Assembly (NCBI GenBank): GCA_002774635.1
Contig: PEXU01000056.1
Coordinates: forward strand, 1 to 46,784
Origin: Candidatus Kerfeldbacteria bacterium CG08_land_8_20_14_0_20_40_16
GTDB taxonomy: Bacteria > Patescibacteriota > Patescibacteriia > UM-FILTER-42-10
Length of the DNA stretch: 46,784 nucleotides
Reading direction: 5' to 3'
Shown piece after piece: positions 1-46,784 of the stretch (position 1 is the first letter of the stretch; the number at the start of each line of letters is the position of its first letter). A program made the position numbers and the translations under genes. The notes under the pieces are model-generated. The model was given only the letters and a program-made list of their open reading frames with translations. It did no database searches and was not told the DNA's origin.

Positions 1-83
1 CTTGGCGAAGGCGGGAAGCGCGCCGTCAGTTCCGTTCAAAAAAGGTTCGGATTTCGTCAAACAAACGCACCAAAAAAACACGG

Positions 84-172
84 GCGCCGTTAGTCCCGAT
101 GCCCCTAAGTAAATTCGGGGATCGGGATCCCGACTTCCCCGCAAGGAGAACGTCGGGACTCAGCCAGGTAGA
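84..172 (+). pseudogene. 5' part of a split tRNA-Lys (acceptor strand GCGCCGT), interrupted by tandem palindromes at 94-158
   Basis: GCGCCGT-TAG[insert 94-158]CTCAGCCAGGTAGA matches the D-arm of the intact tRNA-Lys at 679. GCGCCGT is the exact complement of ACGGCGC at 898-904. Confidence 0.8.
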
Positions 173-256
173 CCTGCCCCCGCCCGATTGCTTCGCATTC
201 GAAGCGGGCGGGCGTTTTGCCTTGCGGTTTTAAAAGTTAATTTAAATAAAATACTC

Positions 257-348
257 GGGCGCATAGCTCCCGTCCGCCATCGGCTCGCCGAAGGCGTGCC
301 GGGCGGGCAGCCAGGTAGATCCGCCAGCTGGCGGACTCTTAAGCAAAC
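257..348 (+). pseudogene. Truncated 5' copy of tRNA-Lys(CTT) with two palindrome insertions, directly upstream of the GIY-YIG ORF
   Basis: GGGCGCATAGCT[269-307]CAGCCAGGTAGA[320-335]CTCTTAAGCAAAC. The non-insert segments are identical to the tRNA at 679-755, and the second insert replaces GCAGTTGC. Confidence 0.85.
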
Positions 349-351
349 ATA

Positions 352-606
352 ATGTTTAGTGTTTACGTAGTATACAATAGAATTTATAATAAAATTTACA
401 TTGGGTATACTTCGGATTTAGAAGCGAGATTAAAACGCCATAATGGCATATTAAAAAATAAAAAGAAGTCTTTTACTAGCAAAAATAAAGGTAAATGGGA
501 ACTGATTTATAGTGAACAATCATCCACAAGAAAAGACGCTATAAAAAGAGAAAAAGAATTAAAAAGTTATAGAGGAAGAGAGTTTATTAAAAGCAAGATA
601 AAGTAA
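352..606 (+). CDS. Small stand-alone GIY-YIG nuclease family protein
   Basis: VYVV...IYIGYTSDLEARLKRHN and A..RE..LK motifs; 84 aa. Confidence 0.92.
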   Translation: MFSVYVVYNRIYNKIYIGYTSDLEARLKRHNGILKNKKKSFTSKNKGKWELIYSEQSSTRKDAIKREKELKSYRGREFIKSKIK

Positions 607-615
607 CCGACATTA

Positions 616-644
616 GCCCCCATAGCTCAATTAGTAGATCCGCC
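616..644 (+). pseudogene. Short tRNA 5' fragment ending in a palindrome half (TCCGCC)
   Basis: GCCCCCA-TAGCTCAATTAGTAGA then TCCGCC, the same GTAGA^ junction as at 319/320. Confidence 0.55.
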
Positions 645-678
645 CCTTTTACTCTTTACAAATTTACATATTTTTATC

Positions 679-755
679 GGGCGCATAGCTCAGCCAGGTA
701 GAGCAGTTGCCTCTTAAGCAAACGGTCGGGGGTTCGATTCCCTCTGCGCCCACCA
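679..755 (+). tRNA. tRNA-Lys(CTT)
   Basis: Acceptor GGGCGCA/TGCGCCC, anticodon loop CT-CTT-AA, GGTTCGATTCC T-arm, encoded CCA. Confidence 0.96.
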
Positions 756-835
756 ATAAATTATGTTAAATTCCGAAATATCAAAGCAAGGCAGGCCCGT
801 CCATCCCGCATCTATGGGATGATCGGGCAGGCGGG

Positions 836-908
836 GCAGTTGCCTCTTAAGCGTACGGTCGGGGGTTCAAATCCCTGCCTGCCGGCAGGCAGGCCTCACG
901 GCGCACCA
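836..908 (+). pseudogene. 3' part of the split tRNA-Lys(CTT), with a 20-bp palindrome in the T-stem
   Basis: GCAGTTGCCTCTTAAGCGTACGGTCGGGGGTTCAAATC[CCTGCCTGCCGGCAGGCAGG 874-893]CCTCACGGCGCACCA. Confidence 0.85.
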
Positions 909-1143
909 TAGTAAAGTATCCTGAAAAAAACAGGATATTTTTTGTTACCGACTTTTAGTATCAGGGGAAGGGATTCGAACGGGCAGAAGTAAAGAAGCAG
1001 TTATATTGATTTTAGCTTGCTTTTTCCTTCAGATTATTGTAAGTTACCTTAAGAAAATTGTTCCTAAAAAACCGATATAATAAAGCCAGTGCAAAATAGA
1101 AGCAAGAGATAGAATCATTATTTCTGAAAAAAGGAGAAAGCAC

Positions 1144-1992
1144 ATGAACAACCGAAATTTCCGAAAACTGTTGGAGAATCAATGGTCTCGCGGTAACTTC
1201 GTCTGCGTTGGACTCGACAGCAGGTTGGATAATATTCCAAAGTCCATGCTCCAAAGTGGCAGTGAAAGCAATGTCAGTATCGCTAACACCATCGTCGCGT
1301 TCAACCGAGCAATCGTGGAAGCAACCAAGAACCTTGTGTGTGCCTACAAGCCGAATAGCGCGTTCTATGAAGCGTATGGTGCTGAGGGGCTTGCTGCTTT
1401 ACACCGAACTATCGTTGATATCCACATTCTAGCGCCGGATGTTCCGGTGATCCTCGACGCCAAGCGGGCAGACATTGGCAACACCAATGCGGGCTATGTG
1501 GAAGCAGCATTTGACTTTCTACAAGCAGACGCAATCACAGTTAATCCCTATCTGGGAGCTGAAGCACTTCTGCCATTTCTGGCACGAGCAGAGAAAGGCA
1601 TCATTGTGCTCTGCCGTACTTCCAATCCAGGTGCGGGCGAGTTTCAGGATTTGTCAGTGAACGACGAGCCGCTCTATCTTTTCGTGGCGCGTCGCGTCGC
1701 CAGTGAGTGGAATAAGAACGGCAACTGCGCGCTCGTCGTCGGCGCCACCTATCCTGATGAACTTCGGGAGGTACGCGAAATTGTCGGCGACATGCCAATT
1801 CTCATTCCTGGAATCGGCGCCCAAGGCGGCGATGTAGAGAAGACTGTCTCCGTAGCTAAGAACAGCCGCGGACAGGGCATGATTATCAATAGTTCGCGCG
1901 CCATCATTTTTGCCTCGAAAGACGCAGACTTCGCCGAAGCGGCTCGCCGCGAAACAGAGAAGCTCCGCGACGCAATCAACCAGTACCGATAG
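1144..1992 (+). CDS. pyrF: Orotidine-5'-phosphate decarboxylase
   Basis: CVGLD, YKPNSAFYE, ILDAKRADIGNT, VVGAT, LIPGIGAQGG, INSSR motifs. Confidence 0.96.
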   Translation: MNNRNFRKLLENQWSRGNFVCVGLDSRLDNIPKSMLQSGSESNVSIANTIVAFNRAIVEATKNLVCAYKPNSAFYEAYGAEGLAALHRTIVDIHILAPDVPVILDAKRADIGNTNAGYVEAAFDFLQADAITVNPYLGAEALLPFLARAEKGIIVLCRTSNPGAGEFQDLSVNDEPLYLFVARRVASEWNKNGNCALVVGATYPDELREVREIVGDMPILIPGIGAQGGDVEKTVSVAKNSRGQGMIINSSRAIIFASKDADFAEAARRETEKLRDAINQYR

Positions 1993-2007
1993 GAAGTAGG
2001 TAAAATT

Positions 2008-2745
2008 ATGAACATACTAGAAATGACAGAACGAGAGCTTTTAACACTTGGAGTTGAAGATGTTAGCCGTTCTTTAACTCCTGAAGAGGTCGTACATATA
2101 GCCAAAACTCGCGGAGCATTCTGGGTCTACAACTACGAAGCGGCCAAACAAGGGAATGTTGGAATGCACGCCAGCTTGAAGTCTGGTCTTCACAGCGACG
2201 GCTTTTTCATCTCCCGAATCCTGCTGGCATCAGAAAACATCAGACGAATCATTTCCAGCCAAATGGTTATGAGGATTAAGGAAGCTCTCTGTGAGAATGA
2301 CATGCCCAGTGGCGTTGTGGGCGTCCCAGACGGGGCCACTAAGATTGGCGAGGATATTGGCAAAATGTTCGGGATAAATGTCCTTAAGATGGGAAAGATC
2401 GAGGGTCAAATTGTTTCCTCGTCGCCAGTGGATCCCCAGGAGCGGATTTTAGTGGTTGAGGATTTCTGTACACGGGGAACTGGTTTCACCGAAGCGGTAC
2501 GAGCAATCAAAGCAGCCCAACCTAAAGCACAATTCATACCTTACGACCCAGTAATTATCAATCGCGGAGGGCTGAAAATCATTTTTGTGGAAGGAACCGG
2601 TGAATTTAAAATCTGCCCTGTTGTTGAATGGAGAGTCCAAGATTGGGATCCAGAGAAATGTCCTCTCTGTAAAATGGGTTCTGTTGCCATCAAACCAAAG
2701 GCGACAGACGAAAACTGGAAAGCAATCACCACTTCTCAATTGTAA
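2008..2745 (+). CDS. pyrE: Type I phosphoribosyltransferase, probably orotate PRTase
   Basis: LKSGLHS and PRPP-binding ILVVEDFCTRG motif; directly downstream of pyrF. Confidence 0.75.
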   Translation: MNILEMTERELLTLGVEDVSRSLTPEEVVHIAKTRGAFWVYNYEAAKQGNVGMHASLKSGLHSDGFFISRILLASENIRRIISSQMVMRIKEALCENDMPSGVVGVPDGATKIGEDIGKMFGINVLKMGKIEGQIVSSSPVDPQERILVVEDFCTRGTGFTEAVRAIKAAQPKAQFIPYDPVIINRGGLKIIFVEGTGEFKICPVVEWRVQDWDPEKCPLCKMGSVAIKPKATDENWKAITTSQL

Positions 2746-3027
2746 GCTAAATATCGAACAACCAAAGGGTAAAGCGGCACCCATCAACAAAACAAAGCCG
2801 CTTTTTTCTTTTCTAAAAAGAATCTATCGCTAAAGCAGTAAATTTTCAAAAAAAACAAAAAATCCATCAAAATCCAGTAAATAAAACACCGATCAAAACC
2901 GGTTTTTTGTTTATTTATTGACAGCGGTTCCTAATTCCAGTAAGGTAGAGTAACGCTCTTTTACAAATAACTGAGTACAAAAACTTTAAATCATAAACTG
3001 CTGCACAATTTTTAGGAGGACCCGAGC

Positions 3028-3873
3028 ATGTCTTTTCCCATAGCTCTTATTACCGGTACAGGGATGGATGAACTATTTTCTCCCAAAACCGAGGAAAAAA
3101 CTGGGCTACCTGTCTTTAAAACTGAATTAAAACACGTTGCTAGAACTACTCATGGAGGTCCGGTACGCGCCCAAATTGTCCGAGGTGATGGTCTAGAATT
3201 TCTGTGGCTTGACCGGCACAATTCATCAAAACGGTACTGCTGTCCCCATGAAATCAATTCTGCTGCTTACATGAAGATGCTGTACGACAACGGCGTACAA
3301 TTCATCTTCGCTACCTCCGCAGTGGGCGGCATTAACAGGGCTGGATTTGACCGTTTAGAAGTCGGCTCTTTAGTTATTCCCGAAGACTTTATTGATCTTA
3401 CTAAAGGGTCATATACTTTTAACAATCCAGCTCATACTCATCCTTTAGCCTTCTATCGTCCCCCGGCAGGTCTCTTTTGCCCTGAAATGGCAAAGCTATT
3501 TCCAGAAGCTGATATCCAAAAGGGTGGAATTTACACCAGTGTGCCGGGACCCCGCTACGAAACACGGGCGGAAATTGCAATGATAAAAAACTTTCATCCG
3601 GAGGCACGGCTGTTAGGAATGACCATTCCTCCTGAAGCATCACTGGCTCGAGAGATAGCGGTTCATTATTGTCCGATTTGCATTGTGGCTGATCTGCCCC
3701 TCGAGGAAGGCTCTGTTAATGGGAGTTCCGTTGAAGATGTTGTCCGCCAGGCTAAGAAAGCGGTTCTTACTGCTATCCTCTCGGTAATGCATAAAGTGCC
3801 AGAAGTCAGCGCTGGCTGGCAATGCGACTGCGGCAAGATGGATCCGGTATTTAAAATTTTACAATCCGCCTAA
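3028..3873 (+). CDS. MTAP-family purine nucleoside / methylthioadenosine phosphorylase
   Basis: IALITGTG, RH...PH.IN, SAVGG, GPRYETRAE, GMT..PEA.LARE motifs. Confidence 0.88.
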   Translation: MSFPIALITGTGMDELFSPKTEEKTGLPVFKTELKHVARTTHGGPVRAQIVRGDGLEFLWLDRHNSSKRYCCPHEINSAAYMKMLYDNGVQFIFATSAVGGINRAGFDRLEVGSLVIPEDFIDLTKGSYTFNNPAHTHPLAFYRPPAGLFCPEMAKLFPEADIQKGGIYTSVPGPRYETRAEIAMIKNFHPEARLLGMTIPPEASLAREIAVHYCPICIVADLPLEEGSVNGSSVEDVVRQAKKAVLTAILSVMHKVPEVSAGWQCDCGKMDPVFKILQSA

Positions 3874-3897
3874 CCAAGCGGTTTAGGGGATTATTAT

Positions 3898-3928
3898 GGC
3901 TCGTTCCGAGATGGACGAGCCTTTTTTT
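3898..3928 (+). terminator. Intrinsic terminator
   Basis: GGCTCGTTC/GGACGAGCC hairpin followed by a T tract. Confidence 0.75.
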
Positions 3929-3933
3929 AATAA

Positions 3934-4878
3934 ATGTTTTACAATACAAATATGAAAAAAGAAACGATAACCATAGAACCAAAAGATAAAGGAAAGCGTT
4001 TAGATAAGCTCTTAGCAAAAAAATTTCCCAATTATTCCCGTTCGCACTTCCAAAAATTAATCAAAGAAGCAAAAGTATCGGTTAACGCCCAGAAAATAGC
4101 CGCCCATACTCTCCTTAAAGAAAATGATAAAGTAACTATTGAACCAGTTGAACCAATAAAGATATCCCTAAATCCTGATTCCTCTATCAAATTGGATATT
4201 GTGTTTGAAGACCAAGACTTTCTAATAATTAATAAACCGGCGGGAATGGTGGTACACCCTTCCCAGAGCAATCCCGAGCATACTTTAGTAAATGGTATTC
4301 TTGTCCACAATCCTTCCATCGCCTTAGTTGGCGATAACGCTCTTAGGCCCGGAATTGTCCACCGGTTAGATAAAGAAGTCTCTGGATTGATTGCTGTAGC
4401 AAAAAACCAACTTTCATTTTTACATCTAAAAGAGCAGTTTTTAAAAAGAACAATCAATAAAAAATATCTGGCGCTGGTATATGGAAAACTAAACCAAGCG
4501 GAGGGTAAAATAGATTTGAGTATTGGGCGTTCCAAAAGAAAGCCGTTTCGCATGTCGGTGAAACAAAAAGGAGAAGGGAAGTCCGCTCTCACTTATTACC
4601 GTGTTCTCAAGGAATATAGATATTATTCTTTATTAGAGATTAAAACTAAAACCGGCCGGACTCATCAAATTCGAGTGCATCTTTTCTCCTTTGGTCATCC
4701 GATTGTCGGAGATAAAATATATCAGATAAAAAGTATAAAACCGGCTAAAGATCTTGATCGAATTTTTCTTCATGCTAGCTTTCTTCAATTTACGGGAATA
4801 CAGGGAGAAATAAAAAGGTTTCAGGTTGACTTGTCCAGTGAATTAAAAAATTATCTTATAAAATTAAAAGGCTGTTGA
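3934..4878 (+). CDS. rluD: RluA/RluD-family 23S rRNA pseudouridine synthase with S4 domain (start possibly 3952)
   Basis: RLDK S4 domain, NKPAGMVVHP, IVHRLDKEVSG, TGRTHQIRVH. Confidence 0.92.
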   Translation: MFYNTNMKKETITIEPKDKGKRLDKLLAKKFPNYSRSHFQKLIKEAKVSVNAQKIAAHTLLKENDKVTIEPVEPIKISLNPDSSIKLDIVFEDQDFLIINKPAGMVVHPSQSNPEHTLVNGILVHNPSIALVGDNALRPGIVHRLDKEVSGLIAVAKNQLSFLHLKEQFLKRTINKKYLALVYGKLNQAEGKIDLSIGRSKRKPFRMSVKQKGEGKSALTYYRVLKEYRYYSLLEIKTKTGRTHQIRVHLFSFGHPIVGDKIYQIKSIKPAKDLDRIFLHASFLQFTGIQGEIKRFQVDLSSELKNYLIKLKGC

Positions 4879-4902
4879 CTTAATCAATATTTTTGGTATA
4901 CT
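4875..4902 (+). promoter_or_regulatory. Sigma70-type promoter of rplS/tRNA-Leu
   Basis: TTGACT-N16-TATACT. Confidence 0.65.
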
Positions 4903-4931
4903 GCTATACACTAAGCAATTAAAATATCTAA

Positions 4932-5279
4932 ATGACAGAAGAGAAATCAAAAAAAAAGAATAAAGATATAATAGAAAATATTCCTGACTTAAAACCAGGA
5001 AATGTTGTTCAGGTCTATCAAAAAATCGCTCAAGGTGACAAATTTAGAATTCAAATGTTCGAAGGAGTGGTAATCGCTAAAAAGGGAAAAACAGAGAACG
5101 ATCGAACAATTACCGTCAGAAAAGTATCAGAAGGCGGATACGGAGTAGAAAGAATATTCCCTTTGGCTTCTCCTTTGATTTCCAAAATAACGGTTTTGAA
5201 AAAACCTAAGGTCCGTCGGGCAAAACTTTACTATCTTCGTCATTCACCTCGAGAACTTAAAGAGCTAAAAGAAAAATAA
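4932..5279 (+). CDS. rplS: 50S ribosomal protein L19
   Basis: [31 protein letters not shown]. Confidence 0.97.
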
Positions 5280-5295
5280 GCTTGGGCGATAAAAT

Positions 5296-5383
5296 GCCGC
5301 GGTGGCGGAATTTGGTATACGCGCTACCTTGAGGTGGTAGTGGGGGTAACTCCTTGGAGGTTCAAGTCCTCTCCGCGGCACCA
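5296..5383 (+). tRNA. tRNA-Leu(GAG)
   Basis: GCCGCGG/CCGCGGC acceptor, CTACC-TT-GAG-GT-GGTAG anticodon arm, long variable arm, CCA. Confidence 0.95.
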
Positions 5384-5535
5384 AAACTTTTTTAACCAGG
5401 CGAGTGATTATTAGTAAGCTCGGGCAAGTTAAAGCCAAAGACTTGAAGAGCAGAAGCGAGCAAGTCTCGCGAAGCGGGACTTAAGAGAGCGTCGACGAAT
5501 GCGAGCTGGCGCAGCATTCGGCGCTGCCCGGGACA

Positions 5536-5554
5536 CAAGTCCTCTCCGCGGCAC
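5536..5554 (+). repeat. 19-bp direct repeat of the tRNA-Leu 3' end
   Basis: CAAGTCCTCTCCGCGGCAC is identical to 5363-5381. Confidence 0.85.
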
Positions 5555-5559
5555 TTAAG

Positions 5560-5685
5560 GGGTGCGTAGCTTCCGCCTTCGTCCCGCAGGCGCGGGACCT
5601 CGGCGGACAGGCAGTTGGTTAGACCCGCCCGACTGCCTTGACGGCAGTCAAAGCGGGCAGGGCGCATGGTTTATACCTGCCCGCC
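5560..5685 (+). pseudogene. Palindrome-interrupted 5' copy of tRNA-Val
   Basis: GGGTGCGTAGCT[5572-5611]CAGTTGGTTAGA[5624-5661]GCGCATGGTTTATA[CCTGCCCGCC]; matches the tRNA-Val at 5720. Confidence 0.82.
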
Positions 5686-5719
5686 GCGGCCGTAAAAATC
5701 TTTTAAAAATATTTCAACT

Positions 5720-5796
5720 GGGTTTGTAGCTCAACTGGTTAGAGCGCATGGTTTACATCCATGAGGTTAGGGGTTCAAGTCCTCTCAAACCCACCA
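5720..5796 (+). tRNA. tRNA-Val(TAC)
   Basis: GGGTTTG/CAAACCC acceptor, CATGG-TT-TAC-AT-CCATG, GGTTCAAGTCC, CCA. Confidence 0.96.
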
Positions 5797-5918
5797 GACA
5801 GTAAATTTACAGTTAAAAGATTGAGAGCTGCTTTGGCAGACGGATCTAAAAGGTCATCCCGCGCACCACTAGTTTAGCCCTCCCTTTCTGACGGGTTTAA
5901 GTCAACTAATAACAAAGC

Positions 5919-6164
5919 ATGGGAGTAATTATCTTAGGAATAATTGGAATTGTCATCGGCGCTGTTTTTGTCATAAAAACAGAGTGGTTTTTGGATTTCT
6001 TTGGTCGAATTGAATGGGCCGAGCGACATTTGGGTACCGAGGGGGGAAGCCGTCTTTTTTACAAAATAATCGGAATTGGGACAATTGTTTTAAGCTTTAT
6101 GTTGATGACCGGACTGTTCCAGTTGCTTTTAAGAAAAATATTCTCGTCAGGGAGGATTAATTAA
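5919..6164 (+). CDS. Small two-TM hypothetical membrane protein
   Basis: Two hydrophobic helices flanking FGRIEWAERHLG; 81 aa. Confidence 0.8.
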   Translation: MGVIILGIIGIVIGAVFVIKTEWFLDFFGRIEWAERHLGTEGGSRLFYKIIGIGTIVLSFMLMTGLFQLLLRKIFSSGRIN

Positions 6165-6167
6165 TAA

Positions 6168-6271
6168 GGGCCCTTAGTCCCGATGTCCCTCTGAGGCGGG
6201 AATCGGGATCCCGATTTCGCCTATGGCGAATATCGAGACTAAGTTGGTTAGAACACCACATTTGTCCCGAC
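6168..6271 (+). pseudogene. Palindrome-interrupted 5' tRNA copy (Ala-like) upstream of tRNA-Ala
   Basis: GGGCCCT-TAG[6178-6238 tandem TCCCGAT..ATCGGGA]CTAAGTTGGTTAGAACACCACATTTG[TCCCGAC]. Confidence 0.7.
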
Positions 6272-6323
6272 TTACAATAATATATAGAATTAAAGAAGTG
6301 GAGGATTCTCGAAAATTTATAAA

Positions 6324-6399
6324 GGGCCGATAGCTCAGCTGGTAGAGCATCCGGTTTGCATCCGGAAGGTCTGGGGTTCGAATCCCCATCGGTCCACCA
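6324..6399 (+). tRNA. tRNA-Ala(TGC)
   Basis: GGGCCGA/TCGGTCC acceptor with G3:U70, TCCGG-TT-TGC-AT-CCGGA, CCA. Confidence 0.96.
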
Positions 6400-6601
6400 A
6401 ATACCTTTTACCGAGGTATTTTTGTTTTATACTATTGAATTATTTTTTATATTATCTATAATTAGATTGCAATTTTATTTTGTTTCTGGTAAAATAAAAT
6501 TATTAAAGTGAATAAAATATCTTGATTTATTTTCAAAAGTGATTTATTATTATAATATCTTTTCAATAAAAAAACATTTTTGCCGAGAGGAGGTGAATTA
6601 A

Positions 6602-6700
6602 ATGGCAAAAAAGAGAAAGAAAGTAGTAAAAAAAAGAAAAGTAGCAAAAAAAAGAAGAGTTGCTAAGAAGAAAAAAGGTGGTCGCAAAAGAAAGAGATAA
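6602..6700 (+). CDS. 32-aa lysine/arginine-rich peptide (MAKKRKKVVKKRKVAKKRRVAKKKKGGRKRKR)
   Basis: Strong SD GGAGGTG just upstream, TATAAT at 6551, hairpin at ~6721-6766; below the ORF-track cutoff. Confidence 0.75.
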   Translation: MAKKRKKVVKKRKVAKKRRVAKKKKGGRKRKR

Positions 6701-6780
6701 TCTATTCTATTTGCGATAGAAAAAGCCTTCTGCTTCCCATTTCTACGGGATAATAGAGGGCTTTTTCGTTTTGATTAATT

Positions 6781-8994
6781 TTAACTATCTACTCTAGTAA
6801 TTAGAGATGCTTCGCCGTTTTGGACTACTAGGTCACTGCCTTTTATTTTTAGTTCCAGGATGTGAAGATAAACGCCTTTTCCTTCGGGAGCTTTGAGAAT
6901 AAGCTGAAATGTGCCAATGTCTCCTGATTTCACTGCTTTTTCTTTTAGAGAAAACTGCCCTTGGGTATTTTCCCAAGAGCTATCTTTAAATCGGCTTGTT
7001 TTTTTACCCAAATCATAAACATTAAGTATCAGGTTTTGATCCCAGGTACCAATTCCGGTGTTTTCAAATTTAACAGTTACCGGTATTTTCCAATAATTAA
7101 GAACGGCTAAAGGGATATTCTGCGAGACTAGCTTCGCCTGATAGGGTGAATCGATTCGCGTAACGGAATGATTTTCTTCTTGGATAATTTCATTCTTACC
7201 AATCAAACGATAAATATTTTTGAAAATCCCTAGCTCGCGCGGTGCTTTAAGTTTGAGAGTGAAAGTTGCTATCTTATTTGTTTTAACCTCTGTTTCTTCA
7301 AAATCTAATTGACCATACTGATCATTCCAACTTTTATCATAAAACCGACTGATTTGATCATCTAGGTCATAAATATTTAATCTTACTTCCCCTTTTTTCC
7401 AAGAATTGATTCCTTCATTTCTAAATTCAAATGTTACTAATTGCGTATCATTAAGAAACATCGCCAGGTTAATACTACGGTTTTTCAATTTAGCAGCGAA
7501 AGGCAAGTTAGTAATCTTCACCGTTACTTGAAATTCAGATTTTTTCTGAATTTTATTATCAAAGGCAAGTGAGAAACTTTCCGATGTTTCTAATAGATCA
7601 ATAGGAGCTTTTAAGTTAAATGTGAATCTTCCTATTTCGCCTGGTGCTACATTAGGAGAATCCAAATAAGCTACTATTGATTCTGCTTCCCAATCAGATC
7701 CTTTCAAAACCGATGGAGGATTTTTAGCAATAACGTAAGGTTGATTAATTCCGTAATTGTGCCAAGTGACATTTCCCTCATTTTTAAATTCCACCCAAAA
7801 CTGCTTCTCTTTACCAGTATCTATTGCGAGAGACTGCTTGCTTTGCTGAACATAAGTCGCTTTGATAATAGGATCCGCAATTCCGTTAAGAACATCATAC
7901 TTTTTTTGGGCCAAATCGCGTATTGTTCCCAGTTTCTGGTACAAGTTTGTTCCTGGGCAGGCGGTACAGTCTAGATCCTTATGACCAACAATATGAGGAT
8001 AAGTGTTATCAATCATGTATCCTTCTCCCTTGGGTTCAATTCCAAACTCTTTTCCTTTTACGGCGATTAAATCGGCTAAAGCGTTCTTCACTTTGCTGTT
8101 TAGGGTTAAGCCATCTTCATAGTTGCCCAAGACAGCAATACCAATCGTTCCCTTGTTAAAATCAGCTTCATATTGCTCGCCGCCGAATCGGAATCGGGCA
8201 CAGATTTTAGTGCGATACACATGCGCTCCGATCACTCCGTCGCCACCATAACGACCTTCGTAAATATTACCATTTTGATCAATTAAGTAATTATAACCAA
8301 TATCCCCCCATCCTAAGACCGTGGAATGCCAGTAGTAAACCCCCCTCACTGCTGCTGCGGGATTGTCGCCGCCAGTACTGCCCGCGGTGTGGTGAATCAC
8401 AAATTTTTCCGGTCTTTGATAAGAAGCAGGCCAAATTTCCTTATCCGAACCGCTAAAACGCCAGTCTTCGTCCGCCCCCCATTCAGAGCGAGGAATAATC
8501 TCTAGACTATCCGCCGCCTGAGCCTTGGAAAAAAGGAAGTCAAAAATATTTCTTTTCTTAAAATTGCTTCCCGAAGATTCTCCTAGATAAATCAACTTGA
8601 TGTTTTTTAAATTAGCTGACGAGTCAACTTTGTACTGAAGCTCGGTCCCTTTATTTGCCACAATCGGATCGGTGGAATAATACCAGCCATCCCTTTCAAG
8701 GTAATCTTCAATTTGCTGCCACTTGCTCCATCCGCTGGAATCATGATAACGGAGACTAATTCCGACTGTTTCTCTTCCTTGCCAGGCAACACCAAAGACG
8801 TTAAATTTAAAATCAGTTTTTAAAACAGAAGATAAATATTCGCCGTTGCTCACTACCATTGCGCTATCTCGAATTTCTCTCCGCTCTATTTTCGCTTTTC
8901 CCGAGGCAGTCCCTTGTGAACACAAAAAAACAGTTGACAACAAAGCAACTGCTCCGATAGTAAAAAATTTGGTTAGTTTAAGACCTTTTTTCAT
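6781..8994 (-). CDS. Secreted N-acetylmuramoyl-L-alanine amidase (PGRP/Amidase_2) with C-terminal NBR1-Ig-like repeats
   Basis: Signal peptide; PRSEWGA, VIHHTAG, GWGDIGYNYLI, GHKDL..TACPG; repeated F.N.G..W...GE..F.F.L.AP modules. Confidence 0.88.
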   Translation of the reverse strand: MKKGLKLTKFFTIGAVALLSTVFLCSQGTASGKAKIERREIRDSAMVVSNGEYLSSVLKTDFKFNVFGVAWQGRETVGISLRYHDSSGWSKWQQIEDYLERDGWYYSTDPIVANKGTELQYKVDSSANLKNIKLIYLGESSGSNFKKRNIFDFLFSKAQAADSLEIIPRSEWGADEDWRFSGSDKEIWPASYQRPEKFVIHHTAGSTGGDNPAAAVRGVYYWHSTVLGWGDIGYNYLIDQNGNIYEGRYGGDGVIGAHVYRTKICARFRFGGEQYEADFNKGTIGIAVLGNYEDGLTLNSKVKNALADLIAVKGKEFGIEPKGEGYMIDNTYPHIVGHKDLDCTACPGTNLYQKLGTIRDLAQKKYDVLNGIADPIIKATYVQQSKQSLAIDTGKEKQFWVEFKNEGNVTWHNYGINQPYVIAKNPPSVLKGSDWEAESIVAYLDSPNVAPGEIGRFTFNLKAPIDLLETSESFSLAFDNKIQKKSEFQVTVKITNLPFAAKLKNRSINLAMFLNDTQLVTFEFRNEGINSWKKGEVRLNIYDLDDQISRFYDKSWNDQYGQLDFEETEVKTNKIATFTLKLKAPRELGIFKNIYRLIGKNEIIQEENHSVTRIDSPYQAKLVSQNIPLAVLNYWKIPVTVKFENTGIGTWDQNLILNVYDLGKKTSRFKDSSWENTQGQFSLKEKAVKSGDIGTFQLILKAPEGKGVYLHILELKIKGSDLVVQNGEASLITRVDS

Positions 8995-9317
8995 TTGCTT
9001 TTTATTTTTGTTTTTGTGCTTTAATTATAGCGCATTTTGCTGGTTTTGTCCACCTAAAATAAAAAATCCCCAAAGGAATCTTCTCAACCTGGCGAGGGAA
9101 ACCAAGGAAAATATCCTTTGGGGTAAGGGAAGTCTTTTAGACAACCCCTAAAAAAATCCAAGACTACCTCTTTACTACACTACCCGTACTTTGGGCATAA
9201 ACCCAAAGTATGCGATTAGGGATAAGTGTTGGTATCCCCCACTGGTATCCCCAGGTAGTCTTGGATAAATCAATTATCAAAAAATCAGCGAATAATATTA
9301 AGAATAGCAGATACTTT

Positions 9318-10667
9318 TTATTTGTCAACTTTTTTCTCTGTTTCTTTTTCTTCCTTGGCAAGCTCAATGGTCAGCACTTCTGATTTTCTTATTCTTTCTA
9401 CCACCACTAATAAGCCAATTAAAAGCCAAAAGAAAACGGACAAATCATTTTTAAAATAAGGAACGTCAACTAAACCATAAACCAGTACGGCAATCATCGT
9501 TCCTAACAATACTAAGGGAAGACTGAAGGAAAAAGAGGAATTAAGTGTCAAACGCACTTTTTTGAATTTTATTCCTTGAGAAAAAAATTTTACAATTAAC
9601 CAAATAAAAATAATTAAACCAGCCAATCCTAGCTCGGTCCAGAAGTTGAATATGATATTGTGTGGGTAAAGCAATAGTTCCGTATGTTTAATTAGACGGT
9701 ATTGATCATATATTGTGGGAAAACCGGCCAAGCCAGCACCTTGCAGCGGCCGATCTTTCAATAAATTCCAAGTTCCTTGCCACAAGACAGTCCGAACATC
9801 AGAGGAAACATCCTGAAAAGTCACAATTTCGTAAATAAGCGTCCGGCTTTGGGGAATGATTAGCGCTAAAGCGATTCCTAAAGCCAGGATGGCCCAAATC
9901 CACTTTTTATAGCGGCTAAAAAAGCTAAAGAAAATAACGCCGGCCAAAATGCCCAAGATTGCCCCTCGAGAAAAAGAAAAGATAATGGCCAGTAACGAAA
10001 AGATGATCACTCCCAAAATAAAATGCCTGGTTTTGCTTTTCAGCTTCTTATTCTTAAAATTATCAACTGGATGAGCTAGCAGTAAAATACCCAAAAACAG
10101 CACTGCAATAGGAGCCAGAAATAAACCTACCGCATTAGGATATTCAAAAATTGAACTAACCCTTTTAGGAAATTCCGAGATCCACGGTTCATAACTAGGA
10201 AGCAGGTTAAGATATTGCCACAAAGCTATTATGGAAACAAACAGAGCTGAAATTCCTATCGCCCCAAGAATCAGTTTTGTCTGTTGAGAAGACCGAATGG
10301 TATTGATCAAAACCAAAAAGAAGAGAAGGGGTTCTAAAAAATAAGCTTTAAATATTCCTAAGGCCGCCCTTAGATCGGGAGAAATAAAAATTGCCAAAAC
10401 TGCCGATAGCAAGAATAACAGCGTAAGCCACCAAAATTGCGAAAAAACTGTTTTTTCTGCTTTAAGAAAAAACTGTTTTTTAGTCAGCCAAGCGAGGAAC
10501 AGTAATAGAATCATTAGCTCTAAGAGAGTCGCCGGGATGCCTAATATTTCAAATCTAACTAGATAGCTGGGCAACAAGATTATAATCACTGCTATTCCTA
10601 AATCTGTTCTTTTCCAGACTAGCCAGAAGAAGAAAATACTAAAAATAATAAGTAAAATCGTTTCCAT
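9318..10667 (-). CDS. O-antigen ligase (Wzy_C/WaaL-like) family membrane protein
   Basis: Multi-TM; SFSRGA, R..LW, G.G..GF, HN...ELGL.G. Confidence 0.88.
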   Translation of the reverse strand: METILLIIFSIFFFWLVWKRTDLGIAVIIILLPSYLVRFEILGIPATLLELMILLLFLAWLTKKQFFLKAEKTVFSQFWWLTLLFLLSAVLAIFISPDLRAALGIFKAYFLEPLLFFLVLINTIRSSQQTKLILGAIGISALFVSIIALWQYLNLLPSYEPWISEFPKRVSSIFEYPNAVGLFLAPIAVLFLGILLLAHPVDNFKNKKLKSKTRHFILGVIIFSLLAIIFSFSRGAILGILAGVIFFSFFSRYKKWIWAILALGIALALIIPQSRTLIYEIVTFQDVSSDVRTVLWQGTWNLLKDRPLQGAGLAGFPTIYDQYRLIKHTELLLYPHNIIFNFWTELGLAGLIIFIWLIVKFFSQGIKFKKVRLTLNSSFSFSLPLVLLGTMIAVLVYGLVDVPYFKNDLSVFFWLLIGLLVVVERIRKSEVLTIELAKEEKETEKKVDK

Positions 10668-12091
10668 TATTCTTGCTTAAGAATGATATTTTGCACCGAA
10701 ATCATAAAACCAATCAAAAACCAAATATGCATAATATAGAGTATAGAGAAGGTCTGATATTGAACCAGCACTCCGACAAAAGCGGCCAAAAGTCCAATCA
10801 TCACTGCTCTAAGATTTCTGTCTTTAACTACCTGAACTGCTTTAAGCGAACGAAACAGAATGATTAAGACTACCACCAAAAAACTCAAAAAACCTAAGAT
10901 TCCTATTTCTGACAATAACTCGATAAATTCGTTATTAACAATTTGCCATCCTTCGGGAGGAGGAACATAAGGATGAATAGCGGCAAAAGGACCAAACCCT
11001 CCCACGCCAATTCCAATCCAAGGATGAAGATGGAATCCGGTAAGAGCTGTTTGAAGCATTTCTACCCTTTCACTGTATGCCGCTCCGTAAAAAACATTGA
11101 CCACATGTTCTTTGAATGTTTCCAGATTTAAAGAGTCACCCAGCCCCAAAAAATGAGTGGCGATAATGAAAATTAAAACAACCGCTATTACTCCAATGAT
11201 TATTTTTTTAGGAGTAAATAGGTTACGGAAATAGAAAATACCGATTACCCCTAATAAAGCGATAAAAGCCAGATATCCTCCTCGCGACACGGTCAAAACT
11301 AAGTTAGTCCCCAACAGAACCAGCAGAAAGGCGAGTTGATAGTATTTGAATCTGGGATCTTTGCTTAAGAATAAAGCGCAAAGCAGACCTAAGGGAATGA
11401 GCAGATAATTAGCGAAATAGAGCGGTTCTAGGGCTGTTGATTGAATGCGCGGAAATCCCAACACTTCTTTGGTATAAAGATCTCGTAACCCGGTAAGAGA
11501 CTGAGGAAGGCCAATGGCATCGCCCAAATATTGAAAAATTCCAAATACTCCTACAATAAAAGCGCTGATAATAATTATTTTTACTATTTTATCAACTTGT
11601 TCCTTTTTGACCACTAATTGAGGAATGATCAGGCTAAAGATTATAGTAAATGCCGTATAAATCAAAACCGATACCGAACGGTCCAAATTTTCCGCATTAA
11701 CCAAAGAGGCGAAATTAACCAAGAGAAAAACAGTCAATGGGAGAATCAAAGGATTCTTTTTAAGAGCAAAGGAATTGATAAACAATTGATAGAAAAACCA
11801 CCCCAAAATAGTAATGATGGCTAAAACTTGGCTGATGCGAATTGTTAGTTCTCCAAATTCATAAGCTCCGATTCTTTCTAAGGGCAAAAAAAAAGCAATC
11901 AGAAAAATACCGATGACCGGTTTTTTAAATATGAATACGGCCATAACTCCCAGCAATAGACCGCCTATGACTAAAAGCGGCGCCGTTATGGAACTAAGAT
12001 ATCCCAACCAGACGCCCAAAATAAGGGCAATTGAAACCAACAAATAAAAATATCGATTAGAATAATGCTCAGGATTATTACCGGCAATCAT
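10667..12091 (-). CDS. O-antigen ligase family membrane protein
   Basis: Multi-TM; R..ST..EP..FA, LTVSRGG, PWIGIGVGGF, E.GILG. Confidence 0.88.
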   Translation of the reverse strand: MIAGNNPEHYSNRYFYLLVSIALILGVWLGYLSSITAPLLVIGGLLLGVMAVFIFKKPVIGIFLIAFFLPLERIGAYEFGELTIRISQVLAIITILGWFFYQLFINSFALKKNPLILPLTVFLLVNFASLVNAENLDRSVSVLIYTAFTIIFSLIIPQLVVKKEQVDKIVKIIIISAFIVGVFGIFQYLGDAIGLPQSLTGLRDLYTKEVLGFPRIQSTALEPLYFANYLLIPLGLLCALFLSKDPRFKYYQLAFLLVLLGTNLVLTVSRGGYLAFIALLGVIGIFYFRNLFTPKKIIIGVIAVVLIFIIATHFLGLGDSLNLETFKEHVVNVFYGAAYSERVEMLQTALTGFHLHPWIGIGVGGFGPFAAIHPYVPPPEGWQIVNNEFIELLSEIGILGFLSFLVVVLIILFRSLKAVQVVKDRNLRAVMIGLLAAFVGVLVQYQTFSILYIMHIWFLIGFMISVQNIILKQE

Positions 12092-12101
12092 AAAATTGGA
12101 A

Positions 12102-13244
12102 TTATCTCAGTAAGGTGATAAATAATTTTTCAAAAGCGTTAATCATCTGTTCCTTAGTGAAAGATGATTCCACTTTGACGCGGGCTTGTTTAATTATTTG
12201 CAGTACTTCCTGGGGATGATTATAAAGATAGATGATTGCTTGAGCCAGCTCTTCGGAATTGGCCGGTTCAACCAGCAATCCGGTTTTTTTATCTTCAATA
12301 ATTTCTGTTATCCCTCCGATTCGGCTGGCAATCACCGGCCTTAAATTAGCCATCGTCTCAATTAGAACAATACCAAATGATTCTCTTTTTGCCGAGGGCA
12401 ACACTAAAGCATCAAAATTACGAATCCAGCCTTTAATATTTTCTTGGAATCCCACAAACTGAACTAGATTATTGATGTTAATACTACGAGCCAGCCACTG
12501 GAGATTTTTCTTTTGGCTTCCCTCTCCGACAACGATCAGCTTAATCTGGGGAATAATTTCCTTCACTATTTCGATGGCCCGCAGTAAATATTCAATTCCT
12601 TTTTCTCTTTCTAAACGAGCGATTACTCCAACGATAAATCCTTTTTTGTTTACCCTGGACTTAAAATCATGAAAATTAGCGGGAGGAAGATTAACGCCAT
12701 TATAAATTACCAGTATTCTTTTGGGATTGATTTTTATCTCTTCAATCAACTGCTTCCTAATTGCCTCGGAAATAGCCACAATTTTAGCAAAGTGGGAATA
12801 AAAGCGATAGAAAATTTTAAAAGGATTAAGGGTCAGCCAGCGTTCTACGGTAACATGTTCAATCCAAACTACTTTTATTCCTAAAATTCTAGCGGGTAAA
12901 GTAATCAATATCTTTTCTGTTAAAGAAAAGCAGTAAAGAATTTTTATCCGGTAATTGGCGATATAAATAATTAATAATAAAAAAAGTCTAACTAAGAAAT
13001 AAGGAGCAAGAAAGGGAAATAAAATCACACTTCCTTTGGCTACTGGCTCTTTGGGAGCCCAAATTTTTTTGCAGGGCCAATTACGATTTTGAAATTCCCT
13101 TAATAAAACGGAACAGGACGAAATAAGAAAAAAACTAAATCCCCGTTTTCTTAATCCTTCCACTAAATTAAGGGTGTGTTGCTCACCGCCTCCAAAAAGC
13201 GAGGAGTAAGGAAATTTTAAAATAAGAACATTACGATTGGTCAT
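12102..13244 (-). CDS. Glycosyltransferase family 4
   Basis: GGGEQH, IYNGV, ARLEREKG, ESFGIVLIE.MA. Confidence 0.93.
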   Translation of the reverse strand: MTNRNVLILKFPYSSLFGGGEQHTLNLVEGLRKRGFSFFLISSCSVLLREFQNRNWPCKKIWAPKEPVAKGSVILFPFLAPYFLVRLFLLLIIYIANYRIKILYCFSLTEKILITLPARILGIKVVWIEHVTVERWLTLNPFKIFYRFYSHFAKIVAISEAIRKQLIEEIKINPKRILVIYNGVNLPPANFHDFKSRVNKKGFIVGVIARLEREKGIEYLLRAIEIVKEIIPQIKLIVVGEGSQKKNLQWLARSININNLVQFVGFQENIKGWIRNFDALVLPSAKRESFGIVLIETMANLRPVIASRIGGITEIIEDKKTGLLVEPANSEELAQAIIYLYNHPQEVLQIIKQARVKVESSFTKEQMINAFEKLFITLLR

Positions 13245-14675
13245 TTAAACGTCTTTAGATTTTAGAGAGATAATCTCTTTAATCATTTCTTTAGAAAAAC
13301 CCTTCAGTAGGAGGAGTATTAGCAAATAAATTAAACCGCCCCCAATCATCATTACCAATAGCGATTGGCCGGTTAAAAAGAATAATCCTGTCCCCATTCC
13401 GATGCTGGCCAAAAATGCTTTTGAAAATAGGCCTAGAGAAGGAGAAATTTTAGTGTTTTTCCAGACTACGTAAATTGAAGCAAGGGTAATAAGCAGTTCA
13501 GAAACTACGGTTATCCAGGCCGCACCAAAATAAGAATATTTGGGAATAAAAATTAAATAGCCGACCACTGATATTACGGCAATGGCGGCATAAGCCCATA
13601 GAATCTGTTTTTGTTTGTTAATCACCACTACGGTGTGCCCAAATAAATTACCAACAAAAATGATTCCGGTCGCCACAATCAGAATTTGTAAAACTTTAGC
13701 CGAAGCAGCGAATTCGACCCCAGCAATAAAATTAATTACTGGTTCTGCAATAAAATAGGTTCCTACTACCATGGGCAGAGAAATCAGCACTAAGAAGTCA
13801 AAGGCCTTTCTTAGCACTCGTTTAAATCTTTCTGCATCCTGTTTGGTATAAGTGTAAGTAAGCACTGGGATGGTAAGACCGGCAAACATAGCCGGGAAAG
13901 TGGTAAGCACTTCTAATATTTTGTAAGGAGCACCATAAATACCGACATCGGCCTGGGATTTAAATAAAGAAAGGATGATGGTATCCGCTTTAAAATAAAC
14001 TAAATTGAATAAAATTGCTAAGGCAATGGGATAGGCCTCCCAAATCACTTTTTTCCAAACATAAAAATTAAAACTCAAACGAATCCGGACAAATTTTCTG
14101 GAAAAAAGAAAGGTAAATATAAAATTGGTGAAAGATCCCAAAACCACCATAAAAAGGACGGTCAAGAGATCTTTTTTAGCATAGATGGCTAAATAGGTTC
14201 CGATTAATAATACCAGCCGTCCCAGTATTTCGGAAATAGTCACCCATCCCATCTTGAGATTCTTTTGGAATACTCCCTGCAATATTTGATTTAAGGTAAT
14301 AAACAAAAAGGAAAAACTGGTAAAAGCTACCCCCACCTTAATAATATGAGGGTAGGGAAAAAATAAAACAATGATCGGTGCTAGTCCTAAGAAGAGAACG
14401 GCCGAAATTAGTCTAATGGTAAAAATATTCCCGACTAAGGAATCAATGTCCGCTCCGGCTTCAGAAATTTTTTTAGTCAGGATAATATATAAGCCCATAT
14501 CCACTAAAATGCCAAAAAACTGCAAGAAGACAATTACGGTGGTGTAGTTACCATACCCTTCTTTGCCAAGATAGCGGAAAAGCATCGATGCCACTACTAA
14601 ACCAATGGCTGTGGAAATTACCTTTCCTACAATCTGAATTATCGTATTTCGGGCTATTCTCTGGGTTAAAGACAT
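13245..14675 (-). CDS. Wzx-like polysaccharide flippase
   Basis: IARNT, RYLG.EGYG, DMGL, D.IILS, VGIY; many TM helices. Confidence 0.92.
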   Translation of the reverse strand: MSLTQRIARNTIIQIVGKVISTAIGLVVASMLFRYLGKEGYGNYTTVIVFLQFFGILVDMGLYIILTKKISEAGADIDSLVGNIFTIRLISAVLFLGLAPIIVLFFPYPHIIKVGVAFTSFSFLFITLNQILQGVFQKNLKMGWVTISEILGRLVLLIGTYLAIYAKKDLLTVLFMVVLGSFTNFIFTFLFSRKFVRIRLSFNFYVWKKVIWEAYPIALAILFNLVYFKADTIILSLFKSQADVGIYGAPYKILEVLTTFPAMFAGLTIPVLTYTYTKQDAERFKRVLRKAFDFLVLISLPMVVGTYFIAEPVINFIAGVEFAASAKVLQILIVATGIIFVGNLFGHTVVVINKQKQILWAYAAIAVISVVGYLIFIPKYSYFGAAWITVVSELLITLASIYVVWKNTKISPSLGLFSKAFLASIGMGTGLFFLTGQSLLVMMIGGGLIYLLILLLLKGFSKEMIKEIISLKSKDV

Positions 14676-14858
14676 AAAAGAGTATTCAATTTCTAATTAC
14701 TATCCCGCGGCCTCGGGACTAATGTCTAAGGAATGACCAATGTAAAAATGTCTAATGCCTAAATCTAATTCATAATTAATCATTAAGCATTCATTATTAA
14801 TTAGCAATTAGACATTTAGAGCTTTCTCTTATCAGAATAATATCATCACCATTCCGTG

Positions 14859-14887
14859 TTGACAAATGACTGGATTTATGATAATAT
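14859..14887 (+). promoter_or_regulatory. Sigma70-type promoter
   Basis: TTGACA-N17-TAATAT with TG extension. Confidence 0.6.
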
Positions 14888-14960
14888 AAATTCATAAGGA
14901 AAAACCTTCTTAAGATAAAAGTGCTTTTGAACTCCAATTTAAGCGCTTTTTTGTTTTACC

Positions 14961-16946
14961 ATGAAAAAACAAAAACAAAAAATATTAATGCAGGAAATAA
15001 GCTGGATAATTTTAGTATTAGTACTTGTAGTTGGGGCCTCGCTGATCCTTAATAAAGTCAATCACTATTACGAAACTAGATCCCCAATAAATTCAGTACT
15101 GGCCAGCACGGCCGAAGATTCAATAATCGATACCAGTCAATCGAATTTCCAAACCACCACTCAAATAAGTTCTCTGCTAAAAAGAGGCTATGTGGGCGAT
15201 TATTTTATTTCCGTTCCTTTTAACCCTAACGTCGAGCCAGCTGTAGTTAAAATTAAGGAAGCGCCAAAAGTACTGGGTGTGAAGGTAGAAAAAAAGCCTT
15301 ACCAGGCAGAGCTAGTTTGGAAAACTACTAATGTTATAAATATCGCTCCGGGAAAGAGAATTACTTTTGAAGCAAAGTTTAAAAATACCGGAACTGAAAC
15401 TTGGTACAATTCAGGAGATCATTTTATCGCTCTGAATGTTACCAATCCGCCGGGAAGAGCAAGTACCTTTAGGGATATTTTCTGGCCACAATATTACCGG
15501 CCGGCAATTATGAAAACAGAGGTGGTAAAACCAGGAGAGACGGGTTTATTCCGATTTGCCTTAACGGCACCGGATAAAGCGGACGAGTACGTAGAAAGAT
15601 TCGGATTAGTGGCTGAAAATCTAATCTGGATTGAAGACGGTGATTTAGAAATTGCTATGCGCGTTGGCAATCCGAAACCGTATTTTCAGGCCCGAAAAGT
15701 AAAACAAGCCTACCAGGATATTACCATCGAGCCGGGAAAATCAATTACTTTTCGGGTCGATTTTGAAAACACCGGTTCTCAAACTTGGTATCGGGATAGC
15801 GCCCATTTTATCGCTTTAAATGTTACTGATCCGCCAGGAAGAGAGAGTATTTTCCGTCATATCTTTTGGCCCCAGGATTATCGACCAGCAATTATGAAAA
15901 CAGAGGTGGTGAAGCCAGGGGAAATAGGCCGTTTTGAGTTTGCTTTGCAAGCTCCTGAAGCACCGGGTGTTTATACTGAAAAATTCAACTTGGTAGCTGA
16001 GAATCTTACTTGGATTAATGGAGGATATTTAGAAATTCCGATTATCGTCGCTGTCAAACCAGAGCCGGTAGCAGAAGTACAAGGAGAGCCGGATATTAGA
16101 GTAGGACTTTACCCTACTTCCAGTGCAGTCAAAATTACCGGCAATGGCCAATATGAGGTACGGGATACTAATAATAAGCTGATTGGCACTTACAATAAAA
16201 ATGTAATCAGTACCATTAATTATAACGCCAATAATAATAGTTATCGTCTGAGCGTAAGCGGAGTAAAAAAAACGTCCAGTCTGCCATTAAGATTTATTCC
16301 TAAAAAAAATACCATCTTACAACTTACTAATTTTGAAAATCGGCCAGCCTGGAATGCAGAACTGAATGACAATCGCTTCCGAGGAATTTTAGAAATACGT
16401 TATGCCGAAAGCACCGACCGATTATGGGTAATTAATGAACTCCCTTTAGAATCTTATTTAAGAGGGGTTGCCGAAGCAGGGAATGAGAATGATGAAGATT
16501 ATCTTAAAGCTTTGATGATTGCGGCTCGCACCTATGCAATGTACCATATTCAAACAGGCACTAAACATGACGATGAAAATTTCACCGTTGATGCTACCTA
16601 TGATCAGGTTTATCGGGGATACGGCTTTGAATTGCGAGCACCTAATATTACTCAGGCAATTTTAGATACGGAAGGAGAAATGGTCACTTATGAAAATGAA
16701 ATTGTGGTTACCCCATACTTTTCTCAAACCGATGGCCGAACCAGATCTTGGGAAGAAGTTTGGGCCGGCGGGCCATATCCTTGGTTGGTTTCGGTTCCGG
16801 ATCCCGCTTGCCAAGGAATGGAACTTTTGGGGCACGGAGTAGGAATGAGCGCCTATGGTGCCCGAGCAATGGCTGAAGATGGAGAAGGTTATAAAGATAT
16901 TTTACAGTATTATTATACTGGTATAGCAATTGAAAAAATTTACTAA
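14961..16946 (+). CDS. SpoIID/LytB-domain protein with two tandem NBR1-Ig-like domains
   Basis: INELPLESYLRGVAE, KAL.IAARTYA, GHGVGMS..GA, DILQYYY; near-identical internal repeat HFIALNVT.PPGR.S.FR.IFWPQ.YRPAIMKTEVVKPGE. Confidence 0.9.
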   Translation: MKKQKQKILMQEISWIILVLVLVVGASLILNKVNHYYETRSPINSVLASTAEDSIIDTSQSNFQTTTQISSLLKRGYVGDYFISVPFNPNVEPAVVKIKEAPKVLGVKVEKKPYQAELVWKTTNVINIAPGKRITFEAKFKNTGTETWYNSGDHFIALNVTNPPGRASTFRDIFWPQYYRPAIMKTEVVKPGETGLFRFALTAPDKADEYVERFGLVAENLIWIEDGDLEIAMRVGNPKPYFQARKVKQAYQDITIEPGKSITFRVDFENTGSQTWYRDSAHFIALNVTDPPGRESIFRHIFWPQDYRPAIMKTEVVKPGEIGRFEFALQAPEAPGVYTEKFNLVAENLTWINGGYLEIPIIVAVKPEPVAEVQGEPDIRVGLYPTSSAVKITGNGQYEVRDTNNKLIGTYNKNVISTINYNANNNSYRLSVSGVKKTSSLPLRFIPKKNTILQLTNFENRPAWNAELNDNRFRGILEIRYAESTDRLWVINELPLESYLRGVAEAGNENDEDYLKALMIAARTYAMYHIQTGTKHDDENFTVDATYDQVYRGYGFELRAPNITQAILDTEGEMVTYENEIVVTPYFSQTDGRTRSWEEVWAGGPYPWLVSVPDPACQGMELLGHGVGMSAYGARAMAEDGEGYKDILQYYYTGIAIEKIY

Positions 16947-17089
16947 TTAGGAATTAGTTGGTTAGCTCTTTTAGGTTAGGGATTATTAACTTTGGGTCTT
17001 AAATCATGTTTATGTTGACATAAAAGACTGTATTTAGTAAGCTATCTTGAAGTCAACACCTTGAAACTGTCAAAACTGCGGGAGGTAAA

Positions 17090-17497
17090 ATGAGATTAGG
17101 AACTATTTTCCTATTCAGTCTGTTGATTGCCTCCTGTAGTTCTGTTCATTTTATTAAAAATGACAGATTGACTCAGGAGGAATTAGACGGTGTCAACTAC
17201 GCCCTAGAGAAATATTACGATACGGTAATTATTGTCACTCAAGAATACTATCATTTAAATCAAAAGCGTATTCTTCTTAAAAAAAATAATTACCAGTTAT
17301 TTCAAGTTAGAGCGGAAGTTGATGAGCAGGGGCTGAAACAGGTTTATTCTGGCTGGGATTCATCTTACAAACAAGCATCCGAGATGAGAAAAATAGATAA
17401 TTACTATTTTTCTCATGGTATCGACCCTCTAAAGATAATTATCTTCATTATCCTGCAAAGAAAAGGTGGTTGGTACCAAATCGTTTTAGTACTTTAA
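17090..17497 (+). CDS. Hypothetical lipoprotein
   Basis: SD GGAGGT; lipobox-like LIASC; terminator hairpin at 17497-17526. Confidence 0.7.
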   Translation: MRLGTIFLFSLLIASCSSVHFIKNDRLTQEELDGVNYALEKYYDTVIIVTQEYYHLNQKRILLKKNNYQLFQVRAEVDEQGLKQVYSGWDSSYKQASEMRKIDNYYFSHGIDPLKIIIFIILQRKGGWYQIVLVL

Positions 17498-27169: not shown

Positions 27170-27868
27170 ATGCAACAATTTCATTTCTATAAGGAAGAAA
27201 ATCCTAGTAAAGGTATAGAGATAAAACTAAGTATGTATCAGGATATCAAAGATATCTTTTTTGAGCGTAAGGCCAAAAAACAAAAAACGGATCATGTTTT
27301 TAAAGTTGACCCATTTGAGCGAGCGCCTAAAAAGATTATAAATCGAATAGCAGAATCAGGTAAAGGTATGGGTAGGGATTTTGGTTCTATATTTAAGAAA
27401 AACAATATTGGAAACGAGGAGTTAAATTCACTCGTAAATGAAGAGAAAAACAGGTCAGGCAATATTTTATTTCTTTCCCCTTTTCAATATAATGGACGTG
27501 ACGATCAAACTGGAATATTTTCGGTGACAACGAAAGGTATCGCTTATATCCTTTGCGATCAAACAAGCGTACCTAATCTTGAGATAGCTGGTTTGTTCGG
27601 GGCAGCCATAAAAGGTCTTATTCAACAAAAAAACCTTAATAAGCAGCAAATTTTAATTATTAATAATATTGAAAAGTATTCATTGTCATTAACTGCAAGA
27701 AGCTATCACGAGGGGGCATTTATTCCATTTATGAATATTAATAAGGTTATTTGTAGTTTAAATAAAAAACTGCTTTATATTCAATTTGGCGACAAATATC
27801 AAAAATATTTTATGTTTAATCAAGATGACATAGCAAAGATCCACAATGTATTACGGAAATATAAATAA
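27170..27868 (+). CDS. Hypothetical protein
   Basis: 232-aa ORF in an AT-rich islet; no recognised motif. Confidence 0.6.
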   Translation: MQQFHFYKEENPSKGIEIKLSMYQDIKDIFFERKAKKQKTDHVFKVDPFERAPKKIINRIAESGKGMGRDFGSIFKKNNIGNEELNSLVNEEKNRSGNILFLSPFQYNGRDDQTGIFSVTTKGIAYILCDQTSVPNLEIAGLFGAAIKGLIQQKNLNKQQILIINNIEKYSLSLTARSYHEGAFIPFMNINKVICSLNKKLLYIQFGDKYQKYFMFNQDDIAKIHNVLRKYK

Positions 27869-27888
27869 ATTGGTATATTTTTTAACTT

Positions 27889-28182
27889 TTGCTACTTAAG
27901 GTAAGATTAATTATTAATGGATTACACATGACTAAAGTTTGCGGCCGCGTATATCAATTAGCTAAAGGTGGGTGGAGATTTGGTGGGGAAATACTAACAT
28001 CAGGAACTGAAAATACTAAATATAATGAGTTTGCGTCTCCCGAAAAATACGACACCAAAGAAAGTGCAGAGACTGCGATGATCTCCTATTGTGCAATAAA
28101 TGGATATCAACTGATCGAGCATAAGCAAGAATCTAGTTTGCCGACAGAGAAAAACTTGAAATCGTCAAAAGGTGCGCCCTAG
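27889..28182 (+). CDS. Hypothetical protein (start possibly 27928)
   Basis: ORF ends inside the tRNA-end repeat. Confidence 0.5.
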   Translation: MLLKVRLIINGLHMTKVCGRVYQLAKGGWRFGGEILTSGTENTKYNEFASPEKYDTKESAETAMISYCAINGYQLIEHKQESSLPTEKNLKSSKGAP

Positions 28183-28281
28183 GCGGTGCCATCCTACGCT
28201 AAAGCTTCGGATGGCAAGCCAAAAGAATTCGCCCGAAAGGGCGGTTTTCTTTTTTCTAAACCTTTCTGCTAGAATACAACC

Positions 28282-29316
28282 ATGATTATTCTCGGAATCG
28301 AAACATCCTGTGATGAAACCGCCGCCGCGATTGTTCAGAATAAAAGCGAGCGCTTTGAGATACTTTCCAGCGTTGTTTCTTCGCAAGTGGATATCCATGC
28401 CAAAACCGGCGGCATTGTTCCAGAAGTAGCCGCCCGGGAGCATATTAAGAATATACTGCCGATTATTGACCAAGCGCTTAAAAAAGCAAGTATGGATTAT
28501 CACAAAATTGACGCGATTGCAGTTACTGCCGGACCCGGTCTAATTACTTCTCTGCTAGTAGGAGCAGAAACCGCTAAAGTTCTTTCCTATACCTGGAATA
28601 AACCGTTAACTGCCATAAATCACTTAGCGGCTCATATTTATGCTAACTTTATTTCCGCCAGCTGGCGGACCAAAATTCAATTCCCCCTACTAGCTTTAGT
28701 GGTATCAGGAGGACACACTGAGCTGGTTTTAATGAAGAAGCATCTGGATTACCAAGTGATCGGTCAAACCAGAGATGATGCGGCTGGAGAAGCTTTTGAT
28801 AAAGTGGCCAAGCTTTTGAATCTTGGTTACCCGGGCGGCCCGATTATTTCTAAATTAGCAAAGGATGGGGATCGTAAGGCGGTTGATCTGCCTCGGCCGA
28901 TGATTAAAGAAAATAATTTTGACTTTAGTTTTGCCGGTTTAAAAACCGCTGCTCTATATAAAATTCAATCTGGCAAATACAACTTAAAAGATAAAAAAAC
29001 AATTGCTGATTTTTGCGCTTCTTTTGAGCAAGCAGCGATTGATGTTTTAGTAGAAAAAACAATCAAAGCGGCCAAAAAATATAATGTAAAATCAGTCTTA
29101 CTTTCTGGAGGAGTGGCCGCTAACGAACTGCTTAGGGAATCTTTAAAGACAAAGATTAAAAAAGAACTTCCTTTCTCCCACCTCTCACTCCCCACTCCTA
29201 AACTTTGTACTGACAATGCCACCATGATTGCGGCAATAGGATATTATTATGCTGTAAAAAAGGGTTTCACTCCATGGCAAAAAATAGAAGTAGATCCTAT
29301 CTGGCAGCTTGGTTAA
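28282..29316 (+). CDS. tsaD: tRNA N6-threonylcarbamoyltransferase TsaD
   Basis: ILGIETSCDET, GGIVPEVAAREH, GPGL, NHL.AH, VSGGHT, DDAAGEAFDK, GGVAAN, TDNA.MIA. Confidence 0.98.
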   Translation: MIILGIETSCDETAAAIVQNKSERFEILSSVVSSQVDIHAKTGGIVPEVAAREHIKNILPIIDQALKKASMDYHKIDAIAVTAGPGLITSLLVGAETAKVLSYTWNKPLTAINHLAAHIYANFISASWRTKIQFPLLALVVSGGHTELVLMKKHLDYQVIGQTRDDAAGEAFDKVAKLLNLGYPGGPIISKLAKDGDRKAVDLPRPMIKENNFDFSFAGLKTAALYKIQSGKYNLKDKKTIADFCASFEQAAIDVLVEKTIKAAKKYNVKSVLLSGGVAANELLRESLKTKIKKELPFSHLSLPTPKLCTDNATMIAAIGYYYAVKKGFTPWQKIEVDPIWQLG

Positions 29317-29453
29317 TCCCTCTCCTTTCTAAGGAGAGGTTAGGCCAGCCCTGAGCGTAGCCGAAGGGTGAGGTTTTTAATAAATAAAATAAGGCTATCC
29401 GTATTGAAACAGATAGCCCGTTTTAATAAATGAACAAATTGGAGAACCGGTTG

Positions 29454-30428
29454 CTACGCGAAGAGCTGGGTGTCAGACTGTTTGATTTGCCAGTTAGTAA
29501 AGTCTACTGGTGTAGTCTGCTTCCCATCTTGCCAGTTCCAGAATCCGGAACCAGTTGCCACGCCGTGCTTCTTACTCTTGAACATCCGCGCCAGAATGGA
29601 GGGTGGGTACAGTCGCGGATCTTGCGTAGCAATATACATTGCCATTGCCACCCGATACATGGTCGGTATGCTAATCTGATCGCACAGCTGGAAAATTCCT
29701 TGCGGATGTCCCAGACTGACTTTCAGTCCTTTATCCCCATTCGGCACGTCAATTTCTCCCCGTTCCAAAGCCCGCATTGCCTCGAGCGCCATTGGCACGA
29801 AGATTTTGTTGACCCAGAATCCGGAAACGTTGGTTACTTCAAAGGGAAATTTGCCCAGCTTTTCTTCGATGACCCTTGCGCTCAACTTGAATACTTCAGG
29901 ATCAACTTCGGTGGTCCAGACCATTTCCACACCCTTCATGATGTGAACCGGGTTCATGAAATGGGTGCCAACCAAGTGCTCTTCGATGCCGGCGGGACGA
30001 CCCATTTCCAGCACATTCAGGCTGGAGGTGTTGGTCCAGAAAATGCAGCTCGTCGGAACCTCGCCTACAATAGAGTCAAAAAGCTCCTGTTTGGCTTTCA
30101 TGTCTTCGAAGATTGCTTCAAAGACAATCTGGAAATCGGGCTCCACGAGGTTCTTCTCAAGCGAATCAAGAACCGTCAGTCTTTTGATTGCCTCATCTGC
30201 GAATCCACAGGGGTGAACCCGTTGCTTATCGGCATCTTTCCGTTTCTGCTCAATCCACTGGAGCGTTTTTAGAGTCCGTCCCTTCAGACTTTCTCTGACC
30301 GCAGAGACTTGATCGTAGGCGAATACATTCAATCCGCCTTCCAAAAATTGGGCAATGGCATCTCCGCCCATTTTGCCTGCACCGACCACCAATATGCCGG
30401 TAACTTGTTCCAACGTAAACATTGGCAA
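29454..30428 (-). CDS. 3-hydroxyacyl-CoA dehydrogenase family protein
   Basis: VVGAGKMG, EAIFE...K, NTSSL, GTHFMNP, G.HPQG.F.L.D, G.GF. Confidence 0.9.
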   Translation of the reverse strand: MPMFTLEQVTGILVVGAGKMGGDAIAQFLEGGLNVFAYDQVSAVRESLKGRTLKTLQWIEQKRKDADKQRVHPCGFADEAIKRLTVLDSLEKNLVEPDFQIVFEAIFEDMKAKQELFDSIVGEVPTSCIFWTNTSSLNVLEMGRPAGIEEHLVGTHFMNPVHIMKGVEMVWTTEVDPEVFKLSARVIEEKLGKFPFEVTNVSGFWVNKIFVPMALEAMRALERGEIDVPNGDKGLKVSLGHPQGIFQLCDQISIPTMYRVAMAMYIATQDPRLYPPSILARMFKSKKHGVATGSGFWNWQDGKQTTPVDFTNWQIKQSDTQLFA

Positions 30429-30616
30429 CTCCTTCCTTTGAGGGTTTAAGATTTCTACAATTACTTGTGAAATGGAACATTAGCTTCTCTAAAAAACCGA
30501 AAGTGTTTTTTTAACGTACGAGTATTAGGTACAAGTTAATTACTTTACCAAAACCCATATTAATCGTCAACCTTATTATCTTAATAAAGATGACGTTATA
30601 CCATTTTTAAGCTAAA

Positions 30617-33586
30617 ATGACCTATATGAAAGAGTTGCCAAAAACTTACAATCCAAAACTGGTGGAGGATAAAATTTACCAGCTCTGGGAGAATTCGGAC
30701 TACTTTAATCCTGACGACCTGCCCGCCGTAGCTCGGAGAGCAAAGGCGGGGCTTCCAGAAAAAAGAATTAAAACTTTTTCGATTAGCCTTCCTCCTCCCA
30801 ATGTCACCGGCAAGCTGCATATCGGGCATTCCGCCATGCTGGCTTATCAGGATATTATGATTCGCTTTCACCGCATGCAGGGCGATAAAACACTTTGGCT
30901 TCCGGGCATGGACCATGCCGCTATTGCCACCCAGAATGCTGTGGAAAGAGAGCTAAAAAAAGAAGGTAAGACTCGCCATGATTTAGGGAGGGAAAAATTT
31001 TTGGCAAAGGTTAATGACTTTGTGGCAAAATCAAAGGACACTATCAGAAAACAGCTGAAAGCTATGGGTGCTTCTTTAGACTGGTCTCGAGAAAAATTCA
31101 CCTTAGGCGAAGATCTTTCTAGATCGGTTCGAGTAGCATTTAAAAGAATGTACGATGACAGGCTTATTTACCGTGGCGACCGAGTAGTAAACTGGTGTCC
31201 GCACTGCCAATCTACCCTGGCGGATGACGAAGTGGAGTACCAAGAAGAAAAAGGAAAGTTGTACTATATCAAATATGGTCCTGTTACTATCGCCACCACC
31301 CGGCCAGAAACAAAACTGGGCGATACAGGTTTGGCAGTACATCCTGATGATAAGCGTTATCAGAAATTAATCGGAAAAAAACTGGATGTTGACTTGGCTG
31401 GACACAAAATCAAAGTAAAAGTTTTTGGGGATAGGGCCGTAAATATGGAATTCGGAACCGGTGCTATTGGCGTAACCCCAGCCCATAGTCTGCAAGATTA
31501 TCAATGGGCCCAAAAGCATGACTTAGAAATTATTAAAGTAATTGACGAGCAAGGAAAAATGACCAAAGCCGCCGGCAAATATGCTGGCCTGGATGTTTTA
31601 ACCGCTCGCAAAAGATTTAGTGATGATTTAGAAAAAGCGGGACAAATAGAAAAGATTGAAGATTATACCAACAATCTTTCCCTCTGCTACCGTTGTAATA
31701 CACCAATTGAACCCCTGCCTTCTAAGCAATGGTTTGTGGATGTTAATAAAAAAACTTCTCACGGTAAATCATTGAAACAGTTAGCCAGCGAGGCAGTAAG
31801 AAGCGACCAGATTAAGATAATTCCCGAAAGATTTACTAAAACCTATTTTCAGTGGATGGATAATCTAAGAGATTGGTGCATTTCTCGCCAAATTTGGTAT
31901 GGGCACCAGATTCCGGTTTGGTATTGTGGAAACGAACAGAAAAAAATGGGCTTTCATGAAAAAGTGGTTCCTCAATTATATCAAGGTAAAACAAAAACAT
32001 ACCGCTTACGGGATCATGGTTTTAGTGTTGGCGATCGGGTTGCTTTTGAAAATAGTCAATCAGAAAAAATATTTGGATATGGCGTTATTAAAAATATCGA
32101 GGAAACCACCGTTGGCCAAATCGATTTACAAGACAAAGCTCACAGGTCAACCTATGATACGGTTGAGGAATTGATTGCAGCATTTAAAAAACATCACCCT
32201 GATCGAAAAATAACTCCTAAAACCAAGGCAATTATTTATACCTATAAATTTTCCCTTGATAAACCCAACAAAAACGGCTGTGGGGAAATTATTGTTTCTG
32301 TTAATAAACCCAACAAATGTCCTAACTGCAAAAACTCAACTCTTTCCCAAGATCCGGATACTTTGGATACTTGGTTTTCTTCCAGCCTTTGGACTTTTAG
32401 CACCTTGGGGTGGCCAAAAAAGACCGATGATTTAAAAAATTACCACCCCACTTCCGTTATGGAAACCGGCTACGACATCCTATTCTTCTGGATAGCCAGA
32501 ATGATTATCATGTCCACTTACCTATTAGGAGAAAAACCGTTTGACTATGTTTATTTGCACGGCCTGGTAAGAACAAAAGAAGGTAAAAAAATGAGTAAAT
32601 CGGATCCGGAAACTTCGGTTGATCCTTTGGATATGATTGAACGGTTCGGAGCAGATGCCTTAAGGCTTTCTATGATTATTGGAACCAGCGCCGGAAATGA
32701 CGTGAGAATCTATAAAGAAAAAATTGAAGGCTACCGCAATTTTGTAAACAAACTTTGGAACATTAGCCGCTTTATTCTTTCTGCTGTAAAAAATCCTGCT
32801 TATCCTAAAACAGCGCCTAGGGTTAAAACCTTAAGTGATCAATGGATTTTGGAGGAATTGGAAAAAACTATTGAGATTGTCACAAAAAAAATAGCTGGTT
32901 TTGAATTTTCCCAGGCTGGAGAACAGTTAAGATATTTTACTTGGGATCAGCTGGCCGATTGGTATTTAGAAATCGCCAAAATTGAAAAAAATAAAGATGA
33001 TATCCTTCTGTGGGTTTTAAAAAGAATTCTAATCTTATGGCATCCGTTTGTTCCTTTTGTTACCGAGGAAATCTGGCAGACCGCTTTTGCTGAAGAGAAT
33101 AAGTTGTTAATGGTTGAGCCCTGGCCAGAAGTTCAAAAAGACCAAACCAAAGCTGGTCAGGATTTTAAAAAGATCCAAAACGTAATCATAGCTTTAAGAA
33201 ATTTCCGAGCAGAATACAATATTCCGCCTGCTACCATAATTTCAATTTCAGCTAAAAAGAATCCTCTAATCGAGAAAGAGAAGAAAATCATCGCTAAACT
33301 GGCTCGAGTAAAATTTTCTGCTGTTAAAAAAGGAATTCGTCTGACAATTGGCCAGCTCGATTTTACTATTCCACTGGGAAATTTAATTGATATTGAAAAG
33401 GAAAGAAAGAGAACTGGATTGGAATTACAGACAAAAAAGAGGTATTATGAATCACTAAACAAAAAACTCACCAATAGATACTTTCTCCAAAAAGCTCCTC
33501 GAGAAATAGTTGATCGCGAAAAAACAAAAAAGAAGGAATTGGAAGAAATAATCAAGAAACTTACAAAAAAGCTCAAGTATTTATAA
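30617..33586 (+). CDS. valS: Valine--tRNA ligase with inserted ASCH-like domain
   Basis: PPPNVTGKLHIGH, DHAAIATQ, DWCISRQIWYGH, DTWFSS, KMSKS. Confidence 0.97.
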   Translation: MTYMKELPKTYNPKLVEDKIYQLWENSDYFNPDDLPAVARRAKAGLPEKRIKTFSISLPPPNVTGKLHIGHSAMLAYQDIMIRFHRMQGDKTLWLPGMDHAAIATQNAVERELKKEGKTRHDLGREKFLAKVNDFVAKSKDTIRKQLKAMGASLDWSREKFTLGEDLSRSVRVAFKRMYDDRLIYRGDRVVNWCPHCQSTLADDEVEYQEEKGKLYYIKYGPVTIATTRPETKLGDTGLAVHPDDKRYQKLIGKKLDVDLAGHKIKVKVFGDRAVNMEFGTGAIGVTPAHSLQDYQWAQKHDLEIIKVIDEQGKMTKAAGKYAGLDVLTARKRFSDDLEKAGQIEKIEDYTNNLSLCYRCNTPIEPLPSKQWFVDVNKKTSHGKSLKQLASEAVRSDQIKIIPERFTKTYFQWMDNLRDWCISRQIWYGHQIPVWYCGNEQKKMGFHEKVVPQLYQGKTKTYRLRDHGFSVGDRVAFENSQSEKIFGYGVIKNIEETTVGQIDLQDKAHRSTYDTVEELIAAFKKHHPDRKITPKTKAIIYTYKFSLDKPNKNGCGEIIVSVNKPNKCPNCKNSTLSQDPDTLDTWFSSSLWTFSTLGWPKKTDDLKNYHPTSVMETGYDILFFWIARMIIMSTYLLGEKPFDYVYLHGLVRTKEGKKMSKSDPETSVDPLDMIERFGADALRLSMIIGTSAGNDVRIYKEKIEGYRNFVNKLWNISRFILSAVKNPAYPKTAPRVKTLSDQWILEELEKTIEIVTKKIAGFEFSQAGEQLRYFTWDQLADWYLEIAKIEKNKDDILLWVLKRILILWHPFVPFVTEEIWQTAFAEENKLLMVEPWPEVQKDQTKAGQDFKKIQNVIIALRNFRAEYNIPPATIISISAKKNPLIEKEKKIIAKLARVKFSAVKKGIRLTIGQLDFTIPLGNLIDIEKERKRTGLELQTKKRYYESLNKKLTNRYFLQKAPREIVDREKTKKKELEEIIKKLTKKLKYL

Positions 33587-33611
33587 CTACCTAATTACCT
33601 AAAGATAATTT

Positions 33612-34130
33612 ATGGTAAGAGAATTTTTAAGTCGAGGCGCAAACTACACCGGAGCCTTAGTGGAACGCGAGATGCTAGGAGAATTAAGAAAAGGAATAGA
33701 AAAGGAACAGTATCAGCCCTATAATGAGGCCCTGGATTTTGTTCGAGAAAATCAGCCTTTTGACCCCAGTGATCCGGATCCCCGTTTTGCTAATGATCTT
33801 CACGCCACTATTGCTGACGCCCTAAGATTAAAAGATTATAAACATCTAGAATTTTATACAGCGGTTGGTTCTAATCTTGACCAGTTTCACGGAGTAGACG
33901 CTTTTATTGAATGGCATACCGATCCAGAGAATAATCCAAAGGCAGTGCAGCGGGTTACTTTAGATATCACAATTAACCCTCAAAAAGGCGAAAGCTATAA
34001 GGCGGATGTACTGATCTATGTACCAAGTGAAGGACTAGATCCTAAGGAAGATAGAGAAGAATTTGCGGAATTAGTCAATAATACAGCTGAAGAAATTTTG
34101 GAAAAATTGAGTCATCAGTCCAAGACTTGA
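33612..34130 (+). CDS. Hypothetical protein
   Basis: 172-aa acidic ORF directly after valS; LD..HGVDAF..VTLD.T pattern. Confidence 0.75.
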   Translation: MVREFLSRGANYTGALVEREMLGELRKGIEKEQYQPYNEALDFVRENQPFDPSDPDPRFANDLHATIADALRLKDYKHLEFYTAVGSNLDQFHGVDAFIEWHTDPENNPKAVQRVTLDITINPQKGESYKADVLIYVPSEGLDPKEDREEFAELVNNTAEEILEKLSHQSKT

Positions 34131-34205
34131 CACATTTTTTTTTAAACTGTAATATGCTAAGTCACTAAGTCATTATAATAAACGGCATACACGTTAGGAG
34201 GTTCT

Positions 34206-34517
34206 ATGACCAACGATGACAACTCTCAGGAAATCAAGAAATCGTTCTTTGGCCAAGTCAAAAAAATAGAAGCAACGGGTGGCCACACACCTGATTTAGG
34301 AAGGTTACAAAAACCGTTAGAAGGCCCTGATTCTGTTGTTCGATTATTCTGTACCGGCTGCGGTACTTACGTCGAGCTTACTCAACGTGGCGCAGAAATT
34401 ATGGTTCGTCCAACCAATGTTTCTCTCCCGGCATCTTTGGAAGGAAACTATCTGAAAACAGCCAGCTGCAGCGCTTGCGATGGGGATGATCCTACGGTTA
34501 CCATAGAAATCATTTGA
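34206..34517 (+). CDS. Hypothetical protein with two CxxC motifs (possible Zn-binding)
   Basis: SD AGGAGG; CTGC and CSAC; upstream TTGACA and a downstream terminator. Confidence 0.75.
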   Translation: MTNDDNSQEIKKSFFGQVKKIEATGGHTPDLGRLQKPLEGPDSVVRLFCTGCGTYVELTQRGAEIMVRPTNVSLPASLEGNYLKTASCSACDGDDPTVTIEII

Positions 34518-34607
34518 TCTTCTTTCGCTTCTATCCTCGCGGGTTCCTATCGATCAGGGCCCGTTTTTTTATTTTAATAATAGAACGAAATAGACACCTT
34601 AGCTAAT

Positions 34608-35056
34608 AAAAAATGGCGTTGTTGTGGTGAACGCCATGTCGCTAAGGTGCATATTCATTAATAACACTCAACCTTATGTCTCGGTCGAATCCCGCCTGCC
34701 TTGCCGGTAGGCAGGCGTAGGCGGGACTTATTTTTGTACTGGGAACCCAATAGTTTCCCAACATTTCTGTCAGTTCCCCCATTAGGTACAAAAATAAATG
34801 TTGTCCGTTTGTCACTCCGCGCGGGCCCAAGGTCAAGGACTTACACCCGTACCCGCTTTGCGCTAGACCTTTATCCCTCTGTCTCTATCACACATTCAAG
34901 AGGTGCTCAACCCAAATGGTCTAGATCAGCCCGGCAACTAATACGCCAGGCCTCAGTTTCCGGTCCCATACCTTCACCGAAGGTATGGGAATGAGTCCCG
35001 GCGTTTAGTCTTTAGACTAAACGATTATCTTTGTGTTTCTTAATTCTTAAGGATCT
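34608..35056 (-). ncRNA. Candidate large structured non-coding RNA (~450 nt)
   Basis: Minus-strand TTGACT-N16-TATAAT (35090-35063), many nested stems, terminator 34636-34608, no credible ORF. Confidence 0.6.
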
Positions 35057-35155
35057 TCCTTAATTATATAAATAACGGAAAGGAAGTCAAGTTTTTGCTC
35101 ATAATTAAAATTCCAGAATTACTCTGGGATCGCTATTTTATTTCAACGAGTTCGT

Positions 35156-36955
35156 TTACTCAGTCACCCTAAATACTTCTTCTATTGTAGTTATTCCATC
35201 TTTTGCCTTCAATAATCCATCCTGAACCATAGTGATCATTCCGTGCTTTACCGTCACTTCTTTCATCTGATATTCCGACACTTTACCCGAAAGAATAATT
35301 TCTTCGATCTCCTTATTCATAGTAAATATTTCATAGATTCCAATTCGGCCTTTGTAGCCAATGCCATTACACTGGTCACATCCTTTTCCCCTAAAAAATT
35401 GAAGATTGTCCAAGTCTACCTTTTCGCCGGAATTTTCCGGTGTTTGAGAAAGAATTTCTTTAACTCTCGTAAGGATTGTTTCATCTAAGCTGATTTCTTC
35501 CTGGCATTCTTTGCAAATCCTCCTCACTAGCCTTTGACCAATTACTGCATTAAGAGCAGGAGCGAGTAGAAACGGTTTTGCTCCCATTGATAGAAAACGA
35601 GGAATGGCGCCCGCGGCATCATTAGTGTGAATAGTGGAAATCACCAAATGGCCGGTTAAAGCCGCTTGAATAGCAATTTCGGCCGTTTCTAAATCTCTGA
35701 TTTCTCCTACCATAATAATATCAGGATCTTGTCTCAAAATTGCCCTTAGCCCTTGGGCAAAAGAATACCCCTTTTTGCCTCCTCCCCCTCCACTTAAGCC
35801 CTCTCTTAAAATGGTCTTCAAATCTTCATCGTCGCCTTCTCCTTTGCCACTAACTTGGCTTTGGACAATTCCCTTAAGCTTATATTCGATGGGGTCTTCT
35901 AAGGTGATAATCTTAGTTTCTGGGCGGTTAAGGGTATTAAGAATGGCGTAGAGCGTGGTCGTTTTTCCCGATCCAGTCGGCCCGGTAGTAACTATCATCC
36001 CGTTGGGCCTTTTTGATTCCCGCTTTAAATCTTCGTAAGACTTCCCTCTGATTCCTAAATCTTCGAATTTTAATCCTACCGATTGGGACATTAAAAGACG
36101 CATTACCACGCTTTCGCCAAAAGCCGAAGGAAGAGTAGAAACCCGAACATCAATCTTATCGTCTTCCAGATAAATGGTGATTCTTCCGTCTTGGGGACGA
36201 TTAACAATATTTATCTTTAGCCCAGAAATAATTTTTATCCGACTAATTATCTTCGGCCACCATTCTTGGGGCAGTACCGCCACATCCTGCAGTACCCCGT
36301 CAACCCGGTAACGGACTTTAATATCTTTTTCCTCCGCTTCAATATGAATATCGGAACTGCGAGCCTGGATGGCGCCAGCTAAAATTATGGTTACCATCTC
36401 AGTCAGTGAGACTTTTTTCAACTTGTTGTTAAGTTCCCGAAAAGATTTGATTTCCGCTCGATACTTATTCAGTTCCTCTCCACTTATCTCTACTCCTGCT
36501 ATCACTTTTTTTATTTTAGGAATGGCGGCATAAAGCTTAAGGGCCTGCTGCAAGCTGTATTCCGAAATTAAATAAAGTTCAGTGTTTAAACGTGGAAATT
36601 TTTCTTTAAATTCACCGATAATTTTCGAAATCTCCGGATTAGCTGGGTCAACCACACCGATTCTTAACTCCTCTTCGGTCCTAAGGAAACAAACTGCTTT
36701 GATGGCTTTTGCCTTCTCTTCGGGAATTAAGGAAAGCGCTTCCGGTTCAATAGGAAATCCTTTTAGACTAATACAGCTCAAACCTAGCGGGGAAGCTTTT
36801 TCTGCCACCAGCTTTTCTTTTTCTTTAATTTCTATCTCTTCTATCTTGTGTTTCAACTTCTCTTCCGTTTCCTCCGATGATACCTGGAGCTTGCCGTTTT
36901 CTGACCCATTTAATAAATCGTTGATTGTTTGATCCATGTTCCTAAGTATAACCAA
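35156..36955 (-). CDS. pilB: GspE/PilB-family type IV pilus assembly ATPase
   Basis: SSDIHIE, PQDGR, TGPTGSGKTTT, EDPIEY, LRQDPDIIMVGEIRD, TGHLV.STIH, CxxC pairs. Confidence 0.9.
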   Translation of the reverse strand: MVILRNMDQTINDLLNGSENGKLQVSSEETEEKLKHKIEEIEIKEKEKLVAEKASPLGLSCISLKGFPIEPEALSLIPEEKAKAIKAVCFLRTEEELRIGVVDPANPEISKIIGEFKEKFPRLNTELYLISEYSLQQALKLYAAIPKIKKVIAGVEISGEELNKYRAEIKSFRELNNKLKKVSLTEMVTIILAGAIQARSSDIHIEAEEKDIKVRYRVDGVLQDVAVLPQEWWPKIISRIKIISGLKINIVNRPQDGRITIYLEDDKIDVRVSTLPSAFGESVVMRLLMSQSVGLKFEDLGIRGKSYEDLKRESKRPNGMIVTTGPTGSGKTTTLYAILNTLNRPETKIITLEDPIEYKLKGIVQSQVSGKGEGDDEDLKTILREGLSGGGGGKKGYSFAQGLRAILRQDPDIIMVGEIRDLETAEIAIQAALTGHLVISTIHTNDAAGAIPRFLSMGAKPFLLAPALNAVIGQRLVRRICKECQEEISLDETILTRVKEILSQTPENSGEKVDLDNLQFFRGKGCDQCNGIGYKGRIGIYEIFTMNKEIEEIILSGKVSEYQMKEVTVKHGMITMVQDGLLKAKDGITTIEEVFRVTE

Positions 36956-37047
36956 TCTTAGATTTCTTGTAAAAAACTGCCAATGGGAAAATAATTGACT
37001 TATTAATTAGCAACTGCTATTCTGAAACAAATCGAACCTTCAACAAT

Positions 37048-37818
37048 TTGAATAATTATAAGGAGAATGCCATGAACGGCAACTGTCGGACTATTTCGCC
37101 TTTGCAAGAAATTGCTTCTTGCTTGCTGAATGGCGAGTGCGGCAGCCGTCATTCTAATGGATGCACTGCCGCCAGCATGCTCATAACCAGGATGCAAAAG
37201 GAGCTTACGGATTGTCAGCAGCCATACTTTTGTACCATGAAAAACCATGAAATCAGCTGCGATGTCTGTTTACGGAGCATTATTACTGGTTCTTGTCAGA
37301 AGCCTGCTAGTTGTCAGAGCCCTTTCTGGAAAGCCCTAAAGGAGGTTGCGGAACGAGGGGAAGTGGTCTTTGAAAAAAGGGAGGTAATTTCTCCCATTCC
37401 CTTTATTATTCATTCTCATGGAAAAACTACAGTATGCGAGCAAAAAATCCTCGTGCCAGTGGAAGACCGATCCCGGAAGAAAGAAACGCCACCATCCCCG
37501 TTAAAACCAGCTAAGGTTCTGCCGGCCCCAACTTCTTCTCCAGACATTATTGCTCAACCAGCGGCTCTACCCAAGAGAGAAATTGTCTCTTCAACCTCTC
37601 CTGTGGTCTTGCTTAAACCCAAAGCAGATGATCCCTCACTCAAAACACTATTTGGCTCTAGCGTAGTCAAAAAGTTGGCCAGCCATAACATTTTCACTCT
37701 TAGTGATATTTGCAGGTGCAGAGTACCTGAATTAGAAACCCGGCTGGGGAAACCTTCAGCTCAAAGAATTTACAATCGCATCCGACAACGTAGTATTGAT
37801 TTCAACACCGCCTTATGA
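37048..37818 (+). CDS. Hypothetical Cys-rich protein with Pro-rich linker and C-terminal HhH-like region (start probably 37072)
   Basis: SD AGGAG before 37072; many Cys in the N-terminal ~90 aa. Confidence 0.65.
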   Translation: MNNYKENAMNGNCRTISPLQEIASCLLNGECGSRHSNGCTAASMLITRMQKELTDCQQPYFCTMKNHEISCDVCLRSIITGSCQKPASCQSPFWKALKEVAERGEVVFEKREVISPIPFIIHSHGKTTVCEQKILVPVEDRSRKKETPPSPLKPAKVLPAPTSSPDIIAQPAALPKREIVSSTSPVVLLKPKADDPSLKTLFGSSVVKKLASHNIFTLSDICRCRVPELETRLGKPSAQRIYNRIRQRSIDFNTAL

Positions 37819-37877
37819 CTCTTAGTTGTAAGGCGCTTTATTTTGCGCAACTTAGTCTAATTTTTCACTCTGCCGTT

Positions 37878-39023
37878 TTATCTACTAGCCTTTAAGAAGT
37901 TTTTTATCGTTTCTAGCACTTTTTTTTCGGCCAAAAAAATATCTTCGCCTGCTATTACGATTTTGGTAAAGTCTTTGCTGCCTACCGGTTTAAATTCTTT
38001 CAGCATTTCGATAGCGTCAATATTGGGTGGTGTATTGATTACTGCTCGAATTATATTTTTTTCTATCTGATAAACAATCATGATAATATCCGCTTCGGGG
38101 GCATTAACAATCAGTTCGTCAATAACGCTAAAGATATCCTCCTCATCTAAAGTTCCGACTTTTTCAAAGTCTTCTTTATTAAGCAAGGACCAGACAATTC
38201 GATTTTCTTTGTCCAGTTTCAGTCTGGCCAACGCCCGGCCCCATAATTTTAACGTTTCTACTGATTTGGTTTGATAAAGATGCTGAACTATCTCTTCTCG
38301 TCTTGCCCCCGAAGAAATTAAGTGGCTAGCAATTGCCAATGATTTTGGGGTAACGGACGTGGTTTGAAAACTTTTGGTTTTAGAAATTATACCAGTTAAA
38401 AGACTGGTAGCGATATACTCATCCAAAATATCCTCCTTCCAATCTTTAATCAGTTCAAAAACAATTTCAGAAGAGGAGGTAGCGGTTAAATCCAATAGAT
38501 TAATCTGACCGAAATGTTCATTACCAGGATTATGATCGATATTAACAATGGGGGTGTGGTAGAAAAATTCAGTATTATCGTCATAGAGCCTACCTAGACT
38601 TGTCAGATCGGGAGAATCAATAACAAAAATTAAATCATACTCATAATTAGTAGAAGAGAAACTTACATCTCTTTCTCTAAAAACTCCGTTTTTGGGAGTA
38701 ATAAAAATATCAAGCTTTTCATCTTTAATATCATAGCTTAATTCCTCCACCTTGGTTTGAGTAACATCCAATGAGATAATAAACTTTCTCAAAGAAGTAA
38801 GATCTTTTAAGATTTCACCGCTTTTTGGTAGAAATTGATGCTGAGGCGGCAAAGAAAACTCATTACACACCACCTTGATTTTTTTTTCTAACTTTTCCAG
38901 GACGGAAAACAAAGCCAAACCAGCGGCAATCGCGTCAATTGTCGGGTCTTTAGGAAGACAAATGAGAATGCTATTGCTTCTTTTTACATTTTCATAAATC
39001 TGTTGTTTAGAAGAATAGACCAT
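37878..39023 (-). CDS. DHH-family phosphoesterase-like protein (degenerate motifs)
   Basis: DPTIDA, VID, NIDHN, FGQIN, LLTGIIS.T.SF. Confidence 0.85.
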   Translation of the reverse strand: MVYSSKQQIYENVKRSNSILICLPKDPTIDAIAAGLALFSVLEKLEKKIKVVCNEFSLPPQHQFLPKSGEILKDLTSLRKFIISLDVTQTKVEELSYDIKDEKLDIFITPKNGVFRERDVSFSSTNYEYDLIFVIDSPDLTSLGRLYDDNTEFFYHTPIVNIDHNPGNEHFGQINLLDLTATSSSEIVFELIKDWKEDILDEYIATSLLTGIISKTKSFQTTSVTPKSLAIASHLISSGARREEIVQHLYQTKSVETLKLWGRALARLKLDKENRIVWSLLNKEDFEKVGTLDEEDIFSVIDELIVNAPEADIIMIVYQIEKNIIRAVINTPPNIDAIEMLKEFKPVGSKDFTKIVIAGEDIFLAEKKVLETIKNFLKASR

Positions 39024-39146
39024 AAATCGCAGAAATTAAGCTATTTTAGAACTATTTATTAATTACAAGTAAATAAATATATATAATTCCTTAACGGCTG
39101 TCAAGGGTTTGGTTAAATGGGCCTAAACTGGGCATTAGAATAAGGA

Positions 39147-39617
39147 ATGCTTATTTGCTATATTAGTAATACAAATGCCATGGAATATATCACCAAAAAT
39201 ACCTGGGAAACAGAAAAACTAGGGGAAAACCTAGCCGTAAAGTTAAGGGGAGGCGAGATTATCGCTTTAATCGGCAATCTGGGGAGTGGGAAAACTGTTT
39301 TTACCAAAGGAATCGCCAAAGCGCTGGGGATTAATAAAAGAATAACCAGCCCTACTTTTGTTTTCTGGAGATCGTATAAAGTATCCCATCGGTCAAGAAT
39401 AAAATATCTCTGTCACATTGATCTCTACCGACTGCCAAAACCACGCGGGATACTTGCTTTAGGAATCGATGAATACTGGCAAAGAGCAGATACTATTTGT
39501 GTAATTGAATGGGCGGAAAAAATTAAAAACTATCTCTCAAAGAAAAATCTCTTTCTAGTAAAATTCGATTTGATCAATTCGAATGTTCGAAAAATAATAA
39601 TCAATAAAAGGTATTAA
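39147..39617 (+). CDS. tsaE: tRNA threonylcarbamoyladenosine biosynthesis ATPase TsaE (start probably 39180)
   Basis: LIGNLGSGKT, ITSPTF, HIDLYRL, VIEWAE. Confidence 0.95.
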   Translation: MLICYISNTNAMEYITKNTWETEKLGENLAVKLRGGEIIALIGNLGSGKTVFTKGIAKALGINKRITSPTFVFWRSYKVSHRSRIKYLCHIDLYRLPKPRGILALGIDEYWQRADTICVIEWAEKIKNYLSKKNLFLVKFDLINSNVRKIIINKRY

Positions 39618-39746
39618 ACCCTGGGGCAAGCGTTCGACCGAGGCCTCACGCCGTCCCACAAAAGCGGGATTGAATGGAAGCGAGACAAGTCTTAAAGGTA
39701 TTATACCTTGTATTTCTCCGCCACATTATTTATAAGATTTAAAGGA

Positions 39747-39818
39747 AGGCGGATCCGCCTCGGGCGGAGACTGCGTCCTGCTTTCGCCGAAGCGAAGCTC
39801 CGGCTTCGCGCAGGCAGG
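39747..39818. repeat. Cluster of GC-rich palindromes
   Basis: AGGCGGA-TCCGCCTCGGGCGGA and CCTGC...GCGAAGC/GCTTCGC...GCAGG. Confidence 0.75.
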
Positions 39819-39999
39819 TCGGTCGATATGAAAACTGTTGTTTTTATTCGCTCCTCACTTGTCGAAATAAAGTAACTAAGCAAAAGGCAACTGAAATTCA
39901 GAGCTGATCGGAATAACAATTTACCAATTACCAATCCTTTGACATTAAGCCCTGATTTATACTAAAATGAAACTGTTATTCTAATTAATAATTTATTTT

Positions 40000-40434
40000 A
40001 TGAATATGTTTAAAAAAGAAGAAGGAGAAATTAAAGAAGGAGAAACAGAAACTATTATTGGTCCTTCGGTAAAAGTAGAAGGAGATTTTCATGGGGAAGG
40101 TAGTGTTGTGGTAGAAGGACAGGTCAGCGGCACCCTCCGGACTAATCAGAACCTAAGAATTGGGGCTAATGCCAAAATTAAAGCTGACATTCAAGCCGCT
40201 AATGTATTAATTGCTGGGGAAGTAAGAGGCAATCTCCAAATTAAAGAGAAAGCGGAATTAAAAAGCACCGCCAAAGTCACCGGAGATATTACAACCAAAG
40301 TCATTTCTATTGAAACAGGTGCTGTTTTAAACGGCAAATGTACCAGTGGCAATGGGATCGGGGAAGTAAAAGAAAGTCCAAAACCAAAAATTAGAAATAA
40401 TCGGAACAATAACTTAAAAAAGGAAGAGTTCTAG
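40000..40434 (+). CDS. Bactofilin (polymer-forming cytoskeletal protein)
   Basis: ETIIG..V.VEG, V.G.V.G, I.GEV.GN, IE.GA.LNG. Confidence 0.92.
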   Translation: MNMFKKEEGEIKEGETETIIGPSVKVEGDFHGEGSVVVEGQVSGTLRTNQNLRIGANAKIKADIQAANVLIAGEVRGNLQIKEKAELKSTAKVTGDITTKVISIETGAVLNGKCTSGNGIGEVKESPKPKIRNNRNNNLKKEEF

Positions 40435-40464
40435 AAAGGACAATCCCTTATCGCCGGCAAACAT

Positions 40465-41235
40465 ATGTATTTTTATCTTTACGATTCTTTTTTAAATAAT
40501 AAGAAATATACGTCTATCCTCGCTAAGATAGAAAATCGTCTTATCGACCTAGGAATAAATGGCAAGATTGAAAAATTGAGTGTCTTAAAAAGCGCCCAAG
40601 AAGTTGTAGAAGACAACATCAAGAGTGGAGCGGATACGATTGTCGCCGTAGGAAACGAAGCAACTTTTGCCAAAATAGTCCCCCTGGTTGCGAAACAGAA
40701 CGGTATTACCTTGGGTTTTATCCCAGTTGTGGAAAACGCCATAGCTAAATTTTTAGGGATCCCTCTCGGAGAAAAAGCTTGTGATATTCTGTCTTCCCGT
40801 TTGATTGAAAGAATAGATCTAGGCAAAGCGAATGATTTTTATTTTTTTTCGGAGTTGAATATTCCAGAATCAAAAGATTTAACTCTCGAATGCAACGGCG
40901 GGCATTTCAGGATTAATTCTACAAATCACAGCAATATTATTCAGATTTGCAATTTAACTTATACTCCTTTAAAGAGGGAGGTCGGATCAAGAAAATTTTG
41001 TGATCCAAGAGATGGGTTGCTGGAAGCAATCTTCACTCCTACTACTAGCTTTTTGGGTAGAAGTCGTCTCGATCTCAATAAGCGAAGCGTATTCCCAATT
41101 AGAAAAATTAAAATAAAAAGTAGTAATTCCCTCTCCCTTATCGCTGATGGAGAAACCGTAATAAAAACCCCGGTGCTAGTACAGGTGGCGCCTAAAAAAC
41201 TTAAATTAATCGTGGGAAAGGAAAGAAAATTTTGA
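40465..41235 (+). CDS. Diacylglycerol kinase family-like protein
   Basis: TIVAVGNEAT, LGFIP, AKFLGIP, IDLG, DG.LE, ADGE. Confidence 0.8.
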   Translation: MYFYLYDSFLNNKKYTSILAKIENRLIDLGINGKIEKLSVLKSAQEVVEDNIKSGADTIVAVGNEATFAKIVPLVAKQNGITLGFIPVVENAIAKFLGIPLGEKACDILSSRLIERIDLGKANDFYFFSELNIPESKDLTLECNGGHFRINSTNHSNIIQICNLTYTPLKREVGSRKFCDPRDGLLEAIFTPTTSFLGRSRLDLNKRSVFPIRKIKIKSSNSLSLIADGETVIKTPVLVQVAPKKLKLIVGKERKF

Positions 41236-41334
41236 TTCATCGCTTAAGTTAGTAATGAAAAACCAAGACTAAAAACAAGAATCTATCCTTAGGTGATAGA
41301 TTTTTTTGCTGCTTAACAATACTAATTTTAAAGG

Positions 41335-41363
41335 TTGACCAATAATCAATATTAGACTATGCT
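41335..41363 (+). promoter_or_regulatory. Sigma70-type promoter of infB
   Basis: TTGACC-N17-TATGCT. Confidence 0.55.
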
Positions 41364-41390
41364 GAATAAATAATCAAAAACATCCTTTCA

Positions 41391-43193
41391 ATGAACCAGC
41401 AAGAATCTCAAACTAAAGATAGTGATAAAAAAACTATTGCCATTCCGGAAACAATCGTAATTAAAGAACTGGCTGAGAAAATGAATTTGCCAGTTACTGA
41501 GGTTATTGCGGAACTAATGAAAAACGGGATTATGTCTTCTATGAATGAATCCATTGACTTTGAAACCGCCGGAATTATCGCCGAGGATCTTGGCTTTGCG
41601 ATTAAGAAAAGCGAGGAAGATAAAGTTCAGGAAGATAAAGTCAAGATTTTAGAGAAAGTCTTAGAAAAAGATCAGCAAAAATCCGAAACCAGGCCTCCGG
41701 TAGTGGTGGTAATGGGGCACGTTGATCACGGAAAAACCAAGCTTTTAGACGCTATTAGAGAAACAAATATAGTAGAAAAGGAAGCGGGGGGAATAACCCA
41801 ATCGATTGGAGCGTATCAAATAGAGAATAAGGGGGGGTTGATCACCCTGATTGACACGCCAGGACACGAAGCCTTTTCTGCCATGCGTTCTCGAGGGGCG
41901 CGGGTAGCTGATATCGCTATTTTAGTAGTGGCAGCAGACGACGGGGTACAACCCCAAACCAAAGAGGCTTACGAAATTATCAAGAAAGCCAGGCTTCCCT
42001 TTTTGGTTGCTATTAATAAAATAGACAAGCCCGAGGCGAACGTGGAAAAAGCGAAAAAGGAACTATCTGAAATTGGAATCGTACCGGAAGAATGGGGTGG
42101 AAAAACCATCTTCAGCGAAATATCAGCCAAACAAAAAACTGGTATCTCAGAATTAATTGATATGGTCTTGTTGATAGCGGAAATGGAAAAGAAAAATATA
42201 GTAGCGAATTACCAACGTGAGGCAATGGGAACAATTATTGAATCGCATATTGACAAAGGAGCCGGCCCTCAAGCGACCGCCTTGATTCAAACGGGCACCC
42301 TGCATTTATCTGACTATATCATTGTCGGAGACATCCACGGCAAGGTAAAAGCGATGAAAGACTGGAAAGGGGAACTAGTAACCAGCGCCGAGCCGTCCAA
42401 ACCAGTTCAAATCTGGGGTTTAAAAGATGCCCCCAAAGTAGGCGATATTTTGTATGTAACCAAAGATCGGACCGAAATTAAATCCTTAGTAAAGAAACAT
42501 CGTCTTCATTCTCTTCAAAAGAAAATGGATCAGCAAACTGCCCAGAAGAAAACGGACGATGAGCAAGAGAAAAAAAAGGAATTTAACATTGTCTTAAAGA
42601 CCGATACCTTCGGCTCGCAAGAAGCAATTTGTGAATCGTTAGATAAACTACAACATCCTGAAGTGAAAGTGGTGATTACCTCTAAGGGGTTAGGAAACAT
42701 TACGGAAAAAGATATTATTCAGTCCGACTCCAACGATTCCAGCTTAGTCGGATTCAATGTGGTATTGACCCCCCAAGCTCAGGAAATTCAGAAAGATCGC
42801 CAAGTAGAAATAAAAATATTTACGATTATTTATGAATTGATTGATTATATCAAGGAAGAACTGGAAAAAATATTATCCCCGGAAATCATCTTTGTTGATT
42901 TAGGGAAAATAGAAATTCTAGCTTTATTCAAAGAGGAAAAGGAATACCAGATCATTGGAGGAAAAGTATCCAAAGGAAAAGTAGAAAATGACGTTTTGGT
43001 AAGAATTATGAGGAAGGGGGAAGAAATAGGAAAAGGTAAAATAGTCCAACTTCAATCAGAAAAGAAAAATGTGAGGGAAGTACTGAAAGATTCAGAATGC
43101 GGTCTTAAAATAAAATCGGATATAGCTATTCAAGCAGGCGACGTTTTAGAATTATACAAAGAAGAACAAAAAAATCGTAAACTAGAATTTTAA
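41391..43193 (+). CDS. infB: Translation initiation factor IF-2 (short form)
   Basis: [36 protein letters not shown]. Confidence 0.97.
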
Positions 43194-43323
43194 CTTTTCC
43201 TTTCCAGCTGTGGTGAGACTGGATGGATAAAAAAAATAAGATTAAAATCCAGAGAAAGCCCGCTGGAATATCTAATTGACAGTTCACTCTAGAATTTAAC
43301 TCCTTTTACCTTGAAAAGGGGCA

Positions 43324-43662
43324 ATGCCTTCCAAACGCATTAAACAAATTAACGAACTGATCAAAGAAGAGGTTAGCTCTATTATCGCCAAAGAGATAGA
43401 ACTTCCTCCTAGTTGCTTAGTGACAATAACTAAGGTAGAAACAAGCGCTGATTTAAAGCATGCCAATATTTGGTTATCCATTCTCCCAACCGATTATCAA
43501 CAAAAGGGGCTCCAATTTATATCAGCTCAGGCGGGGAATATCCAAAGAATCTTCAACCCACGCTTAAAGACCCGGAATACCCCCAAAATCAGCTTTAGAG
43601 TTGACGATTCGGCGGAAAAAGCAGAGCATATTAATCAACTACTTGACACACTTAAGAAGTAG
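43324..43662 (+). CDS. rbfA: Ribosome-binding factor A
   Basis: R....ELI.EEVS, VTIT.V..S.DL, TP.I.F..D.S. Confidence 0.92.
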   Translation: MPSKRIKQINELIKEEVSSIIAKEIELPPSCLVTITKVETSADLKHANIWLSILPTDYQQKGLQFISAQAGNIQRIFNPRLKTRNTPKISFRVDDSAEKAEHINQLLDTLKK

Positions 43663-43733
43663 CGATAAAATGGCCTGTTTTACCTATGAATACCAACCTA
43701 GGATAAAACGTATTTTAAAGCAAAAGTGTTTTT

Positions 43734-44705
43734 ATGTATCCCAATGCCTCCCTTTATGAAGATATTTTTCAAAGACTCTCTGAATCTCAGAGGACTCTTT
43801 TAGTTGCTCATCAAAACCCGGACGGTGACGCGATCGGCTCGGTATTAGCGCTCTCCCAATTTTTGGATAAAACCATTGGTGAAAACCATATCTTTTGCTT
43901 AACAATCCCCGCTCCTTCTTTCAGTTTTTTGCCAACGATAGAAAGAATCAAAACCAATCCTTTAATTCTAAAAAAAATCGAATTTGATACTATTGTGGTT
44001 TTGGATTCAGGGGACCTGGAATACAGCGGGATTAAGCCGCATCTCCAAGAGCTTAAGTATTCACCTCAAATTTTGAACATTGATCATCATCCTACTAACG
44101 ATTATTTTGGTCATATTAATCTAGTAGAAACCGATGCCGCTTCCACTACCGATATCCTGTTTCGGATTTTCAACCACAACCGTTTTAGAATCAGTAAAGA
44201 TATTGCTACCTGCCTGCTTACCGGAATTATTACCGACACCGGCAGTTTCTCTAATCTAGCCACTACCCCCCAGGCTATTTCTAACGCTTCCGAACTGCTA
44301 ATTAATGGCGCTCGGGCTAAGGATATAATAAATAATGCCCTGACCAAGCAGTCTATTGGAGTGTTAAAATTATGGGGCCGCGCTTTTTCCCGTTTAATAA
44401 AAAACAACCATACTAATATTGCGATTACCGTCGTTACTCAAAAGGATTTTAAGGAGTGTAAGGTGGAAAACGAAAGCGCCGAGGGAATTGCCAATTTTTT
44501 GAATAATTTGAACGGGGCTAAAGCGGTCCTGGTGCTCAAAGAACAATCAGATGGGACAATAAAAGGGAGCCTTAGAACAACCCGAGATAACATAGACGTA
44601 TCAAAATTAGCTCGAGTTTTAGGAGGAGGCGGTCATAAAAAAGCCGCCGGCTTCACTATTAAAGGGAAGATAGAAGAAACTAAGAGCGGCTGGAAAATCG
44701 TTTAG
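43734..44705 (+). CDS. nrnA: DHH-family nanoRNase / PAP phosphatase NrnA
   Basis: HQNPDGDAIGS, IDHH, DTG.F, SLR, GGGGHKKAAG. Confidence 0.9.
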   Translation: MYPNASLYEDIFQRLSESQRTLLVAHQNPDGDAIGSVLALSQFLDKTIGENHIFCLTIPAPSFSFLPTIERIKTNPLILKKIEFDTIVVLDSGDLEYSGIKPHLQELKYSPQILNIDHHPTNDYFGHINLVETDAASTTDILFRIFNHNRFRISKDIATCLLTGIITDTGSFSNLATTPQAISNASELLINGARAKDIINNALTKQSIGVLKLWGRAFSRLIKNNHTNIAITVVTQKDFKECKVENESAEGIANFLNNLNGAKAVLVLKEQSDGTIKGSLRTTRDNIDVSKLARVLGGGGHKKAAGFTIKGKIEETKSGWKIV

Positions 44706-44709
44706 AAGA

Positions 44710-44737
44710 TTGACAAATTCCTAAATTGTCTTATACT
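44710..44737 (+). promoter_or_regulatory. Sigma70-type promoter of clpP
   Basis: TTGACA-N16-TATACT. Confidence 0.65.
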
Positions 44738-44762
44738 GACAATTACCATTAATTCTAATAAG

Positions 44763-44801
44763 TTCCGACGTAAAGTCGGAATTCCGACCGAAGTGTCGGA
44801 A
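44763..44801. repeat. Tandem TTCCGAC...GTCGGAA palindromes in the clpP leader
   Basis: Two adjacent hairpins flanked by AG and CT, like those at 94-158 and 6178-6238. Confidence 0.75.
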
Positions 44802-44824
44802 CTAATAAAGCTAACAACCTAAAC

Positions 44825-45400
44825 ATGTACCTAATCCCAACTGTCATTGAAAAGTCCAACTATGGCGAGCGGGCTTATGATATTTATTCCCGGCTGCTGA
44901 AAGAAAGGATAATCTTTCTGGGTGATATGATTGACGATAATATCGCCAACACTGTAATTGCCCAGCTTCTTTTTTTGGATTCCGAAGACAAGAAAAGAGA
45001 CATTAAGCTCTACGTAAATACCCCGGGCGGATCAGTCACCGCCGGAATGGCCATTTACGATACCATACAATACGTTGCTCCCGATGTCTCGACTATTTGT
45101 GTCGGGCTAGCCGGATCAATGGGCGCCACTTTGTTAGCGGCCGGGAAAAAAGGCAAAAGATTCGCCCTTCCGAATTCCGAAATTTTGATCCATCAAGTAA
45201 TGGGCGGTGCAGAAGGTCAGGCCATTGACGTTAAGATTAGGGCAGAACACATCCTTAAAATAAAGGACCGGCTTAACAGTATTCTTGCCAAACATACCGG
45301 CCAACCTTTAAAAAAGATAGAAAAAGACACCGATCGAGACTACTTTATGTCCGCTGAAGAAGCGAAAAAATACGGCATAGTGGATAAAATTATTCAATAA
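44825..45400 (+). CDS. clpP: ATP-dependent Clp protease proteolytic subunit
   Basis: [44 protein letters not shown]. Confidence 0.98.
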
Positions 45401-45402
45401 AC

Positions 45403-46634
45403 ACTCTTTATAGACCGACTAAAAGCTGAGGTAAAACCTCGGCTTTTTGACGTCAAAACCGATATGTGTTTAAATTATGTAACGTCCATTCTAGTATAGA
45501 ATTGATCTTTCACAACAAAAAGAAATAAAACGGAGGCAAATGATGAGTTACAGACAACGAGAAAGAGAGAGACATAAATTAAAAATAAAGTACTTTGACT
45601 ACTTGCATTATACAGCAACAAGGGTTGATCCGTATGTCAAAGAATTTCTGCGAAGCCACTTTAAATTATACCCCTTGGCAGCAGAAATGTTTCTCTCTAA
45701 GTACCGGTTTGGCAATCCTCAACTAAGACCCGCCCTAGTAAGACTTGCTTACGAATTAGTAGGAGGTAACGATTGGGAAAAAATCATTCCCGTCTGCGCT
45801 GCAATTGAAGTCGAGGAAACGGCTTACTACTGCTTGGATGACTTCTTTGACCAAGAACCAACTAGCAAAAAAGACAGAGATCGGCTAATACTACAGGCTG
45901 TTGGTTTCTACTCAATTGCTCATGACATGACCCGTGCCATAAGACATTGTCTTTCGGATGAATATTTCTGGCGCATCCTTGAAGAAATGTCTAATCTCGA
46001 TGCCAATACCCTTCAAGCGGGAATCATTGACTCGGTAATGCATGGGACTGATGAACAGTTCTACATGGGCAAGGTCGAGGGATACAATTTTTGGGAACAG
46101 GCTTTGAAAATCGGCGGCCTTCTTAGAGAAAGTGCTAACCCAAATATTGAATTACTCGGTAAAATTGGCAAAAAAATCGGCATGGCTCACATTCTTTCCA
46201 ATGATTGCTGGGATTTTGGAAAAGATTTGGAAGATTTCCGTCAAGGAAAATCCACTCTACCCATCATTTTTGCCCTTAACAACGCATCGGGTCAAGACCG
46301 GGAAGCTCTAACAGCTCTACTAGGCCGTAAAGATTTGTCGGCACAAGAAATAGATGTTGTAAGAAGCATTATGGTCCGATGTGGGGCAATCGAACAAGGA
46401 AGAAAAAAAGCTCTTGAGCTGTGCGCTGACGCCATTGAGCTTCTGCATCAATTCCCCGACTCTGAAGCAAGACAGTTGATAGAATTCTCTACAACTTATA
46501 CGCAACGAAACAAGTATTATAAGTTGCTGAATCGATACAAACAACAGAGTCCCTAGCATCCCCTATGACAATCGTCACTAGGGGATATTTTTTACAGCTA
46601 GATACGGCATAGTGGATAAAATCATTCAATAAAC
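45403..46634. mobile_element. Islet bounded by a 33-bp duplication of the clpP 3' end
   Basis: ATACGGCATAGTGGATAAAAT(T/C)ATTCAATAAAC at 45370-45402 and 46602-46634. Confidence 0.7.
45540..46556 (+). CDS. Polyprenyl synthetase (trans-isoprenyl diphosphate synthase fold) family protein, atypical motifs
   Basis: LRPALV, AAIE, LDDFFD, IG.A....ND..D, EDFRQGK.TLP. Confidence 0.82.
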   Translation: MMSYRQRERERHKLKIKYFDYLHYTATRVDPYVKEFLRSHFKLYPLAAEMFLSKYRFGNPQLRPALVRLAYELVGGNDWEKIIPVCAAIEVEETAYYCLDDFFDQEPTSKKDRDRLILQAVGFYSIAHDMTRAIRHCLSDEYFWRILEEMSNLDANTLQAGIIDSVMHGTDEQFYMGKVEGYNFWEQALKIGGLLRESANPNIELLGKIGKKIGMAHILSNDCWDFGKDLEDFRQGKSTLPIIFALNNASGQDREALTALLGRKDLSAQEIDVVRSIMVRCGAIEQGRKKALELCADAIELLHQFPDSEARQLIEFSTTYTQRNKYYKLLNRYKQQSP

Positions 46635-46784
46635 TGGAGATTTGAAACAAAATCGGGATCCTTTCCCGGTTTTTTTACCCTAGATTATGAATGGTACTAT
46701 ACAAGGCCACATACATCTTGGACTCTTTTAGATCCAAGAAGCTATGCAGATAATTAGATTAAGCTATCAAGTAAGAGGTTTTGT

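Follow-up and report, generated by a model that had tools for sequence, protein, structure and literature searches.

The tRNA-Lys locus at positions 84-908 of the window (the whole 46,784-nucleotide stretch of contig PEXU01000056.1 analyzed here, from a Candidatus Kerfeldbacteria genome) is best read as the trace of a selfish, homing-type cassette that has repeatedly invaded one tRNA-Lys gene, a reading to which we assign a probability of roughly 0.55. A split tRNA-Lys(CTT) surrounds hairpins, a second 5' copy of the gene, a GIY-YIG ORF, a third 5' fragment, and an intact tRNA-Lys(CTT). The GIY-YIG protein would then be a homing-type selfish nuclease that keeps its target through duplication, for which we infer cleavage, target choice, and transfer. 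This interpretation draws on the linkage of the nuclease gene to tRNA genes, the tRNA duplicates that flank it, the empty and filled sites within one genus, the nuclease lineages that track tRNA identity, their patchy distribution, the position of the only tRNA-Lys(CTT) inside the inserted block, and published precedent.

Nested architecture of the tRNA-Lys locus

The outer gene was joined by script from the slices 84-93, 159-172, 836-873, and 894-908, with three hairpins (94-127, 128-158, and 874-893) and a block of 663 bp (173-835) removed. ARAGORN recognizes a 77-nt tRNA-Lys(ctt) in the joined sequence, and all coordinates of the first-pass annotation, made from the sequence alone, hold. 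The 7 bp of its acceptor stem are all paired, in a sequence distinct from the inner gene's. Its anticodon stem contains one T.T mismatch and one T.G pair, and the outer copy therefore fits a dead tRNA. On the plus strand, to which all features below belong, it begins with the 5' acceptor strand GCGCCGT and tRNA positions 8-10 (84-93), is interrupted between TAG and CTCAG by a double hairpin of inverted repeats (94-158), and continues with the D-arm piece CTCAGCCAGGTAGA (159-172, repeat family D2), which breaks after GTAGA, ending at 172. The 3' part starts with GCAGT at 836 and comprises the anticodon arm, the T arm, the acceptor strand ACGGCGC, and ACCA (836-908), itself broken by a perfect 20-nt palindrome (874-893). 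The direct repeat D1 (823-876 vs 690-743, 83% identical) relates this part to the intact gene.

The inserted block is edged by hairpin elements on the left (173-226, inverted repeats I8 and I22) and on the right (789-835, inverted repeat I18), with CCTGCCC at 173-179 and GGGCAGG at 825-831. Inside it, an AT-rich leader (239-256), duplicating the leader of the intact gene (661-678), precedes the second broken 5' copy of tRNA-Lys(CTT) (257-348), which runs to about tRNA position 44 and scores 33 against a shuffle maximum of 24; the corresponding direct repeat D3 (239-269 vs 661-691) is 81% identical. This copy shares the acceptor sequence of the inner gene, GGGCGCA, and contains a hairpin (270-307) and a 16-nt palindrome (320-335) standing in place of the 5' strand of the anticodon stem. 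The GIY-YIG gene (352-606) is the sole ORF of at least 60 aa in 173-835. It is followed by a third, decayed tRNA-Lys 5' fragment (615-660) with the acceptor sequence GCCCCCA and the degenerate start of a palindrome. Positions 615-644 are 97% identical to G001:C6:7877-7906 in a related genome, where a fuller, palindrome-bearing version of the fragment precedes a tRNA-Lys(ctt) and no ORF is present. The intact tRNA-Lys(CTT) (679-755; Rfam tRNA, 67.3 bits) is the only intact one found by ARAGORN in the genome.

Just 3' of the outer tRNA, a stem-loop followed by a T run (917-944) is, by its sequence, a likely candidate terminator for the entire locus. The scan gave this stem on the minus strand only, and the plus-strand reading is our own. 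Across window positions 1-1200, the promoter and terminator scan returned no more sites than in shuffled sequences.

The nuclease belongs to the UPF0213/Slx1-like branch

The 84-aa protein encoded at 352-606 matches Pfam PF01541 with 55.7 bits (cut-off 22.6; E 6.2e-15). A profile of 30 relatives retrieves the structures 1zg2 (BH0048, 1.6e-15) and 1ywl (EF2693, 3.4e-13) from the PDB, then the nuclease domains of SLX1 (1.2e-7 to 1.2e-5), whereas I-TevI reaches only 1.7e-3 and UvrC 0.58. Judged from these profile matches, the protein is a member of the UPF0213/Slx1-like (URI) branch, nearer to UPF0213 and SLX1 than to I-TevI or UvrC. A tblastn search of 50,697 phage records (E 1e-3) gave no homolog, and a phage origin of the nuclease was rejected.

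Conserved residues in the catalytic core of GIY-YIG enzymes are two tyrosines, a glycine, an arginine, and a glutamate. Across 30 paralogs, Y5, Y16, G18, R26, H30, E55, and K71 never vary, and R66 and E67 are conserved in 90% or more; stop codons are present in 5 of 44 hits. Such invariant catalytic residues together with copies carrying stop codons fit the cycle of gain, decay, and loss of homing-type genes. We know of no RNase activity for the GIY-YIG fold. YhbQ and YazA are described as Slx1 family members, and Slx1 as having an additional zinc-finger domain and a partner, Slx4, in PMC7017083; the present proteins, in contrast, are the bare domain. With nothing beyond the catalytic domain in the 84-aa protein, the homing reading leaves unexplained how a specific target would be recognized.

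Small GIY-YIG genes recur beside duplicated tRNA genes

In the host genome (G000) and five relatives (G001-G005), a tRNA is found no more than 400 bp from 25 of the 37 small GIY-YIG loci, always in the orientation of the ORF, whereas only 3.2% of the genome is within 500 bp of a tRNA. At 21 loci the tRNA is 7-228 bp downstream of the ORF, and in 14 of these a 5' remnant of that tRNA precedes the ORF. The enrichment of small GIY-YIG genes by pairs of broken and intact tRNAs, raised in the first-pass annotation, is thus strongly positive. Small GIY-YIG loci are also near a tRNA in other families of the class (15/28) and among the closest public homologs (60/79), which are Bacteroidota genes; the family members away from tRNAs number 12, 13, and 19 in the three sets, respectively. 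Of 54 Bacteroidota loci with an upstream tRNA, 47 have a partial copy of that tRNA directly behind the stop codon of the ORF. Genomes of 1.1-1.4 Mb hold 6-12 diverged paralogs, every one at a different tRNA.

The window itself contains a second cassette (26513-26926), consisting of a tRNA-Glu 5' remnant (26513-26583; 28/28 nt identical), a GIY-YIG ORF (26595-26873; PF01541, E 2.9e-16, 60 bits), and an intact tRNA-Glu(ttc) (26852-26926). Two palindromes (26548-26577) occupy the middle of the anticodon in the remnant. The acceptor stems of remnant and intact copy differ at both the Lys and the Glu loci.

Empty and filled sites within one genus

Presence/absence polymorphism, as expected of a free-standing homing endonuclease gene, is found at two tRNA sites within the same genus. 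At the tRNA-Tyr site, G000:C47 has tRNA-Thr, 49 bp, and tRNA-Tyr, where G001:C76 has a Tyr remnant, the ORF, and tRNA-Tyr. At the tRNA-Gln site, a plain tRNA-Gln in G000:C46 corresponds to a remnant, the ORF, and tRNA-Gln in G001:C58; the upstream flanks are 87% identical over 306 bp, leading into the remnant, and the downstream flanks of these two contigs do not align. The intact tRNA-Gln in G001:C58 is 76/76 identical to the empty-site gene, which makes local duplication an equally good explanation there. The suggestion that the cassette supplies a functional tRNA thus stands as far as a working tRNA is part of the unit, but the Gln copy, being the same as the native gene, gives no sign of foreign import. 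Synteny was set via a rluD-like gene, pyrF not being found in G001-G005.

The empty alleles that the first-pass annotation had looked to in relatives therefore exist at the tRNA-Tyr and tRNA-Gln sites; at the window's own site none was seen, and in four other groundwater or aquifer runs none of the listed joints of Logan contigs connects 172 to 836 (contigs drop rare variants). The listed joints match over no more than about 20 nt on either side and probably stem from tRNA-Lys genes of other organisms.

In a nuclease tree from a quick search on 79 columns, four Lys-linked proteins of Patescibacteria form a group with the window protein (SH-aLRT 96). This group nests in a clade with Bacteroidota proteins, mostly Met-linked (SH-aLRT 99), apart from the paralogs of its own genome, and a Tyr-linked copy falls inside the Gln clade. 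In this phylogeny, the nuclease lineages track tRNA identity. The distribution is patchy, that of the Lys lineage even within one family: G001-G004 have no homolog of the window protein above 43% identity, and G005 has one at 60%.

A proposed homing cycle that would spare its target by duplication

In the mechanism that we favor, the nuclease would break a cognate tRNA gene, and the break would be repaired from a cassette-bearing copy, with the tRNA sequences flanking the ORF as homology arms, leaving the recipient with the ORF between two tRNA copies. Since one copy suffices, the other would decay or be disabled by GC-rich palindromes, resulting in either a 5' remnant, the ORF, and an intact tRNA, or an intact tRNA, the ORF, and a 3' remnant. 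The function of the target would be preserved via duplication, without splicing. For the window locus, this means that the 663-bp block with the cassette and a working tRNA would have split the D arm of an older tRNA-Lys gene (84-172 and 836-908). The first-pass idea of a nuclease-plus-tRNA cassette that invades tRNA genes gains from the recurrence of the unit and from the empty and filled sites, whereas the invasion and cleavage steps stay conditional. Because the presumed target persists in the intact tRNA by the ORF, the homing reading does not explain why the cassette would escape cutting itself.

Alternatively, the nuclease gene could be a vertically inherited resident that serves the cell at tRNA loci, the duplicates being by-products of local recombination, which we consider unlikely. 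This view is favored by the very stable linkage in Bacteroidota, where 55 of the 79 closest homolog loci have a tRNA 12-250 bp upstream on the strand of the ORF. The upstream tRNA is tRNA-Met in 52 of 54 Bacteroidota loci, and this near-constant linkage could be an old vertically inherited arrangement. Tandem arrays of pseudo-tRNA-Met and hairpin units beside some Bacteroidota genes (3.8 copies at 96% and 4.4 copies at 100% identity; no such array is present at the window locus) and compensatory changes in the palindrome, as in a functional RNA or protein site, point the same way. As published precedents, the phage benefits from tRNA amplification driven by SegB, according to PMC13096335, and a role in RNA metabolism was suggested earlier on the basis of an Slx1-like domain fused to a tRNA methyltransferase (PMC1564403). 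The resident gene might serve in the repair or amplification of tRNA genes or in defence against tRNA-targeting attack, or it might make up a toxin and RNA-antitoxin-like pair together with hairpin-bearing pseudo-tRNA repeats. Such a role is at odds, however, with several diverged paralogs per small genome, each at another tRNA, with empty and filled sites in one genus, with copies bearing stop codons, with the patchy Lys lineage, and with a Patescibacteria protein closer to those of Bacteroidota than to its own paralogs.

Conserved palindromes and GC-rich hairpins

The palindrome TCCG-N8-CGGA has a fixed position in the pseudo-tRNA by the ORF at 6/6 Lys-lineage loci, where remnant, palindrome, and ORF occur together, and at most Bacteroidota loci. 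It shows covarying, compensatory changes and is also present in remnants otherwise free of substitutions; G005:C54 and L084 have the copy at 320-335 unchanged and in the matching position. The proposal that dead copies take up palindromes is borne out in that broken copies bear GC-rich ones, but a palindrome that is fixed and covarying is not mere debris.

The double hairpin 94-158 has a folding energy of -35.8 kcal/mol (z -4.5; 0/200 shuffles as good), and the hairpin 789-835 a fold z of -3.5. The TCCCGA...TCGGGA hairpin pair of the former is also found in the tRNA-Val pseudo-copy of G000:C4, at an equal tRNA position. Relatives of the hairpin 173-226 (G000:C4:15800-15851, C4:15202-15235, and C24:18888-18916) are all in tRNA loci, and a relative of 789-835 (G000:C12:2842-2887) lies 9 bp from a tRNA-Arg. 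The 20-nt palindrome 874-893 is repeated at C24:18979-18998, at C25:9160-9179, and in many genomes of the class.

These GC-rich hairpin elements (MITE- or REP-like, some carrying a tRNA between inverted ends) could themselves be the mobile agents, the GIY-YIG gene being a passenger or encoding a structure-selective enzyme that serves them, in place of a sequence-specific homing enzyme. The elements would insert in structured tRNA DNA, and insertions would survive only with a second tRNA copy present. In G000, at least four nested tRNA-in-tRNA loci have no ORF (Leu C54, Arg C12, Pro C1, and Met C6), which weakens the nuclease-cassette reading; in the first three, the inner tRNA is bracketed by inverted GC-rich ends, as are, likewise without an ORF, a Thr tRNA and an Arg tRNA of G001, the latter within a Phe-like gene. 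The breaks in Lys, Thr, Leu, and Arg genes, after the D-loop GGTA, are about 2 nt apart at most, 7 of the 9 non-self copies of the locus hairpins in G000 are within 411 bp of an intact tRNA, and two to three palindromes are already present in remnants free of point substitutions. SLX1, among the nearest solved relatives of the protein, is a structure-selective nuclease. We nevertheless regard hairpin-driven mobility as unlikely. Most GC-rich hairpin clusters (331/378) have no tRNA within 500 bp, and flanking inverted repeats of at least 9 nt are not clearly enriched (5 of 34 testable G000 tRNAs vs 188 of 2000 random sites), a comparison on which the notion of every tRNA as a TIR element was dropped. 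Moreover, tRNA identity is tracked by the lineage of the ORF and not by a hairpin, and a transposase is absent.

A further reading, which we hold to be distinctly unlikely, is structure-guided homing, in which the bare nuclease would have no sequence specificity of its own and the pseudo-tRNA with its conserved palindrome would act in cis as a guide or landing module. The arms of the pseudo-tRNA, as RNA or single-stranded DNA, would base-pair with the cognate tRNA gene, and the hairpin or branch so made would be the structure bound and cut by the Slx1-like structure-selective nuclease. If true, the homing system would be retargetable by a simple swap of the pseudo-tRNA, and such swaps would account for the Lys to Met and Gln to Tyr switches in one protein lineage.

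Comparison with known mobile elements

Introns and inteins spare their target by splicing themselves out. If the homing reading is true, the present loci would add a third such strategy, with a spare copy carried or made. The closest analogues appear to be phage T4 SegB and the mobile ORFs (mORFs) of fungal mitochondria, and the element class, which the first-pass annotation did not recognize as described, is hence not wholly new in kind.

SegB, a free-standing GIY-YIG homing endonuclease of the T4/T6 tRNA gene cluster, is reported in PMC2330249 to have a site that includes the conserved T-loop motif of tRNAs and to spread itself together with neighboring tRNA genes; PMC13096335 adds that it drives tandem amplification of the tRNA and segB unit. 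Both systems place a GIY-YIG nuclease gene among tRNA genes, and the Gln- and Tyr-lineage remnants here are broken in the T loop. SegB is, however, a phage gene, whereas the present element is chromosomal in bacteria, encodes an 84-aa, UPF0213/Slx1-like protein without a match in the phage records, and has its ORF between a tRNA and a pseudo-copy with a conserved palindrome. In fungal mitochondria, as described in PMC3630166, an mORF combines an endonuclease ORF, located in an essential gene, with a replacement gene end, the native end being left as an adjoining remnant (Allomyces atp6; Glomus atp6, atp9, cox2, and nad3). This matches the logic of an intact tRNA, ORF, and 3' remnant. The mORFs differ in targeting protein-coding organelle genes with mostly LAGLIDADG enzymes; here the targets are bacterial chromosomal tRNA genes, either gene end can be the remnant, and palindromes mark it.

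Group I introns of bacterial tRNA genes with a homing endonuclease likewise place a mobile nuclease gene in a tRNA gene whose function is retained. In the present loci there is no ribozyme, function is retained by a second gene copy without splicing, and the insertion points are the D arm, the anticodon arm, or the T loop. Rfam scans detected no intron family in window positions 1-1200 (E up to 10) or at seven related loci (E up to 0.01), and this candidate was rejected. Integrase-borne islands resemble the locus in having inserted DNA flanked by a partial tRNA duplicate. Here, in contrast, what separates the copies is a 250-bp ORF and no integrase gene, 5' parts are common among the remnants, and the acceptor stems of the copies differ; an integrase-type island was rejected since the insert has no recombinase ORF.

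The UPF0213/YhbQ-type proteins, a large bacterial family whose members include solved structures, have no assigned biological role in the literature examined; that on UPF0213, YhbQ, YazA, and Slx1 ties the family neither to tRNA genes nor to homing. Full-text literature searches (subscription journals and supplements outside their scope, so that an earlier description is possible) found nothing that places small GIY-YIG genes, UPF0213-type or other, at duplicated tRNA genes of bacterial chromosomes. A role as selfish nucleases resident in tRNA genes is a testable proposal for UPF0213. It may explain the tRNA fragments and nested tRNA genes that litter 1-Mb Patescibacteria genomes with mostly single-copy tRNA genes. 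The conserved palindrome by a minimal nuclease offers biochemistry a defined candidate substrate, and the presence of Bacteroidota relatives in cultured species makes genetic tests feasible.

Support from independent assemblies

Four other runs from groundwater or aquifers, which may come from one sampling campaign, yielded Logan contigs that match the layout in two overlapping halves with 0-2 differences. None of the 24 runs listed as holders of the sequence is an RNA run. The left half is covered at 49-726 (run X4), 63-726 (X7), 141-726 (X5), and 43-589 (X3), and the right half at 699-2000 (X3), 730-1152 (X5), and 866-1365 (X7). No single Logan contig in these runs spans 84-908; all break near 726, within the inner tRNA. 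Although 84-908 bases are all that separate the locus from a metagenomic contig end, next to a very abundant repeat (bases 1-80, summed contig depth 4,000-26,000), and falls whole within no single independent contig, an assembly artefact is scarcely credible and was largely rejected on the independent contigs of the four runs; like architecture is contig-internal at five further loci of the genome and occurs in dozens of other genomes, closed chromosomes included, and annotators can take such nested tRNA loci as real.

Organization of the tRNA-Lys locus

The first-pass annotation had described positions 84-908 as a split tRNA-Lys enclosing a GIY-YIG nuclease gene and an intact tRNA-Lys, and every coordinate was confirmed on the sequence. 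All features lie on the plus strand. A double hairpin (94-158) interrupts the 5' part of the outer tRNA-Lys(CTT) (84-172), and a perfect palindrome of 20 nt (874-893) splits the matching 3' part (836-908). Joining segments 84-93, 159-172, 836-873, and 894-908 restored a 77-nt tRNA-Lys(ctt) recognized by ARAGORN, with a perfect acceptor stem of 7 bp unlike that of the inner gene and a decayed anticodon stem. The two parts are separated by an insert of 663 bases that starts with one hairpin element (173-226) and ends with another (789-835). Within it, an AT-rich leader (239-256) precedes a second 5' tRNA-Lys copy (257-348), which has the acceptor strand of the inner gene, a hairpin at 270-307, and a 16-nt palindrome (320-335) replacing the 5' strand of the anticodon stem. 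There follow an ORF encoding an 84-residue GIY-YIG protein (352-606; Pfam E-value 6.2e-15), a third 5' fragment in a decayed state (615-660), a repeat of the leader (661-678; 81% identity with the first within the direct repeat 239-269/661-691), and the only tRNA-Lys(CTT) of the genome that is intact (679-755).

Small GIY-YIG genes are linked to tRNA duplicates

The source genome (G000) encodes seven small GIY-YIG ORFs and each of its five closest relatives (G001 to G005, G001 being of the same genus) 6-12. An enrichment of such ORFs near tRNAs, proposed as a check, was found in the 37 loci examined (the seven of G000 and 30 with retrieved DNA, from 44 hits in the relatives): a tRNA lies within 400 bp in 25 of them, always on the strand of the ORF (25/25), and about 3% of the genome is within 500 bp of a tRNA. 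The tRNA is 7-228 bp downstream in 21 loci and upstream only in four. The predicted position of the ORF between a broken 5' half and an intact tRNA was also borne out: 14 of these 21 loci have, immediately before the ORF, a 5' piece of the tRNA found downstream, and its score clearly exceeds those of 50 shuffled controls. Loci of the tRNA-Val type show the mirror image, with the intact tRNA first, then the ORF and a 3' copy. Overall, 1-14 copies of the family were found in each of 55 genomes out of 61 searched, which comprised G000 and 60 further families of the class, and the best locus per genome in other families has a tRNA within 400 bp in 15 of 28 cases. The arrangement is a rule rather than an oddity.

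A second such cassette lies on the plus strand at 26513-26926 and consists of a tRNA-Glu 5' remnant, a GIY-YIG ORF, and an intact tRNA-Glu(ttc), into which the reading frame extends by 22 nt. The remnant carries two palindromes in mid-anticodon and an acceptor strand unlike that of the intact gene, with positions 8-35 identical.

Homologs in Bacteroidota and phylogeny

With 44-64% identity, the public homologs closest to the window protein comprise about 75 genes from Bacteroidota and allied groups and four from Patescibacteria. A tRNA is found within 400 bp in 60 of these 79 loci, and in 55 it lies on the same strand within 250 bp upstream of the ORF, mostly at 12-70 bp. This upstream tRNA is nearly always tRNA-Met(cat), replaced by tRNA-Lys(ttt) in the four Patescibacteria loci. 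Among the 54 upstream-tRNA loci with enough sequence (52 tRNA-Met(cat) and two tRNA-Lys(ttt)), 47 have a partial copy of the upstream tRNA after the stop codon of the ORF.

In a quick tree (57 rows, 79 columns; rows with stop codons dropped; 24 of the 79 public loci used), the window protein groups with Lys-linked proteins in a clade of five rows (SH-aLRT 96), nested in a 24-row clade with Bacteroidota proteins, mostly Met-linked (SH-aLRT 99). Both clades are separate from the six G000 paralogs. The Ser, Gly, Glu, and Gln clades track tRNA identity, with one Tyr-linked copy within the Gln clade.

Signs of gain and loss of cassettes

Two syntenic sites differ between G000 and G001. At the tRNA-Tyr site, tRNA-Thr(ggt) and tRNA-Tyr are 49 bp apart in G000 (C47), with no cassette; G001 (C76) has a split tRNA-Thr around an intact one, a tRNA-Tyr remnant that reaches the T loop and contains four palindromes, a GIY-YIG ORF, and an intact tRNA-Tyr. 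At the other site, the plain tRNA-Gln(ttg) of G000 (C46) corresponds to a remnant, an ORF, and a tRNA-Gln in G001 (C58). The upstream flank in G001, with 87% identity to that of G000 over 306 bp, directly abuts the remnant, and the intact tRNA-Gln is identical to the G000 gene (76/76); the downstream flanks of the two contigs do not align. The remnant spans positions 1 to ~63 and, apart from three palindromes, equals the intact gene. Since remnants free of point changes already bear palindromes, these arrive fast or with the event itself. The genes, too, bear signs of turnover: internal stop codons interrupt five of the 44 hits in relatives, and the Lys lineage is patchy, its best match reaching 60% identity in G005 and not exceeding 43% in G001 to G004.

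Nature of the nuclease and possible mechanism

The window protein consists of the catalytic domain alone, and its core residues are invariant. A profile built from 30 relatives matched the UPF0213 proteins BH0048 (1.6e-15) and EF2693 (3.4e-13), SLX1 nuclease domains (1.2e-7 to 1.2e-5), and I-TevI at just 1.7e-3; a search for a phage homolog of the window protein found none. A homing-type selfish nuclease seems the best description of the element, with a probability of roughly 0.55. The tRNA sequences on either side of the ORF would act as homology arms: a broken cognate tRNA gene would be repaired into the ORF plus two tRNA copies, one of which would then be disabled. This homing mode matches that of SegB (PMC2330249, PMC13096335), and the architecture resembles that of mitochondrial mobile ORFs, which supply a replacement for one end of the invaded gene (PMC3630166). 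The outer split tRNA-Lys probably records a cruder event, in which the whole hairpin-bounded block lodged in the D arm. Full-text searches of the main articles available turned up no account of such an arrangement on bacterial chromosomes. That the nuclease is instead a resident gene with a cellular role is unlikely.

Palindromes and hairpin elements

In all six Lys-lineage loci, the pseudo-tRNA-Lys by the ORF reads GGTAGA, a 15-16-nt palindrome of the TCCGCC...GGCGGA type, and the anticodon loop, whichever side of the ORF it lies on; in one variant, the two arms have changed together. The Bacteroidota pseudo-tRNA-Met has CTCATA, the same palindrome, and the T arm, and such a hairpin occurs within 250 nt outside the ORF in 63 of the 79 public loci. 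Across the 182.5 kb of the 79 loci there are 137 instances of TCCG-N8-CGGA, spread over 64 loci, compared with ~1 and at most 3 in composition-matched shuffles. In 126 of the 137, the arms are complementary at position 5 as well as at position 6, and five pair types are seen there (91, 17, 11, 5, and 2 instances). These counts and the complementarity indicate a conserved part of the unit. The proposal that dead tRNA copies take up palindromes holds insofar as broken copies bear them, but the palindrome is not random debris. No Rfam family corresponds to it.

Tandem arrays of a 90-94-nt unit (tRNA-Met pseudo-copy, palindrome, and leader) were found on two Bacteroidota contigs just upstream of an intact tRNA-Met and GIY-YIG gene (L087:269-610, 3.8 copies at 96% identity; L110:702-1115, 4.4 copies at 100%). 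This high identity suggests recent amplification.

The motif TCCG-N8-CGGA also occurs away from tRNAs in G000 (28 sites versus 2-7 in shuffles), and GC-rich hairpins are ~4-fold enriched near tRNAs, yet most lie elsewhere. That the hairpin elements are the true mobile agents is slightly less probable still than a resident gene. The 16-nt palindrome 320-335 recurs without a mismatch at 28654-28669, where the closest tRNA is 1.7 kb away and the closest GIY-YIG ORF 1.8 kb. Downstream of tRNA-Leu(gag), GC-rich and hairpin-rich debris (5384-5620) includes a 19-nt exact copy of the 3' end of that tRNA (5536-5554).

Nested tRNAs without an ORF

At least four nests in G000 have no ORF: tRNA-Leu(cag) (C54:23333-23597), tRNA-Arg(ccg) (C12:41900-42140), tRNA-Pro(ggg) (C1:37903-38128), and a tRNA-Met (C6:37900-38240). 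In each, the intact tRNA is enclosed by the two parts of its own dead copy, and the insert is edged by GC-rich inverted ends. In a single observed case, L050 (G001:C6, ~7990-8200, minus strand), the inner and outer tRNAs differ: an intact tRNA-Arg(tcg) between inverted repeats of 10 nt interrupts the anticodon loop of a dead tRNA-Phe-like gene. In the tRNA-Pro nest and in a tRNA-Arg of G001:C6, leader and trailer lengthen the acceptor stem by 12-14 bp. The hairpin-bounded block in the outer tRNA-Lys breaks the D arm between GTAGA and GC, and the breaks in the G001 tRNA-Thr and the G000 tRNA-Leu and tRNA-Arg lie ~2 nt or less from this position.

Support for the assembly

Logan contigs from four other runs cover the left half of the locus (49-726, 63-726, 141-726, and 43-589) and the right half (699-2000, 730-1152, and 866-1365) with 0-2 differences over both. 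Each half is thus independently supported, with an overlap at 699-726. No contig of the four runs, which may stem from one sampling campaign, spans the whole locus, and all end inside the inner tRNA, whose sequence is common to many organisms of the community. Even so, an assembly artefact is highly improbable.

Genomic surroundings

G000 (1.13 Mb, 62 contigs, 39.7% G+C, 35 tRNA genes, estimated 96% complete), of which the window is contig C7, was obtained from groundwater or aquifer metagenomes, and its relatives are Patescibacteria. The rluD-like gene at 3934-4878 shares 75.5% amino-acid identity with the G001 gene located directly 3' of tRNA-Lys, so that only in G000 do ~3 kb separate this gene from tRNA-Lys. 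This block (1144-3873) encodes pyrF (PF00215), which was not found in G001 to G005, an unassigned ORF of 245 residues, and a PNP_UDP_1 phosphorylase-family gene, and may be an acquired nucleotide-metabolism island adjoining the tRNA locus.

On the other side, positions 1-80 hold a non-coding repeat of ~75 nt with neither a significant fold nor an Rfam match. Its summed contig depth in the four runs is 4,000-26,000, versus 5-10 for the rest of the window, and it recurs in many genomes of the class, frequently at contig ends. On contig C10 of genome G010, a membrane-protein gene lies between two inverted copies, one of which directly follows tRNA-Ile.

Follow-up and report, generated by a model that had tools for sequence, protein, structure and literature searches.

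The window analysed here, a stretch of 46,784 nucleotides from the tiny groundwater bacterium Candidatus Kerfeldbacteria bacterium CG08_land_8_20_14_0_20_40_16, holds broken tRNA genes beside intact ones of the same amino-acid type, and raises two questions: what broke the older copies, and how did short palindromes come to interrupt them at the same few positions? A preliminary description had proposed non-autonomous elements mobilised in trans, possibly by small GIY-YIG proteins, a view that the analysis partly supports. The nest of tRNA-Lys copies at 84-908 contains the following features.

84-172, plus strand: 5' part (positions 1-24) of an older, outer, disrupted tRNA-Lys(CTT) (k-mer map, sequence)
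173-835, plus strand: large insert interrupting the outer tRNA-Lys in its D stem, at 23/24 (sequence, k-mer map)
257-348, plus strand: second broken tRNA-Lys copy, positions 1-45 (spliced alignment)
352-606, plus strand: small single-domain GIY-YIG nuclease gene, 84 aa (PF01541, E 1e-14; ORF)
616-646, plus strand: third tRNA-Lys 5' fragment, CATAGCTCAATTAGTAGA (sequence; orthologous fragment in G001)
679-755, plus strand: intact tRNA-Lys(CTT), nested in the older copy (ARAGORN, Rfam)
836-908, plus strand: 3' part (positions 25-76) of the outer tRNA-Lys (spliced alignment)

A double-hairpin element (94-158) splits the outer gene at 10/11, with the junction TAG^CT at 93/94, and the 20-nt palindrome CCTGCCTGCCGGCAGGCAGG (874-893) sits in its T stem, with a junction at 873/874. 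The acceptor strand of the outer gene, GCGCCGT, is complementary to ACGGCGC at 897-903. The large insert, which begins with CCTGCCCCCGCCCGAT and ends with ATCGGGCAGGCGGG, encloses the second Lys copy, the GIY-YIG gene, the third Lys fragment and the intact tRNA-Lys; such nesting of intact tRNAs inside broken ones had been overlooked in the preliminary description. Within the second copy, a 38-nt palindrome (270-307) occupies site 12/13, with the junction GCT^CAG at 268-269/270, and TCCGCCAGCTGGCGGA at 320-335 follows AGA and replaces about 5-8 nt. The third fragment stops after AGA in the half palindrome TCCGCCCC. AGA^ junctions are present at 172/173, 319/320, 638/639 and 5623/5624. Further broken copies belong to tRNA-Val, tRNA-Ala and tRNA-Glu.

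5560-5675, plus strand: 5' half of an ancestral tRNA-Val(TAC), broken in the anticodon loop (spliced alignment)
5676-5868, plus strand: insert with a new, divergent intact tRNA-Val(TAC) at 5720-5796 (sequence)
6168-6264, plus strand: 5' half of an ancestral tRNA-Ala(TGC), broken in the anticodon loop (sequence)
26513-26577, plus strand: tRNA-Glu(TTC) copy, 5' half, stopping in the anticodon loop at 26547 (spliced alignment)
26595-26873, plus strand: small GIY-YIG nuclease gene, 92 aa (PF01541, E 4e-16; ORF)

The tRNA-Val 5' half carries palindromes at 5572-5611 (site 12/13, junction GCT^CAG at 5571/5572) and 5624-5661 (site 23/24). Its insert has CCTGCCCGCC at the left end and GGCAGACGG at the right; a decayed 3' remnant of the old gene comes after the insert and terminates in CCGCGCACCA at 5868. 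The old tRNA-Ala has a double-hairpin element (6178-6238) at 10/11, with the junction TAG^CT at 6177/6178, and the new intact tRNA-Ala lies at 6324-6399. At the tRNA-Glu locus, the palindromes TCCGCCTACGGCGGA and CCCACCGCAGGCGGG follow the break, and the end of the 92-aa gene overlaps an intact tRNA-Glu (26852-26926). The anticodon-loop junctions fall at 5673-5675/5676, 6264/6265 and 26547/26548. All junctions named in the preliminary description are present, within 0-2 bases.

The stretches 49-726, 5359-5767 and 5740-6369 recur, with 0-1 differences, in contigs from four other aquifer runs, so the broken tRNA copies are not assembly artefacts. No palindrome presence/absence variants within the strain were seen in these contigs, which drop rare variants. 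In G001, of the same genus, an uninterrupted single tRNA-Val stands at the syntenic spot of the split tRNA-Val, and one clean tRNA-Ala at that of the split tRNA-Ala. At those spots this genome has a split old copy plus a divergent new tRNA, a contrast that bears on the polarity of the change. A G001-like form occurs also as a contig in aquifer run X4 (joint 5550>5726). The best reading of the broken copies is that they are wreckage, left where new tRNA genes, sometimes accompanied by a small nuclease gene, entered old ones.

Hand curation of the whole 1.13-Mb genome gave 48 junctions in broken tRNA copies, and their positions are far from uniform, as had been predicted. Of the 48, 44 fall in the D arm or in the anticodon or T loop, where 0.52 of the junctions visible to the method used would be expected (P = 3e-9); the block filter of this method is blind to breaks in the first and last ~8 tRNA positions. 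The events are not all independent: the two Pro copies carry similar inserts at similar sites, as do the two Arg copies. The T stem has two of the curated junctions, and the acceptor and anticodon stems have none. Nine lie exactly between positions 10 and 11 (P = 1e-7), each in a separate broken copy; these copies differ in sequence and adjoin genes for Lys, Ala, Ile, Val, Arg (two), Thr, Tyr and Met tRNAs. The inserts there are eight double hairpins and one different 39-nt element. The junction word TCGGGATCCCGA occurs seven times in the genome, against 0.0 expected. The proposed preference of the double hairpins for AG^CT holds mainly as this 10/11 site, TAG^CTCAG, and not as a general tetranucleotide target: two copies in this genome lie in TAG^TT, and among relatives 8 of 20 double hairpins lie in AG^CT, five of those eight at the tRNA 10/11 site.

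Insertion is mostly clean. In spliced alignments most internal inserts leave a reference gap of 0, and about 6 of ~24 leave one of 3-10 nt; no target duplication was seen at the ~24 inserts, which bears out the earlier statement that flanks are mostly intact. Dead partial copies enclose or adjoin about 20 of the 34 intact tRNA genes. Junctions often have GC-rich inverted repeats CCYGCC..GGCRGG, and in 13 of ~18 broken 5' copies a YCYGCC motif begins right at the break. GC-rich hairpins number 593 genome-wide versus 282 in block-shuffled sequence, and 65 versus 17 in the shuffle within 400 bp of a tRNA, a zone that makes up 2.0% of the genome. Palindromes in the window occur also away from tRNA genes.

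34691-34727, no strand: spacer palindrome, GC-rich and nested, TCCCGCC..TGCCTTGCCGGTAGGCA..GGCGGGA, with a T run after it; away from tRNAs
39754-39768, no strand: TCCGCCTCGGGCGGA palindrome, non-coding; C17:14783 holds an identical copy whose flanks are alike
44763-44801, no strand: double hairpin outside tRNAs, in the spacer before a ClpP-like gene (sequence)

The last of these, correctly recognised beforehand as a TCCCGA/TTCCGA pair outside tRNAs, reads TTCCGAC-GTAAA-GTCGGAA and then TTCCGAC-CGAAGT-GTCGGAA, with AAG to the left, CTAAT to the right and the word CTAATAA on both sides. The same two loops recur in G054 on TCCCGAC stems, with close variants in G008 and G058. A 38-39-nt element, ~90% alike when counted by hand from the sequences, is found at Lys site 12/13 (C7:270) and at Met site 10/11 (C6:38236), and is 89% alike in G002. 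There are two copies of TCCGCCAGCTGGCGGA in the genome and others in G029, G010 and G025, and the 20-mer of the T stem described above occurs also at C24:18979 and twice in G018. Both ends of a tRNA-Leu(CAG) cassette on C54 are similar to a 31-nt palindrome, of which cargo-free copies stand at C45:4942 and C47:9623. With the same 16-, 20- and 38-mers recurring at loci that are unrelated, at varied tRNA positions and in further genomes, and with empty sites in G001, the data support the view that palindromes behave as multi-copy, non-autonomous elements, inserted prefabricated.

Insertion at the same few tRNA positions, as first described, does not make the palindromes tRNA-specific: a tRNA lies within 150 bp of only 10 of 60 loci sampled in 11 other genomes. 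Other hairpins are also occupied. In G001, TCCGCCAG[24 nt]CTGGCGGA is a hairpin-tip case at an AGA^ site, and in G058 double hairpins are nested within the loops of double hairpins. Among 63 sampled TCCGCC palindromes, 10 (16%) sit atop a flanking stem of at least 5 bp, versus 1.4% of control positions, and 23 abut a second small hairpin; none of 11 sampled palindromes of this genome has hairpin-tip placement.

We lean towards an explanation by two linked processes, in which hairpin repeats mobilised in trans pile up in tRNA copies disabled by tRNA/GIY-YIG cassettes. In one process, a cassette with a complete tRNA gene would replace a resident tRNA gene; GC-rich inverted repeats, CCYGCC(C)GCC .. 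GGCGGGCRGG, often bound such cassettes, some of which carry a small single-domain GIY-YIG nuclease gene. The cassette's point of entry would mostly be the anticodon loop or D arm of a resident gene for the same amino acid, whose function the new tRNA would assume, and the split resident would remain as dead 5' and 3' parts. In the other, palindromes of 15-70 bp, including the double-hairpin family, would spread in trans as non-autonomous elements, inserting precisely and without target duplication. They would prefer exposed folded single-stranded DNA, whether in the loops and D arm of tRNA-gene DNA, at the tips of terminator-like hairpins and of other palindromes, or right beside another hairpin. 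Being under no selection, dead tRNA copies would collect inserts and so display the site preference. The target is probably recognised as folded single-stranded DNA, and by analogy with the Ssn nucleases, which recognise a DNA hairpin and cleave single strands next to it, the small GIY-YIG nuclease may be the enzyme that cuts in trans. To our knowledge, GIY-YIG nucleases form no covalent intermediate, so such an enzyme would be unable to paste DNA alone, and host repair or recombination would presumably complete the insertion. We found no published description of a tRNA-nested GIY-YIG/hairpin cassette.

The link between GIY-YIG genes and palindromes is circumstantial. Five of the seven small GIY-YIG genes in the genome lie in tRNA nests, four with a palindrome ~60 nt or less upstream. 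At the top-scoring GIY-YIG loci of 20 other genomes, a tRNA is found within the fetched 400-bp flanks in 8 of 20; in five of those eight it follows the ORF by no more than 70 nt, and four of the five have an upstream GC-rich hairpin. In G018 the same 20-nt palindrome stands on both sides of a GIY-YIG gene plus tRNA-Leu. Across 61 genomes, palindrome counts correlate only modestly with GIY-YIG counts (rho 0.49) and hardly less with Y1 transposase counts (rho 0.40); GIY-YIG and Y1 counts themselves correlate at rho 0.53. Only 4 GIY-YIG matches accompany the 34 palindromes and 6 double hairpins of G058, G034 lacks TCCGCC palindromes despite 7 GIY-YIG matches, and double hairpins of relatives are not usually adjacent to GIY-YIG genes. 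Hairpin family and protein similarity do not agree among 11 GIY-YIG proteins. The published SRM search pattern is also mismatched, with 6 matches in the genome versus 0-4 in simulated genomes, none of them near a GIY-YIG gene or tRNA.

The Y1 correlation raises the alternative that these are REP-like elements, cut and pasted as single strands by the genome's Y1-like proteins of ~190 aa (RAYT/IS200-type), with the TAG^ left flank as cleavage word. Insertion without duplication beside a short fixed word is the habit of IS200/IS605 elements; AG stands to the left of all 9 double hairpins of this genome and of 11 of the 20 in relatives; and the genome has 8 PF01797 matches, at one IS200-like locus of 150 aa and six of ~175-199 aa (two matches share one ORF). 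We nevertheless judge it unlikely, since none of the 7 Y1 loci is flanked by TCCGCC, CCYGCC or TCCCGA palindromes, and three palindrome-rich genomes, G053 (42 palindromes), G054 (23, plus 3 double hairpins) and G038 (22), have no Y1 match. Double-hairpin counts, too, fail to follow Y1 counts (rho 0.13). An equally doubtful account has a tRNA-directed GIY-YIG homing enzyme cut at the recurrent positions, which would be its cleavage sites, and fold-back or template-switch repair make the palindromes in place. That identical or near-identical 16- to 39-mers lie at unrelated sites and in other genomes, that both double-hairpin loop sequences are kept across genomes of different families, and that palindromes of other genomes are mostly outside a tRNA context all argue against such scars, although positions do recur with varying loop sequences and several inserts replace 5-10 nt of tRNA. 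A Met copy on C6 even contains TCCCGCG-GA-CGCGGGA, made out of the copy's acceptor strand CGCGGGA, and T4 SegB, itself a GIY-YIG enzyme, is described in the available part of PMC2330249 as recognising a conserved T-loop motif of tRNA genes.

It is very unlikely that the hairpins are not selfish and are kept by selection as terminators, processing sites or insulators around tRNA operons. Several copies do sit on AT-rich stems followed by T runs, and only 18 of 72 family palindromes lie inside ORFs of at least 120 aa, though such ORFs make up 87% of the genome. A terminator has no need to interrupt tRNA sequence at many positions, however, related genomes have anywhere from 0 to 105 copies, and the double hairpin is patchy, in 13 of 61. 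Least probable of all is that interrupted genes still function, with hairpins cut from transcripts like introns. PF01974, the tRNA splicing endonuclease domain, has 0 matches in the genome, with four archaeal controls positive; nearly all other interrupted copies are shortened, with several inserts each and an intact copy beside them; and mitochondrial hairpin elements are reported, in the available text of PMC2800124, to stay in transcripts. What speaks for it is the sole tRNA-Phe of the assembly (C6:50111-50220), perfect except for a 35-nt palindrome in the T loop; an intact tRNA-Phe may be unassembled, since about ten expected tRNAs are absent from the assembly.

Cassettes and trans-mobilised hairpins, the explanation that we favour, have counterparts in several known systems. 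SegB of phage T4 has a separate DNA-binding part, unlike the proteins here, which are a bare nuclease domain of 84-92 aa. It is a free-standing homing endonuclease in a tRNA gene cluster, cuts at a 27-bp recognition sequence that includes the conserved T-loop motif, leaving 2-nt 3' protruding ends, and spreads with neighbouring tRNA genes; the accessible text describes neither palindromes nor split tRNA copies (PMC2330249). A GIY-YIG gene among tRNA genes is, as far as that account goes, common to both. REP/BIME elements are short, extragenic, multi-copy palindromes, probably mobilised in trans by RAYT (Y1) proteins through single-strand hairpin recognition and without duplication. The palindromes here are likewise short, extragenic, multi-copy and probably trans-mobilised, with no target duplication, but Y1-like genes lack flanking palindromes, palindrome-rich relatives lack Y1 genes, and we know of no REPs that target tRNA cloverleaf positions.

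The repetitive hairpin-forming elements, double-hairpin elements and GC clusters of mitochondria, those of fungi included, are organellar, whereas the palindromes here are bacterial, and no kinship in sequence is expected. They are GC-rich single, double and triple hairpins in a small AT-rich genome, tandem, patchy, located in spacers and variable gene parts, and with no known mover enzyme (PMC2800124). The scattered, patchy GC-rich single or double hairpins of this small AT-rich genome resemble them; the part of PMC2800124 consulted reports no fixed tRNA positions or nested tRNA genes. Archaeal tRNA genes are disrupted by mobile elements and by tRNA intron transposition (PMC3293823, PMC4090602). 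They too are interrupted at several non-canonical positions, with a 5' tRNA fragment remaining upstream of a gene-restoring element, which in the archaeal case encodes a recombinase (PMC3293823, available portions). Archaeal inserts, as described there, are spliced out by a splicing endonuclease, whose domain was not found here.

Ssn (SsnA) nucleases are single-domain GIY-YIG proteins of ~94 aa that bind hairpin repeats and cut only single-stranded DNA, and their authors liken the NTS-ssnA-NTS arrangement to an insertion sequence and to REP/RAYT (Chenal et al. 2025, PMC11893778). Judged from the available text of PMC11893778, the likeness extends to a small single-domain protein of ~85-95 aa, to many short GC-rich hairpin repeats, mostly intergenic and often adjoining the nuclease gene, and to repeat numbers that vary greatly between related genomes. 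The degenerate SRM pattern misses the palindromes here, and the word "tRNA" is absent from PMC11893778, whereas in the present genome repeats and genes are tied to tRNA genes, with fixed cloverleaf positions and nested tRNA replacement.

Intact tRNA genes of Candidatus Kerfeldbacteria bacterium CG08_land_8_20_14_0_20_40_16 (G000) lie nested inside broken ones, an arrangement absent from the preliminary description of this DNA. In the window, three partial Lys copies stand upstream of the intact tRNA-Lys and one 3' part stands downstream, while tRNA-Val, tRNA-Ala and tRNA-Glu each have an upstream 5' half ending in the anticodon loop. GC-rich palindromes interrupt these partial copies. The outermost Lys copy is a single gene cut in two, and the acceptor strands of its parts match (GCGCCGT / ACGGCGC). 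The locus reads as follows.

Features of the tRNA-Lys nest (window positions)
84-172: 5' part of the outermost Lys copy
173-835: insert in the D stem of that copy, bounded by CCTGCCCCCGCCCGAT.. and ..ATCGGGCAGGCGGG, holding the intact tRNA-Lys and a GIY-YIG gene
679-755: intact tRNA-Lys
836-908: 3' part of the outermost Lys copy

The same nested design occurs at Ile (contig C4), Pro-GGG (C1), Pro-CGG (C49), Arg-TCT and Arg-CCG (C12), Thr-CGT (C34), Leu-CAG (C54), Glu-CTC (C45) and Val-TAC (window), and partly at others; about 20 of the 34 intact tRNA genes have partial copies alongside. Of about 18 broken 5' copies, 13 have YCYGCC directly after the break, and GGCRGG precedes the 3' part in at least five of eight cases. 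At each of its ends the Leu-CAG cassette is similar to a 31-nt palindrome found without cargo at C45:4942 and C47:9623. The window regions 49-726, 5359-5767 and 5740-6369 recur with 0 to 1 differences in contigs from four other aquifer runs, so the broken copies are not an artefact of assembly.

G000, obtained from aquifer or groundwater metagenomes, comprises 1.13 Mb in 62 contigs (the window being C7), with 39.7% G+C and 96% completeness; the genomes of its relatives span 0.7 to 1.4 Mb. ARAGORN reports 35 tRNAs and Rfam 34, and a 90-nt tRNA-Asn(ATT) called by ARAGORN on C12 lacks Rfam support. Both methods find five tRNAs in the window (Lys, Leu, Val, Ala, Glu); the Rfam search returned nothing further there, and hence no group I introns. 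Genes for Asp, Cys, Asn, Gly-GCC/UCC, Pro-UGG and others, about ten expected tRNAs, were not detected in the assembly, which is probably broken at the tRNA nests. A sequence of the form GATTTTTCAT-(A/G)TCCCGC..GCGGGA(T/C)-GCGC, probably the terminus of a longer repeat at which the assembly breaks, lies at or near three contig ends (G000:C25:39-56, C53:90-107 and C53:8201-8218). The nests bear on tRNA gene annotation (34 found, about ten missing), on assembly breaks at tRNA loci, and on the use of tRNA genes as markers of descent.

Comparison with a relative from the same genus, G001, shows which copies are older. Its contig C6 is syntenic with window positions 4300-7600 at 75-86% identity. At the Val locus, the window has an old 5' half with two palindromes, an insert with a new, divergent tRNA-Val, and a decayed 3' remnant; G001 has a single uninterrupted tRNA-Val, whose acceptor stem resembles that of the window's broken copy. 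The Ala locus presents the same contrast, with one clean tRNA-Ala in G001. The broken copies are therefore the residents and the intact copies the newcomers. The nesting also shows that, in an ultra-small bacterium, arriving copies can overwrite most of the tRNA genes where they stand. A contig with the G001-like form is also present in one aquifer sequencing run (X4). G001 has a broken Lys copy of its own, in which the window's 16-mer, itself split in the middle by another insert, follows AGA as TCCGCCAG[24 nt]CTGGCGGA. Contigs from four DNA runs yielded no presence/absence variants of palindromes within the strain; the joints that they contain come from tRNAs of other organisms or from a G001-like relative.

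Dead tRNA copies offer a rare neutral read-out of insertion: every base of the original sequence is known, which gives exact insertion points. We curated 48 junctions by hand across G000. A search of tRNAs against the genome by blastn-short missed most fragments, and an initial loose spliced alignment over-fitted tiny blocks. A strict filter still lists chance rows with 16-19 matched bases, and those for Leu_caa, Arg_ccg, Gln_ctg and Ser_tga (upstream) and Thr_tgt and Trp (downstream) were excluded.

Positions of 48 curated insertion junctions in broken tRNA copies of G000
10/11: 9
11/12 to 12/13: 4
D loop: 7
23/24: 6
Anticodon loop: 11
43-45: 2
T loop: 7
T stem: 2
Acceptor stem: 0
Anticodon stem: 0

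The D arm, anticodon loop and T loop hold 44 of the 48 junctions, against an expected share of 0.52 of filter-visible junctions (P = 3e-9), and the anticodon and T stems hold 2 against 16.6 expected. The events are partly non-independent, as two Pro copies share like D-loop palindromes and two Arg copies share like double hairpins. Every junction named in the preliminary description was present, at an offset of 0 to 2 bases, and its claim that palindromes strike the same few tRNA positions is borne out by a distribution far from uniform. Because the broken copies are dead, selection on tRNA function does not explain the pattern, which reflects where insertion happens. The flanks were likewise as first described: most inserts are clean, with no tRNA bases lost or duplicated (reference gap 0), and in the spliced alignments about 6 of about 24 inserts had replaced 3-10 bases. 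Target-site duplication, the mark of a MITE, was absent at clean inserts; the sole flanking direct repeat found was CTAATAA at 44763-44801.

The family with the sharpest site consists of double hairpins, two abutting hairpins with stems TCCCGAY/RTCGGGA, often with a small extra palindrome in a loop. The word at their internal junction occurs 7 times in G000 against 0.0 expected and, among 61 genomes from the class, in 13; a reversed control gave no hits there. Position 10/11 of the tRNA is the exact site of eight double hairpins; the surrounding sequence is TAG^CTCA/CTAA for six of them and TAG^TTCA for the other two. Their hosts are broken copies of differing sequence near Lys, Ala, Ile, Val, two Arg, Thr and Tyr genes. 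Other copies in G000 are a TTCCGA variant outside tRNAs at 44763-44801 and one truncated by a contig end. G054 has the two loops of the non-tRNA copy as well, and G008 and G058 have close variants of them; these genomes are of different families. Among 20 copies in relatives with readable flanks, 5 lie at tRNA-like TAG^CTCA, 3 at non-tRNA AG^CT and 12 elsewhere; G precedes in 14 and C follows in 16. Insertion of the IS200/IS605 type proceeds without duplication, directly 3' of a short fixed word; of 29 double hairpins, 20 have AG on the left, duplication is absent, and the remaining flanks vary. The AG^CT preference put forward earlier is thus real, but it is mostly a preference for the tRNA 10/11 site, and 12 of the 20 copies in relatives lie elsewhere. 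Double hairpins favour sites whose flanks lengthen the palindrome (G..C, AG..CT).

The spread of short palindromic repeats is a long-standing puzzle, posed by REP, NTS/dRS3, Rickettsia palindromic elements and mitochondrial GC clusters. GC-rich hairpins number 593 in G000 against 282 in block-shuffled sequence, a twofold excess. Within 400 bp of tRNAs, 2% of the genome, there are 65 against 17 in the shuffle, a 5.5-fold concentration; most palindrome copies lie away from tRNAs, nearly all in non-coding sequence. Only 18 of 72 family palindromes fall inside long ORFs, though these make up 87% of G000. The form TCCGCC-N3-4-GGCGGA is found in 53 of 61 related genomes, at 0-105 copies each (0-2 hits for a reversed control). 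Among 63 copies taken without selection from 60 loci in 11 genomes, an intact tRNA lay within 150 bp at 10 of the 60 loci, a second small hairpin abutted 23 copies, and 10 copies stood atop a flanking stem of at least 5 bp, as did 1.4% of control positions. This sample, together with nested inserts at palindrome centres, points to exposed tips and loops as a preferred landing place, a rule that fits only part of the copies.

Three further repeats were observed. The exact 16-mer of 320-335, TCCGCCAGCTGGCGGA, recurs within an open frame of 347 codons; a conserved ..VVSGGHTEL.. motif, TsaD-like, follows 26 codons later. This recurrence could reflect chance or else insertion into a variable loop. 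A repeat of about 150 nt (GGGATTCGAACGGGCAGAAG ... GCTGCCCRGGACA), followed by a copy of a tRNA 3' end from the T loop on, is retained at the syntenic tRNA-Leu of G001 and could represent a further element that inserts into T loops, or else a small RNA. Short tandem words of the GAAAATTGAAAATT type precede two broken tRNA-Glu copies and also a GIY-YIG gene without a nearby tRNA.

Further repeats
Window 28654-28669: 16-mer in open frame
Window 5399-5554, window 960-990, G000:C47:8571-8715, G000:C1:~2100-2210: repeat of about 150 nt
Window 26488-26510, G000:C45:~1590-1640, G000:C51 upstream of 11553: tandem words

Seven ORFs of G000, of 75-112 aa, match the GIY-YIG domain (PF01541) with E values of 5e-10 to 2e-18; those of the window have 84 and 92 aa, and the match spans nearly their full length. 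Sequence matches of these proteins in PDB are weak and mixed (I-TevI 0.008, UPF0213 0.03, SLX1 0.06), and the NCBIfam model for group I intron endonucleases gives only sub-threshold matches. The tRNA nests contain five of these seven genes, and four of the five have a palindrome within about 60 nt upstream. A sixth (G000:C51:11300-11620, 84 aa), with no tRNA near, has a perfect 13-bp inverted repeat on each side (CCCCACACCAATA / TATTGGTGTGGGG) and looks like a minimal insertion sequence. At G000:C24:34521-34800 is a decayed GIY-YIG gene with a hairpin of 15-bp stem (CCCCGTTAGAAATTT..AAATTTCTAACGGGG) within its 3' part. Among the top-scoring GIY-YIG loci of 20 other genomes (20 loci, 400-bp flanks), 8 have a tRNA in the flanks, within 70 nt after the gene in 5, and 4 of those 5 have an upstream GC-rich hairpin. 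In one relative, G018, the window's own 20-nt palindrome stands on both sides of a GIY-YIG gene and tRNA-Leu.

Locus L099 of G018
G018:C5:92538-93538, minus strand: partial tRNA-Leu with palindrome, GIY-YIG gene, intact tRNA-Leu, partial tRNA-Leu with the same palindrome; the unit is bracketed by a 34-nt direct repeat (CACGA + the 20-nt palindrome + CTCAAAATC)

The hairpin family does not track similarity among eleven GIY-YIG proteins (30-54% identical).

Were the palindromes scars of repair made de novo, 16-39-mers would hardly be common to separate sites and genomes, and we regard this origin as unlikely. Removal of the hairpins at the RNA level is also unlikely: the tRNA splicing endonuclease domain PF01974 has no match in this 96% complete genome, while the control matches four archaea, and most broken copies have an intact copy alongside. 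What favours removal is the sole tRNA-Phe of the assembly, perfect apart from one palindrome.

Interrupted tRNA-Phe
G000:C6:50111-50220 (locus L115:812-921): tRNA-Phe(GAA) with perfect stems and a 35-nt GC-rich palindrome in the T loop

It came to light when each GC-ended hairpin was cut singly and the sequence rescanned with ARAGORN: 32,055 trials, by which copies with several inserts cannot be restored, yielded one new call, a poor Phe model that by eye is this gene. No intact Phe gene was found in the G000 assembly, and the syntenic site of G001 has an uninterrupted tRNA-Phe of rather different sequence. Since the assembly lacks about ten of the tRNAs expected, an unassembled intact Phe copy is a simpler reading than removal from RNA.

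The preliminary description took the palindromes for non-autonomous elements mobilised in trans, analogous to REP/RAYT but possibly driven by the small GIY-YIG proteins, and this interpretation is partly supported. Across the 61 genomes, palindrome counts correlate with GIY-YIG genes (rho 0.49) and also with Y1 transposases (0.40); the two gene counts correlate with each other (0.53) and both with genome size. Movement by a Y1 transposase of the REP/RAYT type, to which the second correlation lends some weight, is weakened by the 300-bp flanks of 7 Y1 loci in G000, which contain none of the palindrome families, and by genomes with 42, 23 and 22 palindromes that have no Y1 match. An IS200-like Y1 transposase (151 aa) at G000:C8:5550-6002 has end hairpins of its own, and six ORFs of about 175-199 aa on six other contigs have weak Y1_Tnp matches; none of the studied palindromes flanks any of these.

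A tentative proposal, on balance rather improbable, is that spread here is transposase-free, with hairpins and whole tRNA genes entering exposed loops of folded single-stranded DNA hairpins. The cutter would be a bare GIY-YIG single-strand nuclease of about 90 aa, and host repair would seal the joint. Whole tRNA genes are hairpin-ended themselves, and tRNA genes would be favoured target and cargo alike. If true, more than half of a genome's tRNA genes would be replaceable in place by foreign copies. The insertion points in G000 are few and tied to structure, and the site map and nesting anatomy make the mechanism testable.

Several known systems resemble this one. Among them are REP/RAYT, mitochondrial hairpin and double-hairpin elements (PMC2800124), the T4 GIY-YIG homing endonuclease SegB (PMC2330249) and archaeal tRNA gene disruption (PMC3293823). 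The occupied alleles of the window and the empty Val and Ala alleles of G001 at syntenic sites resemble homing of the Seg type, but the near full-length Pfam match leaves the 84- and 92-aa ORFs no room for a joined DNA-binding domain. Archaeal spliced introns differ in that no PF01974 match was found in G000, and REP/RAYT in that the Y1 genes here are not bracketed by the studied palindromes. A literature search, its scope ending short of the supplementary genome and motif lists of Chenal et al., returned no description in these bacteria of tRNA-position-specific palindromes, nested tRNA replacement or tRNA-nested GIY-YIG genes. The closest published system is Ssn/NTS, in which a bare GIY-YIG domain can bind a hairpin repeat and cut adjacent single-stranded DNA (PMC11893778). 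The single-domain ORFs here, of 75-112 aa, compare with about 90-100 aa for Ssn, but the palindromes do not match the published SRM pattern; the SRM search sequence has 6 matches in G000, where 10 simulated genomes gave 0-4, and no match in G000 comes within 500 bp of a tRNA or of a small GIY-YIG gene. We therefore liken the system to Ssn/NTS, alike in outline, and do not assign it to that class. Hairpin repeats linked to small GIY-YIG nucleases are a known kind; what is new here is the sharply defined map of insertion sites and the anatomy of the nests.

Follow-up and report, generated by a model that had tools for sequence, protein, structure and literature searches.

The window (the whole stretch of DNA analyzed, 46,784 nt) is contig C7 of a 1.13-Mb home genome that is rated 96% complete and is present in groundwater and aquifer metagenome runs. 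The element under study, on the minus strand, occupies the interval that separates the end of a PilB/GspE-type ATPase gene (PF00437) from a convergent gene of 103 aa. This gene (two CxxC) is paired with a 172-aa gene (33612-34517 for the two together); neither has a Pfam match. Six further genomes of the class conserve the pair. It follows valS within the family and otherwise adjoins engA or tyrS; these neighbor names were read from the sequences. At 37048-37818 of the window, a 256-aa Cys-rich ORF shows a weak helix-hairpin-helix match at its C-terminus.

The features of the element are summarized in Table 1. A near-consensus minus-strand promoter and an intrinsic terminator had been proposed in a sequence-only reading, and both are present. 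The promoter is the top-scoring site across 33000-37000. Since the genome contains 90 sites of equal quality, this counts as good evidence without being unique. The terminator stem has a mean pair probability of 0.94; it was absent from the list of a consensus scanner because its loop of 9 exceeds the scanner limit of 8. Seventeen bases identical to the pre-terminator stretch of the element also start a hairpin at L165 ~1500 (G002:C1:14253), within a leader that is promoter-led and precedes a transporter-like gene.

Two ORFs of at least 50 aa overlap the element (64 aa on the minus strand and 97 aa on the plus strand). No stop-free frame across the core is common to the homologs.

The element is single-copy in the home genome. 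DNA contigs from four metagenome runs span it with matching pieces, and no divergent copy was found among the matches listed. The 24 runs listed for the genome include no RNA run, which speaks neither for nor against expression. Synteny placed no element at the matching site beside pilB in the five family genomes (0/5): pilB abuts valS in G001 with no element between them, and G002, G003, and G005 retain the 172-aa/103-aa gene pair and lack the element.

Table 1. Features of the element in the window (L216, near full-length homolog)
Feature	Position	Strand	Remarks
Structured-RNA element, ~450 nt	~34608-35090	minus	Promoter- and terminator-bounded, non-coding
Sigma-70-type promoter TTGACT-16-TATAAT	35063..35090	-	11/12; predicted start ~35056; identical TTGACT-16-TATAAT before L216
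5' 9-bp hairpin	35002..35023	-	Pair probability 0.89; sequence varies, position retained; different 9-bp hairpin there in L216
5' module GCCGGGACTCATTCC, variable hairpin (34964-34990), GGACCGGAAACTGAGG	34951..35002	-	Sequence comparison
Stem after CTGAGG	34928..34952	-	Far longer in the other subtype
Conserved core	34805..34930	-	Model R3, 126 bits; P1, P2, and P3 stems and conserved loops
P1 CTAGACC/GGTCTAG	34924-34918 with 34869-34863	-	Core stem
Internal loop with AGCA and GATAA	Within core, between P1 and P2	-	Core alignment
P2 CCTCT/AGAGG	34903-34899 with 34880-34876	-	Core stem
18-nt loop TGAA-N5-GATAGAGAC	Capping P2	-	Core alignment
CGCAAAG	Core, between P1/P2 module and P3	-	Core alignment
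P3 GCGGGT/GCCCGC	34856-34851 with 34826-34821	-	Core stem
GCGGAG	Core, after P3	-	Core alignment
3' long stem TTATTTTTGTAC/GTACAAAAATAA enclosing a GAAA-capped hairpin	34726..34799	-	Folds and comparison
Hairpin GTCCCG/CGGGAT, loop holding dispersed REP-like palindrome (34693-34717)	34688..34728	-	Loop of 7 nt here in L216
Hairpin ATTCGACC/GGTTGAGT	34666..34690	-	Retained in L216
Intrinsic terminator	34608..34637	-	Stem ATGGCGTT/AACGCCAT at 34637-34613 and T6; different terminator hairpin at equivalent position in L216

Homologs of the element

The family has seven members: the window copy, L216, L279, L280, L284, L286, and L296. L216, in a record named Ca. Portnoybacteria, is a near full-length homolog (E 7e-31). 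When 185,579 species genomes were scanned for an exact 18-base match, 43 loci were returned, and L216 was the only true one. It retains long identical blocks, its peripheral hairpins are swapped for different ones, and it has its own promoter and terminator. The motif common to the window and L216 recovered two more members among 250 phylum genomes (L279 and L280), and the loop motif recovered a further two among 71 genomes around one of these (L286 and L284, the latter with a 51-nt peripheral insertion); all four share the core. The six-sequence model R3 was run on 134 genomes from a different class of the phylum and matched 5 of them. It added L296, which was outside the training set, scored 110.7 bits, and shares the core.

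R3 found no member in the family relatives (0/5 genomes; one match at E 0.77) and gave no full match among 39 relatives, from which three weak ones were dropped: L402 (in coding sequence), L401 (seen as an alignment only), and L400 (partial). L400:1501-1588 (G036) is intergenic after polA and consists of a P3-like stem and then GCGGAG, with no P1 or P2, at 20 bits. The two-sequence model R2 matched only G401 itself among 111 genomes and none of its 110 relatives, with three weak matches rejected; the single-sequence model R1, run on 149 genomes, gave two weak matches, each of which lies in coding sequence.

BLAST with the window copy returned palindrome matches only, in 4 of 60 relatives. It returned no member from 400 genomes of the class of the window; short matches in 26 of these were judged to be chance, part of them having been inspected. 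Phage and plasmid collections gave no BLAST match. Another exact-pattern scan of genomes returned 0 loci, whereas those of metagenomes (6 loci) and viral contigs (0, 0, 0, 19, 36, 7, 0, and 86 loci) contained none that were true. A loop-only pattern matched 11 of 120 phylum genomes, one of which held a known member, and the others were rejected. A T-loop pattern in 400 class genomes retrieved tRNA T arms, rRNA, and coding matches, together with putative FMN-like leaders. The 103-aa neighbor protein provided no handle on close relatives. Within the genomes searched, this RNA family is rare and patchy. Stem-rich intergenic stretches at L118:420-720 and L111 ~980 in class genomes do not match it.

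Core fold and peripheral parts

The core runs in the order GAUCU, P1 (6-8 bp), an internal loop that is asymmetric and has AGCA facing GAUAA, P2 (5 bp), the 18-nt loop UGAA-N5-GAUAGAGAC, CGCAAAG, P3 (6 bp, enclosing a variable insert), and GCGGAG. Its loops and junctions retain near-invariant bases across members, and the core shared among the other-class members is 122 nt long.

Every stem listed in the sequence-only reading exists as sequence; however, not all are supported, and some are not the conserved ones. Those now assigned as P1 and P3 show compensatory change in the homologs, and the 5' hairpin and the hairpin at 34964-34990 are likewise supported, each being swapped for a different hairpin in L216. 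GGGAAC/GTTCCC (pair probability 0.10) and TAAGGT/ACCTTA lack support, and the two-sequence fold retains ATTCGACC/GGTTGAGT instead. CGCCGGG-CTCA/TGAG-CCTGGCG competes with GGCCTGGCG/TGCCGGGCT (pair probability 0.23 vs 0.70). P2 and its invariant 18-nt loop had been missed.

Outside the core, CTGAGG occurs upstream in six of the seven members, 57-102 nt before the core loop, and a long stem occurs downstream in all seven. L216 retains the long TTATTTTTGT stem, in which a single change affects one side only, whereas the stems nested in it are altered on both sides. In the other subtype, the position of the 3' long stem is taken by a CTTGGGT/ACCCAAG or CTTAAGT/ACTTAAG stem. A palindrome in the 3' part had been described as mobile-type. 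The repeat is indeed present and dispersed: further copies of the 34693-34717 palindrome lie elsewhere in the home genome and in genomes of the same class. However, it is inserted in a variable hairpin loop and does not indicate that the element is itself a transposon. The element carries this REP-like palindrome of Patescibacteria as a passenger in a single loop, and L216 lacks it.

The folding z of the whole element is -5.9. However, the plus strand scores -6.3, and the core alone (central 144 nt) is no better than shuffles, at -0.65. Folding energy alone is therefore not proof; it derives from the variable hairpins.

Covariation in the core

In A6, an unfitted MAFFT alignment of six sequences, both partners are altered in 13 of the 18 pairs; the core structure was read from the same member sequences as these counts, and the compensatory changes are not independent because four of the seven members were found through relatives of one match. 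Among 107 cells in A6, 96.3% pair, against 77% in shuffles (0/500 reach 96.3%) and 35-52% in slid controls. RNAalifold, unaided, returned the same three stems with 13 of 24 pairs compensatory and added an invariant CGC/GCG helix. P1 and P2 are 100% paired in A7, a fitted alignment that includes L296, and the fitted eight-row alignment, which leans toward the model, is 98.5% paired. Homologs and covariation, the check that had been named for the claim of a functional RNA, are thus both in evidence. At the level of sequence comparison, these results establish the core as a conserved, predicted base-paired structure with invariant unpaired bases, and we consider it very likely that the element belongs to a real structured RNA family.

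In six members (3.5-5 of 5), the variable N5 of the loop is complementary to a site located 41-42 nt past GCGGAG. However, the window copy fails, with a score of 2 of 5. The total pairing score is 25.5, which 5 of 600 permutations reach at any offset. The putative loop-loop pseudoknot fits six members and not the window copy, and we treat it as a post hoc lead.

We also considered that the element has no function as an RNA and is a DNA-level palindrome cluster or a mobile element of the non-autonomous type. Its perfect hairpins, the dispersed REP-like palindrome inside it, the similar folding z on both strands, and its absence from close relatives all fit this explanation. However, what is conserved across distant lineages is not the palindromes, but the core, with its compensatory changes, G-U pairs, and invariant loops. 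Moreover, the element is not repeated in its genome, and L216 retains a promoter and a terminator. Covariation largely refutes a purely DNA-level origin, which we regard as highly improbable.

Genes near the members

No neighbor gene is common to all members, and, apart from the ATPase and toxin-antitoxin genes named below, the flanking genes are unrelated. L216 is flanked by a TspO gene and a small ORF without an assigned function, and the genes downstream of both the window element and L216 are convergent. One member directly follows a tRNA-Trp gene. The other-class members occupy variable regions with BrnT/BrnA, HicA, RelE-like, and AAA_14-DUF4143 genes; AAA_14-DUF4143 ATPases lie near three of them, toxin-antitoxin genes lie near three, and three have a same-strand ORF downstream. 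Around the five other-class members, a scan detected neither a promoter nor a terminator of consensus type, and stand-alone transcription is therefore supported for two of the seven members only.

These surroundings bear on two further explanations. The RNA may be a guide, antitoxin, or decoy of a defense or mobile-element protein encoded elsewhere. The toxin-antitoxin and ATPase genes in the variable regions of other-class members fit this explanation, and the variable 5-nt loop segment could be an address. However, such genes do not adjoin the window element or L216, the variable segment covaries with an internal site, and Ro60/TROVE and reverse transcriptase were each found in none of five member genomes. 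We consider this role improbable. Alternatively, the element may be a cis-acting leader, such as a riboswitch or T-box-like attenuator, that the home genome has kept after losing the gene under its control. The succession of promoter, structured RNA, and terminator is the layout of an attenuator, stems compete at the 5' end, and three other-class members precede a same-strand ORF. However, those ORFs are mutually unrelated, both fully bounded members (the window copy and L216) face convergent genes, and no T-box or riboswitch match was obtained. An orphan leader is very unlikely.

Comparison with known RNA families

The element had been proposed to be of an unknown class, and this was borne out: it has no Rfam match at gathering or at E up to 10, and no family matched any of the homologs. 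The reported absence of RNase P, tmRNA, and SRP signatures agrees with these searches. RNase P RNA was rejected (no RF00010/RF00011 match and no P4 signature), and that of the genome is located elsewhere, on C34 (107.9 bits). A standard or permuted tmRNA was also rejected, as tRNA-like ends with CCA and a tag frame were not found; the tmRNA of the genome is on C60 (116.9 bits), and none of the 20 matches of that search falls in the element. SRP RNA and 6S RNA gave no match to the Rfam models, and a 6S RNA was not found anywhere in the home genome. Neither the element nor its homologs matched the covariance models of ROOL, GOLLD, OLE, raiA, HEARO, or other Rfam large ncRNAs. Group I and group II introns were rejected because there was no Rfam match and the element is intergenic in the window and L216, and a riboswitch or T-box leader because there was no consistent same-strand downstream gene class. 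Y RNA/YrlA (Ro60 [TROVE]) and retron, DRT, or DGR RNA (reverse transcriptase PF00078) were set aside because each protein was found in 0/5 member genomes, which are incomplete. Among 16 selected neighbor and four window proteins, no IS200/IS605 nuclease (IscB, TnpB; omega RNA/reRNA) was found.

A local similarity to tRNA-Leu scored 50.5 against a null of 30.9; that tRNA had been retrieved with the element's own motif. A tRNA-Leu derivative was rejected, as covariation instead pairs GCGGGT with GCCCGC and ARAGORN finds no tRNA. The readings as a tRNA-Leu mimic, permuted tmRNA, group I intron, hammerhead, and cobalamin/FMN RNA came from presumed motifs, and they were dropped once the homologs had fixed the structure.

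Three other RNAs of the home genome were also noted. Its RNase P RNA (G000:C34:18032-18337) carries several inserted palindromic repeats, and its tmRNA (C60:1898-2282) combines an atypical T loop with a long tag and is missed by ARAGORN at default settings. The tRNA-Asn(GTT) at G000:C59:1780-2396 is interrupted by a 542-nt insert, which resembles a group I intron with an HNH-type ORF.

Ribozymes and introns typically have invariant unpaired bases at a multi-stem junction, accept large insertions at their periphery, and are patchily distributed. The element has such junction bases, L284 and the REP palindrome of the window provide such insertions, and the distribution of the family is patchy. 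It may thus be an unknown ribozyme or selfish RNA element, capable of cleavage, ligation, or splicing and of spreading from genome to genome. However, no gene is interrupted in the window or L216, no Rfam intron or ribozyme was matched, the element is single-copy in its home genome, no reverse transcriptase was detected in the five member genomes tested, and there are no convincing terminal repeats. We consider this explanation unlikely.

Possible role of the RNA

Conserved pairing together with invariant unpaired bases points to a folded RNA that recognizes something. Since neither a regulated gene nor a cognate protein gene lies nearby, we favor a free-standing scaffold or decoy: a stand-alone structured RNA of ~450 nt, analogous to ROOL, GOLLD, and raiA RNAs, to which we assign a probability of roughly one in two. 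The element would be transcribed on its own from the minus strand and would fold into a compact tertiary shape. Its invariant loops and bulges may then form a surface on which a protein or a different RNA docks, as has been proposed for ROOL, GOLLD, OLE, and raiA RNAs. The RNA may also have spread horizontally between lineages.

Our leading guess for this surface is the UGAA...GAUAGAGAC loop, which might stack on a tRNA elbow or on a second copy of the RNA. We take this loop, with its UGAA and GAUAGAGA stretches, to resemble T-loop sequences, with the reservation that the fifth base of UGAAN is presumably not the usual A of the T-loop consensus. The interdigitated T-loop motif of RNase P, the T-box, and the 23S L1 stalk is described in PMC4810234, the available part of which gives no consensus. 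The resemblance to this motif is one of sequence only and includes the placement of the two stretches on a stem with an asymmetric internal loop. In contrast to that motif, both stretches are in one hairpin loop and are split by a variable segment, and the element has neither the P4 of RNase P nor the specifier and antiterminator of a T-box. A bolder proposal is a new class of free-standing catalytic or tRNA-docking RNA in ultra-small bacteria that depend on hosts. It would hold on to tRNA elbows (or the ribosome) by a novel double T-loop platform in a single loop, or perform a new RNA-catalyzed reaction; it would spread horizontally between classes of Patescibacteria and have a longer divergent sister, L297. 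We consider this rather unlikely.

We class the element as an undescribed family of large, probably stand-alone structured RNAs, new within a known broad kind and similar to ROOL, GOLLD, and raiA RNAs without being a member of any of them. OLE and raiA motif RNAs are likewise stand-alone and highly structured, with strongly conserved unpaired bases and an unresolved biochemical function, as far as the accessible parts of the sources describe them. However, the present family is rare rather than widespread, has no Rfam match, and has no conserved neighbor gene; we take the conserved neighbors of OLE and raiA RNAs to be the oapA and raiA genes. ROOL and GOLLD, in the portions available of PMC5737381 and PMC12286853, are large, patchily distributed, multi-junction bacterial RNAs with pseudoknots and without a known function. 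They are sometimes found near tRNA genes or in prophage-like regions (available portion of PMC5737381), and one member here follows tRNA-Trp. In contrast, the element and its homologs match no Rfam model at E up to 3-10, the family measures ~400-450 nt against an average of 581 nt for ROOL (PMC5737381, same portion), and it has been found in Patescibacteria only so far, with none in the viral contigs scanned. CGCAAAG was not found in the searched part of the PMC12286853 supplement.

Literature searches by motif text and topic, with subscription papers and most supplements outside their reach, returned no description of the family. The main text of a 2026 preprint that clusters prokaryotic intergenic sequence (10.64898/2026.10.21.760802) does not mention these lineages; its database or supplements could hold the family. 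Large, well-conserved bacterial RNAs are few, and those solved are ribozymes, core machinery, or unexpected RNA-only assemblies, according to the available portions of PMC5737381 and PMC12286853. Patescibacteria shed most accessory functions, yet the invariant core has been retained across distant lineages, which argues that a 450-nt RNA is under real selection. Probing, cleavage assays, and cryo-EM could start from the seven sequences and the model.

A second structured RNA was noted in the genome that contains L296. L297:1190-1815 (G751:C65) is promoter-led, ~580 nt long (z -4.55), and located between rpsB and a dCTP-deaminase-like gene, and it has no Rfam match. Its R3 match is weaker (30.1 bits), and only the P1-P2 module and its loop are common with the family. 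L297 is possibly a sister or parent family.
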